The notes below the pieces were generated by a model. It was not told the origin of the DNA and ran no database searches. It saw only the letters and a list, made by a program, of their open reading frames with translations. The position numbers and the translations under genes are program-made. Below, in pieces: positions 1 to 64,000 of a stretch of DNA of 64,000 nucleotides (its first letter is position 1; every line of letters starts with the position of its first letter). Source of the DNA: an uncultured Candidatus Rokubacteria bacterium (lineage in GTDB: Bacteria; Methylomirabilota; Methylomirabilia; Rokubacteriales; DASRDR01); contig CAWDVE010000016.1 in NCBI GenBank assembly GCA_963805625.1, positions 288,001 to 352,000 on the forward strand, read 5' to 3'.

Positions 1-1
1 G

Positions 2-1087
2 GGCCGGCTCCCACCCGTCCACGCGCCGGCCGGGTTCGTCGACCGGGTGATGGGAGAGGCCTACCGCCCGCCGTGGCCGAGGCGGCTGCTCGACGCGCTG
101 TTCCGGCCGCTCCGGGTGAAGCTGCCGCTCGAGGCGGCGGCGGTGCTCCTGGTCGGCGTCTCGGCGCTCTATGTGTACCAGCACGCGCCGGAGGTGCAGC
201 ACGTCGCCCGCCAGGGGACGCCCGCGTTGCCCATGGCCCCGGCCCAGCCGCCCGCGCCCCCTGCCGCGGGGGCGGGCGGGGACGCGTCGCGTCTCAAGGA
301 CGTGGGCTCTCAGGCGAAGCGCGCGCCGGCCGAGCAAGAGGCGGCGCGCGACAAGATCGCTCATCCCCCCGTCGTGACGGCACCCGCAACCCCGAGCGCG
401 CCCGGGCCCGTCCCACAGAGAGAGAACGCCCTGGAGGCACCGACCGCGAAGACTGGCGCGAAGCCCGCGCCCGCGTCGGAGCTGACGGCCGAGGTGACGC
501 CTGAGGCGAAGAGGGAGGCGCTCGCCGAGCGGCGACCCGATACCTCGGGAACGGCGCCGCTGCCCGGCAAGGTCGAGAAGCTCGCGCAGTCGTCCGAGCC
601 ACTGCCGTCACATGACGCGGCCGGGACGCGCGCCGCGTCGGGACCCTCGCCGGCCGAGCCCGCCCCTCCCTCGGCGGCCTCCGCATCGCCGCCCGAGGCG
701 CGTGGCCGCGTGGGCGGCCTGGGATCCACGGCGCCGGCGGCGCCGGCGCACGAGGGCGCGGCCAGCGACACGCTCTCGACGGCGAAGTCCCGGAGCGCGG
801 CGCGCCTCATGCGCGCGTCGGACGCAAGCGGGCGCCTGACGGTGCCCGCCCGCGACCCGGCCGAGGCTGCCCTCGACGCGCTCCTCGGCCGTCTCGGGGC
901 CACGCGCGTGGCGCGACGGCTCGAGGGCAACCAGGGTCTGGTCTTCATCGACGTCGTCGTCCCCGTCGCGCGCTACCGCGAGCTGGTCGAGGGGCTCGGG
1001 AAGATCGGCCGGTGGACCACCGAGCACGAGGTCAAGACGCTCCCGCCTCAGGTCCGCGTCGAGGTCGCCGTCACCGTCGAGCCCTGA
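2..1087 (+). CDS. DUF2275/anti-sigma-factor-like membrane protein, 5' end outside window
   Basis: Frame is open from the window start (..APAGFVDRVM..); one TM helix (LPLEAAAVLLVGVSALYVY), Pro/Ala-rich linker, small C-terminal domain. Confidence 0.55.
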   Translation, partial: GRLPPVHAPAGFVDRVMGEAYRPPWPRRLLDALFRPLRVKLPLEAAAVLLVGVSALYVYQHAPEVQHVARQGTPALPMAPAQPPAPPAAGAGGDASRLKDVGSQAKRAPAEQEAARDKIAHPPVVTAPATPSAPGPVPQRENALEAPTAKTGAKPAPASELTAEVTPEAKREALAERRPDTSGTAPLPGKVEKLAQSSEPLPSHDAAGTRAASGPSPAEPAPPSAASASPPEARGRVGGLGSTAPAAPAHEGAASDTLSTAKSRSAARLMRASDASGRLTVPARDPAEAALDALLGRLGATRVARRLEGNQGLVFIDVVVPVARYRELVEGLGKIGRWTTEHEVKTLPPQVRVEVAVTVEP

Positions 1088-1185
1088 CCACGTTCCCTCG
1101 ACACCTCCTCCGGGGAACTTTCTCGCCGGTGGCCGGTCCAAGAGACCGAGCTGTCAGATTCGACGAGACCCAGGAGGAGCCACCG

Positions 1186-2598
1186 ATGCGCCGTCCCATC
1201 CCCCTGATGCTGCTCACCCTCGCCGCCCTGTCTCCGGGAGGCCCGGCCGCGGCCGCGCCCCCGCTCGCCATCACGCGCGAGAGCCAGCGCGACTTGATGA
1301 TCACGATCTACAACGGCAACCTCGGGCTGGTGAAGGACACGCGGGAGGCGCGGCTGCCCGCGGGCATGAGCGAGGTCCAGTTTGCCGACGTCGCCGCGCA
1401 GATCGACCCGACGTCCGTCCATCTCAAGTCGCTGACGGTTCCCGCCGAGCTGCGCATCCTCGAGCAGAACTACGAGTACGATCTCCTGTCAGCCCAGAAG
1501 CTCCTCGAGAAGTACGTCGGGCGCAAGGTCCGTCTCTACCAGGGCAACGGCTCCTACCTCGAGGCGACGCTCCTCTCGACCGACGGGCCCGTCTACGAAA
1601 TCAATGGCGAGATCCACATGGGCCACCACGGCCAGCTCGTGTTCCCGTCCCTGCCCGAGAACCTGGTCTCGAAGCCCACGCTACTGTGGCTGCTCCGGAA
1701 CGCGGCGACTGCGCCCCAGCGGATCGAGGCGTCGTACCTCACCGGCGGCATCACCTGGAAGGCCGACTACGTGGTGATCCTCAACGCCGCCGACGACCGC
1801 GCCGACCTGACAGGGTGGGTGACGATCGACAACAAGAGCGGGGCGACGTACAAGGATGCGGCGCTCAAGCTCGTGGCCGGCGACGTGAACCGCGCGCGCG
1901 AGGACCGCACCCGGCAGGCGATGGAGATGGCGGCGAAGTCCGGGGCGGCGGTGCCGGCCTCCCGCGACTTCGTCTCCGAGGGGTTCTTCGAGTACCATCT
2001 CTACACACTCGACGGCCGGACCACAATCAAGGACAAGCAGACCAAGCAGCTCACGCTCATGACCGCGGCCGGCGTGCCGATCCGGAAGGAGCTCGCCTTC
2101 TTCGGCGCGCGCGACTACTATCGCTCGCAGTACGGCACGCCCATGAGCAACCAGAAGGTGAGCGTGTTCGTCGAGCTCACCAACGCCAAGGCGAACAACC
2201 TCGGGGTGCCGCTGCCGAAGGGCAAGATCCGAGTCTACAAGGCGGACAAGTCCGGCAGCCAGGAGCTCGTGGGCGAGGACTGGATCGACCACACCGCGAA
2301 GGACGAGCGCGTCCGGATCAAGATGGGCGAGGCGTTCGACGTCGTGGGCGAGCGGACCCAGCGCGACTGGAGGAAGATCGGCGGATCGACCTACGAGGTC
2401 GAGTGGGAGATCAGCCTGCGCAACCACAAGAAGGAGGACGTGGTCGTGAGCGTGATCGAGCCCATCCCGGGCGACTGGGAGGTTCTCCGCGAGACCCAGC
2501 CTCACGAGAAGCTCGAGGCGCACACGCTCCGCTACCAGGTTCCGGTGCAGCAGGAGGGCGCGGCGAAGGTCACCTACCGTGTCCGCCTGCGGTTCTAG
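1186..2598 (+). CDS. DUF4139 domain-containing secreted protein
   Basis: GGAGG RBS before ATG 1186; signal peptide; ITIYNGNLGLVKD, YLTGGITWKADY and FFEYHLY motifs. Confidence 0.85.
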   Translation: MRRPIPLMLLTLAALSPGGPAAAAPPLAITRESQRDLMITIYNGNLGLVKDTREARLPAGMSEVQFADVAAQIDPTSVHLKSLTVPAELRILEQNYEYDLLSAQKLLEKYVGRKVRLYQGNGSYLEATLLSTDGPVYEINGEIHMGHHGQLVFPSLPENLVSKPTLLWLLRNAATAPQRIEASYLTGGITWKADYVVILNAADDRADLTGWVTIDNKSGATYKDAALKLVAGDVNRAREDRTRQAMEMAAKSGAAVPASRDFVSEGFFEYHLYTLDGRTTIKDKQTKQLTLMTAAGVPIRKELAFFGARDYYRSQYGTPMSNQKVSVFVELTNAKANNLGVPLPKGKIRVYKADKSGSQELVGEDWIDHTAKDERVRIKMGEAFDVVGERTQRDWRKIGGSTYEVEWEISLRNHKKEDVVVSVIEPIPGDWEVLRETQPHEKLEAHTLRYQVPVQQEGAAKVTYRVRLRF

Positions 2599-2644
2599 GC
2601 GCGCCCCCGCTCGTGGCCGCGGGCAGCAGTGGACTGCCCGATCA

Positions 2645-2990
2645 CTACGGGATGCTTCGGTATCGCCTCGATCGTAGCAGGGTGGTCACGGCCACCCCGA
2701 TCAGGCCGCGGCTGGCCAGCGGCCCGAGCCGCCGGAGGAGCCGCCGGTAGACGGCCCGCCGCCCTCGACTGACGGCGAACGGTATCAGGGAGGGCGAGGG
2801 CGACGGCCTCCGGAAGCGTGCTGAGAGGGATGCCGTTGAAGACGCCGTGGTCGGTCGAGGGGACCAGCAGGAGCACGCCAAAGAGGACCAGCAGCAGGTG
2901 CGCCAGCGGCACGCCCGCTGGTGGCACGCGTGCCGCCGAACGACCGTTCCTCCAGGCGACGCCGTCCAGCGAGACGGTCGCGGCCCCTGT
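2645..2990 (-). pseudogene. Frameshifted N-terminal fragment of a membrane protein
   Basis: Hydrophobic LAHLLLVLFGVLLLVPS..GIPLSTLPEAVALAL continues in another frame (LIPFAVSR..GLIGVAV). Confidence 0.3.
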
Positions 2991-3007
2991 GTCGGGACGG
3001 AGCCGGA

Positions 3008-4252
3008 CTAGCCGAAGCGGTCGGGATCGAGCAGGCGCACGTCGGCTGGGGGGGGCGAGCCCCCCGCGAGCTGGGCGACAAGCTTGCCGGTCGCCGGGCC
3101 CATCGACATGCCGACCATGGCGTGACCGGCCGCGACGACGAGGTTGTCGAACCGCCGGGGGCGTCCGACGAGCGGCAGGCCGTCGGGCGTGCACGGGCGG
3201 AGGCCCCGCCAGATCTCCAGGAGCTCCAGGCTCTCGCCGCCCTCGATGCAGGCGAGCGCCTTTCGGCGCAGGGCCTCCACGCGGCGGCGGTTGATCGAGA
3301 GGTCCATTCCGGCGAGCTCGAGGGTGCCGCCGAACCGGAGGAACTCGCCCATTGGCGTGACCGAGAAGCGGCCCTCGGCGGGGAGGAGGGGAATCGTCGG
3401 GGCTCGCGCCGGGCGGCGGTACGTGAGGCTATAGCCCTTGGCGGCCTGGATCGGCACGCGGAGCCCGAGGGCGCGGCCCACGTCCGGTGACCAGGCGCCC
3501 GCCGCCAGGACGACGGTGCCGGCAGAGAACGCCCCGCGCGTCGTCTCGATCTCCGTGACGCGGCTGCCATTCGTCCGAAAGCCGATCGCCTCGGTACCGG
3601 TTCGCACTCGCACGCCGACGGATTCGGCGAGCTTCGCAAGCCCCTTGACGAAGCGGTCGGGCACGAGCAGGGCGTCCTCCCGGCAGTAGAGCGCGCCGAC
3701 GACGCTGGCCCCCAGGGCTGGCTCGGCCGACCGCGCCTCTCCGCCGTCCAGGACCTCGACGGTCGCGCCGCCCTCGCGGAGGAGCTTGGCTTCCTCGCGG
3801 CCGTGGGCCAGGCCCTCGGGCGTGGAGAACACCGTCATCGAGCCTGCCTGGCGGAACCCGAAGTCGAGCTCCTTCTCGGCGAACTCGCGGTAGAGCTCGA
3901 GACTCTCCACGCTCAGCCGCCGGAGGAGCGGCATGGCGCGCCGCACGCGACCCGGTGTGCACGCGGCCCGGAAGCGCCAGAGCCACCGGGCGAGCTCGAG
4001 GCTTGCCCGCGGCTTGATGTAGAAGGGGCTCTCAGGGTTCAGCATCCACTTGACGCCCTGCCACCACACGCCCGGGGCTGCGAGCGGCACGAGGTGGCTC
4101 GGGACGATCAGCCCGGCGTTGCCGTACGAGCTGCCGGCGCAGATCTCTCCCTTCTCGAGGAGCGTGACCTCCCAGCCGTCCCGCGCGAGGTAGTACGCGG
4201 AGCTGACGCCGATGACTCCGCCGCCGATCACCACGACGCTGCGTCCGCTCAT
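3008..4252 (-). CDS. dadA: FAD-dependent D-amino acid dehydrogenase (DadA family)
   Basis: VIGGGVIG Rossmann motif, SSYGNAG, WRGLRPCTPDGLPLVG, AAGHAMVG. Confidence 0.85.
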   Translation of the reverse strand: MSGRSVVVIGGGVIGVSSAYYLARDGWEVTLLEKGEICAGSSYGNAGLIVPSHLVPLAAPGVWWQGVKWMLNPESPFYIKPRASLELARWLWRFRAACTPGRVRRAMPLLRRLSVESLELYREFAEKELDFGFRQAGSMTVFSTPEGLAHGREEAKLLREGGATVEVLDGGEARSAEPALGASVVGALYCREDALLVPDRFVKGLAKLAESVGVRVRTGTEAIGFRTNGSRVTEIETTRGAFSAGTVVLAAGAWSPDVGRALGLRVPIQAAKGYSLTYRRPARAPTIPLLPAEGRFSVTPMGEFLRFGGTLELAGMDLSINRRRVEALRRKALACIEGGESLELLEIWRGLRPCTPDGLPLVGRPRRFDNLVVAAGHAMVGMSMGPATGKLVAQLAGGSPPPADVRLLDPDRFG

Positions 4253-4478
4253 GCACGTCCTCCGCTGGGTGGATCCGCTGGCCTCGCGTTCGGGCCTGGC
4301 TCGCGTGCCCCCATCGAAGATACGCGACCTTCCCAGCCGTCGCCAGGGGTCGTCCGTGCCCCAGGGCTATTGCGCTCCCCCGCGCGGGTCGTCTAACATG
4401 CGCCGCGGGTGGCCCCGTGTCGTGGGCCGTCACAGCGATGCACCCCGAGAACCCGCCTGGTGGGCCGAGGAGGACTCA

Positions 4479-5300
4479 ATGAAGATCCGTACTGGCCGTG
4501 GATTGTTCGCGCTCCTCGCGACGCTGACCGTGCTGCTGGTGGTGGCCGCCGTCTCGCCGGCCCTGGCGCAGGACAAGTCCCTGATCAAGGAGATCCAGCA
4601 GCGCGGCGAGCTGCGCGTCGGCTACGCGCTCGCCGACCCCCACGCGATCAAGGACTCCGCCTCGGGGCAATGGAAGGGCATCGCCGTGGAGGTGATGGAG
4701 GAGTGGGCGAAGGAGCTCAACGTCAAGCACGTGGCCGTGGACACGAGTTGGGACGCCATGATCGCTGGGCTCCAGGCGGGCAAGTACGACGTGGCCGCGG
4801 CGCTCAACCGGCGGCCCGCCCGCGCGCTCGTGGTGACGTTCTCGATGCCCTACATGTCCGACATCGGCACGTTCGCGATGAACCGTGACAAGGTCAAGGC
4901 CAAGAGCTGGGCGGAGCTCGACAAGAAGGGCACGAAGATCGCGGTCGTCATGGGCACGGCGGAGGACAAGGCGCTGACCCGGATCGTCAAGGCGGCGGAG
5001 CTCGTGCGTCTCCCCGACCAGAACGAGGCGCGCATGGCCGTTCAGTCCGGGCGGGCGGCGGCATTCTTCGACGACATCTCGGGTAACGCCAAGCTAGCCA
5101 AGGAGAACAAGGCGTACCGGCTGATCATCCCTGATCCGGCCATCGAGGTTGAGGGGATCGCGTACGCCATCCGCAAGGGCTACCCGCACGACGATCTCCA
5201 GGCCCTCGATATCATGGTCGAGAACTTCGTGAACACCGGGAAGCTCCGGGCGGCCCAGGAGAAGTACGGGCTCCCCAATCCTCAGGACTTCGTGAAGTAG
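4479..5300 (+). CDS. Polar amino acid ABC transporter substrate-binding protein
   Basis: GAGGAGG RBS; signal peptide; RGELRVG, WDAMIAGLQAGKYD (SBP_bac_3). Confidence 0.9.
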   Translation: MKIRTGRGLFALLATLTVLLVVAAVSPALAQDKSLIKEIQQRGELRVGYALADPHAIKDSASGQWKGIAVEVMEEWAKELNVKHVAVDTSWDAMIAGLQAGKYDVAAALNRRPARALVVTFSMPYMSDIGTFAMNRDKVKAKSWAELDKKGTKIAVVMGTAEDKALTRIVKAAELVRLPDQNEARMAVQSGRAAAFFDDISGNAKLAKENKAYRLIIPDPAIEVEGIAYAIRKGYPHDDLQALDIMVENFVNTGKLRAAQEKYGLPNPQDFVK

Positions 5301-5421
5301 GGCCTCCCCTGGCGGCACCGGCGCCTGGACGCGGCTCGAACGTCACGTCCGGGCGCCGGCCCACTGCAGCCCGCCTGACCGTCGACGCTAGCGCGGGCGG
5401 GCGCCCGCAGGATCGACTCCC

Positions 5422-6090
5422 GTGACCTACGACTGGGCGTGGCGCATCATCCCGAGAGCGCTTCCGGCCCTCTTCCTGGGCCTCAAGATGACGCTCGCGG
5501 TCACCGTCGTCGTCATCATCCTCGGTCTCCTCCTCGGCACGGTCGTCGCGGCCGGCCGCCTGGCGCGGAGCGCGCTCATCAACAAGCCGGTCGCGCTCTA
5601 CATCGAGTTCTTCCGCGGTACGCCGGCGCTGATCCAGCTGGTGTGGATCTACTACTGCCTGCCGATCGTGTTTGGGCTGGAGCTGCCGACCTTCGCCTCG
5701 ATCATCGTGGCGCTCACGCTCAACGTGGGAGCGTTCTACGGCGAGGCCATCCGAGCAGGCATCCAGGCGATCCCCCGCGACCAGACGGAGGCTGCCGACG
5801 TGCTCGGCCTGGGTTACGTCGACAAGATGCGGTTCGTGGTCCTGCCGCAGGCGTTCCGGATCATCATTCCGGTGGCCCTGTCCCAGAGCATCAGCCTGTT
5901 CAAGGACACCGCGCTCGTGTCGACGCTCGGCGTCGCCGACCTCATGTACCAGGCCCGGGTGCTCGCCACCGAGACGTACCGGCCCATCGAGGTCCTTTCC
6001 ACCGCGGCGCTCATCTACTTCGTGATCGCCTTCCCCTTGACCGTCGCTACGCGCCTCCTCGAGGTGCGGCTGGCGACGGTCCGCCGGTAG
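5422..6090 (+). CDS. Amino acid ABC transporter permease
   Basis: [17 protein letters not shown] loop, FKDTAL. Confidence 0.92.
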
Positions 6091-6094
6091 ACGT

Positions 6095-6856
6095 GTGATC
6101 AGCGCACGGCGTCTCGACAAGCGATTCGGATCGCTGCACGTCCTGCGGGACGTGAGCCTCGAGGTAGGCCAGGGTCAGGCAGTCGTCGTCATCGGGCCGA
6201 GCGGCTCCGGCAAGAGCACGCTCCTCCGATGCCTGATCGGGCTCGAGACCCCCGATGCGGGGGAGATTCACATCGACGGTCAGCCCTTCATCCGGCGTCA
6301 GGCGGGCGACCGCGGGTCCCTCCGGCGGACCGCGGAGTTTCGCCGGGTCCAGCGATCGATGGGCATGGTCTTCCAGCAGTTCAGTTTGTTTCCCCATCTG
6401 ACCGTGGTGGAGAACATCGCCCTGGCCCCGGTGCGCGTGCTCGGACTCGGTGCCGAGGCAGCGCGCGCCCGAGCGCGTGCCCTCCTGGCGAAGGTCGGTC
6501 TCGTCGAGAAGGCCGACGCCTATCCGGAGAAGCTCTCGGGGGGACAGAAGCAGCGCGTCTCGATCGCTCGCGCCCTCGCGCTCGAGCCGCGCATCATGCT
6601 CTTCGACGAGGTCACCTCGGCGCTGGACCCGGAACTCATCCACGAGGTGCTGGCGGTGATGCGGCAGCTCGCCACGGACGGCATGACGATGGTAGTCGTC
6701 ACCCACGAGATGGGCTTCGCCAACAAGGTGGCGGACCGCGTCATCTTCATGGATCAGGGGGTCATCGTCGAGGAAGGGCGCCCGGCGGACCTGTTCGGCT
6801 CGCCGCGCGAGGTCCGGACCCGCGCGTTCCTGGACAAGGTCCTGACGCACATCTGA
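6095..6856 (+). CDS. Amino acid ABC transporter ATP-binding protein (GlnQ family)
   Basis: [36 protein letters not shown]. Confidence 0.93.
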
Positions 6857-7017
6857 GCGGGCTTCCCGGACGCAGCCCGCGCGAGGGCCGGGCCGGAATC
6901 GCCGGGCGCCGGCGGGGGGCTCGGTCGCGGCGCGGATCTTCCCCTTGTCTGGCTGGCCGCCTGACGTGCCAGTGACACGGTCATGCCCGAGGCGTAGTGC
7001 CGCCACTGTATCCCATG

Positions 7018-8070
7018 TCACGGGCCTGCACGCCGAAGCACCAGCTCGAGATTCTGCGGCGACTGCTGACGGTCGCCGGCTTCCACCTCGCGCACGGCCG
7101 CCACGATCGCGGCCGAGACCGGCGTGGGAATGCCGGTCTGCCGGCCCTGCGCCACCACGTAGCCGTTCATCTCGCCGATCTCCGTCAGCCGGCCCTTGGC
7201 GACGTCCTGAGCCATCGAGGCGCGCCAGCTGCGGGCGGTGGCGGCGGCCGGGGTGAGCATCCGGTCGAGCGCCTCCCACGTCTCGCGTCGATCGGCATCC
7301 GCCCACTGTTCGGCGGGCGCCCCGCCGAACGCGGGGACCCGGTGCCCGAGCGCGAGCCCGACGCGCGCGGATTCGGCCGCGAGGCGAATCATCAGCGTCC
7401 GCCCGACCTCGCTGGAGGCGACCTCGAGCGAGCCGAGCCCGGACAGGGCCTGGAGCGGGTTGCTCATGGCGTTCTGGGAGAGCTTGGCCCAGCGCTCGCC
7501 CCAGAGGTTGTCCGTGGCCCGGGCCCCATCGATCACCGAGAGCATCTGGGCGAGCTCCTGCACGCGCGGCGTGATCCGGCCGTCGTGCTCGCCGGCCCGG
7601 AACACGTCGTGTCCCGCGCCCTGCCCCTTCTCCATCCCGCGCTCGACGTGTCCCGGCGTCCAGAGCGCGACGCCGATCTTCGACATGACCAGGCCGACCG
7701 ACCGGGTCGCCCCGGCGATGCTGGCCACGATCGGATCGGGCCAGCAGTTCTGCGCCGACACGATGGCGCCGGTCGGCGCCGCGTGGCGCAGGGCGAGCTG
7801 GGTCGCCCAGGCCGTGTCGTAGGCCTTCATCGCGACGAAGGCGATCTCGAAGTCGTGGGGCAGGCGGGCCGCCTCGTGGAGGTGCACGGCGGCCGGGCGG
7901 GCGACGAACGGCTCGTGGGGACCCTCGACGGCCAGGCCGTCCCGGCGGATGGCCTCCACCTGCTCGGCCCAGGGGTCGATGAGGGTGACGTCGTGACCGG
8001 CTCGCGCCAGGTGGCCGCCCAAGTAGCTCCCGATCGCCCCCGCGCCGACGAACAGCAACCGTTTCGTCAT
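7018..8070 (-). CDS. Ketopantoate reductase family protein (PanE/ApbA)
   Basis: VGAGAIG, MKAYD, SAQN, WAKL..N, SMAQD..GRLTEI..NG. Confidence 0.85.
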   Translation of the reverse strand: MTKRLLFVGAGAIGSYLGGHLARAGHDVTLIDPWAEQVEAIRRDGLAVEGPHEPFVARPAAVHLHEAARLPHDFEIAFVAMKAYDTAWATQLALRHAAPTGAIVSAQNCWPDPIVASIAGATRSVGLVMSKIGVALWTPGHVERGMEKGQGAGHDVFRAGEHDGRITPRVQELAQMLSVIDGARATDNLWGERWAKLSQNAMSNPLQALSGLGSLEVASSEVGRTLMIRLAAESARVGLALGHRVPAFGGAPAEQWADADRRETWEALDRMLTPAAATARSWRASMAQDVAKGRLTEIGEMNGYVVAQGRQTGIPTPVSAAIVAAVREVEAGDRQQSPQNLELVLRRAGP

Positions 8071-8189
8071 CGGACCTCCATGTCGATCTCCAGCTCGGAG
8101 GAGCGGACTCCACCGGTGCTACCACGCAGGTATTCCCCGACAGCCCGGCGTGCGGGGACCTGGGCGGACCTGGGCGCCACGAGCCCCGA

Positions 8190-9140
8190 CTACGAGCTCA
8201 GCACGCGGACGGGTGCGCCGGCGAGAAACGCGCGGACGTCCTCGAGCGCCTGCGGGTAGAAGATCCGGTAGGTCTCCTCGGTCACGTAGCCGAGGTGCGG
8301 GGTGATCACGGTGTTCGGCAGCCGGCGGAGCGGGTGATCCGGCGGGAGCGGCTCCTCGTCGTAGACGTCGAGTCCCGCGCCCGCGATCGCGCCGGCCCGG
8401 AGGGCCGCGATCAGCGCCCGCTCGTCCACGATCGGCCCGCGCGAGGTGTTGACCAGGTACGCGCTCGGTCGCATGAGGGCGAGCTCGCGGGCTTCGAGGA
8501 GCCCCCGGGTACGCTCGCCCAGCACCAGGTGGATCGTGATGACGTCGGCGCGCGCGAGGAGCTCGTCCTTGCTCCCCGCCAGGGTCGCGCCGGCCGCTGC
8601 GGCGCGATCGGCGGTGAGATTCTGGCTCCAGGCGAGCACCTCCATCTCGAACGCCCGCCCGACACGCGCCACGCGCGAGCCGAGCTGTCCCAGTCCGAGC
8701 ACGCCCAGGGTCTTGCCGCTGAGGGTCGTCCCGAGGGTCTCCTGCCAGCGGCCGTCCCGGGTCGCTCGATCCTCGTGGGGCACGTGGCGGACGAGCGCGA
8801 GGATGAGAGCCCAGGTCAGCTCGGCCGTCGGGGAGGGGAGGCCCCCCGTGCCGCAGACGAGGACGCCGCGCTCGGCGGCCGCGCGAAGGTCGATCGACGC
8901 GTTCCGCGTCCCGGTGGTCACCAGGAGGCGCAGGCGCGGCAGGCGTGCGATGAGGCTGCGAGGAAAGGGGGTGCGCTCCCGCATTGCCACCACCACGTCG
9001 AAGTCGGCGAGCCGGGCCGCCACGCTGGCCTCGTCCGGCACGTGGTCCCGGAACACCACCACGTCGGCCGGGAGGCTCGCCCAGTCGGCCAGCCGGAGCG
9101 CCACTCCCTGGTAGTCGTCGAGGACCGCGACGCGCGTCAC
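8190..9140 (-). CDS. D-2-hydroxyacid dehydrogenase family protein
   Basis: GLGQLG, VNTSRGPIVDE, LDVYDEEPL, TPHLG. Confidence 0.92.
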   Translation of the reverse strand: MTRVAVLDDYQGVALRLADWASLPADVVVFRDHVPDEASVAARLADFDVVVAMRERTPFPRSLIARLPRLRLLVTTGTRNASIDLRAAAERGVLVCGTGGLPSPTAELTWALILALVRHVPHEDRATRDGRWQETLGTTLSGKTLGVLGLGQLGSRVARVGRAFEMEVLAWSQNLTADRAAAAGATLAGSKDELLARADVITIHLVLGERTRGLLEARELALMRPSAYLVNTSRGPIVDERALIAALRAGAIAGAGLDVYDEEPLPPDHPLRRLPNTVITPHLGYVTEETYRIFYPQALEDVRAFLAGAPVRVLSS

Positions 9141-10101
9141 CCGCTCACTATGGGGCCAGGCCCGCGCCCCGGCAAGTGACGACGCGTCCGCGCGCTTCCG
9201 GCCGCGGAGGGCCCCTTCGTTTGGCCTGTCAGCTTCATGGCGGCGGTCTCGGGATCAAAACTGAAACGAGCAGCGAGCGGATATTGGCACCGACGATGTC
9301 GTTCGCGCCCCGCAGCGCTCAGGGGTCACCGTTGAGCACCCGCCGATCCACAATGTCATGATTGCTACGACGCTTAGCGTCTTGATCAGATGATGGTCGG
9401 CTGGAGTTGCCCGGGTACCCATAGCAGCCTCCTCGCGCGGCCCGGGCCAATCTGACAGGATGCGCGGCCCCGTCGCCTCGCCGCCCTAGTACGCGCTCCC
9501 CAGGCTGCACTTGTAAACCCTCCGCTCAGCCCGGAATCAGCCGCAAGCGGTCGTCGTCCCACGTCGCCACGTAGAGCCCCCGTGATCTGTCGCCATGCCA
9601 TGCCCCACCGTGGCAGGCTCACCGGCCCGTTCCGGAGTCTTGGAACAGCCAGCGAGGGGGGACTATAGGCGGTGTGTTACAGGCGCCACTTACTTCGACC
9701 TTCGACGACAGTTGCCGAGTCACCGGCCTCTCGGATTTCGCTCGCACATCTCGACCGTGGTCCGCTCGCACCGGTCCTGGCATGGCGGGGGGGCCATTGG
9801 ACATCTTCATGGCGCCGCCGCCGTCCGCACGACGGACCCGAATCGGGATGACAGTCAGTGCACATGCATACCGTCTCTTGCGACTACATCGAATCCGCAG
9901 ACAGATAGCGGAAGTGAGCTCTTCGCGGCTGACGGCGCCCGCGCCGCCCGCAGCCACGCGAGTCAAGACGCCGTGGCTCGCGGGCTACCTGGTTTCTATG
10001 CCGATCTGAAGGGCCCGAGGAGTTGCTGGCCGACCACGACCTCGAGGAAGGGCGCAGACCTCGATCCTACACGGGGCGTGTGACGCTGCCGGGACGCACC
10101 G

Positions 10102-10671
10102 TTAGCCGACCAGAGGCGATTGGGCGTTTCTCAGCTTCCGCCACACTCCCAATCCCGCGAGGCTTGAGCCAACGAGGAGGAAACTAGATGGCTCAGGAAC
10201 GGGGGAGGAACGCAAGAAATGCAGAGAGGATATCTGCACGAAGCCACCCGTATTATGCCAAGTCAGGTATGCTATCGAGCCACTCAGTGCTTCGGTCCCC
10301 GAACCTTCGCCAACAAAGCCATCCAGCAGATTATCCGCCGAGTCGAAAGCATCGATGTGAATTGGACCTAGGCCCGCGAATGTCCACCAGTCAACCGATA
10401 GATCGCTCACAGGACCACCCAGAAAGTCGATCCGAGCAACATTGTTCGAGCCGATAGGGAAGACAGATAGACCCATCTGATCAAACGGGTCCCGCGAATC
10501 CAAGTACCAATAGGCGTTTTGGATACCGAGCCCGAAGCCGCTCCATTGCGTCGTCACCGGATCCAAGTTGTCGATCGACGGAACCTCGGTTTTGTTAAAG
10601 TTAATCGTTTCTGCCTGCGCCACGTTCACACATGCGAATACCAGGAGCCCTGCAAGGACTTGCCGGTTCAT
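10102..10671 (-). CDS. PEP-CTERM sorting domain protein
   Basis: Signal peptide; C-terminal VPEPSSFLLVGSSLAGLGVWRKLR; lower GC than flanks; AGGAG RBS. Confidence 0.88.
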   Translation of the reverse strand: MNRQVLAGLLVFACVNVAQAETINFNKTEVPSIDNLDPVTTQWSGFGLGIQNAYWYLDSRDPFDQMGLSVFPIGSNNVARIDFLGGPVSDLSVDWWTFAGLGPIHIDAFDSADNLLDGFVGEGSGTEALSGSIAYLTWHNTGGFVQISSLHFLRSSPVPEPSSFLLVGSSLAGLGVWRKLRNAQSPLVG

Positions 10672-10992
10672 TTTCTCCTGCCTTTCTCTAAGCCTATTTG
10701 ACTGACGTAGCTTCGCGGTTCAGGCTCGGCCACCCCGAGAATGGCCCGGTCTTCATTGAGCAGGAGATTGTATTTGCGGTGCCGCGGGACCGCTGTTCCC
10801 ATCGCCGCCCACTTCGGCTGCCTCGATGATGTGGTCCAGGGCGCCAACGGCCCTCCCCGCTGAAGAAGGCTTTTCCCCGGGGGCTAAGCGATCTGCTCCA
10901 GATGCGGCGGATCATCGGTTTGCTCGCCCTTCACCTCTGTCGGATCTGAGACGAACGCACTTCTTGCGGCTTGGGAGTGACCCCCAGGCTTG

Positions 10993-11008
10993 TTCAAGCG
11001 ACGTGCCA
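10993..11008 (-). promoter_or_regulatory. Putative sigma54 promoter upstream of the PEP-CTERM gene
   Basis: Minus strand TGGCACGTCGCTTGAA (GG-N10-GA variant of -24/-12); AT-rich region with TTGCATAC/GTATGCAA inverted pair further upstream. Confidence 0.45.
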
Positions 11009-11515
11009 ATCGATGTCCAAGCGGCTGCATGGCGTTATAGTTTGCATACATTCTCATCTACTTCAATCGGGCATATATACTTTTTACCCTACCTCGGTCA
11101 AATGGCTTTCGGTTAGTATGCAACGGTTTGCGCGCGCTGCAAAAAAGACCTCCAAAGGAGAAGCCAGAAGCATGCAGGAAAAGAAGCGGCCTCTCTTCAG
11201 ACCAGCGTTGACACCCCCCGGGATAGGTGTCCTCGATCTGAACCCCCTTTCACGCGCCCGGGTCGGGTTTCATCAGGGCCCGCCCAACCCTGTGGCGGGA
11301 TTGCTCAAGACCGCGCACAGCGAAAGGCGTCTGGATAACGCCGAGCCCAGGCATGTCCGATCGGAGCCTCGTCCCGAAGCGGGTCTGGAAATCCGTCAAC
11401 GGAGCATCGGGGGTCGCCACCACAGTCCCCATAGGCCTTCGGAGTTCGCTCGAAGCTTCCCGTCAGGTGAGCAGTCCCACATTCGAACAGCGGGGTCGTC
11501 CCTGGCCACCGTAGA

Positions 11516-12445
11516 TTGGAGAAGAATGTGCTCACGCCGCAACGGATCCGCCCCGCGCTGTGGTTGGTATCGCTCGTGCTGGTCGCGGCGCCGAGCCTGA
11601 GCGCCGGCGCACAGCTCACGCTGACATGGACCGACAAGGCGACCAACGAGACTGGCTACCGCGTCGAGCGGAAGACCGGCAGCACTGGCACCTACAGCCA
11701 AATCGCCGTGCTGGGCGCGAACAGCATCAGTTACGTCGATCCCAGCCTCGCCGGATCGACCACGTACTGCTACCGAGTCCGCGCCTACAACGCCGCCGGT
11801 GTATCCACCTACTCCAACGAGGCCTGTGCGACGACCGCGTCGACCGCACTCACGCTCACGGTGAAGCGCTCGGGAACCGGCAACGGGTACGTCTACAGCT
11901 CGCCGACTGGCATCAGCTGTGGCAGCGACTGTAGCCAAAGCTATCCGAGCGGGACCGTGGTCACGCTCACCGCCATGGCGAGCGCAGGCTCCCGCTTCGC
12001 GGGATGGAGCGGCGGCGGATGCAGCGGCACGGGAAAGTGCACGATGAGCGGCAATGTGAGCACGACGATCACGGCGACGTTCACGGTGCTGAGCACGGCC
12101 CGCAGAGCGCCCGCGGAGTTCGGCCAGAGCATCGGCCATCCGACGCTCGCCCGTGCAGTTAGCTCAACGATCTCGACTTGGCCGAGCCGGGAGGCATCGA
12201 TGGGCAGCGCATGGAGATGGCCAGGATCGTATAGACCGGGCTCGCCACTTGGTCGCGCCCGCACGGGTGCTGACCTCATGATGGACGACGGGGTCGCCGC
12301 GCTCTTCGAGGGTCTGGCGCAGGAGAGCGTGCTGGGATCCGGCCGTGCCCCGCTCCGCGTGGGCCATCGGGCCGTCGACAGGTTCCTGGCCGTGGCCATC
12401 CAGCGACGGGCCGACCATGTCCTCAGAGGGGCTTCGAGCGGCTAG
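11516..12445 (+). CDS. Secreted FN3 + InlB-B-repeat-like protein; the C-terminus after about 12090 looks like read-through into unrelated DNA
   Basis: Signal peptide, LTWTD..YCYRVRAYN..YSNEAC (FN3), GISCGSDC..FAGWSGGGCSGTGKC. Confidence 0.7.
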   Translation: MEKNVLTPQRIRPALWLVSLVLVAAPSLSAGAQLTLTWTDKATNETGYRVERKTGSTGTYSQIAVLGANSISYVDPSLAGSTTYCYRVRAYNAAGVSTYSNEACATTASTALTLTVKRSGTGNGYVYSSPTGISCGSDCSQSYPSGTVVTLTAMASAGSRFAGWSGGGCSGTGKCTMSGNVSTTITATFTVLSTARRAPAEFGQSIGHPTLARAVSSTISTWPSREASMGSAWRWPGSYRPGSPLGRARTGADLMMDDGVAALFEGLAQESVLGSGRAPLRVGHRAVDRFLAVAIQRRADHVLRGASSG

Positions 12446-12479
12446 CTGCCCTTGCGCGCCCTGGGGGCTCCGATCCCTG

Positions 12480-12740
12480 GCCACGAACGGGCGCCGCGCT
12501 CGGAATGCTGCCCGCGAGCTTGGTGAGCGCGGCCTCGTACTCGGCCACGGCCGCGTCGGTGCTCCGCTCCTCGGCCGTCCGCCGTCCGCCTGGGTCTCGA
12601 CGTACGCTAGGGCCAGCCCCTCGTGCTCCGACGGGATCACGACGACATCGGCGAGATTCAGATAGTCGACCATACCCGCGCGTGCTCGACCCATCCCACG
12701 AAGCGGAACCGGTGCCGGATCCCATCGGAGTTAGAGGCCC
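12480..12740 (-). pseudogene. Glycosyltransferase family 4 C-terminal fragment
   Basis: RFRFVGWVEHAR / DYLNLADVVVIPSEHEGLALAYVETQA across a frameshift. Confidence 0.65.
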
Positions 12741-12769
12741 CCTCCATTGCCGCACGGCTCTGTCCGTCG

Positions 12770-13320
12770 CCCAGACAACAACCTGACACGCAAGGTCTCG
12801 CTCGCCGACGCGGACTACATCGCAATGGTGAAGGGCCTGGTCGCGGGCGCGACGAACGCCGCGCTTGCACTCGCCGCCGGCGCGAAGCCGCCGGCGCTTG
12901 GCACCGTGCTCGGCGCGGGCATCATCGGGTTTCTCGGCTACGGCGTGAGCCTGGCGTTGTTCGTGCTCGCCCTGCGCCAGCTTGGCACGGCGCGCACCGG
13001 CGCCTATTTTTCGACTGCGCCATTTGCGGGCGCCGTCATCGCCGTTGCGCTCCTCCGAGAGCCGCTGACCACGACGCTCGCGATTGCCGCGGTCCTGATG
13101 GCCGTGGGCGTCTGGCTGCACCTTACCGAGCGGCGCAAGCACCGGCACGCGCACGAGCCCGTGGAGCACACCCACGAGCACGGGCATGACGCGCATCATC
13201 AGCACGCCCACGGCGAGCCGGTCGCTCCGGGAACGCGGCACACGCACACACACTGGCATGAGCATTGACGCACTCGCATCCCCACTATCCGGACGCGCAT
13301 CACCGCCACGGCCACCGCTC
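12770..13320 (+). pseudogene. 5'-truncated EamA/DMT transporter with His-rich tail
   Basis: DNNLTRKVS..GYGVSL..LGTARTGAYFSTAPF..HLTE; the His tail continues after a frameshift (THSHPHYPDAHHRHGH). Confidence 0.8.
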
Positions 13321-13423
13321 CTGGTCGGGCGACAGTCGTTTCTGGGAGGCCGAACCCGAACATTGACCCACCCGCCCGGGGGCTCTGATCTCCCGCCATG
13401 GCCCGACTAACGGTCAAATGCAC

Positions 13424-13790
13424 GCGGGATTTCAGATCCCGCCCCTGCCACACAAGGTGAGCTCGACATTTCTGCGGGATTTCAGCGCGCCAGGCTCACC
13501 ACTTTGCCACATTGCCCGGCACGACTCGGCATTCCGGGGCACCCTGGGGCACTCATGAGTCGTCGCGGACGGCGCTGGGTCGGCCCCACGGAACCCCCCG
13601 CACGAGCGAAGAAATCCCGCGCTGGATGTGGTACCCTGCGGGTCCGGGGCCGACGTAGCTCAGTTGGTAGAGCAGTCGATTCGTAATCGACAGGTCATCG
13701 GTTCAAGTCCGATCGTCGGCTCCAGTCTTTCCAGCACTTCCACCACGCCGCTCCCGCCATCGATCGAAACTGTGCGGGATTTGTGCGGGT
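13424..13790. repeat. GCGGGATTT motif repeated four times around the tRNA (possible integrase arm-type sites)
   Basis: Copies at 13424, 13474, 13611 (inverted) and 13774; TGTGCGGG direct pair at 13771/13782; the 13424 copy forms a hairpin. Confidence 0.45.
13649..13724 (+). tRNA. tRNA-Thr(CGT)
   Basis: 76-nt cloverleaf GCCGACG..CGTCGGC-T-CCA; anticodon arm GTCGA-TTCGTAA-TCGAC; T-loop TTCAAGT. Confidence 0.97.
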
Positions 13791-13796
13791 GCGCCC

Positions 13797-14996
13797 TCAC
13801 CGGCCGGTGTCGGCGGCGTTCTGGATCCGCGTGACGGTTCCGGCGGGTCGGATCGCTAGGCTGGCCTGGGTTCGAGCGAGCGCCTCGCGGAGGTCGTCTT
13901 CGGCCACGATCCGGTAGCGCCGATACACACTCGCCGTCTTGTGCCCGCTGAGGGCCATGGCCACGGCCTGGCTGACTCCGGCGCGATCCATGTTCCGCAC
14001 GGCCGACCGCCGGAGGTCGTGGAAGAGGGTCCCGGACACCCCGGCCGCCGCGCAGGCGGTCTCCCACGCCTTCCGGAAATCGCCGACCGGCTGGCCGTCG
14101 CGGTGAAAGACGAGCGGGGACAGCGCCGACGTTCCATCGGGCGTCTGATACTCGCGCGCTGCCCAGCGGCGCTCGATGAGGGCGGCTAGGTTCCCGAGGA
14201 GCGGGAGGACGCGTGGCTCGCCGTTCTTAGAGTGCTCGCGTCGCAGCACAATGCGCTCGCCACCCCGGTCCACGTCGGGCCACCCGAGCGTCTGCACCTC
14301 ACCCTTGCGCCAGCCAGAGAGATAGGCGAACTGGGCCACGTCCTGGAGATCCGCCGGTAGCACCGACACCACCCGCTCGAAGGCGGCGGGCTCGAGGAAG
14401 CCCTGCCGGGCGGCGGTTTCCTTGAGAAGCTCGACCGCGGGCGCCACACTCAGGCGTTTCTGGCGCACGGCCAGTCGGAACGCGCGGATGAGCGCCGCGA
14501 GCTCGCGGTTCACTGTGGCGGGGGACACGCGGCGCTTGCCGATCCCGTAGCGCGTCCGGATGAGGCTGGCGAGTCGATCGGCCTTGTACCGTTCGATCCG
14601 GGCCTCGGTGACGTCGATGGCGCGGTCCTCGCCAAAGGTGGCGCGGAGCGGGCGGAGGCGCCAGCGGAGCCCACGCGCGGAGCGGCGCCTGTTGTTCTGG
14701 TAGTCCAGCTCCAGGGCAACGAATAGCTCCTCCATCCGGACCTTGTCCTCGCCGAACACGAACCGGCCGCGGCCGATCTCTTTCCAACGCTTCTTCAGCT
14801 TCCGCCAGGCGTCCACCTCGCGTTCGCTCTTGGTCGACTCGCGGTAATCCCGCCCCTGGTGGCTATATCGAATCGACCAGATGCGTCCGCGCCGGTAGGC
14901 ATACCCGAAGCCATGGGGGATGCTCTTTGGGCGCGCGGTATCAGCGTCGGGCTCGATCGGCGTCTCGGGGTCAGTGCGGAGTTGCTCGTCGCTCAT
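13797..14996 (-). CDS. int: Tyrosine recombinase / phage-type integrase
   Basis: SGWRKGE, SKNG, FHDLRR, GHKT..YRRY catalytic residues; N-terminal arm-binding-like region. Confidence 0.93.
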   Translation of the reverse strand: MSDEQLRTDPETPIEPDADTARPKSIPHGFGYAYRRGRIWSIRYSHQGRDYRESTKSEREVDAWRKLKKRWKEIGRGRFVFGEDKVRMEELFVALELDYQNNRRRSARGLRWRLRPLRATFGEDRAIDVTEARIERYKADRLASLIRTRYGIGKRRVSPATVNRELAALIRAFRLAVRQKRLSVAPAVELLKETAARQGFLEPAAFERVVSVLPADLQDVAQFAYLSGWRKGEVQTLGWPDVDRGGERIVLRREHSKNGEPRVLPLLGNLAALIERRWAAREYQTPDGTSALSPLVFHRDGQPVGDFRKAWETACAAAGVSGTLFHDLRRSAVRNMDRAGVSQAVAMALSGHKTASVYRRYRIVAEDDLREALARTQASLAIRPAGTVTRIQNAADTGR

Positions 14997-15214
14997 GATC
15001 GAGCTCCCTTCCGCTTGGGCCGCGGCGTCTTCGGGATGAGATCCCGCACGGTGATCCCGAGCGCGCTCGCGAGCTTCTCCAAGGTGTCCAGGGTGGGGCT
15101 CATCTTGCCGGCCTCGATGCGCTGGACAGTGACGTAGGAGACGCCGGACTCCGCTCCGAGCTTCCGCAAGGACCAGCCGCGCCGCTCACGCCATCGGCGG
15201 AGGAGTGTGTCCAT
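14993..15214 (-). CDS. XRE-family HTH regulator
   Basis: LRRWRERRGWSLRKLGAESGVSYVTVQRIEAGKMSPTLDTLEKLA; stop overlaps the int start. Confidence 0.88.
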   Translation of the reverse strand: MDTLLRRWRERRGWSLRKLGAESGVSYVTVQRIEAGKMSPTLDTLEKLASALGITVRDLIPKTPRPKRKGARS

Positions 15215-15254
15215 GCCGACGATGTTAGCTGATGCGCTCTCGTTAGTCAATGAG

Positions 15255-15614
15255 CTATCGACCCTGGCGAGCCTGGATATACCGCTCGATCCCGTGGGCG
15301 GAAAAGCGAAGGGATCGCCCAAGCCGGACGGTGAAGGGAATTTTGCCGGCGCGGCGGTAGAGCCAGTCGGGGGAGACGCCGAGCCGCCGGGCCGCCTCGT
15401 CCACGTCGAGAAGCCGTTCGTGGTCCGGGACCTCCGACGGGGGGATCGCCGGGGAGGGCACGACGGCTAGCGCCGCAAGGGCCGCGAGGGCACGGAGCAC
15501 GAGCGCCTGGCGAGCCTCCAGCGGCAGCGTCCCGGCCCTTGTCGGGTCGGCCGCGAGCTCGTCGAGGGTAGGGACGGCCGACAGGCTCACGCGGGCCGCG
15601 GTCAAATGCGTCAC
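15255..15614 (-). CDS. Excisionase-like HTH (HTH_17/AlpA-like) protein
   Basis: LLDVDEAARRLGVSPDWLYR..IPFTVRLGRSLRF; GAGG RBS before GTG 15614. Confidence 0.82.
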   Translation of the reverse strand: MTHLTAARVSLSAVPTLDELAADPTRAGTLPLEARQALVLRALAALAALAVVPSPAIPPSEVPDHERLLDVDEAARRLGVSPDWLYRRAGKIPFTVRLGRSLRFSAHGIERYIQARQGR

Positions 15615-16030
15615 CGCAGTTCCTCGATCCGGCCTCGGATTGCCAGTTGCCGAAGCGCTTGCCGCGAAGTCGGGCTCCCGGAGCTCCAGAATCCCGGTTT
15701 GGCGGTCAGAGCCGTACACTCGCCCGCGCCATCCGAAGCGGCGGCCCGGTGGGCTGACCCGGAACCGCCAAGGGCCAGCGTCGCCCCCTGGAGCGTATCG
15801 GACTGAGCGGTAGTCTCCTCACCGCGGCGCTGCCGACTGAGCGCCGCCCGGCACCGTGGCGAGCAGGCGGTCCGCTGACGACCGGATAGCGGCCGGCCAC
15901 AGGCGCCGCAGCAGGACCCCTCCACAAGCGCACGCTCGGGTTCTGTGCCCTTCTCGTCGGCTGGGCCAGGGGAAGCCACCCGGAATGGGCTCACTTGGGC
16001 TTCAGCGGGCGTCGGCGGGTCGCTCATCAT
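15611..16030 (-). CDS. Hypothetical protein with a C4 zinc finger
   Basis: CGACGRPLSGRQRTACSPRCR; stop overlaps the xis start. Confidence 0.5.
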   Translation of the reverse strand: MMSDPPTPAEAQVSPFRVASPGPADEKGTEPERALVEGSCCGACGRPLSGRQRTACSPRCRAALSRQRRGEETTAQSDTLQGATLALGGSGSAHRAAASDGAGECTALTAKPGFWSSGSPTSRQALRQLAIRGRIEELR

Positions 16031-16216
16031 CGGGTCCGGACCCTATCGTCGGGAAGGGGACGAGCGCGGGACCATCGCCACCGCGCCGTCCATCGCCAGC
16101 TTGGCCATCGCCACGGTGTAGGCGACGGACGGCGACAAGGTCAGCCCGATGAGAGGTGGAGCACCCGCGGGCGTTGCATCCCACGTTGTTCTGACCCGGG
16201 GGCAGGGACTGACCGG

Positions 16217-17188
16217 TCATGGGGCTTCCGAGCGGGCGGCCGCCTCGACGAACCGCCCCAGCCGCCTCTGGAAGAGGTAGGCCCCCTCGGTTGCTTGGCC
16301 ATGGCGGTTTTTGGCCAGGTAGAGGCGGACGAGCAACGGGTCCTTCTGCTCCGGGCGGTCCTCGGCGGTCCAGAGGAACAGGATCGCGTCGGCCTCCTCC
16401 TCCACGTTCCCGCTGTCCCGGAGGTCGGCCAACCGCGGCCGCGGGGAGTCCCGGCGCTCGACGTCCCGGTTGAGTTGGTGCAAAGCGACGATCGGGACGC
16501 CGAGTTGTTTGGCGGTCGCCTTGAGCCCCTGTGCGAGCTCCCCGACTTCGAGGTAGCGGCTGTCCCGGCGCGTGCCTCGCATCTTGCCGAGGTGGTCGAC
16601 GAAGACCGCCTGCGCGCCATGTCGGATCACGGCGCGGCGGATCTGCGCCGCGGCAGCCGCGACGGTCGGCGCCGTGGCATCCCAGAGATGGAAGCGACTG
16701 CGGGCGATTGCCTCCAGCACCTTCGGCAGTTCGCCAGGTGCGTACCGGCCGGCTCGGAGGTCCTGGGTGCTCTTGCCCAGCATCAACCCCTGGAGGCGCA
16801 GGCCGATCTCCTCGGTCCGCATCTCCAGGGTCGCGAAGAGCACCGGGTGCCGCCCCACCACGCTCAACTGGTGGGCGAGCTGGAGGCCCAGGGCGGTCTT
16901 CCCCATCCCGGGGCGCCCCGCGATGACCACGAGGTTCCCGCGTCGCAACCCGTCGCACGCTTCGTCCAAGATCCGAAGTCCCGTGGGCAGCCCTGGATCG
17001 GCCGGGGCCGCGACCATGAAGGCGGCAAACTGCTCAGGCGTGAGGATCCCGCTCGCCGTGCGCGAAGTCTCTAAGTCGAGCAGCGCGCTCACGATCGTCG
17101 CGACGACCGCGGTCGTCGTGGCGGACCCGTCCGATTCGGCCGCCTGAATGGTCAGCTCGCGCCCGATCTGGCGCACGCGCGGGGGCAT
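16217..17188 (-). CDS. DnaB-like replicative helicase, C-terminal ATPase domain only
   Basis: GRPGMGKT, TLEM, VFVDHL, QLNR, DLRDSGNVEEEAD, KNRHG; no DnaB N-terminal domain. Confidence 0.88.
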   Translation of the reverse strand: MPPRVRQIGRELTIQAAESDGSATTTAVVATIVSALLDLETSRTASGILTPEQFAAFMVAAPADPGLPTGLRILDEACDGLRRGNLVVIAGRPGMGKTALGLQLAHQLSVVGRHPVLFATLEMRTEEIGLRLQGLMLGKSTQDLRAGRYAPGELPKVLEAIARSRFHLWDATAPTVAAAAAQIRRAVIRHGAQAVFVDHLGKMRGTRRDSRYLEVGELAQGLKATAKQLGVPIVALHQLNRDVERRDSPRPRLADLRDSGNVEEEADAILFLWTAEDRPEQKDPLLVRLYLAKNRHGQATEGAYLFQRRLGRFVEAAARSEAP

Positions 17189-17197
17189 TCTCGTCGT

Positions 17198-17434
17198 CTA
17201 CTCCAGCCGCGCCGTCACCGGCACGCCGAGCCGTCGCCGCGTCCGAGCCCACAGGGTCGTACTGGCCTTACGCGACAGGCCGACCGTCCCCGCGAAAACG
17301 AGAAAGCCGGCCTCGTCGTTCGCCCGCGCCAGATCGACCAGCGCCATCGCGGGCTCGGTGTGGAGCCCGCCGGCCACGAGCACAAGAGCCGCCACCACGA
17401 ACGACACCACCTCCGCGCGCGTCGGCAGGATCAC
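17198..17434 (-). CDS. Small hydrophobic hypothetical protein
   Basis: 78 aa with hydrophobic segments, co-oriented with the helicase. Confidence 0.35.
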   Translation of the reverse strand: MILPTRAEVVSFVVAALVLVAGGLHTEPAMALVDLARANDEAGFLVFAGTVGLSRKASTTLWARTRRRLGVPVTARLE

Positions 17435-17469
17435 GGCTTCTTGACTTCCATCTCTCCGGTGGAGTCTAG

Positions 17470-17742
17470 CGGTCGCCCTGCAGGGAGACGGTGAAGGCCC
17501 GAACGCCGGCCCCGACGTACTCGGGGAGGACGGCCAGGAAACTCGTCCGTGTTCGCCTCGGGGTCAAAGCTCGGCAATGTGGTGTCCTCGAAGACGGCAT
17601 TCACCATCCGCACGTTCATCAGCCGGCCTTTCGCGTCCGCCCCGGGGTAGGTCACTCTCTCGTTGATGTAGAAGTGCGATCCGACGATGCTCACGTGGGT
17701 GCCGCCCGATGAGGACGGCGCGGCCGTCGGCGACAACGTCAA
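17470..17742 (-). pseudogene. Frameshifted, truncated continuation of the FN3 gene (glycoside-hydrolase-like N-terminus)
   Basis: THVSIVGSHFYINERVTYPG..GRLMNVRMVNAVFED..FDPEANTDEF / LAVLPEYVGAGVRAFTVSLQG; restoring one A at about 17748 fuses it to the upstream ORF. Confidence 0.55.
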
Positions 17743-19109
17743 GGTCGTTGGTCAACGACCGTGAAGCTCTGCGTCTTCGCGGTGCCACGTGTCCCCCCCG
17801 CGGAGGCCTGCGTGTACGGGGTGGCGGTCACGCTGTGGGTGCCGAGCGACGGCGTCCAGGCGGTGTAGTTGTCCCCGGCGCCGCCGGCGAGCGCGTACGG
17901 GTTCTCGTTCTCTATCCGGTAGTTCGCGTTGCTGTCATACCCGAACCGCACGCTGCCGACGGTGGACGGCGCAGTGTTCGCGCGGATGTTGAGTCTTCGG
18001 GTCGGCAGCGTGGCGAGGTTCAGCGTGGCGCCGTTCGGCAAGGGATCGTACCCGGGGATGGGCGCGTCGGTATCGGCGTTGATGAGGGTCAAGCTCACCA
18101 CCGTCGGCGACAACGTCGTTTGGTCAACGACCGTGAAGCTCTGCGTCTTCGCGGTGCCACGTGTCCCCCCCGCGGAGGCCTGCGTGTACGGGGTGGCGGT
18201 CACGCTGTGGGTGCCGAGCGACGGCGTCCAGGCGGTGTAGTTGTCCCCGGCGCCGCCGGCGAGCGCGTACGGGTTCTCGTTCTCTATCCGGTAGTTCGCG
18301 TTGCTGTCATACCCGAACCGCACGCTGCCGACGGTGGACGGCGCAGTGTTCGCGCGGATGTTGAGTCTTCGGGTCGGCAGCGTGGCGAGGTTCAGCGTGG
18401 CGCCGTTCGGCAAGGGATCGTACCCGGGGATGGGCGCGTCGGTATCGGCGTTGATGAGGGTCAAGCTCACCACACTCTGGGTCTGCGTCGTGGGAGGAGA
18501 AGCCGCGGTGAAGGTCGCGCCGACCGTGACGGGCGCGTTGCCCGTGAACGTGCACGGGGCCGTGCCGGTGCACCCGCCGCCGCTCCAGCCGCCGAACGTC
18601 GAGCCACTTACGGCCGTGGCAGACACCGTGACCACCGTGCCGCTCGAGTACGTCTCGACGCAGTCCGTGCCGCAGCTGATTCCGGTCGGGTTACTGGTCA
18701 CGGTTCCCTGGCCGGTTCCACCGACGCTCACCGTGACGGCAAGGCCGCTCGCCGTGTCTCCGCAGGCTTCGTTCGAGTACGGTGACGACCCAGCGTCGTC
18801 GTACGCCTGGACCCGGTAGCAGTAGGTGATCCCGGCGGTGACGGTCCCGTCCGTGTATCCAGTGACGCCGGGAGGCTGTTGGACGAGATCTATGTATCCG
18901 GTGTCTGTACTGACTCGCCGCTGCACATTGACGGCGGCCTGTCCTCCCGAGTTGTCGACCCACGTCAACTGGAGCTGACCGGCGACGGCCGCCTGGCTTG
19001 TGAGGGCGACCACTAGCGCCAGCAGGGTCGCGCCCACGTCGAGTCGGGCGCGGCGGCCGGAGTGTTGGAATGATCGGACGACTCGCGATCCGCGGACATC
19101 CATGGGCAT
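17739..19109 (-). CDS. Secreted FN3 + InlB-B-repeat-like + 2x Ig-like repeat surface protein
   Basis: Signal peptide, LQLTWVDN..YCYRVQAY..YSNEAC, GISCGTDC..FGGWSGGGC, two identical ~118-aa domains. Confidence 0.8.
   Translation of the reverse strand: MPMDVRGSRVVRSFQHSGRRARLDVGATLLALVVALTSQAAVAGQLQLTWVDNSGGQAAVNVQRRVSTDTGYIDLVQQPPGVTGYTDGTVTAGITYCYRVQAYDDAGSSPYSNEACGDTASGLAVTVSVGGTGQGTVTSNPTGISCGTDCVETYSSGTVVTVSATAVSGSTFGGWSGGGCTGTAPCTFTGNAPVTVGATFTAASPPTTQTQSVVSLTLINADTDAPIPGYDPLPNGATLNLATLPTRRLNIRANTAPSTVGSVRFGYDSNANYRIENENPYALAGGAGDNYTAWTPSLGTHSVTATPYTQASAGGTRGTAKTQSFTVVDQTTLSPTVVSLTLINADTDAPIPGYDPLPNGATLNLATLPTRRLNIRANTAPSTVGSVRFGYDSNANYRIENENPYALAGGAGDNYTAWTPSLGTHSVTATPYTQASAGGTRGTAKTQSFTVVDQRP
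17748..18473. repeat. Intragenic tandem duplication, 354-bp units, period 372 bp
   Basis: 17748-18101 matches 18120-18473 with no mismatch seen by eye; ORF translations are identical. Confidence 0.95.
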
Positions 19110-19163
19110 CCCCTCCCGTTAGAACGGTAGACAGCGATCGCGGGGAGCCCTTCGTCCAACCCT

Positions 19164-19248
19164 TCTTCGGCAGCCTGGCTGCTAAGCGCCATCGCTTGGC
19201 CCATGGCTTTGCGTCCCCGCCTCACGACGGGTTTGCCTTTATCGGGAA
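19164..19248 (-). ncRNA. Cyclic di-GMP-I (GEMM-I) riboswitch
   Basis: Minus strand GATAAAGGCAAACCCGTC-GTGA-GGCGGGGACGCAAAGCCATGGGCC..AGCCAGGCTGCCGAA matches the GEMM-I core (GNRA loop, GACGCAAAGC); lies in the 5' leader of the FN3 gene. Confidence 0.9.
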
Positions 19249-19764
19249 GGGTTCCCACTACCGTAAAGCTGCGGCAAGTCAGTGCAAGGAATGTACAATC
19301 TTCGACAATGGGGTGGGGTCGCTTAAATTAGCTCAAGAGTACGGCTAGTTAGGACCGACCGTCCAGTTTCGACCACAGCCAGCTGAGTAAGATTCACTCG
19401 AGAAGGTGGGTCAAAATGGCCGTGCGGGGCATCTTCGTGTCAGCCGCCGAGTTTACACGATCCGCCCAGCGATCGAGTCCGTTGTCCCGTCACCGCTCCT
19501 GGCGGTGTCATGGATCGTCTGATCCGGTCTCTGACCTCCGTCGGCGTCAGCGACGGGACCCAGGGATACGCCAGCGCCATCAGCTCGGCCCGCCCGCCGC
19601 GATGGCGCGGGCCAGGGCGGCTGGCTCGGCTCGCAGGAGTATGATCGCTTTTCCAATCTCTGGCGTTGACAGCGGCCGCCGGTTTTCCAGGGCATTCAGG
19701 AGTCCCGGGATCAACGTCCCGAGGCGTCCCTCGAGCGCAGCGTGCCTCTCGTGCGTGGCGAGGC

Positions 19765-20116
19765 AGTCCTTCGCCAGAACCTCATCCGACTCGGTTGACG
19801 ACGGCCGACGCTCTCGTGAGAGGCGAAGGAACGCCAGGAGAGCCTGGACAGGGGGTGGGAAGCAGGGCAGTCAGGAGTCGGGCCTGCTACGGAATGAGGT
19901 GGGGTGGAGTGTGGACTGGGATCGCGAGCGGTCTGACGGCGGGAAGGTCCCGGGGCGTGACGGCTGGTGGGGGCTGACTCAGGCCGCTCGCCGGACGTAG
20001 CGATGATGCAGACACCGACTTCGGGACTCGAAACCACCGTGCCCATCGCCGGGCGCTCGATGGGCCTGGCGTCCGGCGGATCCTTCTCCAGTGAGAGGTG
20101 AGTTCGAACGCCATGA
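19765..20116 (-). mobile_element. 3' part of an IS481-like (rve/integrase-core) element
   Basis: Near-identical to 58524-58877; terminal GTCCTTCGCCAGAACCTCATCC; encodes RTHLSLEKD..LHHRYVRRAA. Confidence 0.85.
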
Positions 20117-20199
20117 CATTACGTCAAGGCACTGGGTACATAATGATAGTGACATGTCATCCCGCCGCCGGTCCCCCGAGGATGCCAAAGCCGCGGCCC

Positions 20200-20440
20200 T
20201 CCGCGTGAAGAAAGCCCACGCCGGGGCGCTGCGGGCCCGCGAGCAGCATCGTGCCTCGCAGGTCGAGGATCGAGCCACGGCGATCCGCGCCGAGGGAGAT
20301 CGTCCGGCGGCTGCCGGTGGCGTTCCACGAGCCTCCGAATTCCAGCCACTCACCGGCTGCTCCCTGCGGTTTCGGCCCCTCCGTCGCCGGCCCGCCGGCC
20401 GTCGCTGCAAGGGCCAGGGCGAGCAGTGCGTGACGCCACG
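20200..20440 (-). pseudogene. N-terminal fragment of a secreted hypothetical protein
   Basis: ALLALALAA..EWLEFGGSWNATGSRRTISLGADRRGSILDLRGTMLLAGPQRPGVGF, then coding character is lost. Confidence 0.35.
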
Positions 20441-20808
20441 ACACGCCGCCGGGAAACCCTCGATCGTGCGACCGTGTCCGTGTGCGCAAGCCCATGGTTC
20501 GCTCAGGTGGTTGATGGCCCTGCCGGCCACTGCGATGGAGTTGGGGATTCCGATACCCAGGTGCGGCGCGAACTCCTTGACGTCGTGCGATCGTGCATTC
20601 CGTGCTCATGTCGTTTCCCTGGGATCGGGGGACGCCAGCGCCGCGCCGCCGGATGGTTGGAAGGTGTCAGGGTTCCCGTGCCGCGGGAACCCTGCCCTCA
20701 CGCGAGCAGCAGGATGGTGACCATGCCCCAGGTCGTGAGCAGGAACGTAGGCGCTCCAAAGCATGTTTCTTGTCTCCCCCACCGGCCTGGAGCGCCGGTG
20801 GCCGCAGT

Positions 20809-21325
20809 CTAGGACGCGGCGGAGCAGCCCGGCAATGGCGTCCCGGGGTCGGCGCAGGCGGCCCCGGAGGCTCCCTTGAGCCGGCGAACAGGTGGCGGAC
20901 AGGCGGGGACGACGGCGTCCCGTGGTGGGCGCCTTGCGCGGCAGGTCAGACGGCCGAGACCGCCTGCCCTGGCGGCGGCTCGGCGGCGAGCCCGAGCGCC
21001 GCGAGGAGCCGTCGCATCGCGTGCGGCTCCGTCACCGCCCCAGAATCCGGCGCGGGCCGCCGCAGCGCGGACAGACCCGGGCCTGGATCGCAAACACCCG
21101 GCGCAGGAGCTGGGCCGAGGGCCAGCGGCGCGGAACAGGCGTCGACGCCGCCCGCGCGTCGGCCGGCGCCGGCGGCGGGACGATCGCCGATCTCCAGCGG
21201 GCACGCGGGGCCAGGACGCCATGGTAGGCCGGCAACGGCCGGCGCGGCGGGGGGACGAGCGCGGCCAGCCGCTCCAGCGGATCGAGGAGCAGCGCGGTCG
21301 AGCCGTCACGCCATGGTCGGCGGAA
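20809..21325 (-). mobile_element. IS91/ISCR-family transposase 3' fragment and truncated 3' end (remnant 1)
   Basis: PWRDGSTALLLDPLERLAALVPPPR..YHGVLAP..W..LLRRVF..CPRCGG..RRLLAALGLAAEPPP; ends at CTAG. Confidence 0.82.
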
Positions 21326-21372
21326 GTGAGAGCAATGCTGCCCCCTGGGACTTGCCGGGCTGCTGCCCGGTA

Positions 21373-22011
21373 CTATGCGGTCCCGGGCCGGCTGGTTGGG
21401 TTGAGCGATTTGAAGGCGAACGCCGCCGCGGCCCCTCCCAGCAGTTCCGCAACGATGTAGAGCCACAAGTTGGACCACGGGAGCAGGCCCCGGATCGAGG
21501 CGCCGATGGCGACGGCCGGGTTGAAGGCCGCTCCCGACACCTGGCCGACGGCGAATGCGCCAGCCAGGACCGTGAAGCCGATAGCCAGACCGAAGTAGGA
21601 ATTCCCGTCTGTTGCGTCGGCTGTGGCCACGTTCAACACGACGTACACCAGCGCAAACGTGAAAAGGAACTCGGCCAGAAATACCCCAAATACGGTGGCA
21701 TGGAATGGACTCACGGGCGCGCCGCGAAGGGCGAAGCCGATGATCCAGGCCGCGCCGGCGGCACCGAGCAGTTGCGCCCCCCAGTATGGCAGCAGGTCCG
21801 AGGCAGGACACCGCCCCCGCAGGAACACCCCGAGCGTGACTGCCGGGTTGTAGTGGGCGCCCGAGATGTGGCCGCCCGCATAGATCATCGCCATCAGCAC
21901 GGCCCCTATGGCCAGCGGAGCAATCACGCCCGGAGCCGCTGCGAGCCCCGTGCAGCCGATTGTCAACACGAGAAAGAACGTCCCGATGAATTCCACGGCG
22001 TACTTACGCAT
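21373..22011 (-). CDS. Aquaporin (MIP family)
   Basis: AVEFIGTF, GHISGAHYNPAVT, SGAAFNPAV; six TM helices. Confidence 0.93.
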   Translation of the reverse strand: MRKYAVEFIGTFFLVLTIGCTGLAAAPGVIAPLAIGAVLMAMIYAGGHISGAHYNPAVTLGVFLRGRCPASDLLPYWGAQLLGAAGAAWIIGFALRGAPVSPFHATVFGVFLAEFLFTFALVYVVLNVATADATDGNSYFGLAIGFTVLAGAFAVGQVSGAAFNPAVAIGASIRGLLPWSNLWLYIVAELLGGAAAAFAFKSLNPTSRPGTA

Positions 22012-22076
22012 GGCGCGTCCTTTCGTCCTGATCGGCGGACCTCTTGTTATCGTGCGCGGCCGACGACATCAGAATC

Positions 22077-22310
22077 CTAGGCGGTCCAAATCCTGTTTCC
22101 GCCCCCTCCCCGATCCCGCCGTCAGCCCAGCGGGCGCATTCCCAGGGTGGCCGGACTCTAGCGCGCGGCAGGCCGGTCCGACAAGGCCGGAGCGAGCCGG
22201 GGCGGCTTGGGGAGACGTAGTGAGAACCGGCTCCCACGGGTCGGCGGGCAGACTGGGACGGCGGCGGGAGGTGGACGCCGGGATCGACGGCGGGTCACGA
22301 GGCGGTGATC
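22077..22310 (-). mobile_element. IS91/ISCR-type oriIS-like end (remnant 2)
   Basis: Homologous to 48010-48240 and 32301-32410; terminus TTTG-GACCG-CCTAG; keeps the last transposase codons (TAS*). Confidence 0.75.
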
Positions 22311-22579
22311 ATGGCAAGCCTGCGCACCGTAGTGAGGCAGTTCGTCCTGGAACAACATCGCGAGGTCCTGAGTCTCACCCCCCGGGACTGTTGCCCCGTA
22401 TTGACAATTCCAGGGAGCGTCGCGGGGCGGGCGGCAGCGTGAGCGCAACGCGGAAGGCAAGTGCTTCGCCCACAAGCCAAAGCGCCCCCCGCAACCACGC
22501 TTCGTGGTATTAGCTCGAGAGCCGGACTCCGTTGGCGACCTTCTCCCCGTCGTCTGTCTTCGGATGCGGCGCGCTCACC

Positions 22580-23386
22580 CTAGGCTGCCCGCTGACGCAT
22601 GTGGACGTGCGCCTCGGCCGCAGGATACCCCGCCGCGCCGAAGGTCGCGCGAATCGACGCGTTGGTGTCGAAGTACACTTGCCAGTAGTGCGCGTTGTTG
22701 CAGTAGGGCCGCACGGCGAGGACCGGTCCCCGCTCAGTGAACGTCAAGATCTCGACGTCAGGCTTTGGCTCGGCGATCACGCTCGGAATCGTCGGCAACA
22801 CTGCCTTCAGGCGGCGGATCGCGTCAAGCGGATCCACACTGTGGTCGATCTGCGCCAGAAGCTCCACCCGGCGATACGGATTGCTGCTAAAGTTCTTGAT
22901 GGTTCCGCCCATGATCTTCGCGTTCCCGACCAGCGTCTGAACGTTGTCAGGGGTATCGATCGTGGTGCTGAACAAGCCGATCGCCCGCACGGCTCCCTCG
23001 ACGTCACCCGCCATGACGTAGTCGCCGACCTTGAATGGCCGGAGCACGAGGATGAAGGTCCCGGCAGCGAAATTGGACAGAAGCCCGCCCCAGGCCGCGC
23101 CAATCGCGACGCCGAGACCGGCCACTAGAGCGGCGAACGAGGTGGTCTCGATCCCGAAATAGCCTAGGAGCGCGACGACAAGAATGACGTTGAGCGCGAC
23201 GGTGACGACTGATCGAAGATAGCCGATGACCGTCGGCTCCACCTGTTTCCGCTCGAGCGCGCGCGTGAGGAGCCTGGCGGCAAGGCCGATCAGCTGGCGG
23301 CCGACGACGAAGGCGACAATCGCCCCCAGCACCTTGAGACCGAACACAATCAGAATGGGTCGGGCTGATTCAAGGATCTCGGGCAT
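22580..23386 (-). CDS. mscS: Small-conductance mechanosensitive channel
   Basis: GIETTSFAALVAGLGVAIG..LSNFAAG..RPFKVGD..NFS.NPYRRV; GAGGAG RBS. Confidence 0.92.
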   Translation of the reverse strand: MPEILESARPILIVFGLKVLGAIVAFVVGRQLIGLAARLLTRALERKQVEPTVIGYLRSVVTVALNVILVVALLGYFGIETTSFAALVAGLGVAIGAAWGGLLSNFAAGTFILVLRPFKVGDYVMAGDVEGAVRAIGLFSTTIDTPDNVQTLVGNAKIMGGTIKNFSSNPYRRVELLAQIDHSVDPLDAIRRLKAVLPTIPSVIAEPKPDVEILTFTERGPVLAVRPYCNNAHYWQVYFDTNASIRATFGAAGYPAAEAHVHMRQRAA

Positions 23387-23495
23387 GTCCTGGGCTCCTC
23401 GTTGCGGGTGGTGGGTTGGACCTCGCGCCTCACTCCAACGGCACGGCCGATAGCCGGGCGGGAGCGAGCTTCATGTCGACTACCACGTCGAGTCG

Positions 23496-23510
23496 TCAAG
23501 CCATGTGCCA
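23496..23510 (-). promoter_or_regulatory. Putative sigma54 promoter upstream of mscS
   Basis: Minus strand TGGCACATGGCTTGA (GG-N10-GA), 110 bp upstream of the start. Confidence 0.45.
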
Positions 23511-23679
23511 CACAGATGCGCGACCTGCTCGACGCCTCGGCGCCGTATGCTTCGAGCTGTCCCCGCGGTGCTCTGTCCTCGCCCCGGGTCGAGCGCGCGG
23601 GCGGTTCGCCGGTGCACACGAGGGAACCGGTTACGTCGACCCGAAGAAGTTGGCGGCCTAGTTCGTCGGTCTCGCCAGA

Positions 23680-23785
23680 GTGTCGCTCGCATTCGGCCTT
23701 GGCCTACGTTGGCTCCCGCCATCCGTCACCCCGGCTGTAACGTGAATCCCGCCGTGACGGTCGGCTTGTGGCCGGAGGGTCCGCA
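23680..23785 (+). pseudogene. Decayed aquaporin Z fragment
   Basis: VSLAFGL followed by GCNVNPAVTVGLW (AqpZ loop B motif) in shifted frames. Confidence 0.55.
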
Positions 23786-23788
23786 GAC

Positions 23789-24065
23789 CTTAGGTTCCCA
23801 AGCGCGCTCTTGATCATGGCGCGCCTCCGGCCCGGGAGCCTGCCCGGGCGGGACTACGGTAGCGCACCTCAAGGCGCGGCGCGAGGCGAGTGGGCCGACT
23901 CGGGACGCCGAGGGCTGGCGCGGCGCGGCCCTCGGCTCGGCCGGCAGACCGAGGCGGCGGGGGGGTGGGGACGCCATGATGAGACATGTGATGGGATGGT
24001 GGTCGCGCGGCTGGGGCCAGCAGGGTCTGGAGGCGGCTCGGCCGCCAGCCTGAAGGCCGCGCGCA
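23789..24065 (-). mobile_element. Diverged IS91/ISCR-type 3' end (remnant 3)
   Basis: Encodes AAFRLAAEPPP (compare AALGLAAEPPP); CGGCAGACCGAGGCGGCGGGG..GGACGCC block resembles remnants 2 and 5; terminus CTTGGGAACCTAAG. Confidence 0.55.
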
Positions 24066-24324
24066 ACAGCTACGAGTTCGGCGGCCAGGCCTCGCTGGCC
24101 GGATGTCGCCGTGAATCGTGTGCACCAGCGGGCGTGACAGGCGTAGGGTCATCCCCTACGGAATGAGATCGATCCAGTATGTGGTCCGCTCTGTGTAGCA
24201 CTCTGCAAATCCAGCCCTCGATTTGAACCAGCGACTCTTGAGGGGCTTGAGGTTTTAGTCCCGTCGTCTTTTCCGGGCCGATTGTGCTAGATGCCATTGA
24301 GTTCGTTGGCGAAAACGTGATCGC

Positions 24325-24351
24325 GGCTCAAACACGGGTTCGAATCCCGTT
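24325..24351 (+). other. tRNA T-arm fragment (Glu/Asp-like), possible att-site relic
   Basis: AACACGGG-TTCGAAT-CCCGT is a perfect T-arm; no D-arm or acceptor stem. Confidence 0.6.
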
Positions 24352-24498
24352 AGCCGACGAGGCGAGCGCGGCGTAGAGCGAGAGGCTCGGATCGGCGCGC
24401 GTTGCGGCGCCGGATGGACAGAACCTCCGGTCGAGAGTTGACGCGCCGCACTACCGTTCGAAGCGGACAAGCGGACACCCTATAGGAAAGAACCTGTC

Positions 24499-24550
24499 CG
24501 TCCGGTTCGTACGGGACCACGAATGGGTCCCCGTACTCACGAACCGGACG
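24499..24550. repeat. Imperfect inverted repeat (origin-like hairpin)
   Basis: CGTCCGGTTCGTACGGGACC / GGTCCCCGTACTCACGAACCGGACG; preceded by GCGGACA x2 and the CCTATAGG palindrome. Confidence 0.6.
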
Positions 24551-24605
24551 TGCGATCCGGATGTCCGGGCGGCCAGTTCGGCAGGCACGCGTCCGCCCTC
24601 CCTCC

Positions 24606-25100
24606 TCATCGGCTGGCGAGCGCCCACCGGCAGGGCCGAGTGCCGTCGACGAGGACCACGCGCCCCTCCTCGCGGAGGCGCCGCACGGCGCGGCCCACGG
24701 TGGCCCCGGGCGCGCCCATCTGCTCGGCGAGCTCGGCGACCGTGAGGGCGCCGGCGGCGAGGGCGACAGTGACGCGCTTGCTCACGCTCGTGCGGGCGAT
24801 GAGGTCCGGCGCCTCCGCGAGGTCGGCGTCCGCCACCGTGGCCGCGCTGCTGGACTCGAAGCGGAGACGCAGGCCGAACGAGAGCGCCCGGCGCCCGCCG
24901 TTGGATTTCCGGTGGTAGGCCGCGATCAGGAGCTCGTCGGGCCCGGCCTCCGCGGCGCGGCGGAGCTCCCAGGCGGAGCGCGCGAGGTTCCGGACGAACA
25001 CCGACCCGTAGGGGCGCGCGGCGCCGCTCAGCTGGTCGGCGGCGGCCTTGCTGACGTGCGCGAGCACGACCGCCGCCAGGAGCCGGCGGCCGTCTGGGCC
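24606..25100 (-). pseudogene. C-terminal half of a RepA/AAA_25-type phage or plasmid helicase with winged HTH
   Basis: VLAHVSK..RPYGSVFVRNLARSAWEL..YHRKSN, then LTVAELAEQMG..VGRAVRRL; no Walker A. Confidence 0.55.
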
Positions 25101-25186
25101 GACGAGGTCCTGAGCGCAGAGAGCGTCTCCCGGATTCGACGAGGGGTCGAGCATGCGGGCTCGACTCGCGCCGGCGCGGCCCCCGA

Positions 25187-26242
25187 TCACTCCGAAGCTT
25201 TTCGACGGTAGTCCGAAGGCGTCGAGCCGGTCCAGCGCTTGAAGGCGCGGTTGAAGACGCTGACCTCCGAGTAGCCGAGCAGGTAGGCGATGTCGGTGAA
25301 CGTGTTCTTCGGGTCCCGGAGGTAGCTGAGCGAGAAGCGCCGGCGCGTGTCGTCAACCAGTGCTTTGAAGTCCACGCCGTGCTCCCTGAGGCGCCGCTGC
25401 AGCGTGCGCGGGGTCATCGCGACCTTCCGCGCCACCCGGGTGAGCGTCGGGTTTCCATCGCGGATCGATTCGCCGACGATGCGGCGAACGGACGCGAGCA
25501 GGGCGTCCTCCCGCGGCATCTCTTTCAAAACCCCGTCGAGGTAGCGCTGGAGAACCGGGTAGAGCCGCTCGTCTGCCGCCGGGATCTGCCGCTCCAGGAA
25601 CGCGCGCTCGACGACGAAGGCATTGGTCGCGCAGCCGAAGGACACCGGCGCGCCGAAGATCCGGCCGTGCTCGGAGGTCTGGCGCGGCGCCTCGTGCGCG
25701 AACTGCACCTCGAGCGGGACCCACCCGCTCCCCACCATCAGGCGGAGCGTGTTCAGCCCGACGGTCATGCTGTACTCGTTGTGCTGGCGAGGGGCCTCGA
25801 TCGGCAGGTTGGCGAGCCGGTGCCGAACATACGCGAGCCGCCCCTCCATGCCGAGAGACACCTGCGCGGCCTCGTTGTGAACGCTCAGGTAGCGCCCGAT
25901 GTTCGTGAAGCCGTCCGCGATCGTCGGCGAGTTCAGCGCGACGTAGGTCAGGGGCCCGACGTCCTTGGGATTGTAGGCGGCGCCGAAGTGGAGGCCGAAG
26001 CAGTCATCGCCCGTGGTCCGGGCCGCCTCTTCGAGGATCCGGGTGAAGTCGGCGCAGGCGATGAACCCGTCGGGGCTGGCGAAGGCCGAGCGCTCCAGCC
26101 CGACCGAGCGCAGGATCTGGTCGGGATCTCCGCCGGCCTCTTCGATCGCCTCGATCAGCCCGGTCGCGGCGGAGAGAGCGATCAATGGTCTCTTGGGCAC
26201 GACCCGAGTTCCCACATCGGCCCGAGCGGCGAGCCGGCCCAA
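25187..26242 (-). CDS. AraC-family regulator (Arabinose_bd_2 type)
   Basis: GDDCFGLHFG, MTPRTLQRRL, IAYLLGYSEVSVFNRAFKRWTGSTPSDYR; true start may be slightly downstream. Confidence 0.9.
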   Translation of the reverse strand: MGRLAARADVGTRVVPKRPLIALSAATGLIEAIEEAGGDPDQILRSVGLERSAFASPDGFIACADFTRILEEAARTTGDDCFGLHFGAAYNPKDVGPLTYVALNSPTIADGFTNIGRYLSVHNEAAQVSLGMEGRLAYVRHRLANLPIEAPRQHNEYSMTVGLNTLRLMVGSGWVPLEVQFAHEAPRQTSEHGRIFGAPVSFGCATNAFVVERAFLERQIPAADERLYPVLQRYLDGVLKEMPREDALLASVRRIVGESIRDGNPTLTRVARKVAMTPRTLQRRLREHGVDFKALVDDTRRRFSLSYLRDPKNTFTDIAYLLGYSEVSVFNRAFKRWTGSTPSDYRRKASE

Positions 26243-26243
26243 G

Positions 26244-26306
26244 TGTCAAGCCGGCGACGCGCAATGTCAAGACGAGGAGCGTCCGACAGACAAGGAGCGT
26301 CCGACA
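26244..26306. promoter_or_regulatory. Direct repeats upstream of araC, candidate operator
   Basis: TGTCAAG at 26244 and 26265 (21-bp period); AGGAGCGTCCGACA twice immediately after. Confidence 0.45.
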
Positions 26307-26551
26307 CGCCTCGTGTCTACGGCGGAGAAGGCCGTCGCCGCTGCGCCCGGTCCCCACCACCAAGGCAACTCCCGCCTCACGGAGCACCCGTTGGCCGCCG
26401 CTTCCAGGTCCGGATGACGGTCGGGTAGATGTCCAACTCGCTGCTATCAAGTACGAGTCGATTCACGTGTCAAGGAATTGTCGTCGACTGCCAAGACAGC
26501 GTTGCCTGCGACGCACTAGTGTTACGTGGCGCCACGGGTGTTCCATCCACT

Positions 26552-26932
26552 ATGTCTGATGCCCGCCGTTTCCGGATGCTCCTGATCGACGACGATCAGA
26601 ACGTGCGAGAGGTGCTGGCGCAGCTGCTCGCCTCGTTCGGATACGAGTGTCAAACGGCCGGTGACGCCGTGAGCGGGCTGGGTCTCTTCGATAGGGGGGG
26701 CTGGGATCTGGTCCTCCTCGACATCGCCATGCCCGCAATGAGCGGGTGGACGGTCGTGGAGACGATCCGGCGACGCGACCCGCTCTTGCCCATCGTCCTC
26801 ATCACGGGGCTGAGCCAGCCCGCCGTGATGCGACGCGCTCGCGAGTGGCGGTTGCCGGTCCTCCTGAAGCCCTTTCGCTTTGAAACGGTCCAAACGATTG
26901 TGGCCACGGCCCTGCAACCGAAGTCCGCCTAG
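26552..26932 (+). CDS. Single-domain response regulator (receiver)
   Basis: LLIDDD, DLVLLDIAMPAMSG, LITG, LLKPF. Confidence 0.85.
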   Translation: MSDARRFRMLLIDDDQNVREVLAQLLASFGYECQTAGDAVSGLGLFDRGGWDLVLLDIAMPAMSGWTVVETIRRRDPLLPIVLITGLSQPAVMRRAREWRLPVLLKPFRFETVQTIVATALQPKSA

Positions 26933-27399
26933 CACCGGCTGAGTGATCCGCATTTCGTGCTCACGCGTGAGAGGTGATTGGACCAGCCCCAAGGCGGTGT
27001 CCGCCGCGCGGGGCTACGAGGACTTCCGGCGCGAGGGTCCATCGCCCAATATGGGACGGCGGGCTCCCAGCGCCGCAGCGGATTCGCCGTCTGGCCGGGC
27101 TCCCGGATCGGCACCAGCTGCCACCAGCCGTCGCCCACTGGCACCGGGAGGTACTCGGTCGAGCAGTCGCACCAGTCCGGAATCTGCAGCGTCTGGGGCG
27201 GCCGCCACCCATGCGGGCGGAGGTCCTCTGCGCGGAAGCGCATCGGGGCGACCTCGCGCCCACACGTCCAGCAGGCCAGCGTGGGCTGGCGTCGGCCGTG
27301 GGCGTCGAGCCAGGTCGGTAGTGTCACGGTGTCTGGCTTCTCATGGGCGGGCCGGTTGTGGACATTTTTGTCGCGCCTCACTGGACTCTTGCCACGCAC
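26929..27399 (-). CDS. Hypothetical protein with Cys motifs
   Basis: CWTCGRE..WCDCSTEYLPVP; start uncertain. Confidence 0.4.
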   Translation of the reverse strand: MRGKSPVRRDKNVHNRPAHEKPDTVTLPTWLDAHGRRQPTLACWTCGREVAPMRFRAEDLRPHGWRPPQTLQIPDWCDCSTEYLPVPVGDGWWQLVPIREPGQTANPLRRWEPAVPYWAMDPRAGSPRSPARRTPPWGWSNHLSRVSTKCGSLSRC

Positions 27400-27879
27400 G
27401 CAGTCCGGGGCGCATCCTCAGCGAAACGTCGTCGGCATGGAAGAGTCTAGTTCAGTCAAGCCCCATGCTCCCTTAGGGGACTCCGCGCCCGCCGCGTTGG
27501 ATCTGGCATCGTCTTGCAAGCCTCAGTAAGCTCGACGACCAAAGGAGAGGAGAGACGTGGGCAATGTGGCCAGCACCTCACACCGAGTCCTTCCTGACGA
27601 GCGTTGCGTGGCGGCGTGAGCGCGAATGGGTCCGTCGCCAACCGCTTGCCGTGGCCGAGGGCTATCTGCGAGCGCTCCGGTGTTTCGACCCGGCACCGCC
27701 CGATGCTTGGCCACGCGAGGTGGAGTTGCTGGTTCAATCGAAAGCAACGCAGTCTCGCCCATCACGGCAAGCAGCACGTGACGGGAGGATGATGCACCAC
27801 CGAACTGGCTAGTCCTGCGTCACTACTGGATGATCTCATCTGCCCGCGCCAGCACCGCCGGCGGGATCGTCAGGCCGAC

Positions 27880-28045
27880 ACCCCGGTCTGCAAGCCGACG
27901 CAGCCTTTCGCCTTCTCCGCCTGGTAGTACACCTCGCGCTCGTCGTGGAGGTATCCGGTGACATATCCGGTGGCGTGCGGGGTGCTGACGATCCGGTTCC
28001 GCAGTGTCAGCCGACCGGGCGCGGCGGAGTGAATAGGTGGGGAAA
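27880..28045 (-). pseudogene. NADH:flavin oxidoreductase (OYE) N-terminal fragment
   Basis: GRLTLRNRIVSTPHATGY..YYQAEKAKG.VGL. Confidence 0.65.
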
Positions 28046-28103
28046 GTGAGAACTCATATTCGATCACCTCATCCGCCCGCGCCAGCACCGCGGGCGGGGT
28101 TCG

Positions 28104-28490
28104 TCAGGCCGAGCGCCTTCGTGGACTCTTCGCTTTACCCTTCGCTTTCCGCTTGTCTACGGACTTGGAGGTGGGCGAAGGTGGAGCTGCCATCTTCCGA
28201 ACATCCAGCACGACATCGTGCCACCAATGCTCAGCGGGTGCGCTCTCTAGCCCTTCGAGTCGTTGGCGCGTCTCTGCGAATGTCGGATCATGGTGCCATC
28301 CATCCCAGTCCACGCGGGTCCTCCAGGTGCCAACGATCACTCGTTTATCTTCATTGTCGGCGGGGCGAAGGAGTTGTCCTCCTATCCAACCTGGTCGCGT
28401 CCTCGCGGCCGACAGACGCCTGCGCATGACGGCGTCCCAATCTCGTCCGGCTCCTGGCTTCAGGTGCACATGCGTCACGATTGTCTTCAT
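28104..28490 (-). CDS. Antibiotic biosynthesis monooxygenase (ABM) domain protein
   Basis: PGWIGGQLLRP..VIVGTWRTR.DW..WH; GGAGG RBS. Confidence 0.8.
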   Translation of the reverse strand: MKTIVTHVHLKPGAGRDWDAVMRRRLSAARTRPGWIGGQLLRPADNEDKRVIVGTWRTRVDWDGWHHDPTFAETRQRLEGLESAPAEHWWHDVVLDVRKMAAPPSPTSKSVDKRKAKGKAKSPRRRSA

Positions 28491-28718
28491 CGGGAAGCCT
28501 CCAGGCCCGCGAGTGGGCCGCTGTAAGTGTCACTCTATTACCTCGTACGCCCGCGCCAGCACCGCGCCCTGCGAGCCGATGACAAAGGCCTCCTCCTCTT
28601 CGAGCCCCCGACTGGCCCACTTCCATGCCCCCAGCAGGGCAAGCGATTCCGCGACCGTCGCCGCGATCCCCAGTGTGCGCCGCACGTGCGGAAAGAGGTG
28701 CAGTATGAAGCCTGAGCC

Positions 28719-29572
28719 TTCTGCCACGGGCTCTGGGGCGCGGTCAGTACCTCCCGGATTCCCATGCCCTTCACGCGGTGCCGAAACGCGTGACCGTAGA
28801 TCGTGTCGCGATCGCGGAGGAGGTAGGACGGCGCGGTGTCGTCCGGGAACGCGTCCACGATCTGCTGGGCGGTCCAGGCCGCGGTGGGATGCTCGGTGAC
28901 GTTGAAGTGGACCACCCGCCGCCGATGGTGGGCGAGCACGACGAGGACGAATAGCACGCGCAAGTGCGCGGTGGGCACCGTGAAGAAATCGATGGAGACG
29001 AGGTCCCGGACGTGGGTGGTGAGGAACGTGCGCCAGGTCTGCGACGGCGAGGGGCGCCGCGTTGGCATCAGCCGGGAGACGGTGCGCTCGGCCACGTCGA
29101 TGCCCAGCTTGAGCAGCTCGCCATGGATTCTGGGGGCACCCCATAGGGGATTGGCGGCGGCCATTTGGGCAACCAGCGCGCGGATTTCGGGGGCGACCGG
29201 CGGGCGGCCCACGACGGAGCGGCGGGAGCGCCGGGTCCAGTAGTCGCGGAACCGTCGCCGCGGCCAGCGCAGGACGGTGTCAGGGGGCGACGATGATTAA
29301 CGCCTGCGTCCAGCCTCTCCACAGCCTGGACAGCGCGACCCAAAAGAGCCGGTCGCCGCGGCGCAACCTCGGCCGGGCCACCGCCCTCCTGTACACGGTG
29401 AGCTGCTGGCGCAGGGCGAGGGTCTCGAGGGCGAGCTGGCGGTGGCCGCCGCAGAGGAACGGGAGAGTCGGAGCAGGTGGAGCAGCGTGCTGATCATGAG
29501 ACGGCCATTGTCTCCGGATCAGAGCCGAGAGATCAACCACTTGGCCAGCGGATGGAGTTTTGGCGAAGAACA
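28719..29572 (-). mobile_element. 5' part of an IS481-like element (frameshifted transposase)
   Basis: ANPLWGAPRIHGELLKLG, SQTWRTFL, DFFTVPT, YLLRDRD; terminus GGATGGAGTTTTGGCGAAGAACA; homologous to 58992-59553. Confidence 0.88.
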
Positions 29573-29791
29573 GGCGGGAGACCTTCCACGGGTGGCCGTG
29601 CGAAGAGGGATCTCCGGGCCGCGACTTTCTGGCCGCCGTCGACCGGGTGCCGCCGGGTCCCGGGGTGTCGTCTCAAGCGCCGTCAGGAGCGCGTGAGGAT
29701 GTCTTCGCCCGGCTGGGAGCCGATGGCCCGCGGCGCGTGCGTCGACTCCGTCACCAGTCCCTTCGGTGGGGACGCTCGTCTCGCGCGCGGC

Positions 29792-30976
29792 TCAGTAGGC
29801 GCGGATCGGGCCGGTCTCGATCACGCGCACCGGGACGCCTTCGATGTCCGAGGGATGGCGGCCGACGCCCCGTCGGGCCTTGGTCGTCACGTAGATCTCG
29901 ATCACGGCGTCGCCATTCGCGTCGACGCCGACGCCATGGCCGACGACGTCCGGCAGGGCGAAGATCTGGTCGCTGTGCCGCGCCGCGACGTCCCGAGCCA
30001 CGGCCAGCCCTGGGGGCGTACCTCGGGGCCGTCCGGGCCCGCCCCCGCCGCTGGTCGGACAGTTGTTCGCGATTAGGTCGTAGTCAGACCGCATTGCGCC
30101 GGGGTTGTCGCCGTCACTGTCGAGGATCATGCTCACCCCTAGTGAAGTGAGGACGGGGTCGATCGGGTTCGCAAAGGTGTCGCTGCCGCCACCAGCGAAG
30201 AGCAGCCCGACCGCGAGCGGTTCTGTGCCGGAAGCCGGGACGGTCACGATGAGCGAGCCCGAATCCCCCGCATCCGAGAATCCGGCGTCGCCGCAGGGAC
30301 GGCGGATCCGGATCTGGTTGACGAAGCGGGCCGTGCCGCTGTCGTAGCTGATGTCGACCGTGACGCCGACCGCCATGACGGTTCCGAAGGTGTGGGCCGT
30401 CGTGCGCCCGGTCTTCTGGACGGCCAGCGTCAGAGTGGCCGCGGTCGAACCGGCCACGGGGCCGATGCCCAGGATCGAGCCGCTCGGATTGACCTGGTCG
30501 GCGTGGACCGCTGCGATCGCCGCGTCCACCGTGTTCTGCGGCTTGTTCTTGCCTTTACCGAACAGGATTTCGACGAAATCGCTCAGGTCCGCCACGGCGT
30601 GGGACGGGTCGCCGCTACTTAGCGTGCACGGTCCCTCGTCGAGCAGCCCCGTCTGGATGATCGTCTCGTTCGCGCTGCCGTAGTTCAGGTTCCCGTTTTC
30701 CTTGGCGAGGACGTGGTTGTTGCTGAGGATGTATTGGACGCCCCCACTGTCTTGGACGAGCGCTCCCAGGGTCCCCGTGTAGCAGTAGAGCAAGCCCCTG
30801 ATGAGGAGCAAGGTCTGGCTGCTGCCCGAAACGCCGAGCGGGATGGGCCGCTCTTGTGTCCTCTCGGTCGTTTCTGTCGCGACGAGGTGGTTGGCAAGGG
30901 CTGAAGGAGCCAGACTCGCCGAGAGCACGATGGCACCTGCGGCCAGCCAGGCCCTGCGAGAGCGATTTAGCGTCAT
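29792..30976 (-). CDS. Secreted trypsin-like serine protease
   Basis: Signal peptide; ILSNNHVLA (His), VDAAIA (Asp), GDSGS (Ser). Confidence 0.8.
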   Translation of the reverse strand: MTLNRSRRAWLAAGAIVLSASLAPSALANHLVATETTERTQERPIPLGVSGSSQTLLLIRGLLYCYTGTLGALVQDSGGVQYILSNNHVLAKENGNLNYGSANETIIQTGLLDEGPCTLSSGDPSHAVADLSDFVEILFGKGKNKPQNTVDAAIAAVHADQVNPSGSILGIGPVAGSTAATLTLAVQKTGRTTAHTFGTVMAVGVTVDISYDSGTARFVNQIRIRRPCGDAGFSDAGDSGSLIVTVPASGTEPLAVGLLFAGGGSDTFANPIDPVLTSLGVSMILDSDGDNPGAMRSDYDLIANNCPTSGGGGPGRPRGTPPGLAVARDVAARHSDQIFALPDVVGHGVGVDANGDAVIEIYVTTKARRGVGRHPSDIEGVPVRVIETGPIRAY

Positions 30977-31119
30977 CGACGGCTCCTCCCATCTGTTTGG
31001 ACGGCCCCGGTCCCCGAAAGCGCGGACCATCTCAGGACCACCAGGTTTCCATTACCGCTCCGGCCGGGCCAACGAGATAGCGCCCCCCTCGAGCGCGGAC
31101 GTGTCGGCCAGTGGATCGG

Positions 31120-31135
31120 AGCAAGAGGGGTGCCA
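31120..31135 (-). promoter_or_regulatory. sigma54 promoter for the protease gene
   Basis: Minus strand TGGCACCCCTCTTGCT, canonical GG-N10-GC, 144 bp upstream of the start. Confidence 0.7.
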
Positions 31136-31363
31136 GCAAGAAGCTGTCCGCCGGGTCGCGTGACCGACCGGCGGCAACGGGCCGGTCCCGGGTGCGGCCT
31201 GGCCCTCACGAGCCCGCTAAAGCCGCGTCGCTGCGTGGCTTGCGCTCGAGCTCACGGCCGGTCGGGCTCAGGCCCCTCGCGTCGACCGCCACGCTGCTTG
31301 CGGACTCTCGCCGCGGGCATTTTTCCCTGAATCGGCCTCGTCCAGGATTGAACGCGCCGAAAA

Positions 31364-32029
31364 TTGGTGCGCGCCTATCCCGACCTCCTCATGAGCCACG
31401 ACGAGAAGGTCCTCATCTGGAAGGATGGAACCCGCATGCCAGCCTCGGACGGTCGCGGCGACAAGAGTTTCGAGGAAAAGCTGCGCAGCGCATCGATCCT
31501 GGATCAGCTCTCGATCCCCTACCCCCAAGGGCCACTCGAAAAGCCACCCGGGCTTCAGGAGGATCCTGGACGCTTCCGCAACACGACCTTCTTCGACAAG
31601 ATGTATGGCGACTGCTCGAAGGGCGAGGTGCAGAGGAAACTTGCAAAGGTGGCTTGGCTGCCGAAATCCGGCGGCGGCTCGGTTCAGATCACGACGGTGA
31701 ACGGCGTGGCGGACCGATTGCGCGCGATTTCCGGAGAGCTTGATGCTCTACGGCCTGACCTCAAGACGTTCGCCGTTCCGAGCGCCGGTACGTTCAACTG
31801 CCGCACCGTGAAAGACACCGGCGCCCGCAGCATGCATGCATGGGGCGCGGCCATCGACCTCGATACGAAATTCGCCGACTACTGGCTGTGGAACCCCAAG
31901 GGCGCCCCCTATCGGAATCGCTTGCCTTTCGAGATCGTGGAGATCTTCGAGAGGCATGGCTTCATTTGGGGCGGCAAATGGGGACACTTCGACACGATGC
32001 ACTTCGAGTACCGGCCGGAACTCCTTTGA
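31364..32029 (+). CDS. M15 family D-Ala-D-Ala carboxypeptidase-like peptidase (signal peptide apparently missing)
   Basis: DPGRFRN, GTFNCR, SMHAWGAAID, FIWGGKWGHFDTMHFEYRPELL. Confidence 0.85.
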   Translation: MVRAYPDLLMSHDEKVLIWKDGTRMPASDGRGDKSFEEKLRSASILDQLSIPYPQGPLEKPPGLQEDPGRFRNTTFFDKMYGDCSKGEVQRKLAKVAWLPKSGGGSVQITTVNGVADRLRAISGELDALRPDLKTFAVPSAGTFNCRTVKDTGARSMHAWGAAIDLDTKFADYWLWNPKGAPYRNRLPFEIVEIFERHGFIWGGKWGHFDTMHFEYRPELL

Positions 32030-32119
32030 GTGACCAAACTGCCTCCTATGCCCGGACGGCCGTGGGCGCGCGACGGATGAGGAGGGCCCCATGATCGCCA
32101 AGCGAACGAGGAGGGAACG

Positions 32120-32260
32120 ATGACGGACCGCCCCGAGCCAACCTACGCTCTCAAGGGGAATCCCGCCACCCTGGAGGTGGGGTTCAGCGTCGAAGCGTGG
32201 CAGCTCTTCGCCTTCGTATTCGCGGCGCTCACGAGCCTCGCCTTCTCGGTCCTCAGGTAA
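32120..32260 (+). CDS. 46-aa single-TM small protein or truncated gene
   Basis: GAGGAGG RBS; MTDRPEPTYALKGNPATLEVGFSVEAWQLFAFVFAALTSLAFSVLR. Confidence 0.35.
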   Translation: MTDRPEPTYALKGNPATLEVGFSVEAWQLFAFVFAALTSLAFSVLR

Positions 32261-32300
32261 CGGATCGCGAGCGAGACTCATCGCGCGCACGCCGACGAAG

Positions 32301-32410
32301 CTAAGCGGTCCAAAGCCATTTCCTGACTCCTCCCCCGGTTCCGCCGTCCAGCCCGGAGGGTGAGGGTGGCCGGACTCTAGCGCGCGGCGGGCCGCTCGAC
32401 AAGGGCCGTG
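32301..32410 (-). mobile_element. IS91/ISCR-type oriIS-like end (remnant 4)
   Basis: Shares the 25-mer GGGTGGCCGGACTCTAGCGCGCGGC with remnants 2 and 5; terminus TTTG-GACCG-CTTAG. Confidence 0.7.
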
Positions 32411-32508
32411 GAGTGCTCCCCGGTTGAGTTAGACACGGATGGGGCCATCCTGCCGAGGCAAGAGGAGGGGGCCATGGGCGAGTGTCCCCGGAAGGCCGAT
32501 GGCCGGCG

Positions 32509-34671
<2,163 letters not shown>

Positions 34672-34673
34672 GG

Positions 34674-35141
34674 CTAGGCGCCTCCCCGCATCTGGCCGGC
34701 GGCCGTCTTGATCGCGGCCCGGATGCGCTGGTAGGTGCCACACCGGCAGATGTTGCCACTCATTGCGGCATCGATGTCGGCGTCGGTTGGGTTCTGGTTC
34801 GCCGCCAGCAGCGCCACCGCGCTCATGACCTGACCGGACTGGCAGTAGCCGCACTGAGGGACGTCGGCGTCGATCCACGCCGCCTGCACCGGATGGAGCT
34901 TGCCGGCTCGCGATAGCCCCTCGATCGTCGTCACCCGGCGGCCCTGGACCGCCGACAGCGGCGTGACGCACGACCGCGTGGGCTGGCCGCCCACGTGGAC
35001 CGTGCACGCCCCGCAGAGCGCCATGCCGCACCCGTACTTGGTCCCGGTGAGCCCGAGCTCCTCCCGCACCACCCAGAGAAGCGGTGTTGCGGGATCGCTC
35101 GTGGCCTGGACCGCCTTGCCGTTCACGGTGAGCCTCACCAT
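34674..35141 (-). CDS. iorA: (2Fe-2S)-binding subunit
   Basis: [33 protein letters not shown]. Confidence 0.92.
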
Positions 35142-35501
35142 GGTCGTCCTCCGGTCTGCCCCGGTCCTACCGGGGTCCTCCAGGCCCGTATGTCGCATGC
35201 GTTGCGGAGGCACGTCGCTAAGCGTCACTTTCCGCCCGAGCGGGGGGATCGTCAAGGCGTGTCATGACGGTCGCCGCCCGGCCTCTCGCGGACCCGACCC
35301 CCGGCCTCGCGATCGAGCTGACGCTCTGGCTGAGCTTTCTCGCGCTGCCCTTGGCTACCCGCCGGGGAAGCGCTTCGGGGTGTGGCGTCGTCTCGGCCAG
35401 TACGCGCGCTCCGGGTCTTGCCGGAGGCGATACTTCTTGTGAATGTCCGTACCGAAGATCGGCTGAGTTCATGAGTGTATTTGACGGGTGGCGTGATCTT
35501 C

Positions 35502-35720
35502 ATGAGTACGCGATGGTCGCGGGTCTTGCGCGGCGTGGTCGCGCGCCTGATCCCCGGGCTCCTCCTGGCGGGCTGCGCGGTGTCGGCACCGGTGCCGAGG
35601 TCGGCCGACTTCCCATTCCACGTGACTGGACCGCCGGTCGAGATCGACCACCACCACGTCGATTGCCCCGGACTCGAGCGCAGATCTCGACCAGCCGGCC
35701 GGCGAGCGCCGACCTGCTGA
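35502..35720 (+). pseudogene. Truncated lipoprotein
   Basis: Lipobox LLLAGC, ends after about 70 aa. Confidence 0.35.
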
Positions 35721-35882
35721 ATGTGGCGACCGACCGCTCGCGGCGCGCCTGGTCGCGCCACTTTCGCGCGCCGGCCTCCTTGAGAAGAGTGACGCACGCC
35801 GCGAGGACGGCTGTGTCTCCGGGAGGGAACCAAAACGCCAGAACGAGTCCAGTTCGCGCGACGAATGCATGTCGGGGAAATG

Positions 35883-35949
35883 ACTGATAGGGCGTCAAGA
35901 GCACGGAGGTACGTTCGAGTGGAGAACGTCGTTCGTGAACCCTATCGGT
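35883..35949 (+). other. Unassigned three-segment stem-loop
   Basis: ACTGATAGGG/CCCTATCGGT, CACGGA/TTCGTG and ACGTTC/GAACGT are nested. Confidence 0.5.
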
Positions 35950-35994
35950 AGACCGGTAGCCCTCGTGATGCTTCCGCCATAGGCCCGTGCGCAG

Positions 35995-37086
35995 ATGAGA
36001 CGACGCGCCGTACTCCTTTGTGGCCTCATTGCCTTGCTCGTCGGCGCGGGGGCCCTTGTCGCGCTTGGGCGGGTGGCCGATGAGCTTCCGAAGCCCGTCG
36101 CCACTGCAGTCCGACTGCCGGCGCGGCTCTGGACGCGGGCATTCTCCCCCCGCGTTCCGAAGCCAAGCCGTCTGGCCGGGCTGACTCCTCCGGAGCAGGA
36201 CACCGTCAGGGCCGTCTCCGGTCGAATCAGCGGGCGCCTTGTCTGGTCTTCGAACCGTAGCGGGGATCACGAGCTGTACGTGCTCGATCTCGGATCTCGT
36301 TCGCTCCGGCGCCTCACGCGGCATCCGAACGTCGACTTCTTTCCCCGGTTCTCCCCGGACGGCCGTCAGATCGTGTTCCTGCGAAGCCAGCGAGAGTTGG
36401 TCAGCGTCCGGGAGGTTAGCGCGTGGGATGTCTTCGTCGTCAACGCCGACGGCACCGGCGAACGGGAGCTGGCACGCGGGGGCTACCACCCGGGCTGGAC
36501 CGCGGACGGTCGGGCGGTCGTCTTCCATCGGGGCGCGCAGGTGTTCCGCTACGATCTGGCGAGTCGACGCGAATCCCTGCTCTTCGACGGGAGGAAGGAG
36601 GTAGCCGGCATCTCCGACGCGGGTGACTTCGAGCTGGCCCCCGACCAGCGGCAGCTGGCCTTCGCGCTCCGCGGCCCGTTCGAGGGAGCAGCCGTGTACG
36701 GCTTCGAGACGCACCGCCTCTCGGCGCTCACACGCGTGCAGGCTTGCCAGACGACCTGGGCACCCGACGGCCAGAGCGTGGTGTGGGTGGAAACCGGGGG
36801 CCGTGGCGGAACGCGGCTGATGGTCGGGAGCCCGGACGGGAAAGGGCGCCGCGTTCTCATGGACCTTCCTGGCGCCTACAGCCACGAGTACTTTCCGAAG
36901 CTGTCGAATGACGGGCGCTGGCTCGTGTGGGGCGCGGCGGCTGAGGGTCACGAGCACGACCGCGCGGACTACGAGATCTTCCTCTGGGAAGTCGGGACTG
37001 CATGGGAGACGGCGACCCGTGTCACCTCCCACCCGGGGAACGACCAGTGGCCAGACCTCTACGTGGACCGTGCCAAGACGAAGTAG
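35995..37086 (+). CDS. TolB-like (PD40) beta-propeller protein
   Basis: N-terminal TM; WSSNRSG, FPRFSPDGRQIVF, WAPDG, PKLSNDGRWLV. Confidence 0.82.
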   Translation: MRRRAVLLCGLIALLVGAGALVALGRVADELPKPVATAVRLPARLWTRAFSPRVPKPSRLAGLTPPEQDTVRAVSGRISGRLVWSSNRSGDHELYVLDLGSRSLRRLTRHPNVDFFPRFSPDGRQIVFLRSQRELVSVREVSAWDVFVVNADGTGERELARGGYHPGWTADGRAVVFHRGAQVFRYDLASRRESLLFDGRKEVAGISDAGDFELAPDQRQLAFALRGPFEGAAVYGFETHRLSALTRVQACQTTWAPDGQSVVWVETGGRGGTRLMVGSPDGKGRRVLMDLPGAYSHEYFPKLSNDGRWLVWGAAAEGHEHDRADYEIFLWEVGTAWETATRVTSHPGNDQWPDLYVDRAKTK

Positions 37087-37159
37087 TCGTGGAGTTGCTT
37101 GGGAAGTTCGTCGGCGGCTGACGCTGCCGGCGGTCTCCCGAGCTCCCCGTCGCGACAGC

Positions 37160-37936
37160 CTACCTCCGCTTGGGGAGGAGCGCGACGACGGTACCGCCCC
37201 CGGGGATCGCCTTCTTCAGCGCGCTCAGCCAGATGTTGGCCATCACCTGGTAGCCGTGCTCGTTCGGGTGGAGAGGGTCACGATCGGGGGACAGCCCGAA
37301 CAGACTCCGGTCGTTCATGCCGTCGAAGATCTCGGCCAGGACGATGCCTTCGGCCGCTGCGAGAGTGCGGATCAGGCCGTTCGCCATGAAGATCACATCC
37401 TGGGCGCACGGGTCGTTCCGGAAGTTCGGCGGAATCGTACCCAGGATCGGGATCGTCCGGGTGGCCTTGGCCCGCTCGACCATCGTTTGAAGGCGACCGA
37501 CGATGAAGGCGGCATCGTCGCAGCGGCTCGCGTTATTCGTGCCCTCCATGATCAGGATGAAGCCCGGTCGATCGGCGCCGAGGACGTCACGGATCCGCAT
37601 GGCGCCCTCCTCGACGTGTTCGCCGCCCCGCCCGCGGTTGATCACGCGCCAGGCCGGGTCGAGCCGCTGGAGCAGTCCCTGCAGGACGGTCGGGTAGTTG
37701 TTGCTGGTTTCCAGGCCGGCCCGGATCCTCCGCTCTTCGAGGACACCGAGAGTGATGCTGTCGCCGAACGCCGAGACCGTGTGGGGGTTGTTCGAGCCAA
37801 AGTTGACGCTGGACGCGGTCGTTGTCCCCGGGCTGGGTCCGGTGGTGTCACTCGAGTGCCCGCATCCGAGGACGGCGACGACGAAAGCGAGCATCCACAC
37901 CCGCGGCCGTCCTGCTGTGGGCTGGAGGCCCGCCAT
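37160..37936 (-). CDS. SGNH/GDSL hydrolase lipoprotein
   Basis: Lipobox VLGC; FGDSIT, NRGRGG, EGTNN, DPLHPNEHGY. Confidence 0.85.
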   Translation of the reverse strand: MAGLQPTAGRPRVWMLAFVVAVLGCGHSSDTTGPSPGTTTASSVNFGSNNPHTVSAFGDSITLGVLEERRIRAGLETSNNYPTVLQGLLQRLDPAWRVINRGRGGEHVEEGAMRIRDVLGADRPGFILIMEGTNNASRCDDAAFIVGRLQTMVERAKATRTIPILGTIPPNFRNDPCAQDVIFMANGLIRTLAAAEGIVLAEIFDGMNDRSLFGLSPDRDPLHPNEHGYQVMANIWLSALKKAIPGGGTVVALLPKRR

Positions 37937-37950
37937 GAGCCGCGACGGGC

Positions 37951-38484
37951 TCACGGTCGGGCCCGAGACCCGCGTTTCCGGCGCCCTCGCTTGCCGCGCT
38001 CGACGATGATGATCGAGCGCGTGGAGAAGCGCAGGTGCCGTGAGCGGCGCCAGCCGCGGATCTGTCGATGCAGGGCGGTCAACTCCTTGCGCACGGCGGG
38101 GCTGGCCTTCCCCTGTTGAAGCCGGTCCAGTACCGCCACTTCGAGATCCGCCAAGCCCCGGCCCTCGCCGAACGCCAGGAAGGCGCGGCCGGCGGCGACG
38201 GGTACGACCGACACGCCGGGCACGCTCTGGATCAATTGAGGGTTGACGACGATCAGCGCGCTGTCGGGTGAGAGCTGGGCGAGATCGATGGAGGATTCCG
38301 ACACGCGCCGCGGACGGTGCCCCGTGTCCGCTACCTTTACCTTCTCGTACAGCGAGACGATCGCCCAGGCCGGGTCGGGATGGATGCGCCGAAGCCCGCG
38401 CACGACATCGTGGGGGAGCGTCACTGCCAGGAGCTGCGCCGGGCGGCCGAACTTGAGAGGTCGCCCGCGCTGTTTCTTGAGCAC
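37951..38484 (-). CDS. Hypothetical, possibly DNA-binding protein
   Basis: RGRPLKFGRP..VTLPHDV; palindrome TGATTTT-N7-AAAATCA just upstream (38491-38511). Confidence 0.6.
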   Translation of the reverse strand: MLKKQRGRPLKFGRPAQLLAVTLPHDVVRGLRRIHPDPAWAIVSLYEKVKVADTGHRPRRVSESSIDLAQLSPDSALIVVNPQLIQSVPGVSVVPVAAGRAFLAFGEGRGLADLEVAVLDRLQQGKASPAVRKELTALHRQIRGWRRSRHLRFSTRSIIIVERGKRGRRKRGSRARP

Positions 38485-38671
38485 GACCCGTGATTTTTCT
38501 ATGTAAAATCAAGTGCGTCAAGGGACTTTCTTGTAAGGATAAATACGGACGCGCTGGCCTTCGCCGGGATGATCGCCCGTCAGGCTTTTCCCCCGGCTCG
38601 TGCGCGTTCCCCCGATAGCGCGCCCGGATGTTGTTCCCTACACTTGCGCCAGCCTGAGAGACGGCACGCAG

Positions 38672-39631
38672 ATGAGGACCGCACGCTACTCGATCGTCGT
38701 CCCGCTGTACAACGAGCAGGATGTGCTGCCCGAGCTGTGCGAACGGCTCCGGGCGGCCGTGGCGCGGCTCCACGGTCCGGCCGAGATCATCTTCGTCAAT
38801 GACGGCAGCGCCGACGGGACCCTCGGGATCCTCAAGGCTCTGCAGTTCGAGGACAAGACCATTCGCGTCGTGTCGCTCTCGCGCAACTTTGGGCACCAGG
38901 CGGCCGTCTCCGCGGGGCTGTGCCACGCCGAAGGAGATGCCGTCGCGGTGCTCGACGGCGATCTCCAGGACCCGCCGGAGCTCCTGCCCGAGTTCTTTGC
39001 GAAGCTGGAAGAGGGTTGGGACGTCGCGTACGGCGTCCGCCGCCACCGCCGGGGCGGGATCCCGAAGCGGCTATCCTACTTCGTCTTCTACCGGCTGCTT
39101 CACCGGCTCGCCAACATCGATATCCCGCTCGACGCCGGGGACTTCTGCGCGATGCGCCGTCGGATCGTGGACCACCTGAACCGCCTGCCCGAGACCGATC
39201 GGTTCGTGCGCGGCTTGCGGGCCTGGGTCGGCTTCCGCCAGACCGGCATCCCGTACGAGCGCGATCGGCGGCGGGCCGGGATCCCGAAGTACACGATGTC
39301 CAAGCTCGTCCAGCTGTCCCTGGACGGCCTGCTGTCGTTCTCCTACGCCCCGCTCCGGTGGCTTGCGGTCGTCGGGTTCGTTCTGTGCGCGGTCAGCTTC
39401 GTCGGCATCCTGGTCGTCCTCTACCGCTACCTGTTCACACCGTACGTGCCCGGGTACACGTCCTTGGCCATCCTCGTCCTGTTCTTCGGGGGAGCCCAGT
39501 TCCTGACGGGCGGCTTGGTCGGCGAGTACGTCGGCCGGACCGCGCAGCAGGTGAAGGGCCGCCCGCTGTACGTCGTCGACGAGCTGATCGGCTTCCAGGA
39601 AGGGCCCGCCTTCCGGTCCTTCAGGAGGTGA
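38672..39631 (+). CDS. GT2 polyprenol-phosphate glycosyltransferase (GtrB-like)
   Basis: VVPLYNE, VNDGSADGT, LSRNFGHQ, DGDLQDPP; two C-terminal TMs. Confidence 0.9.
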   Translation: MRTARYSIVVPLYNEQDVLPELCERLRAAVARLHGPAEIIFVNDGSADGTLGILKALQFEDKTIRVVSLSRNFGHQAAVSAGLCHAEGDAVAVLDGDLQDPPELLPEFFAKLEEGWDVAYGVRRHRRGGIPKRLSYFVFYRLLHRLANIDIPLDAGDFCAMRRRIVDHLNRLPETDRFVRGLRAWVGFRQTGIPYERDRRRAGIPKYTMSKLVQLSLDGLLSFSYAPLRWLAVVGFVLCAVSFVGILVVLYRYLFTPYVPGYTSLAILVLFFGGAQFLTGGLVGEYVGRTAQQVKGRPLYVVDELIGFQEGPAFRSFRR

Positions 39632-42333
39632 CGTCTCCGGTCCCTGCATCACCCGCGCGGCTGTCCATTGGGCAGCACGCCGCCGCCCTGGGCGGCTTCC
39701 TCGCGCTCCTCGCGCTCTTCACCTACCCACTCATCCGCGACCCGGGCCATCTGTTGCCGTACCACAAGGATCCCATGATGTACGGGTGGACCATGATGTC
39801 CAACACCCGGCGGCTTCTCTCGACCCCGCTGGCGGTGTTCCACGGCAACACCTTCTATCCGCATGGCAACGTGGTCGCCCACACCGATCTGCTCTTGACG
39901 CCGACGCTGTTCCCCGCCGGGCCGCTGTACCTGCTGACTGGCAACCCGGTCCTCCAGTACAACCTGACGCTGCTCCTCTGGTGGGCGCTCTCGGGCTGGG
40001 CGATGTACGTCCTCGCCTTCACGCTCCTGCGCTCGCACGTCGGAGCGGCGATCGCTGCGGTCGTCTTCACGGTGTGCCCCTTCCGCACCGACTTCTACCT
40101 CGAGTTCCAGATGCAGCTCGCGTTCCCGATCCCGCTCGCCTTGCTCGGGCTCTTGCGCTTCCTGGAGACGCGGCGCACGCGGTACCTGGTCGCCACGCTC
40201 GCGCTGCTATGGGTCGAGGCGCTGGCGTCGATGTACTACGCGATCATCCTCGGCCTCTGCCTGGCGGCCCTCGCGCTCCTGCACGTCGTGGCGCGCCCCC
40301 GCACGTGGAGTTGGCGTCTTGCGCTCGAGGGTGCCATCGGCGTCGCGGCCCTGAGCCTCGCGCTCGCGCCCTTCCTCGTGCCCTACGCGCAGAACCGGAG
40401 CGAGCTGGGCATGGAGCGAGCCCTCGACCAGAACGACAACGCCTCGGCCGACGTCCTGACCTACTTCGAGACCGGCGAGACCAAGCTGTATCACTTCTCG
40501 CCGACCTATCACACCGCGGAGACCTCGATCTTCATGGGGTTCGTGGCGCTCGCCCTGGCGGGCATGGCCTTCGGTCTCGGGGACAGTCCGGAGACGCCCC
40601 CGCCGCCAGCCGGTCTCGGCGCGGCCCGACGGGCTCTCGCCGCGGTCGTTCTCGGCACTACTGTCGTCCTGGCCATCACCCTCGTGGGGCGGGCGCCCCT
40701 CCACGCGACTGGGATTCGCTTTCCGCCCCCGTTCGGTTTCTTCCTGGCCATTCTGGCATTGATCCTGGTCCGGATCGCCGTCGAGGGCTGGTGGGCGGGC
40801 CGGCGTGGCGAGCGCGGTCGCCTGGGGGACTTCGAAATTCGCTGGATCTTCCTGTTCCTGCTGGTCCTGTTCTTCCTGCTCTCCCTGGGTCCGGTGATCC
40901 TCTACGGGAGGAAGCCGCTCGGCCAGGGACTCTACGCCTACCTCTATCCCTACCTGCTGCCGCTCCATGCGATGCGGGTCTACTCCCGCCTCGGGATCAT
41001 CGTCGTGCTCGCCGTCGCGCTCCTGGCGGGCATGGGCGCTCGAGCACTCCAAACGCGACTACCGGGGCGCCGGTGGCGTCGCGTGGTCCCTGCGCTGCTC
41101 CTCCTCGGGATGCTCGCCGAGTACGCGCCGTTTCCGGTGCGCTATCGGCGTCTGGACTGGGAGCACCCGCCGCCGGTCTACCGCGCCCTCGCCGCCGACC
41201 CCGATGACGTCGCCGTCCTGGAGTGGCCACAAAACATCGAGGATCTCGACGACTACTTCGCCTTCATGTCGATCAACCATTGGAAGCGGATCGTGAACGG
41301 GGCGAGCGGCTTCTCACCGATTGGCCCCCCGATGACCCGCGACATCTCCGGCGTCCTGTCCGCGCCCGACGACCCGGAGGACGACCCATTCCCCGGCCCG
41401 GCGGCGCGCCGCTATCTCCTGGGTCTCCACCCGCTCCGCTACCTGGTGGTCCACAATGCCCTGGTCGACGCCGTCGAGCGGGAGAAGTGGCGGAAGCTCG
41501 CGACCGTGCCGTGGGCGCGTCTGGTCGCCCGCTACGGCCCCGACGACCTCTACCGGCTGAGCGGCGACATGACCGGGTCGGTCCTCGAGAAGTACTTCTC
41601 CTGGGACTATGCGCGCGACAAGCACACGGTCGATTTCGAGGCCCGCGCCATCGGCCCCGGTGCCCGGGACCGCTGGATCGACGTCGACCTGAACGGCCGT
41701 CGTCTGGGTCGGCAGGCACTCGGGAGCGACTGGACGCGCGTCAGCCTCCCGCTCGCCGGCCCGCGCCATCACTCGGCGCCCAACGTCGTCACCGTCGACT
41801 TCCAGTACCGCGAGAGCGACGCGCGTGCCACCCGGCGCATCGGGCAGACGGGCGCGACGTCGCCCGTCGATCTCCAGGTGGTCAGCGCGGGCATGGACAC
41901 GGGGAACGAGGGGGTGATCTACGTCAATGCTCACCAGCGGGCGGTCAATCGGCGTGGATACAACCTCGTCGCGATCGACCCCGCCAGCGGGGATATCCTC
42001 TGGCACGACCTGTTCGACACGCTCGTGTCTCCTGGCGAGTCCCGCCGGCTCGCCGAGGCGGTCGGGCGCCTGCGCGCCGGCACCATCGTGGCGGTGGCGG
42101 TGAAGGACGAGGCCTCGGGGGCGCTCACCGCGGAGGCGGTCGCGGCCTTCCGGTCGCTCGGCGGGCAGGAGGACATCCGCGGGCGGTATCGCGTGTCGCA
42201 CCTCCTTGTCGGCGTCAAGGGCGCCGCGCCGGGGACGGCGATCGAGCAGGTCGGCTACGCGCGCCTGATGGTGACGCTCGGGTTTGCGCCCGAGCAGCTG
42301 GGTGTGGAGATGCGCGGCTTCGCCCTCCGCTGA
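39628..42333 (+). CDS. Multi-TM GT-C-type glycosyltransferase with C-terminal ILEI-like domain
   Basis: GTG overlaps the GT2 stop; DP motif, NTFYP, MRVYSR, VNGASGF; C-terminal SAG..RGYNLVAID..FDT..VAVKDEAS. Confidence 0.7.
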   Translation: MTSPVPASPARLSIGQHAAALGGFLALLALFTYPLIRDPGHLLPYHKDPMMYGWTMMSNTRRLLSTPLAVFHGNTFYPHGNVVAHTDLLLTPTLFPAGPLYLLTGNPVLQYNLTLLLWWALSGWAMYVLAFTLLRSHVGAAIAAVVFTVCPFRTDFYLEFQMQLAFPIPLALLGLLRFLETRRTRYLVATLALLWVEALASMYYAIILGLCLAALALLHVVARPRTWSWRLALEGAIGVAALSLALAPFLVPYAQNRSELGMERALDQNDNASADVLTYFETGETKLYHFSPTYHTAETSIFMGFVALALAGMAFGLGDSPETPPPPAGLGAARRALAAVVLGTTVVLAITLVGRAPLHATGIRFPPPFGFFLAILALILVRIAVEGWWAGRRGERGRLGDFEIRWIFLFLLVLFFLLSLGPVILYGRKPLGQGLYAYLYPYLLPLHAMRVYSRLGIIVVLAVALLAGMGARALQTRLPGRRWRRVVPALLLLGMLAEYAPFPVRYRRLDWEHPPPVYRALAADPDDVAVLEWPQNIEDLDDYFAFMSINHWKRIVNGASGFSPIGPPMTRDISGVLSAPDDPEDDPFPGPAARRYLLGLHPLRYLVVHNALVDAVEREKWRKLATVPWARLVARYGPDDLYRLSGDMTGSVLEKYFSWDYARDKHTVDFEARAIGPGARDRWIDVDLNGRRLGRQALGSDWTRVSLPLAGPRHHSAPNVVTVDFQYRESDARATRRIGQTGATSPVDLQVVSAGMDTGNEGVIYVNAHQRAVNRRGYNLVAIDPASGDILWHDLFDTLVSPGESRRLAEAVGRLRAGTIVAVAVKDEASGALTAEAVAAFRSLGGQEDIRGRYRVSHLLVGVKGAAPGTAIEQVGYARLMVTLGFAPEQLGVEMRGFALR

Positions 42334-42410
42334 CAGCGCACGGAGCGCGGTTCGTGAAGCCCGTCGGCCGGGGCCCGCCGACAGGTACGGCGAGCTGAAT
42401 AACACCTCCA

Positions 42411-42560
42411 TCATTCGCTGGTCCCGGGCGGGCGCGCCGCCCCAGTGTCGGGTCGGGCAGCGTTTATCAGCAGCTGTTTCGCGGGAAGTTCCTTGCCGTC
42501 GACGACGACACTCCACTTCTGGATTCTCCTTGGTTTGAACACGACGCTGTGGGGAGCGCT
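42411..42560 (-). pseudogene. Gene fragment
   Basis: PRRIQKWSVVVDGKELPAKQLL looks protein-like but has no good start; lower GC. Confidence 0.25.
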
Positions 42561-42991
42561 GCGGAGGATGCGTCTCCTATCAGAGGGTCGAGAGAAGATC
42601 AGAGGCGAGGGTTGCACAAGAGCGTGCGATAGTCTCTGCGGCCTCTAGCGGTTGGGCAGCGCGCGCCGCCATCTGTGATCCAAGGCTTGAGGAGTTCCCG
42701 AAAAGATCCCGAGGGTGCCGATAGCTGTCTGAGTTACCTCGATCGATGGATTAGTCCGCAAGAGGTTGTGGAGCCGCGGCATCACTGACCACCGCGACTG
42801 AGGAAGCGAGGGAAGGACGGATCGGCCCGATTCTCGGGCAGTCCGGCGGACGCCGCGTAGAATATGCGCCAGTCATGCGCCCCCCTAGGTCAGGGAGACT
42901 CGAGGGTCCAGATCGTCAGAATGGTGATGGTCGCCGAGCCCCAGCCGGCGTGACGAGCTTGGGGTCAGGCCCGCACCACGAGGAGGACGTC

Positions 42992-43483
42992 GTGCGAAGT
43001 AGCGGAAGAGCCGCCGTCGTTCGACGGCGACGGTTCCTGTCGATCCTGTCCCTGGCGGTGCTGGCTTCGGTCTCCGACGGTAGCAGCGCGGACCAGGCGC
43101 TCCCCGTCACCTCCCAGGCGCTCGTCGGCACCTGGAGGCTCGTGTCCGTCGAGGAGCGGCGGCCGAACGGTGAGACCGCCTACTGGATGGGGCGCCGACC
43201 GGTCGGTCTCCTGATGTACGACCGGACAGGAAACGTGTCGGTCCAGATCATGCGCGATCCATCGGTCACGGTGACGCCGGAGAACCGGCAGGACGGCTAC
43301 TACGCGTACTTCGGCCGCTACGACGTACGGGAGATCGAGAGCACCGTCGTCCACCGCGTCCAAGGCAGCATGCGGCCGTCCGAGATCGGCGCGGACTACA
43401 CTCGGACGGTTCGACTGAGCCGTGATCGCCTCGTCCTCGGCCTGAGCGCGACCCGGACCCTCACGTGGCAGCGTCTCCGGTAG
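42992..43483 (+). CDS. Lipocalin-like domain protein
   Basis: RRRFL signal; LVGTWRLVS, GLLMYD..G, AYFGRY, LTWQR. Confidence 0.82.
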   Translation: MRSSGRAAVVRRRRFLSILSLAVLASVSDGSSADQALPVTSQALVGTWRLVSVEERRPNGETAYWMGRRPVGLLMYDRTGNVSVQIMRDPSVTVTPENRQDGYYAYFGRYDVREIESTVVHRVQGSMRPSEIGADYTRTVRLSRDRLVLGLSATRTLTWQRLR

Positions 43484-45087
43484 CAACCTGGCTCGAGGAT
43501 GCGGTCATGGGTGCCCGCCTGGTGGGCGGTCTCCGTGCCTACCTCCGGAATCCCCTCACGCTGGTCGAGGCCCGTGCGATCCTTCACCGGCGGCTCGAGC
43601 GGCGGGAGGCCGACTTCCTCGCCCTGGCTCAGGGGGCCATCTTTGCCAACCCCCGGAGCCCGTACCGGACCCTCCTGCGTCTCGCCGGCTGCGAGCAAGG
43701 CGACCTGGAGCGCCTCGTGCGCCAGGACGGCGTCGAGGGAGCGTTGCGAACGCTCTTGCACCGGGGCGTGTACCTCACCGTGGACGAGTTCAAGGGGCGG
43801 CGCCCGGTTGTCCGAGGAGCCACGACCATTGAGGCCGGGCCGGCCCTGCTTCAGAACCCCCTGGCCACTCCGCACTTCTGGGGGATGACCGGCGGTAGTC
43901 GAGGAGCCGCCACCCGATTGCCCCTCGATCTCGCCTGCCTCCGCGATCGCGCGGTGAACCTCTACCTCTCGCTCGATGCTCAGGGAGGCGCGGGGTGGCG
44001 GAAGGGGGTGTGGGGCACGCCGAGCATCACCGCGCTGCTCTGGTATTCGGCCTGCGGTGGTAGGGCGGCGGCCTGGTTCTCGCAGGTCGACCCCGCCCTC
44101 CGGGGCCTCCATCCGCGCTACCGGTGGAGCGTGCGCGCGGTCACCTGGGCCAGCCGGCTGACCGGCGTCCCGCTGCCGCGGTTCCAGCACGTGCCGCTGG
44201 ACGCCCCGCTCCCGGTCGTCCGGTGGATGCGGGCGACTCTCGCGGCGGGGGCTACCCCACATCTCTGGGCCTTCCCAAGCTCGGCGGTCACCCTCTGCCG
44301 GGCCGCGGAAGAGGCGGGGATCGACATCGGAGGGGCCCGCTTCACCATCACCGGTGAGCCGGTGACGGCGGCGCGTCTCGCCGCCATCCGCCATGCCGGC
44401 GCTGTTGCGGTGCCCGACTATGGCAGCGCGGACTCCGGCGGGTCGGTCACCTACGGGTGCCTGCATCCCGAGGCGCCCGACGACGTCCACCTCTTCCAGG
44501 ATCTCAACGCCCTCATCCAGGCGGACACGCCACCGTTCCCGGCGGGCGCCCTGCTAGCGTCCTCCCTTCGGCGGACCGTGCCGTTCGTCCTCCTCAACGT
44601 CTCCATGGGCGACTGTGCCACCGTGACCGACCGGCGCTGCGGCTGTCCGATGGAAGCGCTGGGCTGGCGCACGCACCTCAAGGCCATCCGGAGCTTCGAG
44701 AAGCTGACCGCTGGTGGCATGACCTTCATCGACACCGACGTCATTCGAGTGCTGGAGCAGGTCTTGCCCAGCCGCTTCGGCGGGAGCCCGGTCGACTACC
44801 AGCTCATCGAGGGGGAGACGGAGGACGGTCGGCCTCGCCTCCGCCTGTTGGTGCATCCCCGTGTCGGACCGTTCGACGCGGCGGCCGTCGAGGCGGCCTT
44901 CCTGGACGCGGTCGGCGCCGGCTCCGGAGCCGAACGAATCATGGCGCACCAGTGGCGCGAGGGCCGTATGCTCCGCGTGGAGCGCGAGCCACCGCGTGCC
45001 GGCTCGGCGGGGAAGATCCTCCACATCTGGGCGCCGCGCCCGAGGAGCGGCGCCAGCGCCGCGAGCCGCGACGAGCGGGAGGGCTAG
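43465..45087 (+). CDS. Phenylacetate-CoA-ligase-like hypothetical protein
   Basis: TGGSRG loop, ITGEP, DYGSADSG, NVSMGD, CGCP, IRSFEKLT. Confidence 0.6.
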   Translation: MAASPVATWLEDAVMGARLVGGLRAYLRNPLTLVEARAILHRRLERREADFLALAQGAIFANPRSPYRTLLRLAGCEQGDLERLVRQDGVEGALRTLLHRGVYLTVDEFKGRRPVVRGATTIEAGPALLQNPLATPHFWGMTGGSRGAATRLPLDLACLRDRAVNLYLSLDAQGGAGWRKGVWGTPSITALLWYSACGGRAAAWFSQVDPALRGLHPRYRWSVRAVTWASRLTGVPLPRFQHVPLDAPLPVVRWMRATLAAGATPHLWAFPSSAVTLCRAAEEAGIDIGGARFTITGEPVTAARLAAIRHAGAVAVPDYGSADSGGSVTYGCLHPEAPDDVHLFQDLNALIQADTPPFPAGALLASSLRRTVPFVLLNVSMGDCATVTDRRCGCPMEALGWRTHLKAIRSFEKLTAGGMTFIDTDVIRVLEQVLPSRFGGSPVDYQLIEGETEDGRPRLRLLVHPRVGPFDAAAVEAAFLDAVGAGSGAERIMAHQWREGRMLRVEREPPRAGSAGKILHIWAPRPRSGASAASRDEREG

Positions 45088-45090
45088 GTC

Positions 45091-46359
45091 TCAGGACGGC
45101 GGCTGGCTCCTCCCGCTGCCGGTTGCGAGGCTCTTTGCCGTTGCTTCAGCGCCTCCGATGTCGAGCGGCAATCGCGGTACGGGCGGCGCCGCCAGGGTGC
45201 GGGCCATCACCTCGGCCAAGAGGCTCGGTGTGGTCGCGTCGGCGTCCACGATCGAGTCGATCGCCCCGGCCTTCTGGAACTTCCTCGCCTGCAGCATCTG
45301 CTCGCCGAAGTCGGGCGCATACCGTGGGAGGACGATGCCGCGGGTCGACGCCTGGTACAGCTCGGTGCAAGCGTTGTAGCCCGCCATCGAGATGACGAGC
45401 CGGTAGTGGTTCAACCGGCGAGCCAAACCGGGCACCACCCGGCTCAGGCGAACGTCGGCCCGACCATCCACGCGGCGAGCAATCTCCCGGTATCCCTTGT
45501 CCGGAAGCTGACCCCCCGTCACGATGTGGAGGGAGAAGCCCGGCTGGGAGGCCGAGAACTCGAAGAACGCCTGCACCACCAGGACGATCTTGCGGAAGGC
45601 GTCGACTCCGCCGCCGAATGTCGCGAGGATCTGGGCGGGAGGATCCATCTTCTCCGGGGGCGACCCGACGACATAGCCCATCACGTGGACCTTGGCCGCA
45701 ACCGTCCGGAACCATGGAGAGCCCTCGAGCAGGCTTGCTCTCTCGGAGGGATCCACGTAGACGAAGAGTCGATCCACCTGCTCGCTGAGCATCTGCTCGA
45801 CAAGCGATGCGTGCTCTCTCGCCCAGAGGCTCGTGGACACGCCGTTGAAGCCGGCGCAGCGGAGCGTCTCCGGCGAGTGCTCGCTCAGGTAGTCGAGGGT
45901 CGGGCCGCATTCCTCCACGGCTTGTAGCGGGCGGATGAACGGGAACCCCTCGAGCAGGACCGCGTATGGCCGGATGTGAGCCGTCAGGGCCCGCAAGAGC
46001 CGCCCACGATGCGCGGAGAACTGGTCGGTCGGAACGTGCGGTAGCGAGCTGACGCGATCCGGGAGCGGGAGCCGCTCCGGAAGGAAATTGGGAGAGCCGA
46101 TCCGGAACGCGGGTAGCAGCACTTCGCGGATCGCCTCGTGAGGCTCCTCTGGTTCATACTCCGGACACGAGGAGACGACGTAGGCGTCGAACGGGAACTC
46201 TTCGACCAAACGCCGCGCGATCTTGCGGCACCGGGAGATGTGGCCGTACGCGAAGCCCGCGTGGCCGAAGAACAGGACAGCCCGGCGGCGAGGCGGAGCG
46301 ACCCTCGCCGCCTCGGACACCTCGTTTACCGAGACCCGGCAACCGGGGCGGCTGTCCAT
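45091..46359 (-). CDS. GT-B glycosyltransferase (GT28-C-like)
   Basis: GYGHISR-type motif (AYGHISR), EGFPF, TFGGG.D, ISMAGYN, EQ..A. Confidence 0.75.
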   Translation of the reverse strand: MDSRPGCRVSVNEVSEAARVAPPRRRAVLFFGHAGFAYGHISRCRKIARRLVEEFPFDAYVVSSCPEYEPEEPHEAIREVLLPAFRIGSPNFLPERLPLPDRVSSLPHVPTDQFSAHRGRLLRALTAHIRPYAVLLEGFPFIRPLQAVEECGPTLDYLSEHSPETLRCAGFNGVSTSLWAREHASLVEQMLSEQVDRLFVYVDPSERASLLEGSPWFRTVAAKVHVMGYVVGSPPEKMDPPAQILATFGGGVDAFRKIVLVVQAFFEFSASQPGFSLHIVTGGQLPDKGYREIARRVDGRADVRLSRVVPGLARRLNHYRLVISMAGYNACTELYQASTRGIVLPRYAPDFGEQMLQARKFQKAGAIDSIVDADATTPSLLAEVMARTLAAPPVPRLPLDIGGAEATAKSLATGSGRSQPPS

Positions 46360-46685
46360 CGGACGCGTGCATCATACGGAGCCGCCGTCGGACCGGCAAG
46401 CACGGGCTGACGGCGGAACGGGCCGGCTGGCAAGACGTCGATCGAGCCCACGCGCTCCTGCTGAGGGCACTGGCCCGCGGAGGGCGGACAGGGCGGGGCG
46501 TTCGATGGTTACGTGACGCGCATTACGGAACCATCGGCACGACCCGTTGCACGGGAAGGAACGTAGGAGATCCTACCCACGTTTCTTGGTCCCGTTCCTC
46601 CGCCCCCGGCCCCCCGCTCGCGGCGGTCACGCCTCCAGCGCCGCGCCTGCACCATAGCGCTGCAGGGTGCCCGGATGCCTCGGCG

Positions 46686-47933
46686 TCACGCTCCGCGGCG
46701 ACGTTCGGCCACGTCCTCCAGCGCAAAGCCGGTGACGCGCTTGTAGTCGTCGGAGAGCCGCCGCAGCTCGGCCTGGGTGATGTAGCGGTCGAGGTCGTCG
46801 AACGGCCTGTCGCCGACGAGCTCCTCCACGCGCCCAATGATGTAGTCCGGCGGGTGCTCGCGGTTGGTGCGCACGACCTGGGCTGTCGGCCCGCAGCGCG
46901 TGGTTTCGTAGGCCGTGAGGGCTGCCCGGGGATCACCGCCCTCGGCCAGGCGGTCGGCGAGCACGCGCGCGTCGAGGATTGCCTGGGCTGCGCCGTTCGA
47001 GCCGCGCGGGTACATCGGGTGGGCGGCGTCCCCCAGGAGGGTCACGCGGCCGAAAGTCCAACGATCGACGGGGTCCCGGTCTACCATCGGGTACTCGAAG
47101 ATGACCTCCGAGCGGCGGATCAGATCGGGAACGTCGAGCCAGTCGAATCTCCAGTTCGCATAGATGTGGATGAAGTCTTCGAGCTGGCCCGGCTTGTTCC
47201 AGTCGTTCCGATCGTAGCCCGGCTGGGCGACCTGGGTGGTCCAGTTGATGAGCTGATTCCCCTCGCCATCGACGCCGTCGATGATCGGATAGATCACGAT
47301 GTTACCCGTGTGAATCGAGCCGGCGCGCACGTAGCTGCGACCGGTCAGGAACGGCTTCGCCCGCGTGACGCCGCGCCACGTGTTGATGCCGATGAAGCGC
47401 AGTTCCTCGTCCGGGTAGAATTGCCGGCGCACGGCCGAGTTGACGCCGTCGCACGCGATCGCGATGTCGGCCTCGACCGGCGCGCGCGCCGCGCCGGTCG
47501 GGCCGGACCGGAAGTGGAGGGTCACGCGCTGGTCGGTCTGCTCGAGCCCGACGCATTGATGGTCGGTGAGGATGCGCGCGGCGCCGAGCCGCGCCACCGC
47601 GGCGTTCCACAAGGTCAGATGGACCCGGCCTCGGTGGAGACCAACCTCGGGGAAGGGATAGCCCGCGAACCGGCCGCGCGGCTCGGCGTAGATGAGCTGG
47701 CCAAAGCGGTTGAAGAAGCAGCTCTCACGGTTCTCGATGCCCTGGCGCGTCAGTGCCTCGCCGAGGCCGAGCGCCGTCATCTCGCGCATCGCGTGGGGCA
47801 GCAGCGTGATCCCGACGCCCAGTTCCTTCACCTCGGGCGCGCTCTCGTACACGCGGCAGGGGATGGCGCGCTGGTGGAGGGCCAGCGCGAGAGTGAGCCC
47901 CCCGATCCCGCCGCCGACGATGGTGATGTCCAT
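46686..47933 (-). CDS. FAD-dependent monooxygenase
   Basis: IVGGGIGG, ACDGVNS, YPMVDRDP, LLGDAAHPMYPRGSNG. Confidence 0.9.
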   Translation of the reverse strand: MDITIVGGGIGGLTLALALHQRAIPCRVYESAPEVKELGVGITLLPHAMREMTALGLGEALTRQGIENRESCFFNRFGQLIYAEPRGRFAGYPFPEVGLHRGRVHLTLWNAAVARLGAARILTDHQCVGLEQTDQRVTLHFRSGPTGAARAPVEADIAIACDGVNSAVRRQFYPDEELRFIGINTWRGVTRAKPFLTGRSYVRAGSIHTGNIVIYPIIDGVDGEGNQLINWTTQVAQPGYDRNDWNKPGQLEDFIHIYANWRFDWLDVPDLIRRSEVIFEYPMVDRDPVDRWTFGRVTLLGDAAHPMYPRGSNGAAQAILDARVLADRLAEGGDPRAALTAYETTRCGPTAQVVRTNREHPPDYIIGRVEELVGDRPFDDLDRYITQAELRRLSDDYKRVTGFALEDVAERRRGA

Positions 47934-48009
47934 GAGCCCGATCCGCCTCCGGTGTCAACCTGACGGGGCGCCTCCACCGAAGCGCCTCACTCGCGCGCTG
48001 ATCAGGAAC

Positions 48010-48290
48010 CTAGACGGTGCAAAGCCTGTTTCCTGCCCCCCCTCCACGACCCCGCCGTCAGCCCAGCGGGCACATTCCCCGGGGTGGCCGGACTCTAGCG
48101 CGCGGCCGGCCGGCCCGGCAAGGGCCAGAGCGGGGCCGGGCGGGCTGGGTAAGATCCGGCCCCCGCGGGTCGGCGGGCAGACCGGCACGGCGGCGGGAGG
48201 TGGTCGCCGAGACTGACGGCGGGTCACGAGGCGGTGACGGAACGGGGCGGCCGCGGCTGGGGCGCCAGCCCGAGCGCGCCGAGCAGGCAC
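48010..48290 (-). mobile_element. IS91/ISCR-type 3' end (remnant 5)
   Basis: LLGALGLAPQPRPPRSVTAS* then the conserved end TTTG-CACCG-TCTAG. Confidence 0.78.
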
Positions 48291-48834
48291 GGCGCTCCTC
48301 TTGGCCCCGCTGGAATTGTTGGAACGGCTGGCGGCCTTGGTGCCCCCGCCGCGCCGACCGTTGCTCGCGTACCACGGCGTGCTGGCCCCGCGCGCTCGCT
48401 GGAGATCGGCCATCGTGCCGAGGCCACTGCCGGCCGACGTGCGGGCGGTGGCGGCGCCTGTCCAGCGACGCTGGCCCTGGGCCCAGCTCCTGCGCCGGGT
48501 GTTCGGGTTTGACGTGCTCGTGTGTGACCGCTGTGGCGGGCCGCGGCGGATCCTCGGCGCCGTGACGGAGCCCCACGCCGTGCCCCGTCCCCGCCGCCTG
48601 ACCCGCGGTCGATCGCGCTCCCCACCCCGGCGTCGCCGGTCCCGTCCGTCCGGCGCCGCTCCGGCGCCGCTCCGGCGCCGCGGGGGACGCGTCCTGGGCC
48701 CTCCCGTGCCGACCGCCGGCGGCCCTTGCCGGCCCCGCCGGAGCCGCGCTATCGTTCCGGCGGCAGCCACCGGCGGCCGGGGGGCGGGCCGACGTGACAG
48801 AGGGCGGGACGAGGGGGCCGAGAAACGTGCCTAG
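48285..48834 (+). mobile_element. IS91/ISCR-family transposase 3' fragment and end (remnant 6)
   Basis: PLELLERLAALVPPPRRPLLAYHGVLAP..WAQLLRRVFGFDVLVCDRCGG; ends GTGCCTAG. Confidence 0.82.
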
Positions 48835-48873
48835 CATGCTGCCGCGGACGTCGGCGAGCGTGTCGCGCGCGCG

Positions 48874-50030
48874 TTGCCGGCGGACACGGAGGCTCGACTA
48901 CTGCCTGCCATCCTCGATCTGCTCGGCGCCTTGCCGCTCGACCATCCGTTTCGCAATGCGGATCCGGCGCAGCGCCGCCACCGGACGCGTGACGCCGTCA
49001 GACAGATGCTTCTGGCCGCGAGCCGATCTCAGGCCTTGTGTCTGGTCGTCGAGGACCTCCACTGGATCGACACCGAGACCCAGGAGTCTCTCGACAGCCT
49101 CGTCAACGGCATGGTCGCGTCGCGGATCCTGCTCCTCGTGACCTATCGACCGGAGTATCGGCACGCGTGGGGCAGCAAGACGATCTACAGCCAGGTGGGC
49201 CTGGACGCGCTGCCGGTCGAGAGCGCCGGCGCGCTGCTTGGCCGCGGCCCCGGGCTCGTTCCGCTCAAGAAGCTCCTGGTCGGGCAGGGCAACCCGTTCT
49301 TCCTGGAAGAGACGGTCAGGATGCTCGTGGAGATGAGAGTGCTCGTGGGCGAGCGCGGCCGGTATCGTCTGGCGCACTCGGTCGGCGCGATCGCGGTCCC
49401 GCACACGGTTCAGGCGATACTGGCGGCACGGATCGATCGGCTGCCGCCCGAGGACCGGCACCTCCTCCAGGTCGCCTCGGTCGTCGGAAAGGACGTGCCG
49501 CTTCCGCTGCTCCAGGCCATCGCCGACCTGCCGGACGAGGCGATCCGCCGCGGGCTCGACCACCTGCAGGCCGCCGAGTTCCTGTACGAGACGCGCGCGC
49601 TCCCGTATCCCGAGTACACCTTCAAGCACGCGCTGACCCACGAGGTCACTTACGGAACCCTGCTTCCCGATCGGCGCCAGGCCCTGCACGCCCGGATCGT
49701 CGAGGCCATCGAGGGCCTCAATCCGGACGGGCTGACCGGCGCGGACGAGCGACTCGCCTACCATGCGCTCCGCGGCGAGCTGTGGGAGAAGACGGTCACG
49801 TGCCTCCGTCAGGCCGGGGCCAGGGCCGTCGGGCGATCGGCGAACCGGGACGCCGTCAGGTGCTTCGCATGCGTCACCTCGTCGCCCACTGCAAGATCGG
49901 TCTGGGCCGGCTCCACAGGCAGACGGGCCAGCTCGAGACCGCCCGGGAGCACCTCACGACGGCGACGAGCATGTTCCGCGCGATGGGCATGAAGTTCTGG
50001 CTGCAGAGGTCGCAACACGCACTGCCGTGA
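48874..50030 (+). pseudogene. Internal fragment of an adenylate cyclase-AAA-TPR type protein
   Basis: VEDLHWID, GNPFFLEE, ILAARIDRL, FKHALTHEVTY; C-terminal AREHLTTATSMFRAMGMKFW in another frame. Confidence 0.8.
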
Positions 50031-50099
50031 CGCGGCGGGCCAGGTGACGGCGAGACGTCAGGGGTCGGAGTCGTCCTCCAAGAAAGGGGACACTAGTTC

Positions 50100-53000
50100 A
50101 TGATCACCGAACGACGCGTTCGCATGAGCACGAGGAAACTCGGGCGGGCGCTGGTGGCGATGCTCCTGTGCTCCGTCGCGAACGCGGCGGATGCCCAGTT
50201 GCGCACCAAACCATCCGGTGGCGTCGTGCAGCCGGCTCCGCGGAATCCGGCCGTCGACGTGCGGCAGCCCGCCGCGAAGGTGTTGCCGCCCCCGGCGCCG
50301 GTACGGCTTCTCTCGACCGCCGATCCCAAGGTGTGCTTCGACCACACGAGCGGCAACGTGTTCGGGGGTGCCCTCTTCTGCGAGGAGCTCGTCAAGATCG
50401 GGAGCCCCATTCTCGTGTGGGACTGGAAGGCGAGCGCCGACGCGCCGAAGGCCGACGGCTTTCGCATCTACGAGGTGCCGGACCCGACGATCAGGACGGA
50501 TCCCAGGACCGGCCTCGTCACCGCGCCCAAATCTTCGGCGGTCGTCGCTGGCGCGAAGCCCGCCGGCAAGCTCGTCGACGCGCAGGCGGATCCCAGCTGG
50601 ACGATGCGCGCCCTCGCCAAGCGGCCGGGCGGCTACGACGGGCGCTGCTTCGTGGTCGCCGCGCACTACGGCAGCCTCGAGTCCGACTACAGCAACGTCG
50701 TCTGCATCCGCGCCGACGAGCAATGCCAGCTCGACCCGGAGGTCGAGACGAGGAAGCGCACCTATCAGCTCGACTCGATCGAAGGGAAGACCGCGAGGTC
50801 GACCGACCGGAAGACCGGGACGATGAAGCCCGTCGAGGCGGCCCGCACGCTCGCCCACCTCGCGCATCGGCGATTTCCGTGGAGCGTTGGCTCGCCGGAC
50901 CAGCAATGGTGGAGAGAGCGCCTCAAGCTGGACGACGACGACATGGTGAACGTGAGGAAGGACGCGGACATGGGCGCGAACGTGCGCATCCGTCTCCTCT
51001 ACCTCCACTTCGATGATCCGGAGCTGCCGGCAGAGATCCGCGCGAAGGTCGAGGAGGCCTTCCTCAGGTTCCGGTACTGGATCAACGAGCCGAAGAGCGG
51101 AGAGGCGAACCACGTCAAGGGCATGAACCTCTGGTCCGAGAACCATCAGATCCTGCACGCCTCGGTAGAATACCTGGCCGGCCAGTACTTCGCCGATCGG
51201 TGCGCCGACGCCGTCAAATGCCTCGAGGTGAGCGTCAACCCGAACGTCCTGCAGATGAGTCCGGACGCCGCCGCGAAGTTCGTGCAGCCGTACCGGCGAC
51301 TGAATCCCGACGGAACGACGGCGACGACTCGAGTGGGATCCGCGCGGGGAACGAGGGAGCTCTCCCGGGTGCGCTTCGAGGACGGCATGACGGGTCGGGA
51401 GCACATGGCGGCGGCGAGACCGCGGATTCTCCGCTGGCTGGACGAGCGCTTCCGCTTCGGTTTCAGCGAGTGGAACGCGCCGAACTACCTAGAGTACGAC
51501 CTCATGGCGCTCATCAACCTCGTCGACTTCGCCGAGGACAAGGAGATTCGCACCCGCGCGGCGATCGTGCTCGATCTGCTGGTCTTCGACTTCGCGCGCT
51601 TCAATCAGCATGGAAGCTTCGGTGTCACCGCGGGACGCGCTCACGGCGCCCACAAGATGTCGGGGTGGCAGCAGGGCGTGGGCGATGCGATCGAGATCCT
51701 CTTCGGCGCGCGCACGAACTGCACGTCGGCGCGACCGCTCGATGCGCGTGGCTGCTTCGTGGAGCCCGACCAGGTGTCGGCGCACGCGCTCGCCTCGTCG
51801 AGGCGGTATTGCGTGCCGAGGGTCCTGAAGGCCATCGGCCGCGAGAAGGACGGGCACTGGGTCGAGCGCTACCGCACGTCGATCGACTTCGACGAGGGCC
51901 CTCGCGAGGGCATCGGATTCGCCGACTTCGACGACGCGGTCTCGTGGTGGAGCCGAGGCGCCTTCGTCGCGAAGCCGGTGACGAAGCTCACGCGGCGCAT
52001 GATGGAGCAATACCAGCTCCAGCAGTCGGATCCGTTCCCGACGCTCCTAAAGCCGCCGACGAGCCTCGCGCTCGGGATCGAGGAGGTCGCCGACTGGGTG
52101 TCCGTGCAAACAGAAGGGCTCGCGCTCACGCGGGCAAACATCGAGGTGTACCGGAATCCGGACGTCATGCTCTCGAGCGTGCAGAACCGGAAGCCGGGCC
52201 AGGCTGGCTTCCAGACGAATCCGTGGCAGGCGACGTTCGATCCGAACGCCACCGTCTTCACGACCTTTCCTACCGCGGCCGACTCGAAAGAGGACTCGGG
52301 CAGCTGGTGGACCGGGAACGCCGTCAACCCGATGGTGATCCAGTTCGAGAACACGGCGATCATCGCGTACGACATGAAGTTCCTCTCGCTCGCACACTTC
52401 CGTCACGCGGCCCGCACCCACGCGTGGTTTCCGAAGTACGCGTTCGACGAGACGGACGTGAAGTCGGCGAAGGGCTGCGATTGCAAGTTCGAGGGTCACC
52501 AGATCCCGAAGCAGACCGTCATCGGCACCGCCAAGGGCGCCGCGGTCGGCTGTCTCGTGAAGGGCGTGTTCGGCTGGTTCACGGGCGGACCGGTCGGCGC
52601 GGCGCAGGGGTGCGCGGTGGCGGCCGGGGGCAGTGCCCTCACCGGCGGGGTGGTGGACACCGTCCACGAGACGGCGGAGTCGGTCGGTCGCCTGGCGAGC
52701 GGCGAGTGTGACTGCAGTCGCGGGAGGTGGTTTTTCGGCCGGAAGGGCAAGGGCTACATCGGGCTCTATTCCGCGCAGCAGTGCGTGTGGAATCAGGACG
52801 ACGATCCTCCGGCGGAAGTCGCCAAGCAGCTGATCGTGCAGAAGACGGGCGATCTCGAGAACGAGATCCGGTGCGACGGCCACAAGCGAAACATCTGGAT
52901 CGCCCAGGTCGGTAACGAGGCGCAGTTCGGCTCGTTCGCCGCGTTCAAGGACCGAGTGGCGAACGCCCGGATCCATCTGAACGGCCTCAACTGGGAGCCG

Positions 53001-53261
53001 GCGGACCTCCATTGCAGCTACGACGTGCCCGACGGCCGTCGGCTGGTGCTCACCTATGGTGGTAGCGACAAGCGGATCGGGGTGGCGGGTGACCTCCGCC
53101 TGGACGGGCCGGAGCTCTACGAGAACCGCTTCGACGGTCCGTACGCGCAGGCGAAGTGGGGCGACAAGCAATACACGATCCGGCACCGCGGCATGGAGCT
53201 CACGCTGTCCGCGCGAGACGCGAAGACGTGGCTGCGGTACGGCGACGGCGTGACGCGCTGA
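50100..53261 (+). CDS. Large secreted hypothetical protein, possibly heparinase II/III-like fold
   Basis: Signal peptide; FRYWINEP, WSENHQIL, GFSEWNAPNY, LINLVDFAED; aromatic beta-rich C-terminal half. Confidence 0.65.
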   Translation: MITERRVRMSTRKLGRALVAMLLCSVANAADAQLRTKPSGGVVQPAPRNPAVDVRQPAAKVLPPPAPVRLLSTADPKVCFDHTSGNVFGGALFCEELVKIGSPILVWDWKASADAPKADGFRIYEVPDPTIRTDPRTGLVTAPKSSAVVAGAKPAGKLVDAQADPSWTMRALAKRPGGYDGRCFVVAAHYGSLESDYSNVVCIRADEQCQLDPEVETRKRTYQLDSIEGKTARSTDRKTGTMKPVEAARTLAHLAHRRFPWSVGSPDQQWWRERLKLDDDDMVNVRKDADMGANVRIRLLYLHFDDPELPAEIRAKVEEAFLRFRYWINEPKSGEANHVKGMNLWSENHQILHASVEYLAGQYFADRCADAVKCLEVSVNPNVLQMSPDAAAKFVQPYRRLNPDGTTATTRVGSARGTRELSRVRFEDGMTGREHMAAARPRILRWLDERFRFGFSEWNAPNYLEYDLMALINLVDFAEDKEIRTRAAIVLDLLVFDFARFNQHGSFGVTAGRAHGAHKMSGWQQGVGDAIEILFGARTNCTSARPLDARGCFVEPDQVSAHALASSRRYCVPRVLKAIGREKDGHWVERYRTSIDFDEGPREGIGFADFDDAVSWWSRGAFVAKPVTKLTRRMMEQYQLQQSDPFPTLLKPPTSLALGIEEVADWVSVQTEGLALTRANIEVYRNPDVMLSSVQNRKPGQAGFQTNPWQATFDPNATVFTTFPTAADSKEDSGSWWTGNAVNPMVIQFENTAIIAYDMKFLSLAHFRHAARTHAWFPKYAFDETDVKSAKGCDCKFEGHQIPKQTVIGTAKGAAVGCLVKGVFGWFTGGPVGAAQGCAVAAGGSALTGGVVDTVHETAESVGRLASGECDCSRGRWFFGRKGKGYIGLYSAQQCVWNQDDDPPAEVAKQLIVQKTGDLENEIRCDGHKRNIWIAQVGNEAQFGSFAAFKDRVANARIHLNGLNWEPADLHCSYDVPDGRRLVLTYGGSDKRIGVAGDLRLDGPELYENRFDGPYAQAKWGDKQYTIRHRGMELTLSARDAKTWLRYGDGVTR

Positions 53262-53273
53262 CGCTCGGAGCGC

Positions 53274-53335
53274 CCGGGCTCCGCCAGAGCTGGCGGGTCG
53301 CGCGAACGCAGGGCGAGCCCGCCAGCGGAGCTCGG
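53274..53335. terminator. GC-rich hairpin after the large gene
   Basis: CCGGGCTCCGC/GCGGAGCTCGG and GCTGGCGGGTCGC/GCGAGCCCGCCAGC; no U-tract. Confidence 0.35.
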
Positions 53336-53499
53336 CGGGAAGGCGAGAGTCGCTGCTTAGGCGGGCGGCACCGGTTAGTGCCCGCGCCCGCCTGGGGCCT
53401 CTGTTCGGCGTAGCCCGTGCGCGCCGCGGTGCGCACGGGCTGGGGGCCGAGCTGATCGAGGGGTGGCCTCGGGCCGGATTCTAAGGACGCCGGCGTGGT

Positions 53500-53640
53500 C
53501 CCGGGGGGCCTCCTTCAGCAGTTCGAACCGCTTGCCGCCGAACTCGGGGCGGGTGTTTGCCGTTAGCCCGGTCACGTTGCCGGGGGGTGCGCCGGGGTCG
53601 CTTGAGGCCCGGCACCGGCTGCCCACGCTTCACGGCCAGC
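53500..53640 (-). pseudogene. ABC_sub_bind internal fragment
   Basis: PPGNVTGLT..PEFGGKRFELLKEA. Confidence 0.65.
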
Positions 53641-53780
53641 GGGAGCACGCGCTGGCGGGCAGCTTGATGGCGTGCGGCCCGGGCCTCAAAGGATCTGTTC
53701 AGGCGCAGCGCGAACGCAGAGCATGCGCACCGAGGACGGCCGCGACGCGCGTGCGAGCGCCGCGGCCGTCCAAGCCGACT

Positions 53781-54464
53781 CTAGCCCTGCACCTTCAGGT
53801 TGTTGACGATCTTGCAAACGCCCTCGACCTGACGGGTGAGCTCGGTCGCGCGCTGCTTCGTCTGCTCGCTGTCCACGTTGCCGGTGAGCTCGACGATGCC
53901 TCCGTTCGTATCGACGTTGACCTTGACGAGGGTCGCGGCCTTCTCGCGGGCGAGCTTGGACTTCACGCTCGCCGTGATCGTGTCGTCGTCGTGCCACGCC
54001 GTCCGGGTCTTGCTGCCCCAGTCGCGGTCGCTCGGCTCGGGCCACTTGTCCTTCGTGAAGCTCGGCGCTCGCTCGAGCGTTTCCTTGCTGACGTCCAGGT
54101 ACGCCGTCTTGTGCTCCCTGTCGACCACGACGGCGTCCCACGGCACGGCGTAGAGCTTGTCACCCACGCCCAGGAGCCCACCGAAGGACACGACGGCGTA
54201 CGCGACGTGGCCGCGGGCGTCCATCAGCAGGTCCTCGATCTTCCCGGCATCCTTGTCGGCCACATCCTTGACGGAGAGCCCCACAACCTCGCTGGCTCTC
54301 GCGAGGCCGGTGTGCTCCGCGAACTGCTTCGTGCTGGAGATGGTCTCGGGCTTCTTCGCGACGGGCTTCGTCGCGGCCGCCGTGGGCTTGGCCGGCGTGG
54401 CGGTCGAGGTCCCAGAAGCCGAGCTGTTGAGTCCGGGCTGCGGGCTGGCGTTCGGGACCGGCAC
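53781..54464 (-). CDS. PRC-barrel + BON domain protein (possibly 5'-truncated)
   Basis: RASEVVG..GKIEDL..YAVVSFGGLLG..AVPW; DDTITASVKSKL..VNVDTNGGIVELTG. Confidence 0.8.
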   Translation of the reverse strand: MPVPNASPQPGLNSSASGTSTATPAKPTAAATKPVAKKPETISSTKQFAEHTGLARASEVVGLSVKDVADKDAGKIEDLLMDARGHVAYAVVSFGGLLGVGDKLYAVPWDAVVVDREHKTAYLDVSKETLERAPSFTKDKWPEPSDRDWGSKTRTAWHDDDTITASVKSKLAREKAATLVKVNVDTNGGIVELTGNVDSEQTKQRATELTRQVEGVCKIVNNLKVQG

Positions 54465-54556
54465 TGTGCCCGGTGACTACGCCGATCGGGCACTCGGCGC
54501 CCACGAGAGGGGACGCCGATCGCGATCTGGACAGCCCTCAGCACAGGAGAACGTCT

Positions 54557-55003
54557 ATGCGCCGGCTGATCTGGGTGATGTGCTCGCTGATCCTCGGGAC
54601 CGCGCTCCTTCCGGCTTTCGCGCAGCCGGCCGATGACGCCAAGCGGCTGCACGGGACGTGGACGGCCACACAGGCGGAGCGGGACGGCAAGGCCGCCGAG
54701 GACGCCCTCGGACATCGGCTGTCCTTCACCGGCAGCCGCTTCCAGATCCGGTCCAAGGACGGCAAGGTCCTCTACGCCGGAACGGTCCGGGTGGACGCCA
54801 GCGCGAAGCCGGCGGCCATCGACTTCGCGCACACGGAAGGGGACCTGAAGGGGAAGTCGTGGAAGGGGATCTATGCCCTCGATGGCGACACGCTGAAGAT
54901 CTGCGACAACGCGCCGAACCTCGACAAGAGCCGACCGACCGCGCTCGAGGCGAAGAGCGGGTCCGGCTACGTCCTCGTCACCTTCAAGCGCGCCAAATCC
55001 TGA
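54557..55003 (+). CDS. TIGR03067-like secreted protein
   Basis: Signal peptide; LHGTW, KPAAIDF, GIYALDGDTLKIC, RPT. Confidence 0.8.
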   Translation: MRRLIWVMCSLILGTALLPAFAQPADDAKRLHGTWTATQAERDGKAAEDALGHRLSFTGSRFQIRSKDGKVLYAGTVRVDASAKPAAIDFAHTEGDLKGKSWKGIYALDGDTLKICDNAPNLDKSRPTALEAKSGSGYVLVTFKRAKS

Positions 55004-55096
55004 CCTGCGCTTCTCCGGGCCGGAGTCCCAGCGACATCGGCGCCTTCGAGCGAGAGCGGCCCTGAGGCGGGCGAGGGGAGACGACGGAGCTCCCGC

Positions 55097-56200
55097 TCAG
55101 CCGTCGACGAACTTCGGCGAGATCTTCCTCAGCCGGGCCGGGTCGGTCCGGCCGCTGCGCTGGATGTAGCTCCAGGCGAGCTCGCGCGGCCCGAGCTTCA
55201 TGTGCTCGGGGAAGCGCTCGTACCACTCGCCGCTGGCATCGGCGGCCGCCACCAGCTTCTCGACGATCGGCCGGCGGGCCGCCTCGTATGCCGCCAACGC
55301 CTCTGATATCTCGCTCCCGTGCTCGGCCAGGGCTCGCGCCAGGGCAATGGCGTCCTCCATCGCCAGGCGCGTGCCTGAGCCGATCGAGAAGTGCGCGGTG
55401 CGCAGGGCGTCGCCGATGAGCACCACGTTGCCCGCCGACCAGCGCGCGTTCCTCACGCTCGGGAAGTTGCGCCACACGGACTTGTTCGAGACGAGACGGT
55501 GGCCTTCCAATGTCCTTTCGAAGACGCGCTCGCAGTAGGCCAGCGTGTCCTGCTCGCCCATCGAGGCCAACCCAGCTCTCCGCCAGGTCGCCGCGTCGCA
55601 CTCGACGACGATGGTGCTCATCGCCGGCGAATGCCGGTAGTGATGCGCGTTGAAGGTGCCGTGCTCGTTCTCGACGAACGTCTGCGTGAGCGTCGGGAAG
55701 ATCTTCGTCGTGCCGTACCAGGCGAACCGGTTGCCGAGCGTCCGTACGGTCGTGCCGAAATCGGCCGTCCCGCGGACGTAGGAGTTCACGCCGTCGGCCG
55801 CGACGACCAGGTCGTAGCCGTCCAGCTCGCTCCGGCTGGAGATCCGGTGCTGGAATTCCGGGTGCAGCCCCACGCTCGCCAGGCGCTGCTGCATCAGCCG
55901 CAGGAAGGCGAGGCGGCCGATCGCGGAGAAGCCGATGCGGTCGATCGCCACCGGCGTGCCGCGGTGGACCACGGTCAGATCGGTCCAGACTTCCATCTGC
56001 GGCGTGATGGCGTCGTAGGTGTCGGGGTCGTCGGCGCGCAGGAACTTGAGCGCCTTGTCCGAGAACACCACGCCGAAGCCGAAGGTCGAGTCCGCCGCGT
56101 TCTGCTCGACGACGCGCAACTCGCAGCCCGGATTGATCTTCCTGAGCAGGTAGGCGAGGTAGAGCCCGGCTGGTCCCGCGCCGACCACCAGGACCTTCAT
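55097..56200 (-). CDS. FAD-dependent monooxygenase (anthraniloyl/salicyloyl-CoA monooxygenase N-domain-like)
   Basis: GAGPAG, TFGFGVVFS, ADGVNS, GDALRTAHFSIGSGTRLAMED. Confidence 0.88.
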   Translation of the reverse strand: MKVLVVGAGPAGLYLAYLLRKINPGCELRVVEQNAADSTFGFGVVFSDKALKFLRADDPDTYDAITPQMEVWTDLTVVHRGTPVAIDRIGFSAIGRLAFLRLMQQRLASVGLHPEFQHRISSRSELDGYDLVVAADGVNSYVRGTADFGTTVRTLGNRFAWYGTTKIFPTLTQTFVENEHGTFNAHHYRHSPAMSTIVVECDAATWRRAGLASMGEQDTLAYCERVFERTLEGHRLVSNKSVWRNFPSVRNARWSAGNVVLIGDALRTAHFSIGSGTRLAMEDAIALARALAEHGSEISEALAAYEAARRPIVEKLVAAADASGEWYERFPEHMKLGPRELAWSYIQRSGRTDPARLRKISPKFVDG

Positions 56201-56824
56201 CTCATCTCACGCGCAGACCGTGGGATCGCTCGTCAGGGCTCGCGACCGGTCGACCAGGACCGTCTCGATCGTCCTGGAGTGTCGCTGACCGGGCCGACCG
56301 CTGGCAAGAGGCTCCCCGAGCTGACGCTCGTCCCCCGATGGCACGCGAGCCCGAATTGAGGTACAAAATCCCCGGAAGTCGAATCGCGGGTCGTTGGCGA
56401 GCGCGTGCAGGCGCGGGAGGGCGCGGCGTGGACTGAGCGAGCGGCCGAAGCACCGGGAGTCTGGATCACTCCGGGCACGCTTCTCGACGCGAAGGGAGCG
56501 GGACATGGAAGCACTTCGCACTGAGCGTTCCGGAGCGACGGCGCCGGCATGGGCATGGCCCTGTGCTGTCCCACCTGTGATACCCCGCTCGACAATGTCC
56601 ATCTGGGTGGCCTGAGGGTCGACCAGGATGGGGATCGCGTGCTCATCCGTCGCGGTCGCGGACGTGTGGCCTCCGGGTGTGGTCGTTGAGACATACCCCG
56701 ACAGGTCGTCTTCAGGTGCTGAGAGACACTGAAGGCGTAATCTCGATCGAGATCGCCGGCCGCGGCCGCGCCCGACGTGAAGATCGACGTGCTGGCGGTG
56801 CCGGCCTGCGCTGTCGCCGGACAA

Positions 56825-58072
56825 CTACCCGAAGGGGTAGTCTGCGCAATGAGAGGCGTTGATCTCGGCGACCGACCCACACCCCAGCTGCCGCATCGTG
56901 TGCTCGAGGTCGTCTCTCAAGATGGCGAAGGCTCGTCGCACACCCGCTTCACCGCCGGCTCCCAGGCCGTAGGCGTAGGCGCGACCGACCTGGACCGCTT
57001 TGGCCCCTGAAGCCAACGCCACAACCACGTCGCTCCCCGAGCGGATGCCGCCGTCCATGAGAATGTCCATCCCGCAGTCCTTCATGGCCGGCGCGACTCG
57101 CCTGAGAACGTGGAGTGTGGGCAGAACTCGATCGAGCTGCCGTCCGCCGTGATTGGAGATCACGATGGCCTGCGCTCCATGGTCCTGGGCACGCCGAGCG
57201 TCCTCGAGGTTGTGCACCCCCTTGACGACGATCGGCCCACCCCATGCCGCCCGAATCCAGGAGATGTCATCCCACGTCACGGCCGACTGCTGCAGCTGCC
57301 TGCCGATGTCAGCGTAGGGCATCGGCGCTCCATCCTGGAGCTCGATGTTGGGGAATTGCATCAACCCGCCATCCGCGTAGAAGCTCGTCAGCCATGACAG
57401 ATGTCGCATCATCATCGGCACAAACTTCGCCTTCTGCCACGCGCTGCCGCTGATGAGCTGCGACGAGCCGTTGCGCTGGTCTCGCAATCGCACGCCGGCC
57501 ACTGGTGTGTCGATGGTCAGGACGAGGGCGTCGTAGCCGGCCGCCTTGGCTCGCGTGATCGCCCGTTCGGCGACGTCCCGACCGCCCACCAGGTAGAGCT
57601 GAAACCAACACGGCCCCGACGAGGCGACTCGCACCTCTTCGAGAGCGGTGCCGGTGAGGGTCGAGAGGCAATAGATCGTTCCGGCGTCTCCGACGGCCCG
57701 TGCCGCAACCGCTTCTCCACGCGGCCACAATGTTCTGAGACTTCCCACCGGTGCAGCGACAACCGGCATGCTGATCGTGTGTCCGAGAAGGGTCGTGGCG
57801 AGATCGATCTCGGCATGCTTCACGCCGTAACGAGGGTTGAAGCGGGCCCGCGCGAACGCCTCTACGTTGTCACGCATCGTCTGCTCGCTGCCCGCCCCTC
57901 CGAGGAAGTAGTCCGTCACGACCGGCGGGACCCGATGCTCCATCAGCTGGCGCAGATCGTCGATTGTGAGACACTGCGAGACGGCTTCGGCCCAGCGCGG
58001 CATGTCACCGGCGTGGCGCTGTTCCAGGAACCGTCGAAGCAGTTCCGTTCTGCCGCGCGGCTCGGGAGGCAT
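56825..58072 (-). CDS. FMN-dependent alpha-hydroxy acid oxidase/dehydrogenase
   Basis: WFQLY, TIDTP, VVKG, SNHGGRQLD, DGGIRSGSD. Confidence 0.92.
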   Translation of the reverse strand: MPPEPRGRTELLRRFLEQRHAGDMPRWAEAVSQCLTIDDLRQLMEHRVPPVVTDYFLGGAGSEQTMRDNVEAFARARFNPRYGVKHAEIDLATTLLGHTISMPVVAAPVGSLRTLWPRGEAVAARAVGDAGTIYCLSTLTGTALEEVRVASSGPCWFQLYLVGGRDVAERAITRAKAAGYDALVLTIDTPVAGVRLRDQRNGSSQLISGSAWQKAKFVPMMMRHLSWLTSFYADGGLMQFPNIELQDGAPMPYADIGRQLQQSAVTWDDISWIRAAWGGPIVVKGVHNLEDARRAQDHGAQAIVISNHGGRQLDRVLPTLHVLRRVAPAMKDCGMDILMDGGIRSGSDVVVALASGAKAVQVGRAYAYGLGAGGEAGVRRAFAILRDDLEHTMRQLGCGSVAEINASHCADYPFG

Positions 58073-58078
58073 CTGAGC

Positions 58079-58405
58079 TCAGCTTCGCCGCCTGGCGGTC
58101 AGAAAACTCCACCGGGTGATCGCCGCGCGATACCGACCGGCATTCTCGTGCGTGGCCGCCAGTTGGAGAGCCCGAGAATGACAGGGATCAAGACGAACGG
58201 CCTCTTTGTACTCGGAGAGGGCGTCATCGAACTGGTCGCGGTGGTAGTAGACGTCCCCAAGTCTGTCCTGGGCATGGGCGTGGCCGGGATTCCCGGGCGA
58301 GATCTCGGAGCCGCAATTCGAACAGGCCAGGGCGAGCCGGACGCCGCACTCCTCGCAGAACCACAGGTTGTCGGGATTCTTCGCCTGACACCACGGGCAC
58401 CGCAT
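58079..58405 (-). pseudogene. Double zinc ribbon fused to a TPR fragment
   Basis: MRCPWC..FCEECG..CSNCG, then AHAQDRLGDVYY..EAVRLDP. Confidence 0.55.
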
Positions 58406-58523
58406 GGTGACCCTCCAGCCAAAGAGGCCGGTGACTGAGGAGACAGTGCCGCCAGCCTAATCGGGGCGTCCGGGAAGATCAAGGCGGGCGATGGACGACA
58501 GGTCTCCGGCCAGTCGCGTCACC

Positions 58524-59553
58524 TATCCTTCGCCAGAACCTCATCCGACTCGGTTGACGACGGCCGACGCTCTCGTGAGAGGCGAAGGAACGCCAGGAGA
58601 GCCTGGACAGGGGTGGGAAGCAGGGCAGTCAGGAGTCGGGCCCGCTACGGAATGAGGTGGGGTGGGGTGGAGTGTGGACTGGGATCGCGAGCGGCCTGAC
58701 GGCAGGAAGGTCCCGGGCGTGACGGCTGGTGGGGGCTGACTCAGGCCGCTCGCCGGACGTAGCGATGATGCAGACACCGACTTCGGGACTCGAAACCACC
58801 GTGCCCATCGCCGGGCGCTCGATGGGCCTGGCGTCCGGCGGATCCTTCTCCAGTGAGAGGTGAGCTCGAACGCCATGTGATAATAGGCGAAGTAGCGGGT
58901 CAAGACTTGGCGGAGATGCCTCTCGCTGAGCACGAGGACATGGTCTAGACACTCGCGCCGGACCGAGCCGATGAGCCGCTCCGCGAAGGGGTTCTGCCAC
59001 GGACTCTGGGGCGCGGTCAGTACCTCCCGGATGCCCCTGTCCTTCACTGGGTGCCGAAACGCGTGACCGTAGTTCGTGTCGCGATCGCGGAGGAGGTAGG
59101 ACGGCCCGGTGTCGTCCGGGAACGCCTCCACGATCTGCTGGGCGGTCCAGGGCCGTGGTGGGATGCTCGGTGACGTTGACGTGGACCACCCGTCGCCGAT
59201 GGTGGGCGAGCACGACGAGGACGAACAGCACGCGCAAGTGCGCGGTGGGCACCGTGAAGAAGTCGATGGAGACGAGGTCCCGGACGTGGGTGGTGAGGAA
59301 CGTGCGCCAGGTCTGCAACGGCGAGGGGCGCCGCGTTGGCATCAGCCGGGAGACGGTGCGCTCGGCCACGTCGATACGGTGAGCTGCTGGCGCAGGGCGA
59401 GGGTCTCGAGGGCGAGCTGCCGGTGGCCGCCGCAGAGGAACAGAAGAGTCGGAGCAGGTGGAGCAGCGTGCTGATCATGAGACAGCAATTGTCTCCGGAT
59501 CAGAGCCGAGAGATCAACCACTTGGCCAGCGGATGGAGTTTTGGCGAAGGACA
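58524..59553 (-). mobile_element. IS481-like element with both terminal inverted repeats, internally deleted
   Basis: Ends TATCCTTCGCCAGAACCTCATCC / GGATGGAGTTTTGGCGAAGGACA; SPWQNPFAERLIGSVRRECLDH; lacks 293 bp present at 29102-29394. Confidence 0.9.
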
Positions 59554-59767
59554 CCCCTCTACTTGCGGCGTTGACCGCGTATTCACCTTGTGGGGCAGCG
59601 TATGCCACCACGTCGAGTGGGGGTCAGCCACTTCATCCAATCTACCTCGCCCGCTCGATCCAGCCAGGCGGGGACGGGCTCGCGCGGCGACGTGGCCATG
59701 ACGCGAGGCCAAGCGTAGCACCCCGCGGGTTGATCGGCGGCCCTGGGGTGGCGTAGGATCGCGCCGA

Positions 59768-60301
59768 ATGACCTCGCGACGCACCCCTCGGCCGAGTCCG
59801 GCCGCGCTCGCCACCTGGCGGCGTCGCGCCGTCCTCCGGATGACCCGCTCGCGGAGCGAGACGCTGGCGTTGATCCGCCGGCTCCCCGCGGACGCGCTCC
59901 GACGGCCGCGGACGCAGGGTGCCTGGTCCATCCGAGACGTTCTCGTCCACATCGCGGCGTGGGAAATCGAGGGGGCACGGCGTCTGGCGCTGATCGCCCG
60001 GGATCGCGGCGAGGACATCGTCTGGTATGACACGAAGGCGGAGCTCGACGGGTTCAACGCGCGGGTGGTCCGCTCCGCGCGCCGCCTGCGCCCCGCCGCG
60101 GTTCTCCGTCGCCTCGCGGCTGCGCGCGCGCGGCTCCTGGCCGGGCTCCGCGGGCTGCCGCCGTCCGCCCTCGCCGACCCTGGCCACGCGCTTCCCGTGA
60201 CCCGCTGGCTCCGGGAGTTCGCCTGGACCCACGAGCGCGAGCATCGGCGCGCGATCCGAGCCTGGGCGCGCGCCCACCGCGTCATGGTGCGCGGGGCATG
60301 A
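59768..60301 (+). CDS. DinB family protein
   Basis: WSIRDVLVHIAAWE, HEREH. Confidence 0.82.
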   Translation: MTSRRTPRPSPAALATWRRRAVLRMTRSRSETLALIRRLPADALRRPRTQGAWSIRDVLVHIAAWEIEGARRLALIARDRGEDIVWYDTKAELDGFNARVVRSARRLRPAAVLRRLAAARARLLAGLRGLPPSALADPGHALPVTRWLREFAWTHEREHRRAIRAWARAHRVMVRGA

Positions 60302-60337
60302 CGGTCGACCCCTTCTTTATGAAAGAGAAGTCGATCC

Positions 60338-60457
60338 CTATGGGCGGCGGGCCCCGCCAGTTCCTCGCACGACCGCGAGGCACGCCGCGGCACCCTCGTC
60401 CGTGAGAGGGGTCTCGAGGCCGTCCGGGAATGTGCGCTCGACGACGTAGCGCGGCAT
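60338..60457 (-). pseudogene. DUF4242-like N-terminal fragment
   Basis: AAGGAGGT RBS; MPRYVVERTFPDGL..DEGAAACLAVV, then a premature end. Confidence 0.55.
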
Positions 60458-60511
60458 CAAGACCTCCTTGGGTGGAAGCGGGGCGACCGGGCCTGCCCCT
60501 CGGTCACTTCT

Positions 60512-61042
60512 TCATTTGCGTCGACGAGGCAGGACTCCCCGGCGCGCCCCCTTGAGCTGGGAACCCGAACAGGGTCCGTTCAGCCTGACCCGCGCCGTCC
60601 TGACGTTATTGCCCTCGCTGGACTCCTCCACCGCCCGGTCGGCGTCCACGCGCAGCGTGAGCCCGTGCTCGCCCGGGGTGAGGTAGGCATCGAAGGACCG
60701 CGTGCGGTGCTCGCCCGTGCCGAGCCCGGGATCCACGTGGTTGTCGATGACGGTCGCGTCCCACTGGAGCACGTTCCGGAACCCGCCCGGGGTCTTGGCA
60801 CGTCCATCGTTGTCGATCTGGTACTCGACCCGGAAGAGGCACTGCCCGCCCCGGTAGCCCTTGGCCTTGCTGGCGCTCAGCACCTCGACGCCGGAGCCGA
60901 CGTTCACGAACTCACCCCCGATCACGACGCCCTTGCTGACGAGGTCCGGCAGCCCTCCCGACAGCGTGGCCGTCGCGGGGCCGGGCGCAGGATCCGACTT
61001 CGCCGACAGGCCACCGGCCCTGAGCGGGGCCGGCGCCGGCAC
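60512..61042 (-). CDS. CARDB domain protein, probably 5'-truncated
   Basis: LPDLV, IDNDG, GEHGLTLRVDADRAVEESSEGNN. Confidence 0.65.
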   Translation of the reverse strand: MPAPAPLRAGGLSAKSDPAPGPATATLSGGLPDLVSKGVVIGGEFVNVGSGVEVLSASKAKGYRGGQCLFRVEYQIDNDGRAKTPGGFRNVLQWDATVIDNHVDPGLGTGEHRTRSFDAYLTPGEHGLTLRVDADRAVEESSEGNNVRTARVRLNGPCSGSQLKGARRGVLPRRRK

Positions 61043-61296
61043 GGGAGTGACCCCTCGGCTGGCGAACCTCGGCCGAGGCGCTCGATGAGGTTCTACGATC
61101 GGCTCACACAGGCAGTGTTGCGAGAACCGGTTGAACTCGGGCTGGCTGCCCCGATCGGAATGTGATGCAGCAAACCGTGGCCCGGCCGCCGCTGGGCCAG
61201 CGCCATGCCGAGGGCGTGACCACTACCGCTTCTCGCAGTGGTGGCCCGCCTGCGTTCCTGGCGAAGCGGCACCGAGTGAGCTGGCGGTCTGGCGCG

Positions 61297-62466
61297 TCAG
61301 AGCGCGAGATCTCGCTCCTCCGTCGATATCATCGTGTTCCGCGTGGCCGCGTACGGGAAGCGTTCAACGAGGGCCGGGTCGAACGTCACGCCGAGCCCCG
61401 GGGTCTCCGGTGCTGCGATGTGGCCGTCGCGTGGCTGCACGCGGGCCACCGCCAGGAGCTCATTGAGCGGGTGCTCCGTGAAGTTGAATTCCGTGATCGC
61501 GCAGTTCGGGGTGACGAGGCCGAAGTGGATGCCGGCCATGATGCTGACGAGTGTCCCCCACGAGTGAATGGCCACGGGCTTCTCGTGGACGGCGGCCAGA
61601 CTGGCGATTCTTGCACCTTCGGTGAACCCTGACGTCGCAATGTCGAACTGGACGATGTCAAAGGCGCCGCGCTCGAGATACGGCCGGAACGCGTGGGCGG
61701 TCGGGAGGCTCTCCGCGCCCGCGATGTTGACCGTCGTCGCCTGCCGCATCTCGACGTAGCCGTCCAGGTTCTCGACTCGCACGGGCTCCTCTAGCCAGAG
61801 TGGCTCATACGGCTCCAGGCCCTTCGCGATCTTCTGGGAGATCGACACGGACCAGGGCGTCGCGCCCCCCGCCTCGCCGGCGTCGACCATGACATCCATC
61901 TCGCGTCCCAACGCCTCCCGGAACGCCGTCACGATCGGGACGACGGTCCGGGGATCGGTCACACGGAGCTTGTAGGCGTCAAACCCCGCGCTCCGGGCGC
62001 GCCGCGCATCGGCGATGAGCGGTTCGGCCGTCGTGAAGAGCCCGTTGCTCGCGTACACCCGGATGCGGGACCGGACCAGTCCCCCGAGCAACTGGTAGAC
62101 AGGAAGCTCGAGGAGCTTGCCGAGGAGGTCGTACATCGCCATGTTGATGCCGCCCATGACGGCGATGCCGATGCCGTACCGGTTCCAGAAGCGGCTGTTC
62201 TGGTACATCGTTTCCCACGCCCGGTTGATCTCGCGCACGGGGAATCCTTCCAGCACCCGATTGAAGTGCGCGGTCACGCCGAGGACCGGCTCGTAGGTAT
62301 GGGTCCCGAACGTCACCTCGCCGAGCCCGTACTCCCCGTTGTCCGCGGTGACCCGGAGGAGGGCGGCGTCGAGGTTCTCCACAAGACCGGCAGCGAACCG
62401 GTACGAGAGGTGCGATGGGTAGCGGTACCGGAGGAAGAACGCCTCGACCTTCGCGACCTTGACCAC
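61297..62466 (-). CDS. Mandelate racemase/enolase superfamily protein
   Basis: NMAMYDLLGK..PVYQLLGG, YKLR, MVDA, WLEEP, GAES; GGAGG RBS. Confidence 0.9.
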   Translation of the reverse strand: MVKVAKVEAFFLRYRYPSHLSYRFAAGLVENLDAALLRVTADNGEYGLGEVTFGTHTYEPVLGVTAHFNRVLEGFPVREINRAWETMYQNSRFWNRYGIGIAVMGGINMAMYDLLGKLLELPVYQLLGGLVRSRIRVYASNGLFTTAEPLIADARRARSAGFDAYKLRVTDPRTVVPIVTAFREALGREMDVMVDAGEAGGATPWSVSISQKIAKGLEPYEPLWLEEPVRVENLDGYVEMRQATTVNIAGAESLPTAHAFRPYLERGAFDIVQFDIATSGFTEGARIASLAAVHEKPVAIHSWGTLVSIMAGIHFGLVTPNCAITEFNFTEHPLNELLAVARVQPRDGHIAAPETPGLGVTFDPALVERFPYAATRNTMISTEERDLAL

Positions 62467-62510
62467 GCCGACCTCCCTGCGACGACGGGGTCTTGCCCAG
62501 CCGCCGACGG

Positions 62511-63497
62511 TCATCGTCCATACTGGCTGAGGGCCGCGCGGAGCGCGTCTCCCAGCGCGTTGAGTCCCAGGATCGTGAGCGTCACTGCGAGGCCCGGGAA
62601 CACGCCGAGCCACGGCGCCTGACTCAGGAAATTCCGGCCGCTGTCCAGCATGGTGCCCCACGACGGGGTCGGAGGCCGACTCCCCAGACCCAAGAAGCTG
62701 AACCCGGCCTCGAGGAGCACCGCGTCGGCCATCACGAGCGTGGTCTGCACGAGGAGTGGCGGCACGACATTCTGCAGGACGTGTCGCATCACGACCCGTG
62801 TGTCGGAAGCGCCCAGCGCGCGAGCCGCCTGCACGTAGTCCTCGCTCCGCTGGCTCAGGACCGCCACGCGGGTCAGCCGGCCCAGCGTGGGGACGCTGAT
62901 GATCGCCACCGCCACGACCACGTTCGCGATCCCCGTGCCGAGCAGCGCCACTACGCCGATACCGAGCAGGACCGCCGGGAAGGCAAAGATCGTGTCGAGG
63001 AGCCGCGAGATCACCATGTCGATCGGGCCGCCGAGATAGCCCGCCAGGAGCCCGAGCGGGACGGCGACGAAAAGGGCTGCGCCAGCCGATCCGAATGCCA
63101 CGGTCAGTGAGATCCGAGCGCCGAAGAGCGTGCGCGACAGGACGTCGCGCCCCAGTTCGTCCGTCCCGAACGGATGGTCGCGCGACGGTGCGGCAAAAGG
63201 CTCCTCCGCGCCGATGACGAACGGGTCGAACGGAGCCACGCGGGGAGCGGACAGCGCGAGACCGATGAGGGTCACCACGACCACGAGCCCGAACCGGCCA
63301 CCGGGATCGCGCAGGATCGCACGCATGACGCGCGCGGCTGGGAGTCGCGTGACGGTCGCGCCTTTCGTTGCCGGGGTCCGATCGGTCGTCCCGTCTTCTC
63401 GGACGCCCGTCAGGGAGTCGGGTGGCGGTCCTACCGCCGGCGGCTGGTTGGACACTTCGGACTGTCCTCCGGCCTCGCGCACGTGGCGGGTAGGCAC
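62511..63497 (-). CDS. Peptide/nickel ABC transporter permease (DppC-like)
   Basis: HPFGTDELGRDVLSR, YVQAARALGAS, EAGFSFLGLG..PSWG. Confidence 0.9.
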   Translation of the reverse strand: MPTRHVREAGGQSEVSNQPPAVGPPPDSLTGVREDGTTDRTPATKGATVTRLPAARVMRAILRDPGGRFGLVVVVTLIGLALSAPRVAPFDPFVIGAEEPFAAPSRDHPFGTDELGRDVLSRTLFGARISLTVAFGSAGAALFVAVPLGLLAGYLGGPIDMVISRLLDTIFAFPAVLLGIGVVALLGTGIANVVVAVAIISVPTLGRLTRVAVLSQRSEDYVQAARALGASDTRVVMRHVLQNVVPPLLVQTTLVMADAVLLEAGFSFLGLGSRPPTPSWGTMLDSGRNFLSQAPWLGVFPGLAVTLTILGLNALGDALRAALSQYGR

Positions 63498-63501
63498 CTC
63501 G

Positions 63502-64000
63502 CTAGCTGGCCAGGCGAATCCGAGGGTCGAGAACCGCGTAGCAGAGGTCGGCCACGACGTTGACGGCGATGAAGACGGCCACGAAGAAGAGCATCATCGC
63601 CTGGACGATCAGGTAGTCCCGGTTCCCGATCGCGTCCAGCGTCAGCCGTCCCACGCCGGGCCATCCGAAGACCGCTTCCGTGATGACCGCTCCGCCGAGA
63701 AGATAGCCGAACTGCACGGCGAGGACCGTAACGACAGGCAGCGCGGCGACCCGGAGGACGTGGCGGCTCACGATCACCGGCTCGCCCAGCCCCTTGGCAT
63801 GCGCCGTGCGGACGAAGTCGGCGTGCATGACCTCCGACAGCGAGGCGCGCAGGAACCGAATCAGGATGGCGGTCCCCGAAGCGCCCAGCGTGAGGCACGG
63901 GAGCACCAGGAGCCGGATCGACTCGAGCGGGTCCTCGGTGACGCTCACGAAGCCCGACGGCGGGAGCCAGCGGAGCGCCACTGCGAAGAGAAGGAGCAGC
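63502..64000 (-). CDS. Peptide/nickel ABC transporter permease (DppB-like), 5' end outside window
   Basis: FVRTAHAKGL, GGAVITEAVFGWPGVG, YAVLDPRI. Confidence 0.9.
   Translation of the reverse strand, partial: LLLLFAVALRWLPPSGFVSVTEDPLESIRLLVLPCLTLGASGTAILIRFLRASLSEVMHADFVRTAHAKGLGEPVIVSRHVLRVAALPVVTVLAVQFGYLLGGAVITEAVFGWPGVGRLTLDAIGNRDYLIVQAMMLFFVAVFIAVNVVADLCYAVLDPRIRLAS

Follow-up and report, generated by a model that had tools for sequence, protein, structure and literature searches.

Why should a stretch of 64,000 nucleotides from an uncultured Candidatus Rokubacteria bacterium (the window) carry one and the same end of a transposable element several times over, and do these ends act as promoters for the genes beside them? 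On sequence grounds, the repeats are the leftover oriIS (3') ends of a decayed rolling-circle element from the ISCR branch of the IS91 family; there are dozens of such ends per genome, most with a predicted outward promoter, from which the next gene is likely driven. The reading that we favour, and hold to be rather probable, is that most of these decayed ISCR-type ends carry a predicted sigma70 outward promoter that likely feeds the next gene, and that they were likely kept for it after the transposase was lost. Each rolling-circle insertion would have had to bring the ori, and later deletion of the variable 5' side would have left a nested 3' series; transcription would begin ~70 nt inside the tip and exit through it; and ends reading into a co-oriented gene would have been tolerated or favoured, with antisense-reading ends being lost (promoter fixation).

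An earlier sequence-only reading of the window had proposed the IS91/ISCR identity, and it is borne out by a whole element in a relative and by the target tetranucleotides at the tips. The full Y2_Tnp gene with the same end that this reading suggested looking for is present in the relative genome G017, where a full-length element matches both PF14319 (Zn_Tnp_IS91) and PF04986 (Y2_Tnp) above cut-off and encodes a transposase of 472 aa with an HFH motif. The G017 copy is probably dead itself, because its transposase is without the Tyr that the protein of a second relative, G003, has. The transposase fragments in the window are 75% identical to the G017 protein, which is in turn 39% identical to ISVsa3-type transposases; the ISVsa3-type end reads, in plasmid records, GGGCGTTT-N6-CCTATAC, then GTTG. 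Members of the IS91 family have a target tetranucleotide of the GTTC/CTTG type next to oriIS (10.1101/2025.01.24.634351), and here GTTC, GATC or CTTC adjoins 42 of 72 ends, with a background of 1.8%; in the ends compared, sequence conservation past the tip falls off after +3. The oriIS lies 3' of the transposase gene, its conserved tip ~210 nt past the stop codon, and on the side where a terIS with its cleavage tetranucleotide would lie, the 5' leaders of the relatives start near a GTATC motif ~130 nt ahead of the start codon; no leader start of this type occurs within the window. Terminal inverted repeats were not found, neither a blast of the G017 element nor the repeat scan giving a leader-tip match, and there was no clean empty site from which to read a target-site duplication, the left and right flanks differing in origin. 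The transposase tails in the window had no Pfam match because they fall beyond the Y2_Tnp model, and a related-locus search with a tail as query returned 5 distant loci only. The oriIS of the family has subterminal palindromes; here 0 of 7 strands folded above shuffles (z -1.06 to +2.11), a measure that short imperfect hairpins could escape. Structured RNA or a strong hairpin at the ends is thus unsupported, and Rfam matched no family to the ends. Also weakened is the idea that ssb, Rad52 and a PD-(D/E)XK nuclease are a fixed part of the element, since the nuclease occurs at 1 of the 47 loci with a transposase N-terminus (partly redundant loci, flanks of ~1.5 kb).

Six ends had been listed in the window. 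The positions 22077, 32301 and 48010, all on the minus strand, stand, and 23789 is an end whose tip is 23790; 20809 and 48834 are not tips, and a seventh end had been missed. The oriIS region of copy 1 covers 20747..20945 (minus; ori HMM E 2e-22): 20809 sits inside its -10 hexamer, and its actual tip lies at 20747, with the target-like GTTC next to it. It adjoins a 3' fragment of an ISCR transposase (20946..21343, minus) that corresponds to aa 337-469 of the 472-aa protein and has one frameshift near 21040. Copy 2 covers 22077..22308 (minus; tip 22077, then GATT). Copy 3, which came from the repeat scan (23790..24061, minus; tip 23790, then GGTC), belongs to a divergent oriIS subtype and keeps a short piece of the transposase; the ori HMM hardly scores it (E 0.71, window) and its -35 is poor, and it is a genuine end because its orthologues in two relatives, G014 and G008, terminate in CCTAC, then GGTC. 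Copy 4 keeps the last 120 nt of an oriIS (32301..32420, minus; tip 32301, then CTTC), and its next gene, for an M15 peptidase (31367-32029, plus), is convergent and 271 nt off. The missed end, copy 7, belongs to a second ori subtype, of which the final 97 nt remain (46563..46659, minus; repeat scan, HMM E 0.0016 in the window; tip 46563, then GTTC). Copy 5 (48010..48285, minus; tip 48010, then GTTC) includes the ~20 last transposase codons and stands back to back with an internally deleted transposase 3' fragment (48288..48602, plus). Next to this fragment is the oriIS region of copy 6 (48603..48843, plus), in which 48834 marks an internal motif, the degenerate tip lying ~9 nt beyond it, without a target tetranucleotide, and being followed by a 5'-truncated AAA_16 ATPase ORF. 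The ends had been described as keeping little or no transposase tail, but copies 1 and 6 retain ~100-130 codons (aa 369-452 in copy 6). The window does lack a 5' end and a full transposase, and the identical 25-mer shared between copies does occur three times, as against 0 times in 100 shuffles.

The promoter pairs described for copy 2 (TTGTCG-18-TAGAGT, 22184-22155, minus), copy 4 (TTGTCG-17-TAGAGT, 32402-32374, minus), copy 5 (TTGCCG-18-TAGAGT, 48121-48092, minus) and copy 6 (TTGCCG-18-TATCGT, 48726-48755, plus) read as given, and copy 1 has one that had not been listed (TTGCCG-18-TAGACT, 20835-20806, minus). An outward -35/-10 pair is thus present in 5 of the 7 window ends; copy 7 has a -10-like TATGGT without a -35. 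The sigma70-type pattern is conserved across ends and is the same as the host's own. Among 62 ends, 48 fit TTG-N3-17/18-TA-N3-T at a median of 78 nt from the tip; the spacer is 17-18, the TA and T of the -10 are constant and its middle three bases variable. Across 16 diverse ends, TTG and the first and last T of the -10 are among the invariant columns. Of 1780 upstream regions in the host, 10.4% contain the ori promoter pattern, compared with 0.3% of shuffles and none of the 222 convergent regions, and TAGAGT is the commonest -10 among the upstream matches. A promoter scan with a threshold of at least 9 of 12 matches does not list the ori sites, which fall below it. Assembled contigs of RNA runs, blind to strand and start, gave word shares of 0.07-0.14, which are no evidence on transcription.

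Do the neighbours profit from these promoters? The ends could be neutral relics instead, with a promoter inherited from the active element, an orientation bias produced by insertion preference (the transposase inserting in the 5' regions of genes, on one strand) or by removal of antisense copies, and no use to the genes beside them; we think this unlikely, though not strongly so. Genes were called for the orientation counts with an in-house dicodon caller. That the next gene tends to be co-oriented holds in the relatives, where this is so at 53 of the 61 ends against a null of 56% (p 3e-7, kin genomes not being independent), and specifically on the downstream side, the upstream gene being co-oriented at 35 of 58 (downstream vs upstream, Fisher p 0.0015), a specificity that neutral decay does not account for well. 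It does not hold in this genome, where the bias is not significant (15/24 downstream vs 14/24 upstream; 17/26, p 0.11-0.16, with copies 3 and 7 included), as neutral relics would have it. The aquaporin (PF00230) and FAD monooxygenase (PF01494) genes singled out earlier do start close by, 65 nt beyond copy 2 and 76 nt beyond copy 5, and the enrichment within 100 bp of co-oriented starts is weak here (5/24, p 0.12-0.30), with 14/61 vs 10% in the relatives. The median distance from tip to co-oriented gene is 182 nt; the many gaps above 300 nt also suit neutral relics, as does the fact that copies 1 and 6 face gene fragments. So does aqpZ in the relatives, where 4 of 5 aligned copies no longer have the ori promoter and the gene is intact, so that the promoter is not needed for aqpZ there. 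For IS801, the available part of PMC3189936 attributes fragments mostly to rearrangements, which again fits neutral decay. Against it, the promoter bases outlive those of the tip, the key bases deviating in 9.3% vs 15.5% of cells (p 0.023, 43 subtype-A copies), and relics that have lost the tip and kept the promoter lie 73-107 nt ahead of intact genes; one such relic precedes the same gene in G013 as well. In this genome, each of the 9 pieces without a tip is directed at a co-oriented gene. Less favourable to promoter fixation, an intact promoter pattern makes only a weak difference: with it the next gene is co-oriented in 37 of 40 cases, without it in 16 of 21 (p 0.08).

The favoured reading, promoter fixation at decayed ends, also takes in gene capture. 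With transposase available, an ori that had landed downstream of a gene could copy the gene and its upstream ori to a new site, and ori-gene-ori rows may have been left behind, such as copy 3-mscS-copy 2-aqpZ-copy 1 and copy 5-monooxygenase-copy 7. Between copies 2 and 1 lies aquaporin Z (aqpZ; 21373..22011, minus; PF00230), a mobile gene found at other loci in relatives; the small mechanosensitive channel MscS (22580..23386, minus; PF00924), also a mobile module, begins 403 nt beyond copy 3; and the FAD-dependent monooxygenase (46686..47933, minus) lies between copies 5 and 7. The genes for aquaporin Z and MscS shift between genomes with the ori still attached, aqpZ has a 97% identical counterpart in a genome that shares only 78-80% identity in its core genes, and the monooxygenase is preceded in G013 and G008 by another ORF, whose place ori 5 takes here. 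In its full form, the ends would be a dispersed capture-and-expression system: transposase acting in trans would copy a gene from the downstream ori through the upstream one, and aqpZ, mscS and the monooxygenase would travel between genera with their promoter and form same-strand arrays, the promoter then being fixed by selection. We regard this as unlikely; it would be a bacterial parallel to gene capture by non-autonomous Helitrons.

A related explanation, in our judgement distinctly doubtful, makes the ori ends the joints of gene-cassette arrays, built through serial one-ended capture with the transposase in trans, each new ori supplying a promoter for the gene behind it, like an integron without the integrase. 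The ori pieces are indeed clustered, 30 of 44 lying no more than 20 kb from another piece against a mean of 9 and a maximum of 23 at random, and adjacent pieces are mostly on the same strand (15 of 20 pairs, p 0.02); contig G003:C12 holds four same-strand ends with genes in between, aqpZ has an ori on both flanks here and in G008, and a two-oriIS sandwich is described for ISCR28 in the portion of 10.1101/2025.01.22.634252 available. But clustering is to be expected in accessory islands anyway, the module borders differ between genomes rather than being fixed, and of five relatives' genomes examined, four have no ori downstream of aqpZ. Left breaks lie at target-like tetranucleotides in 13 of 47 cases vs 32% expected, breakpoints being fuzzy at 72-89% identity, and one-ended transposition as a source of the truncations lacks support because the left junctions are without a terminator-like tetranucleotide. 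No circle junction or tip-to-tip ori joint was seen in contigs of 8 runs, which cannot show absence.

The truncations are nested: the N-terminus of the transposase is covered by 1-2 pieces and the C-terminus by 7-10, and the genome has 31 ori matches, vs 2 matches to the 5' leader, in line with the predicted excess of 3' ends. MITE-like near-identical copies of fixed length are absent, 5' breaks and lengths varying, and the system looks dead in this genome. That the ends are a non-autonomous ori-only family, still transposing as a unit and placing promoters before genes, as the sequence-only reading had in part inferred, is very improbable and for this genome largely refuted: mobile ori fragments of 229-679 nt are known from IS801 (PMC3189936, in part), G015 has two internally deleted copies whose 130 nt at the 5' end are identical, and the same genus has distant transposases that look intact (G003), but in this genome no pair of copies exceeds 91% identity, the copies differ in length and belong to several subtypes, the assembly yielded no intact transposase, and the junctions of copies 2 and 3 are old because other species share them.

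The basic ingredients have been described before: a handful of clinical ISCR elements are known for outward promoters and gene capture. The closest systems compare as follows: (i) ISCR1 has two outward promoters (POUT) in its oriIS, PCR1-1 and PCR1-2; as here, the outward sigma70 promoter lies between transposase stop and oriIS, and the next gene is co-oriented in 84% of 1127 cases, against 53/61 in the relatives here and a non-significant 15/24 in this genome. ISCR1 is a single intact element linked to class 1 integrons, and its promoters have been tested, whereas the ends here are chromosomal and decayed, number in the dozens, belong to several subtypes and have one predicted promoter each; by the same account, ISCR transposition had yet to be demonstrated by experiment (all PMC6218425, as far as its available text goes). 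(ii) ISCR2/ISVsa3 has a transposase 39% identical over 93% of its length, a similar tip layout and a GTT-type run after the tip, but it is intact and plasmid-borne, and its tip is CCTATAC rather than CCTAC/CCTAG. (iii) The miniature or truncated IS801 copies are likewise 3'-coterminal IS91-family fragments retaining the right end; they begin at a target-like tetranucleotide and their source is an intact element resident in the cell, two features that were not found here, and a promoter role is absent from the account in the accessible sections of PMC3189936. (iv) In promoter fixation by ISEcp1 and ISAba125, the element is mostly deleted and its promoter end left before a gene; these are other IS families and single cases at resistance genes (PMC9330008, partial text), whereas here the ends stand lineage-wide before metabolic and transport genes. 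(v) The ISCR28 sandwich (Yuan et al. 2024, cited in 10.1101/2025.01.22.634252, seen in excerpt) has, as here, a gene between an upstream oriIS remnant and a downstream oriIS, but its downstream element is complete, whereas here both flanks are remnants.

Here the known ISCR promoter trick is seen at genome-wide scale in an environmental bacterium; the literature searched, which comprised main texts and few subscription papers, contained no earlier description of orphan ISCR ends across a genome together with a test of their orientation. With dozens of natural ends per genome, a downstream-only bias and a promoter that outlasts the tip, promoter fixation becomes testable in bulk, and ISCR capture could be tested directly in this lineage, which has transposases that look intact as well as marked cargo genes. 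A tRNA-Thr and a phage-type integrase (13649..14996, no strand assigned) likely form the left edge of the accessory island that holds the ends.

Judged by their sequences, the window repeats are genuine ISCR-branch oriIS ends, as argued by the following: (i) a whole element, with a full Y2_Tnp gene and the same end as the window copies, is present in G017, a genome of the same family, where a 472-aa ORF (PF14319 and PF04986) precedes the end; (ii) its transposase shares 39% identity with ISVsa3-type transposases, and the end of ISVsa3, a plasmid-borne ISCR2-type element, has the same layout; and (iii) GTTC, GATC or CTTC exactly follows the tip in 42 of 72 complete ends (own genome and relatives, orthologous junctions uncollapsed), against a background of 1.8%, IS91-family insertion being reported to adjoin such a tetranucleotide (10.1101/2025.01.24.634351). 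The IS91/ISCR assignment made by the sequence-only reading is therefore upheld (for ISCR anatomy, see PMC13393415). The Tyr is present in an intact-looking relative in G003 and absent from the G017 copy. A full-length distant ISCR element (L011, G038:C36) carries similar copies of one gene's 3' end on both flanks.

The homology of the six sites first noticed far exceeds chance: three of the copies share a 25-mer (three occurrences in the window) that is absent from all 100 shuffles, and an ori-end HMM recovers five of them at E <1e-18. Some details have to be revised. Copy 1 is a homologous end, but its tip lies at 20747, position 20809 falling inside the -10 hexamer, and it too has the promoter pair, although it had been left out of the promoter-bearing copies. 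Copies 1 and 6 (48834) retain long transposase tails, where little or none had been described, and the tip of copy 6 has decayed. For copy 3 (23789), which belongs to a divergent subtype, confirmation comes only from its orthologues in G014 and G008, and a seventh end, previously missed, lies at 46659-46563. The island holding the ends is a mosaic region starting at tRNA-Thr and an integrase; at 13649-17188 these, with HTH genes and a DnaB-like helicase, likely mark where a prophage- or ICE-like island begins. A secreted protein gene (17739-19037) contains a perfect 372-nt tandem duplication, and a c-di-GMP-I riboswitch (19165-19246) lies ahead of it. Pieces of another IS, with HTH and rve_3 domains, are duplicated in the same island at 94-100% identity (19767-20115/58526-58877 and 28719-29572/58992-59553).

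Scanning the genome with an HMM of the ends, as had been proposed, gave 31 ori matches at E <=0.1, against two for the leader HMM (built from 8 sequences and less sensitive), one of which was a seed sequence. Coverage by transposase pieces is 1-2x over the N-terminus and 7-10x over the C-terminus, so the predicted excess of 3' over 5' ends holds. Pfam found three partial Y2_Tnp and one Zn_Tnp_IS91, none joined, in a 28-contig assembly that may miss a copy. Across the family, 15 of 21 genomes have DNA matches to the end, at most 27 per genome. This excess had been read as a non-autonomous ori-only family, a reading that is not supported for this genome: copies in it are at most 91% alike, their 5' breaks are scattered, and target-like 4-mers are not enriched at these breakpoints (13/47 versus 32%; 47 of 64 blast pieces, breaks inside the element only, three distant loci dropped), which argues for a decayed series. 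IS801 is reported to produce ori-only minis, most of its fragments being ascribed to rearrangement (PMC3189936). Decayed ISCR ori ends are a real and well-explained observation; ISCR outward promoters, ori-only minis and promoter fixation are already known, and the genome-wide orphan state of the ends with these tests did not turn up in our literature search. In G015, two internally deleted elements (L123, C203; L124, C115) have both 5' leader and ori tip, with 130 nt of leader identical, and are candidate recent two-ended minis. A near-identical stretch at C1:34561-34730 (internal) and C10:2196386-2196581 (end of C10) of this genome reflects either overlapping contigs or mixed strains, the assembly having 6.26% contamination.

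The outward promoter of the ori ends, predicted from sequence, is likely active. The sigma70-like outward pair claimed earlier is borne out: of the 62 ends that extend far enough, 48 carry TTG[ACT][CT]N-16/19-TANNNT at 40-110 nt inside the tip, all 48 with a spacer of 17 or 18 nt. Subtypes differ in the central three bases of the -10 (GAG, TCG, GAC, CCC, TGG, CAC, CAG, CCT) but keep TA and T, and when 16 ends picked for diversity were aligned, TTG and both -10 T made up five of seven invariant columns. The pattern matches that of the host, being found in 10.4% of 1780 upstream regions, 0.3% of shuffles and 0/222 convergent regions; the host's commonest -10 is TAGAGT, whether or not ori matches are removed. 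A stock promoter scan did not list the ori sites. Downstream of distant transposases a looser pattern occurs in 10/18 cases and the strict one in 4/18, which argues that the ends inherited the predicted promoter from the full element. Among subtype-A copies (n=43), key promoter bases deviate in 24/258 cells versus 60/387 for key tip bases (p 0.023), a comparison weakened by subfamily structure and HMM selection. Outward promoters have been proven for the ISCR1 oriIS, whose neighbours are 84% co-oriented (PMC6218425).

Orientation was scored with our own gene caller. Random orientation, which had been named as telling against a promoter role, is not what the relatives and metagenome loci show: their downstream gene is co-oriented in 53/61 cases (null 56%, p 3e-7; 70 ends with a called downstream gene in a subset of listed matches, nine metagenome loci included, collapsed to 61 distinct genes), versus 35/58 upstream (p 0.0015). 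In this genome, by contrast, the downstream figure is 15/24 complete ends (null 52-54%, not significant), with 14/24 upstream. A co-oriented gene lies within 200 nt at 11/24 ends (p 0.005-0.025), and the proposed enrichment within 100 bp is not significant (5/24); tip-less pieces face co-oriented genes in 9/9 cases (five from the HMM list and four added, one weak C11 match unscored). Among the 61, co-orientation is 37/40 with the promoter pattern versus 16/21 without (p 0.08), and the median distance to the gene is 182 nt. The downstream-upstream difference thus marks a real lineage-wide bias, specific to the promoter-facing side, readable as benefit, removal of antisense copies or insertion preference. 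In a large survey, IS91 is under-represented between convergent genes (PMC9208149). The predicted promoter has probably been fixed ahead of some genes, as described for other IS remnants (PMC9330008). A promoter-only relic lies ~73 nt ahead of the same 734-aa gene in this genome (C17:558689-558750) and in G013 (L277), the clearest candidate for such fixation.

The ori ends were probably former movers of the genes that they flank. In relatives, aqpZ (aquaporin) and mscS form separate modules with differing flanks and 89-97% identity; in G019 the aqpZ gene reaches 97% identity, against 78-80% for that genome's core genes. The ori-aqpZ junction is common to G009, G014, G008 and two metagenome contigs, with erosion of the ori to varying depth and the promoter retained only in G009 among five aligned relatives; in G008, as in the window, aqpZ is followed by an ori. 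At 22012-22076, a 28-nt deletion trims a possible native promoter seen in relatives just past the ori tip (e.g. CTGAAG-18-TAGCTT in G008, read by eye), so that the ori promoter would remain the main candidate for aqpZ in this genome. The FAD monooxygenase is preceded by a different ORF in G013 and G008, and G013 homology to the window runs from 48006 down to 46659, exactly the two ori borders. Ori pieces in the genome are clustered and tend to lie on the strand of their neighbours; in G003 four ends of one strand stand in a row, separated by genes. Such modules, clusters and rows fit both serial rolling-circle capture and ordinary island turnover; a two-oriIS sandwich is reported for ISCR28, as cited in 10.1101/2025.01.22.634252.

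A second 3'-coterminal relic family consists of pieces of the gene that closes an ssb - Rad52/22 - PD-(D/E)XK operon. This genome contains 10 matches to that gene, most of which lack the 5' part and run to the stop codon, with differing DNA beyond. The operon or its last gene is found at C22:66551-68869 (L119), C1:8254, 9612, 20418, 33586 and 34551, C10:688581, C16:3331 and C7:41289, and in relatives at G003:C12 (L177) and G017:C721 (L065). This last gene lies directly ahead of the ISCR transposase leader in G017 and, in this genome, at C16:3427 and C1:33590, and in G003 it is fused to a transposase tail and ori.
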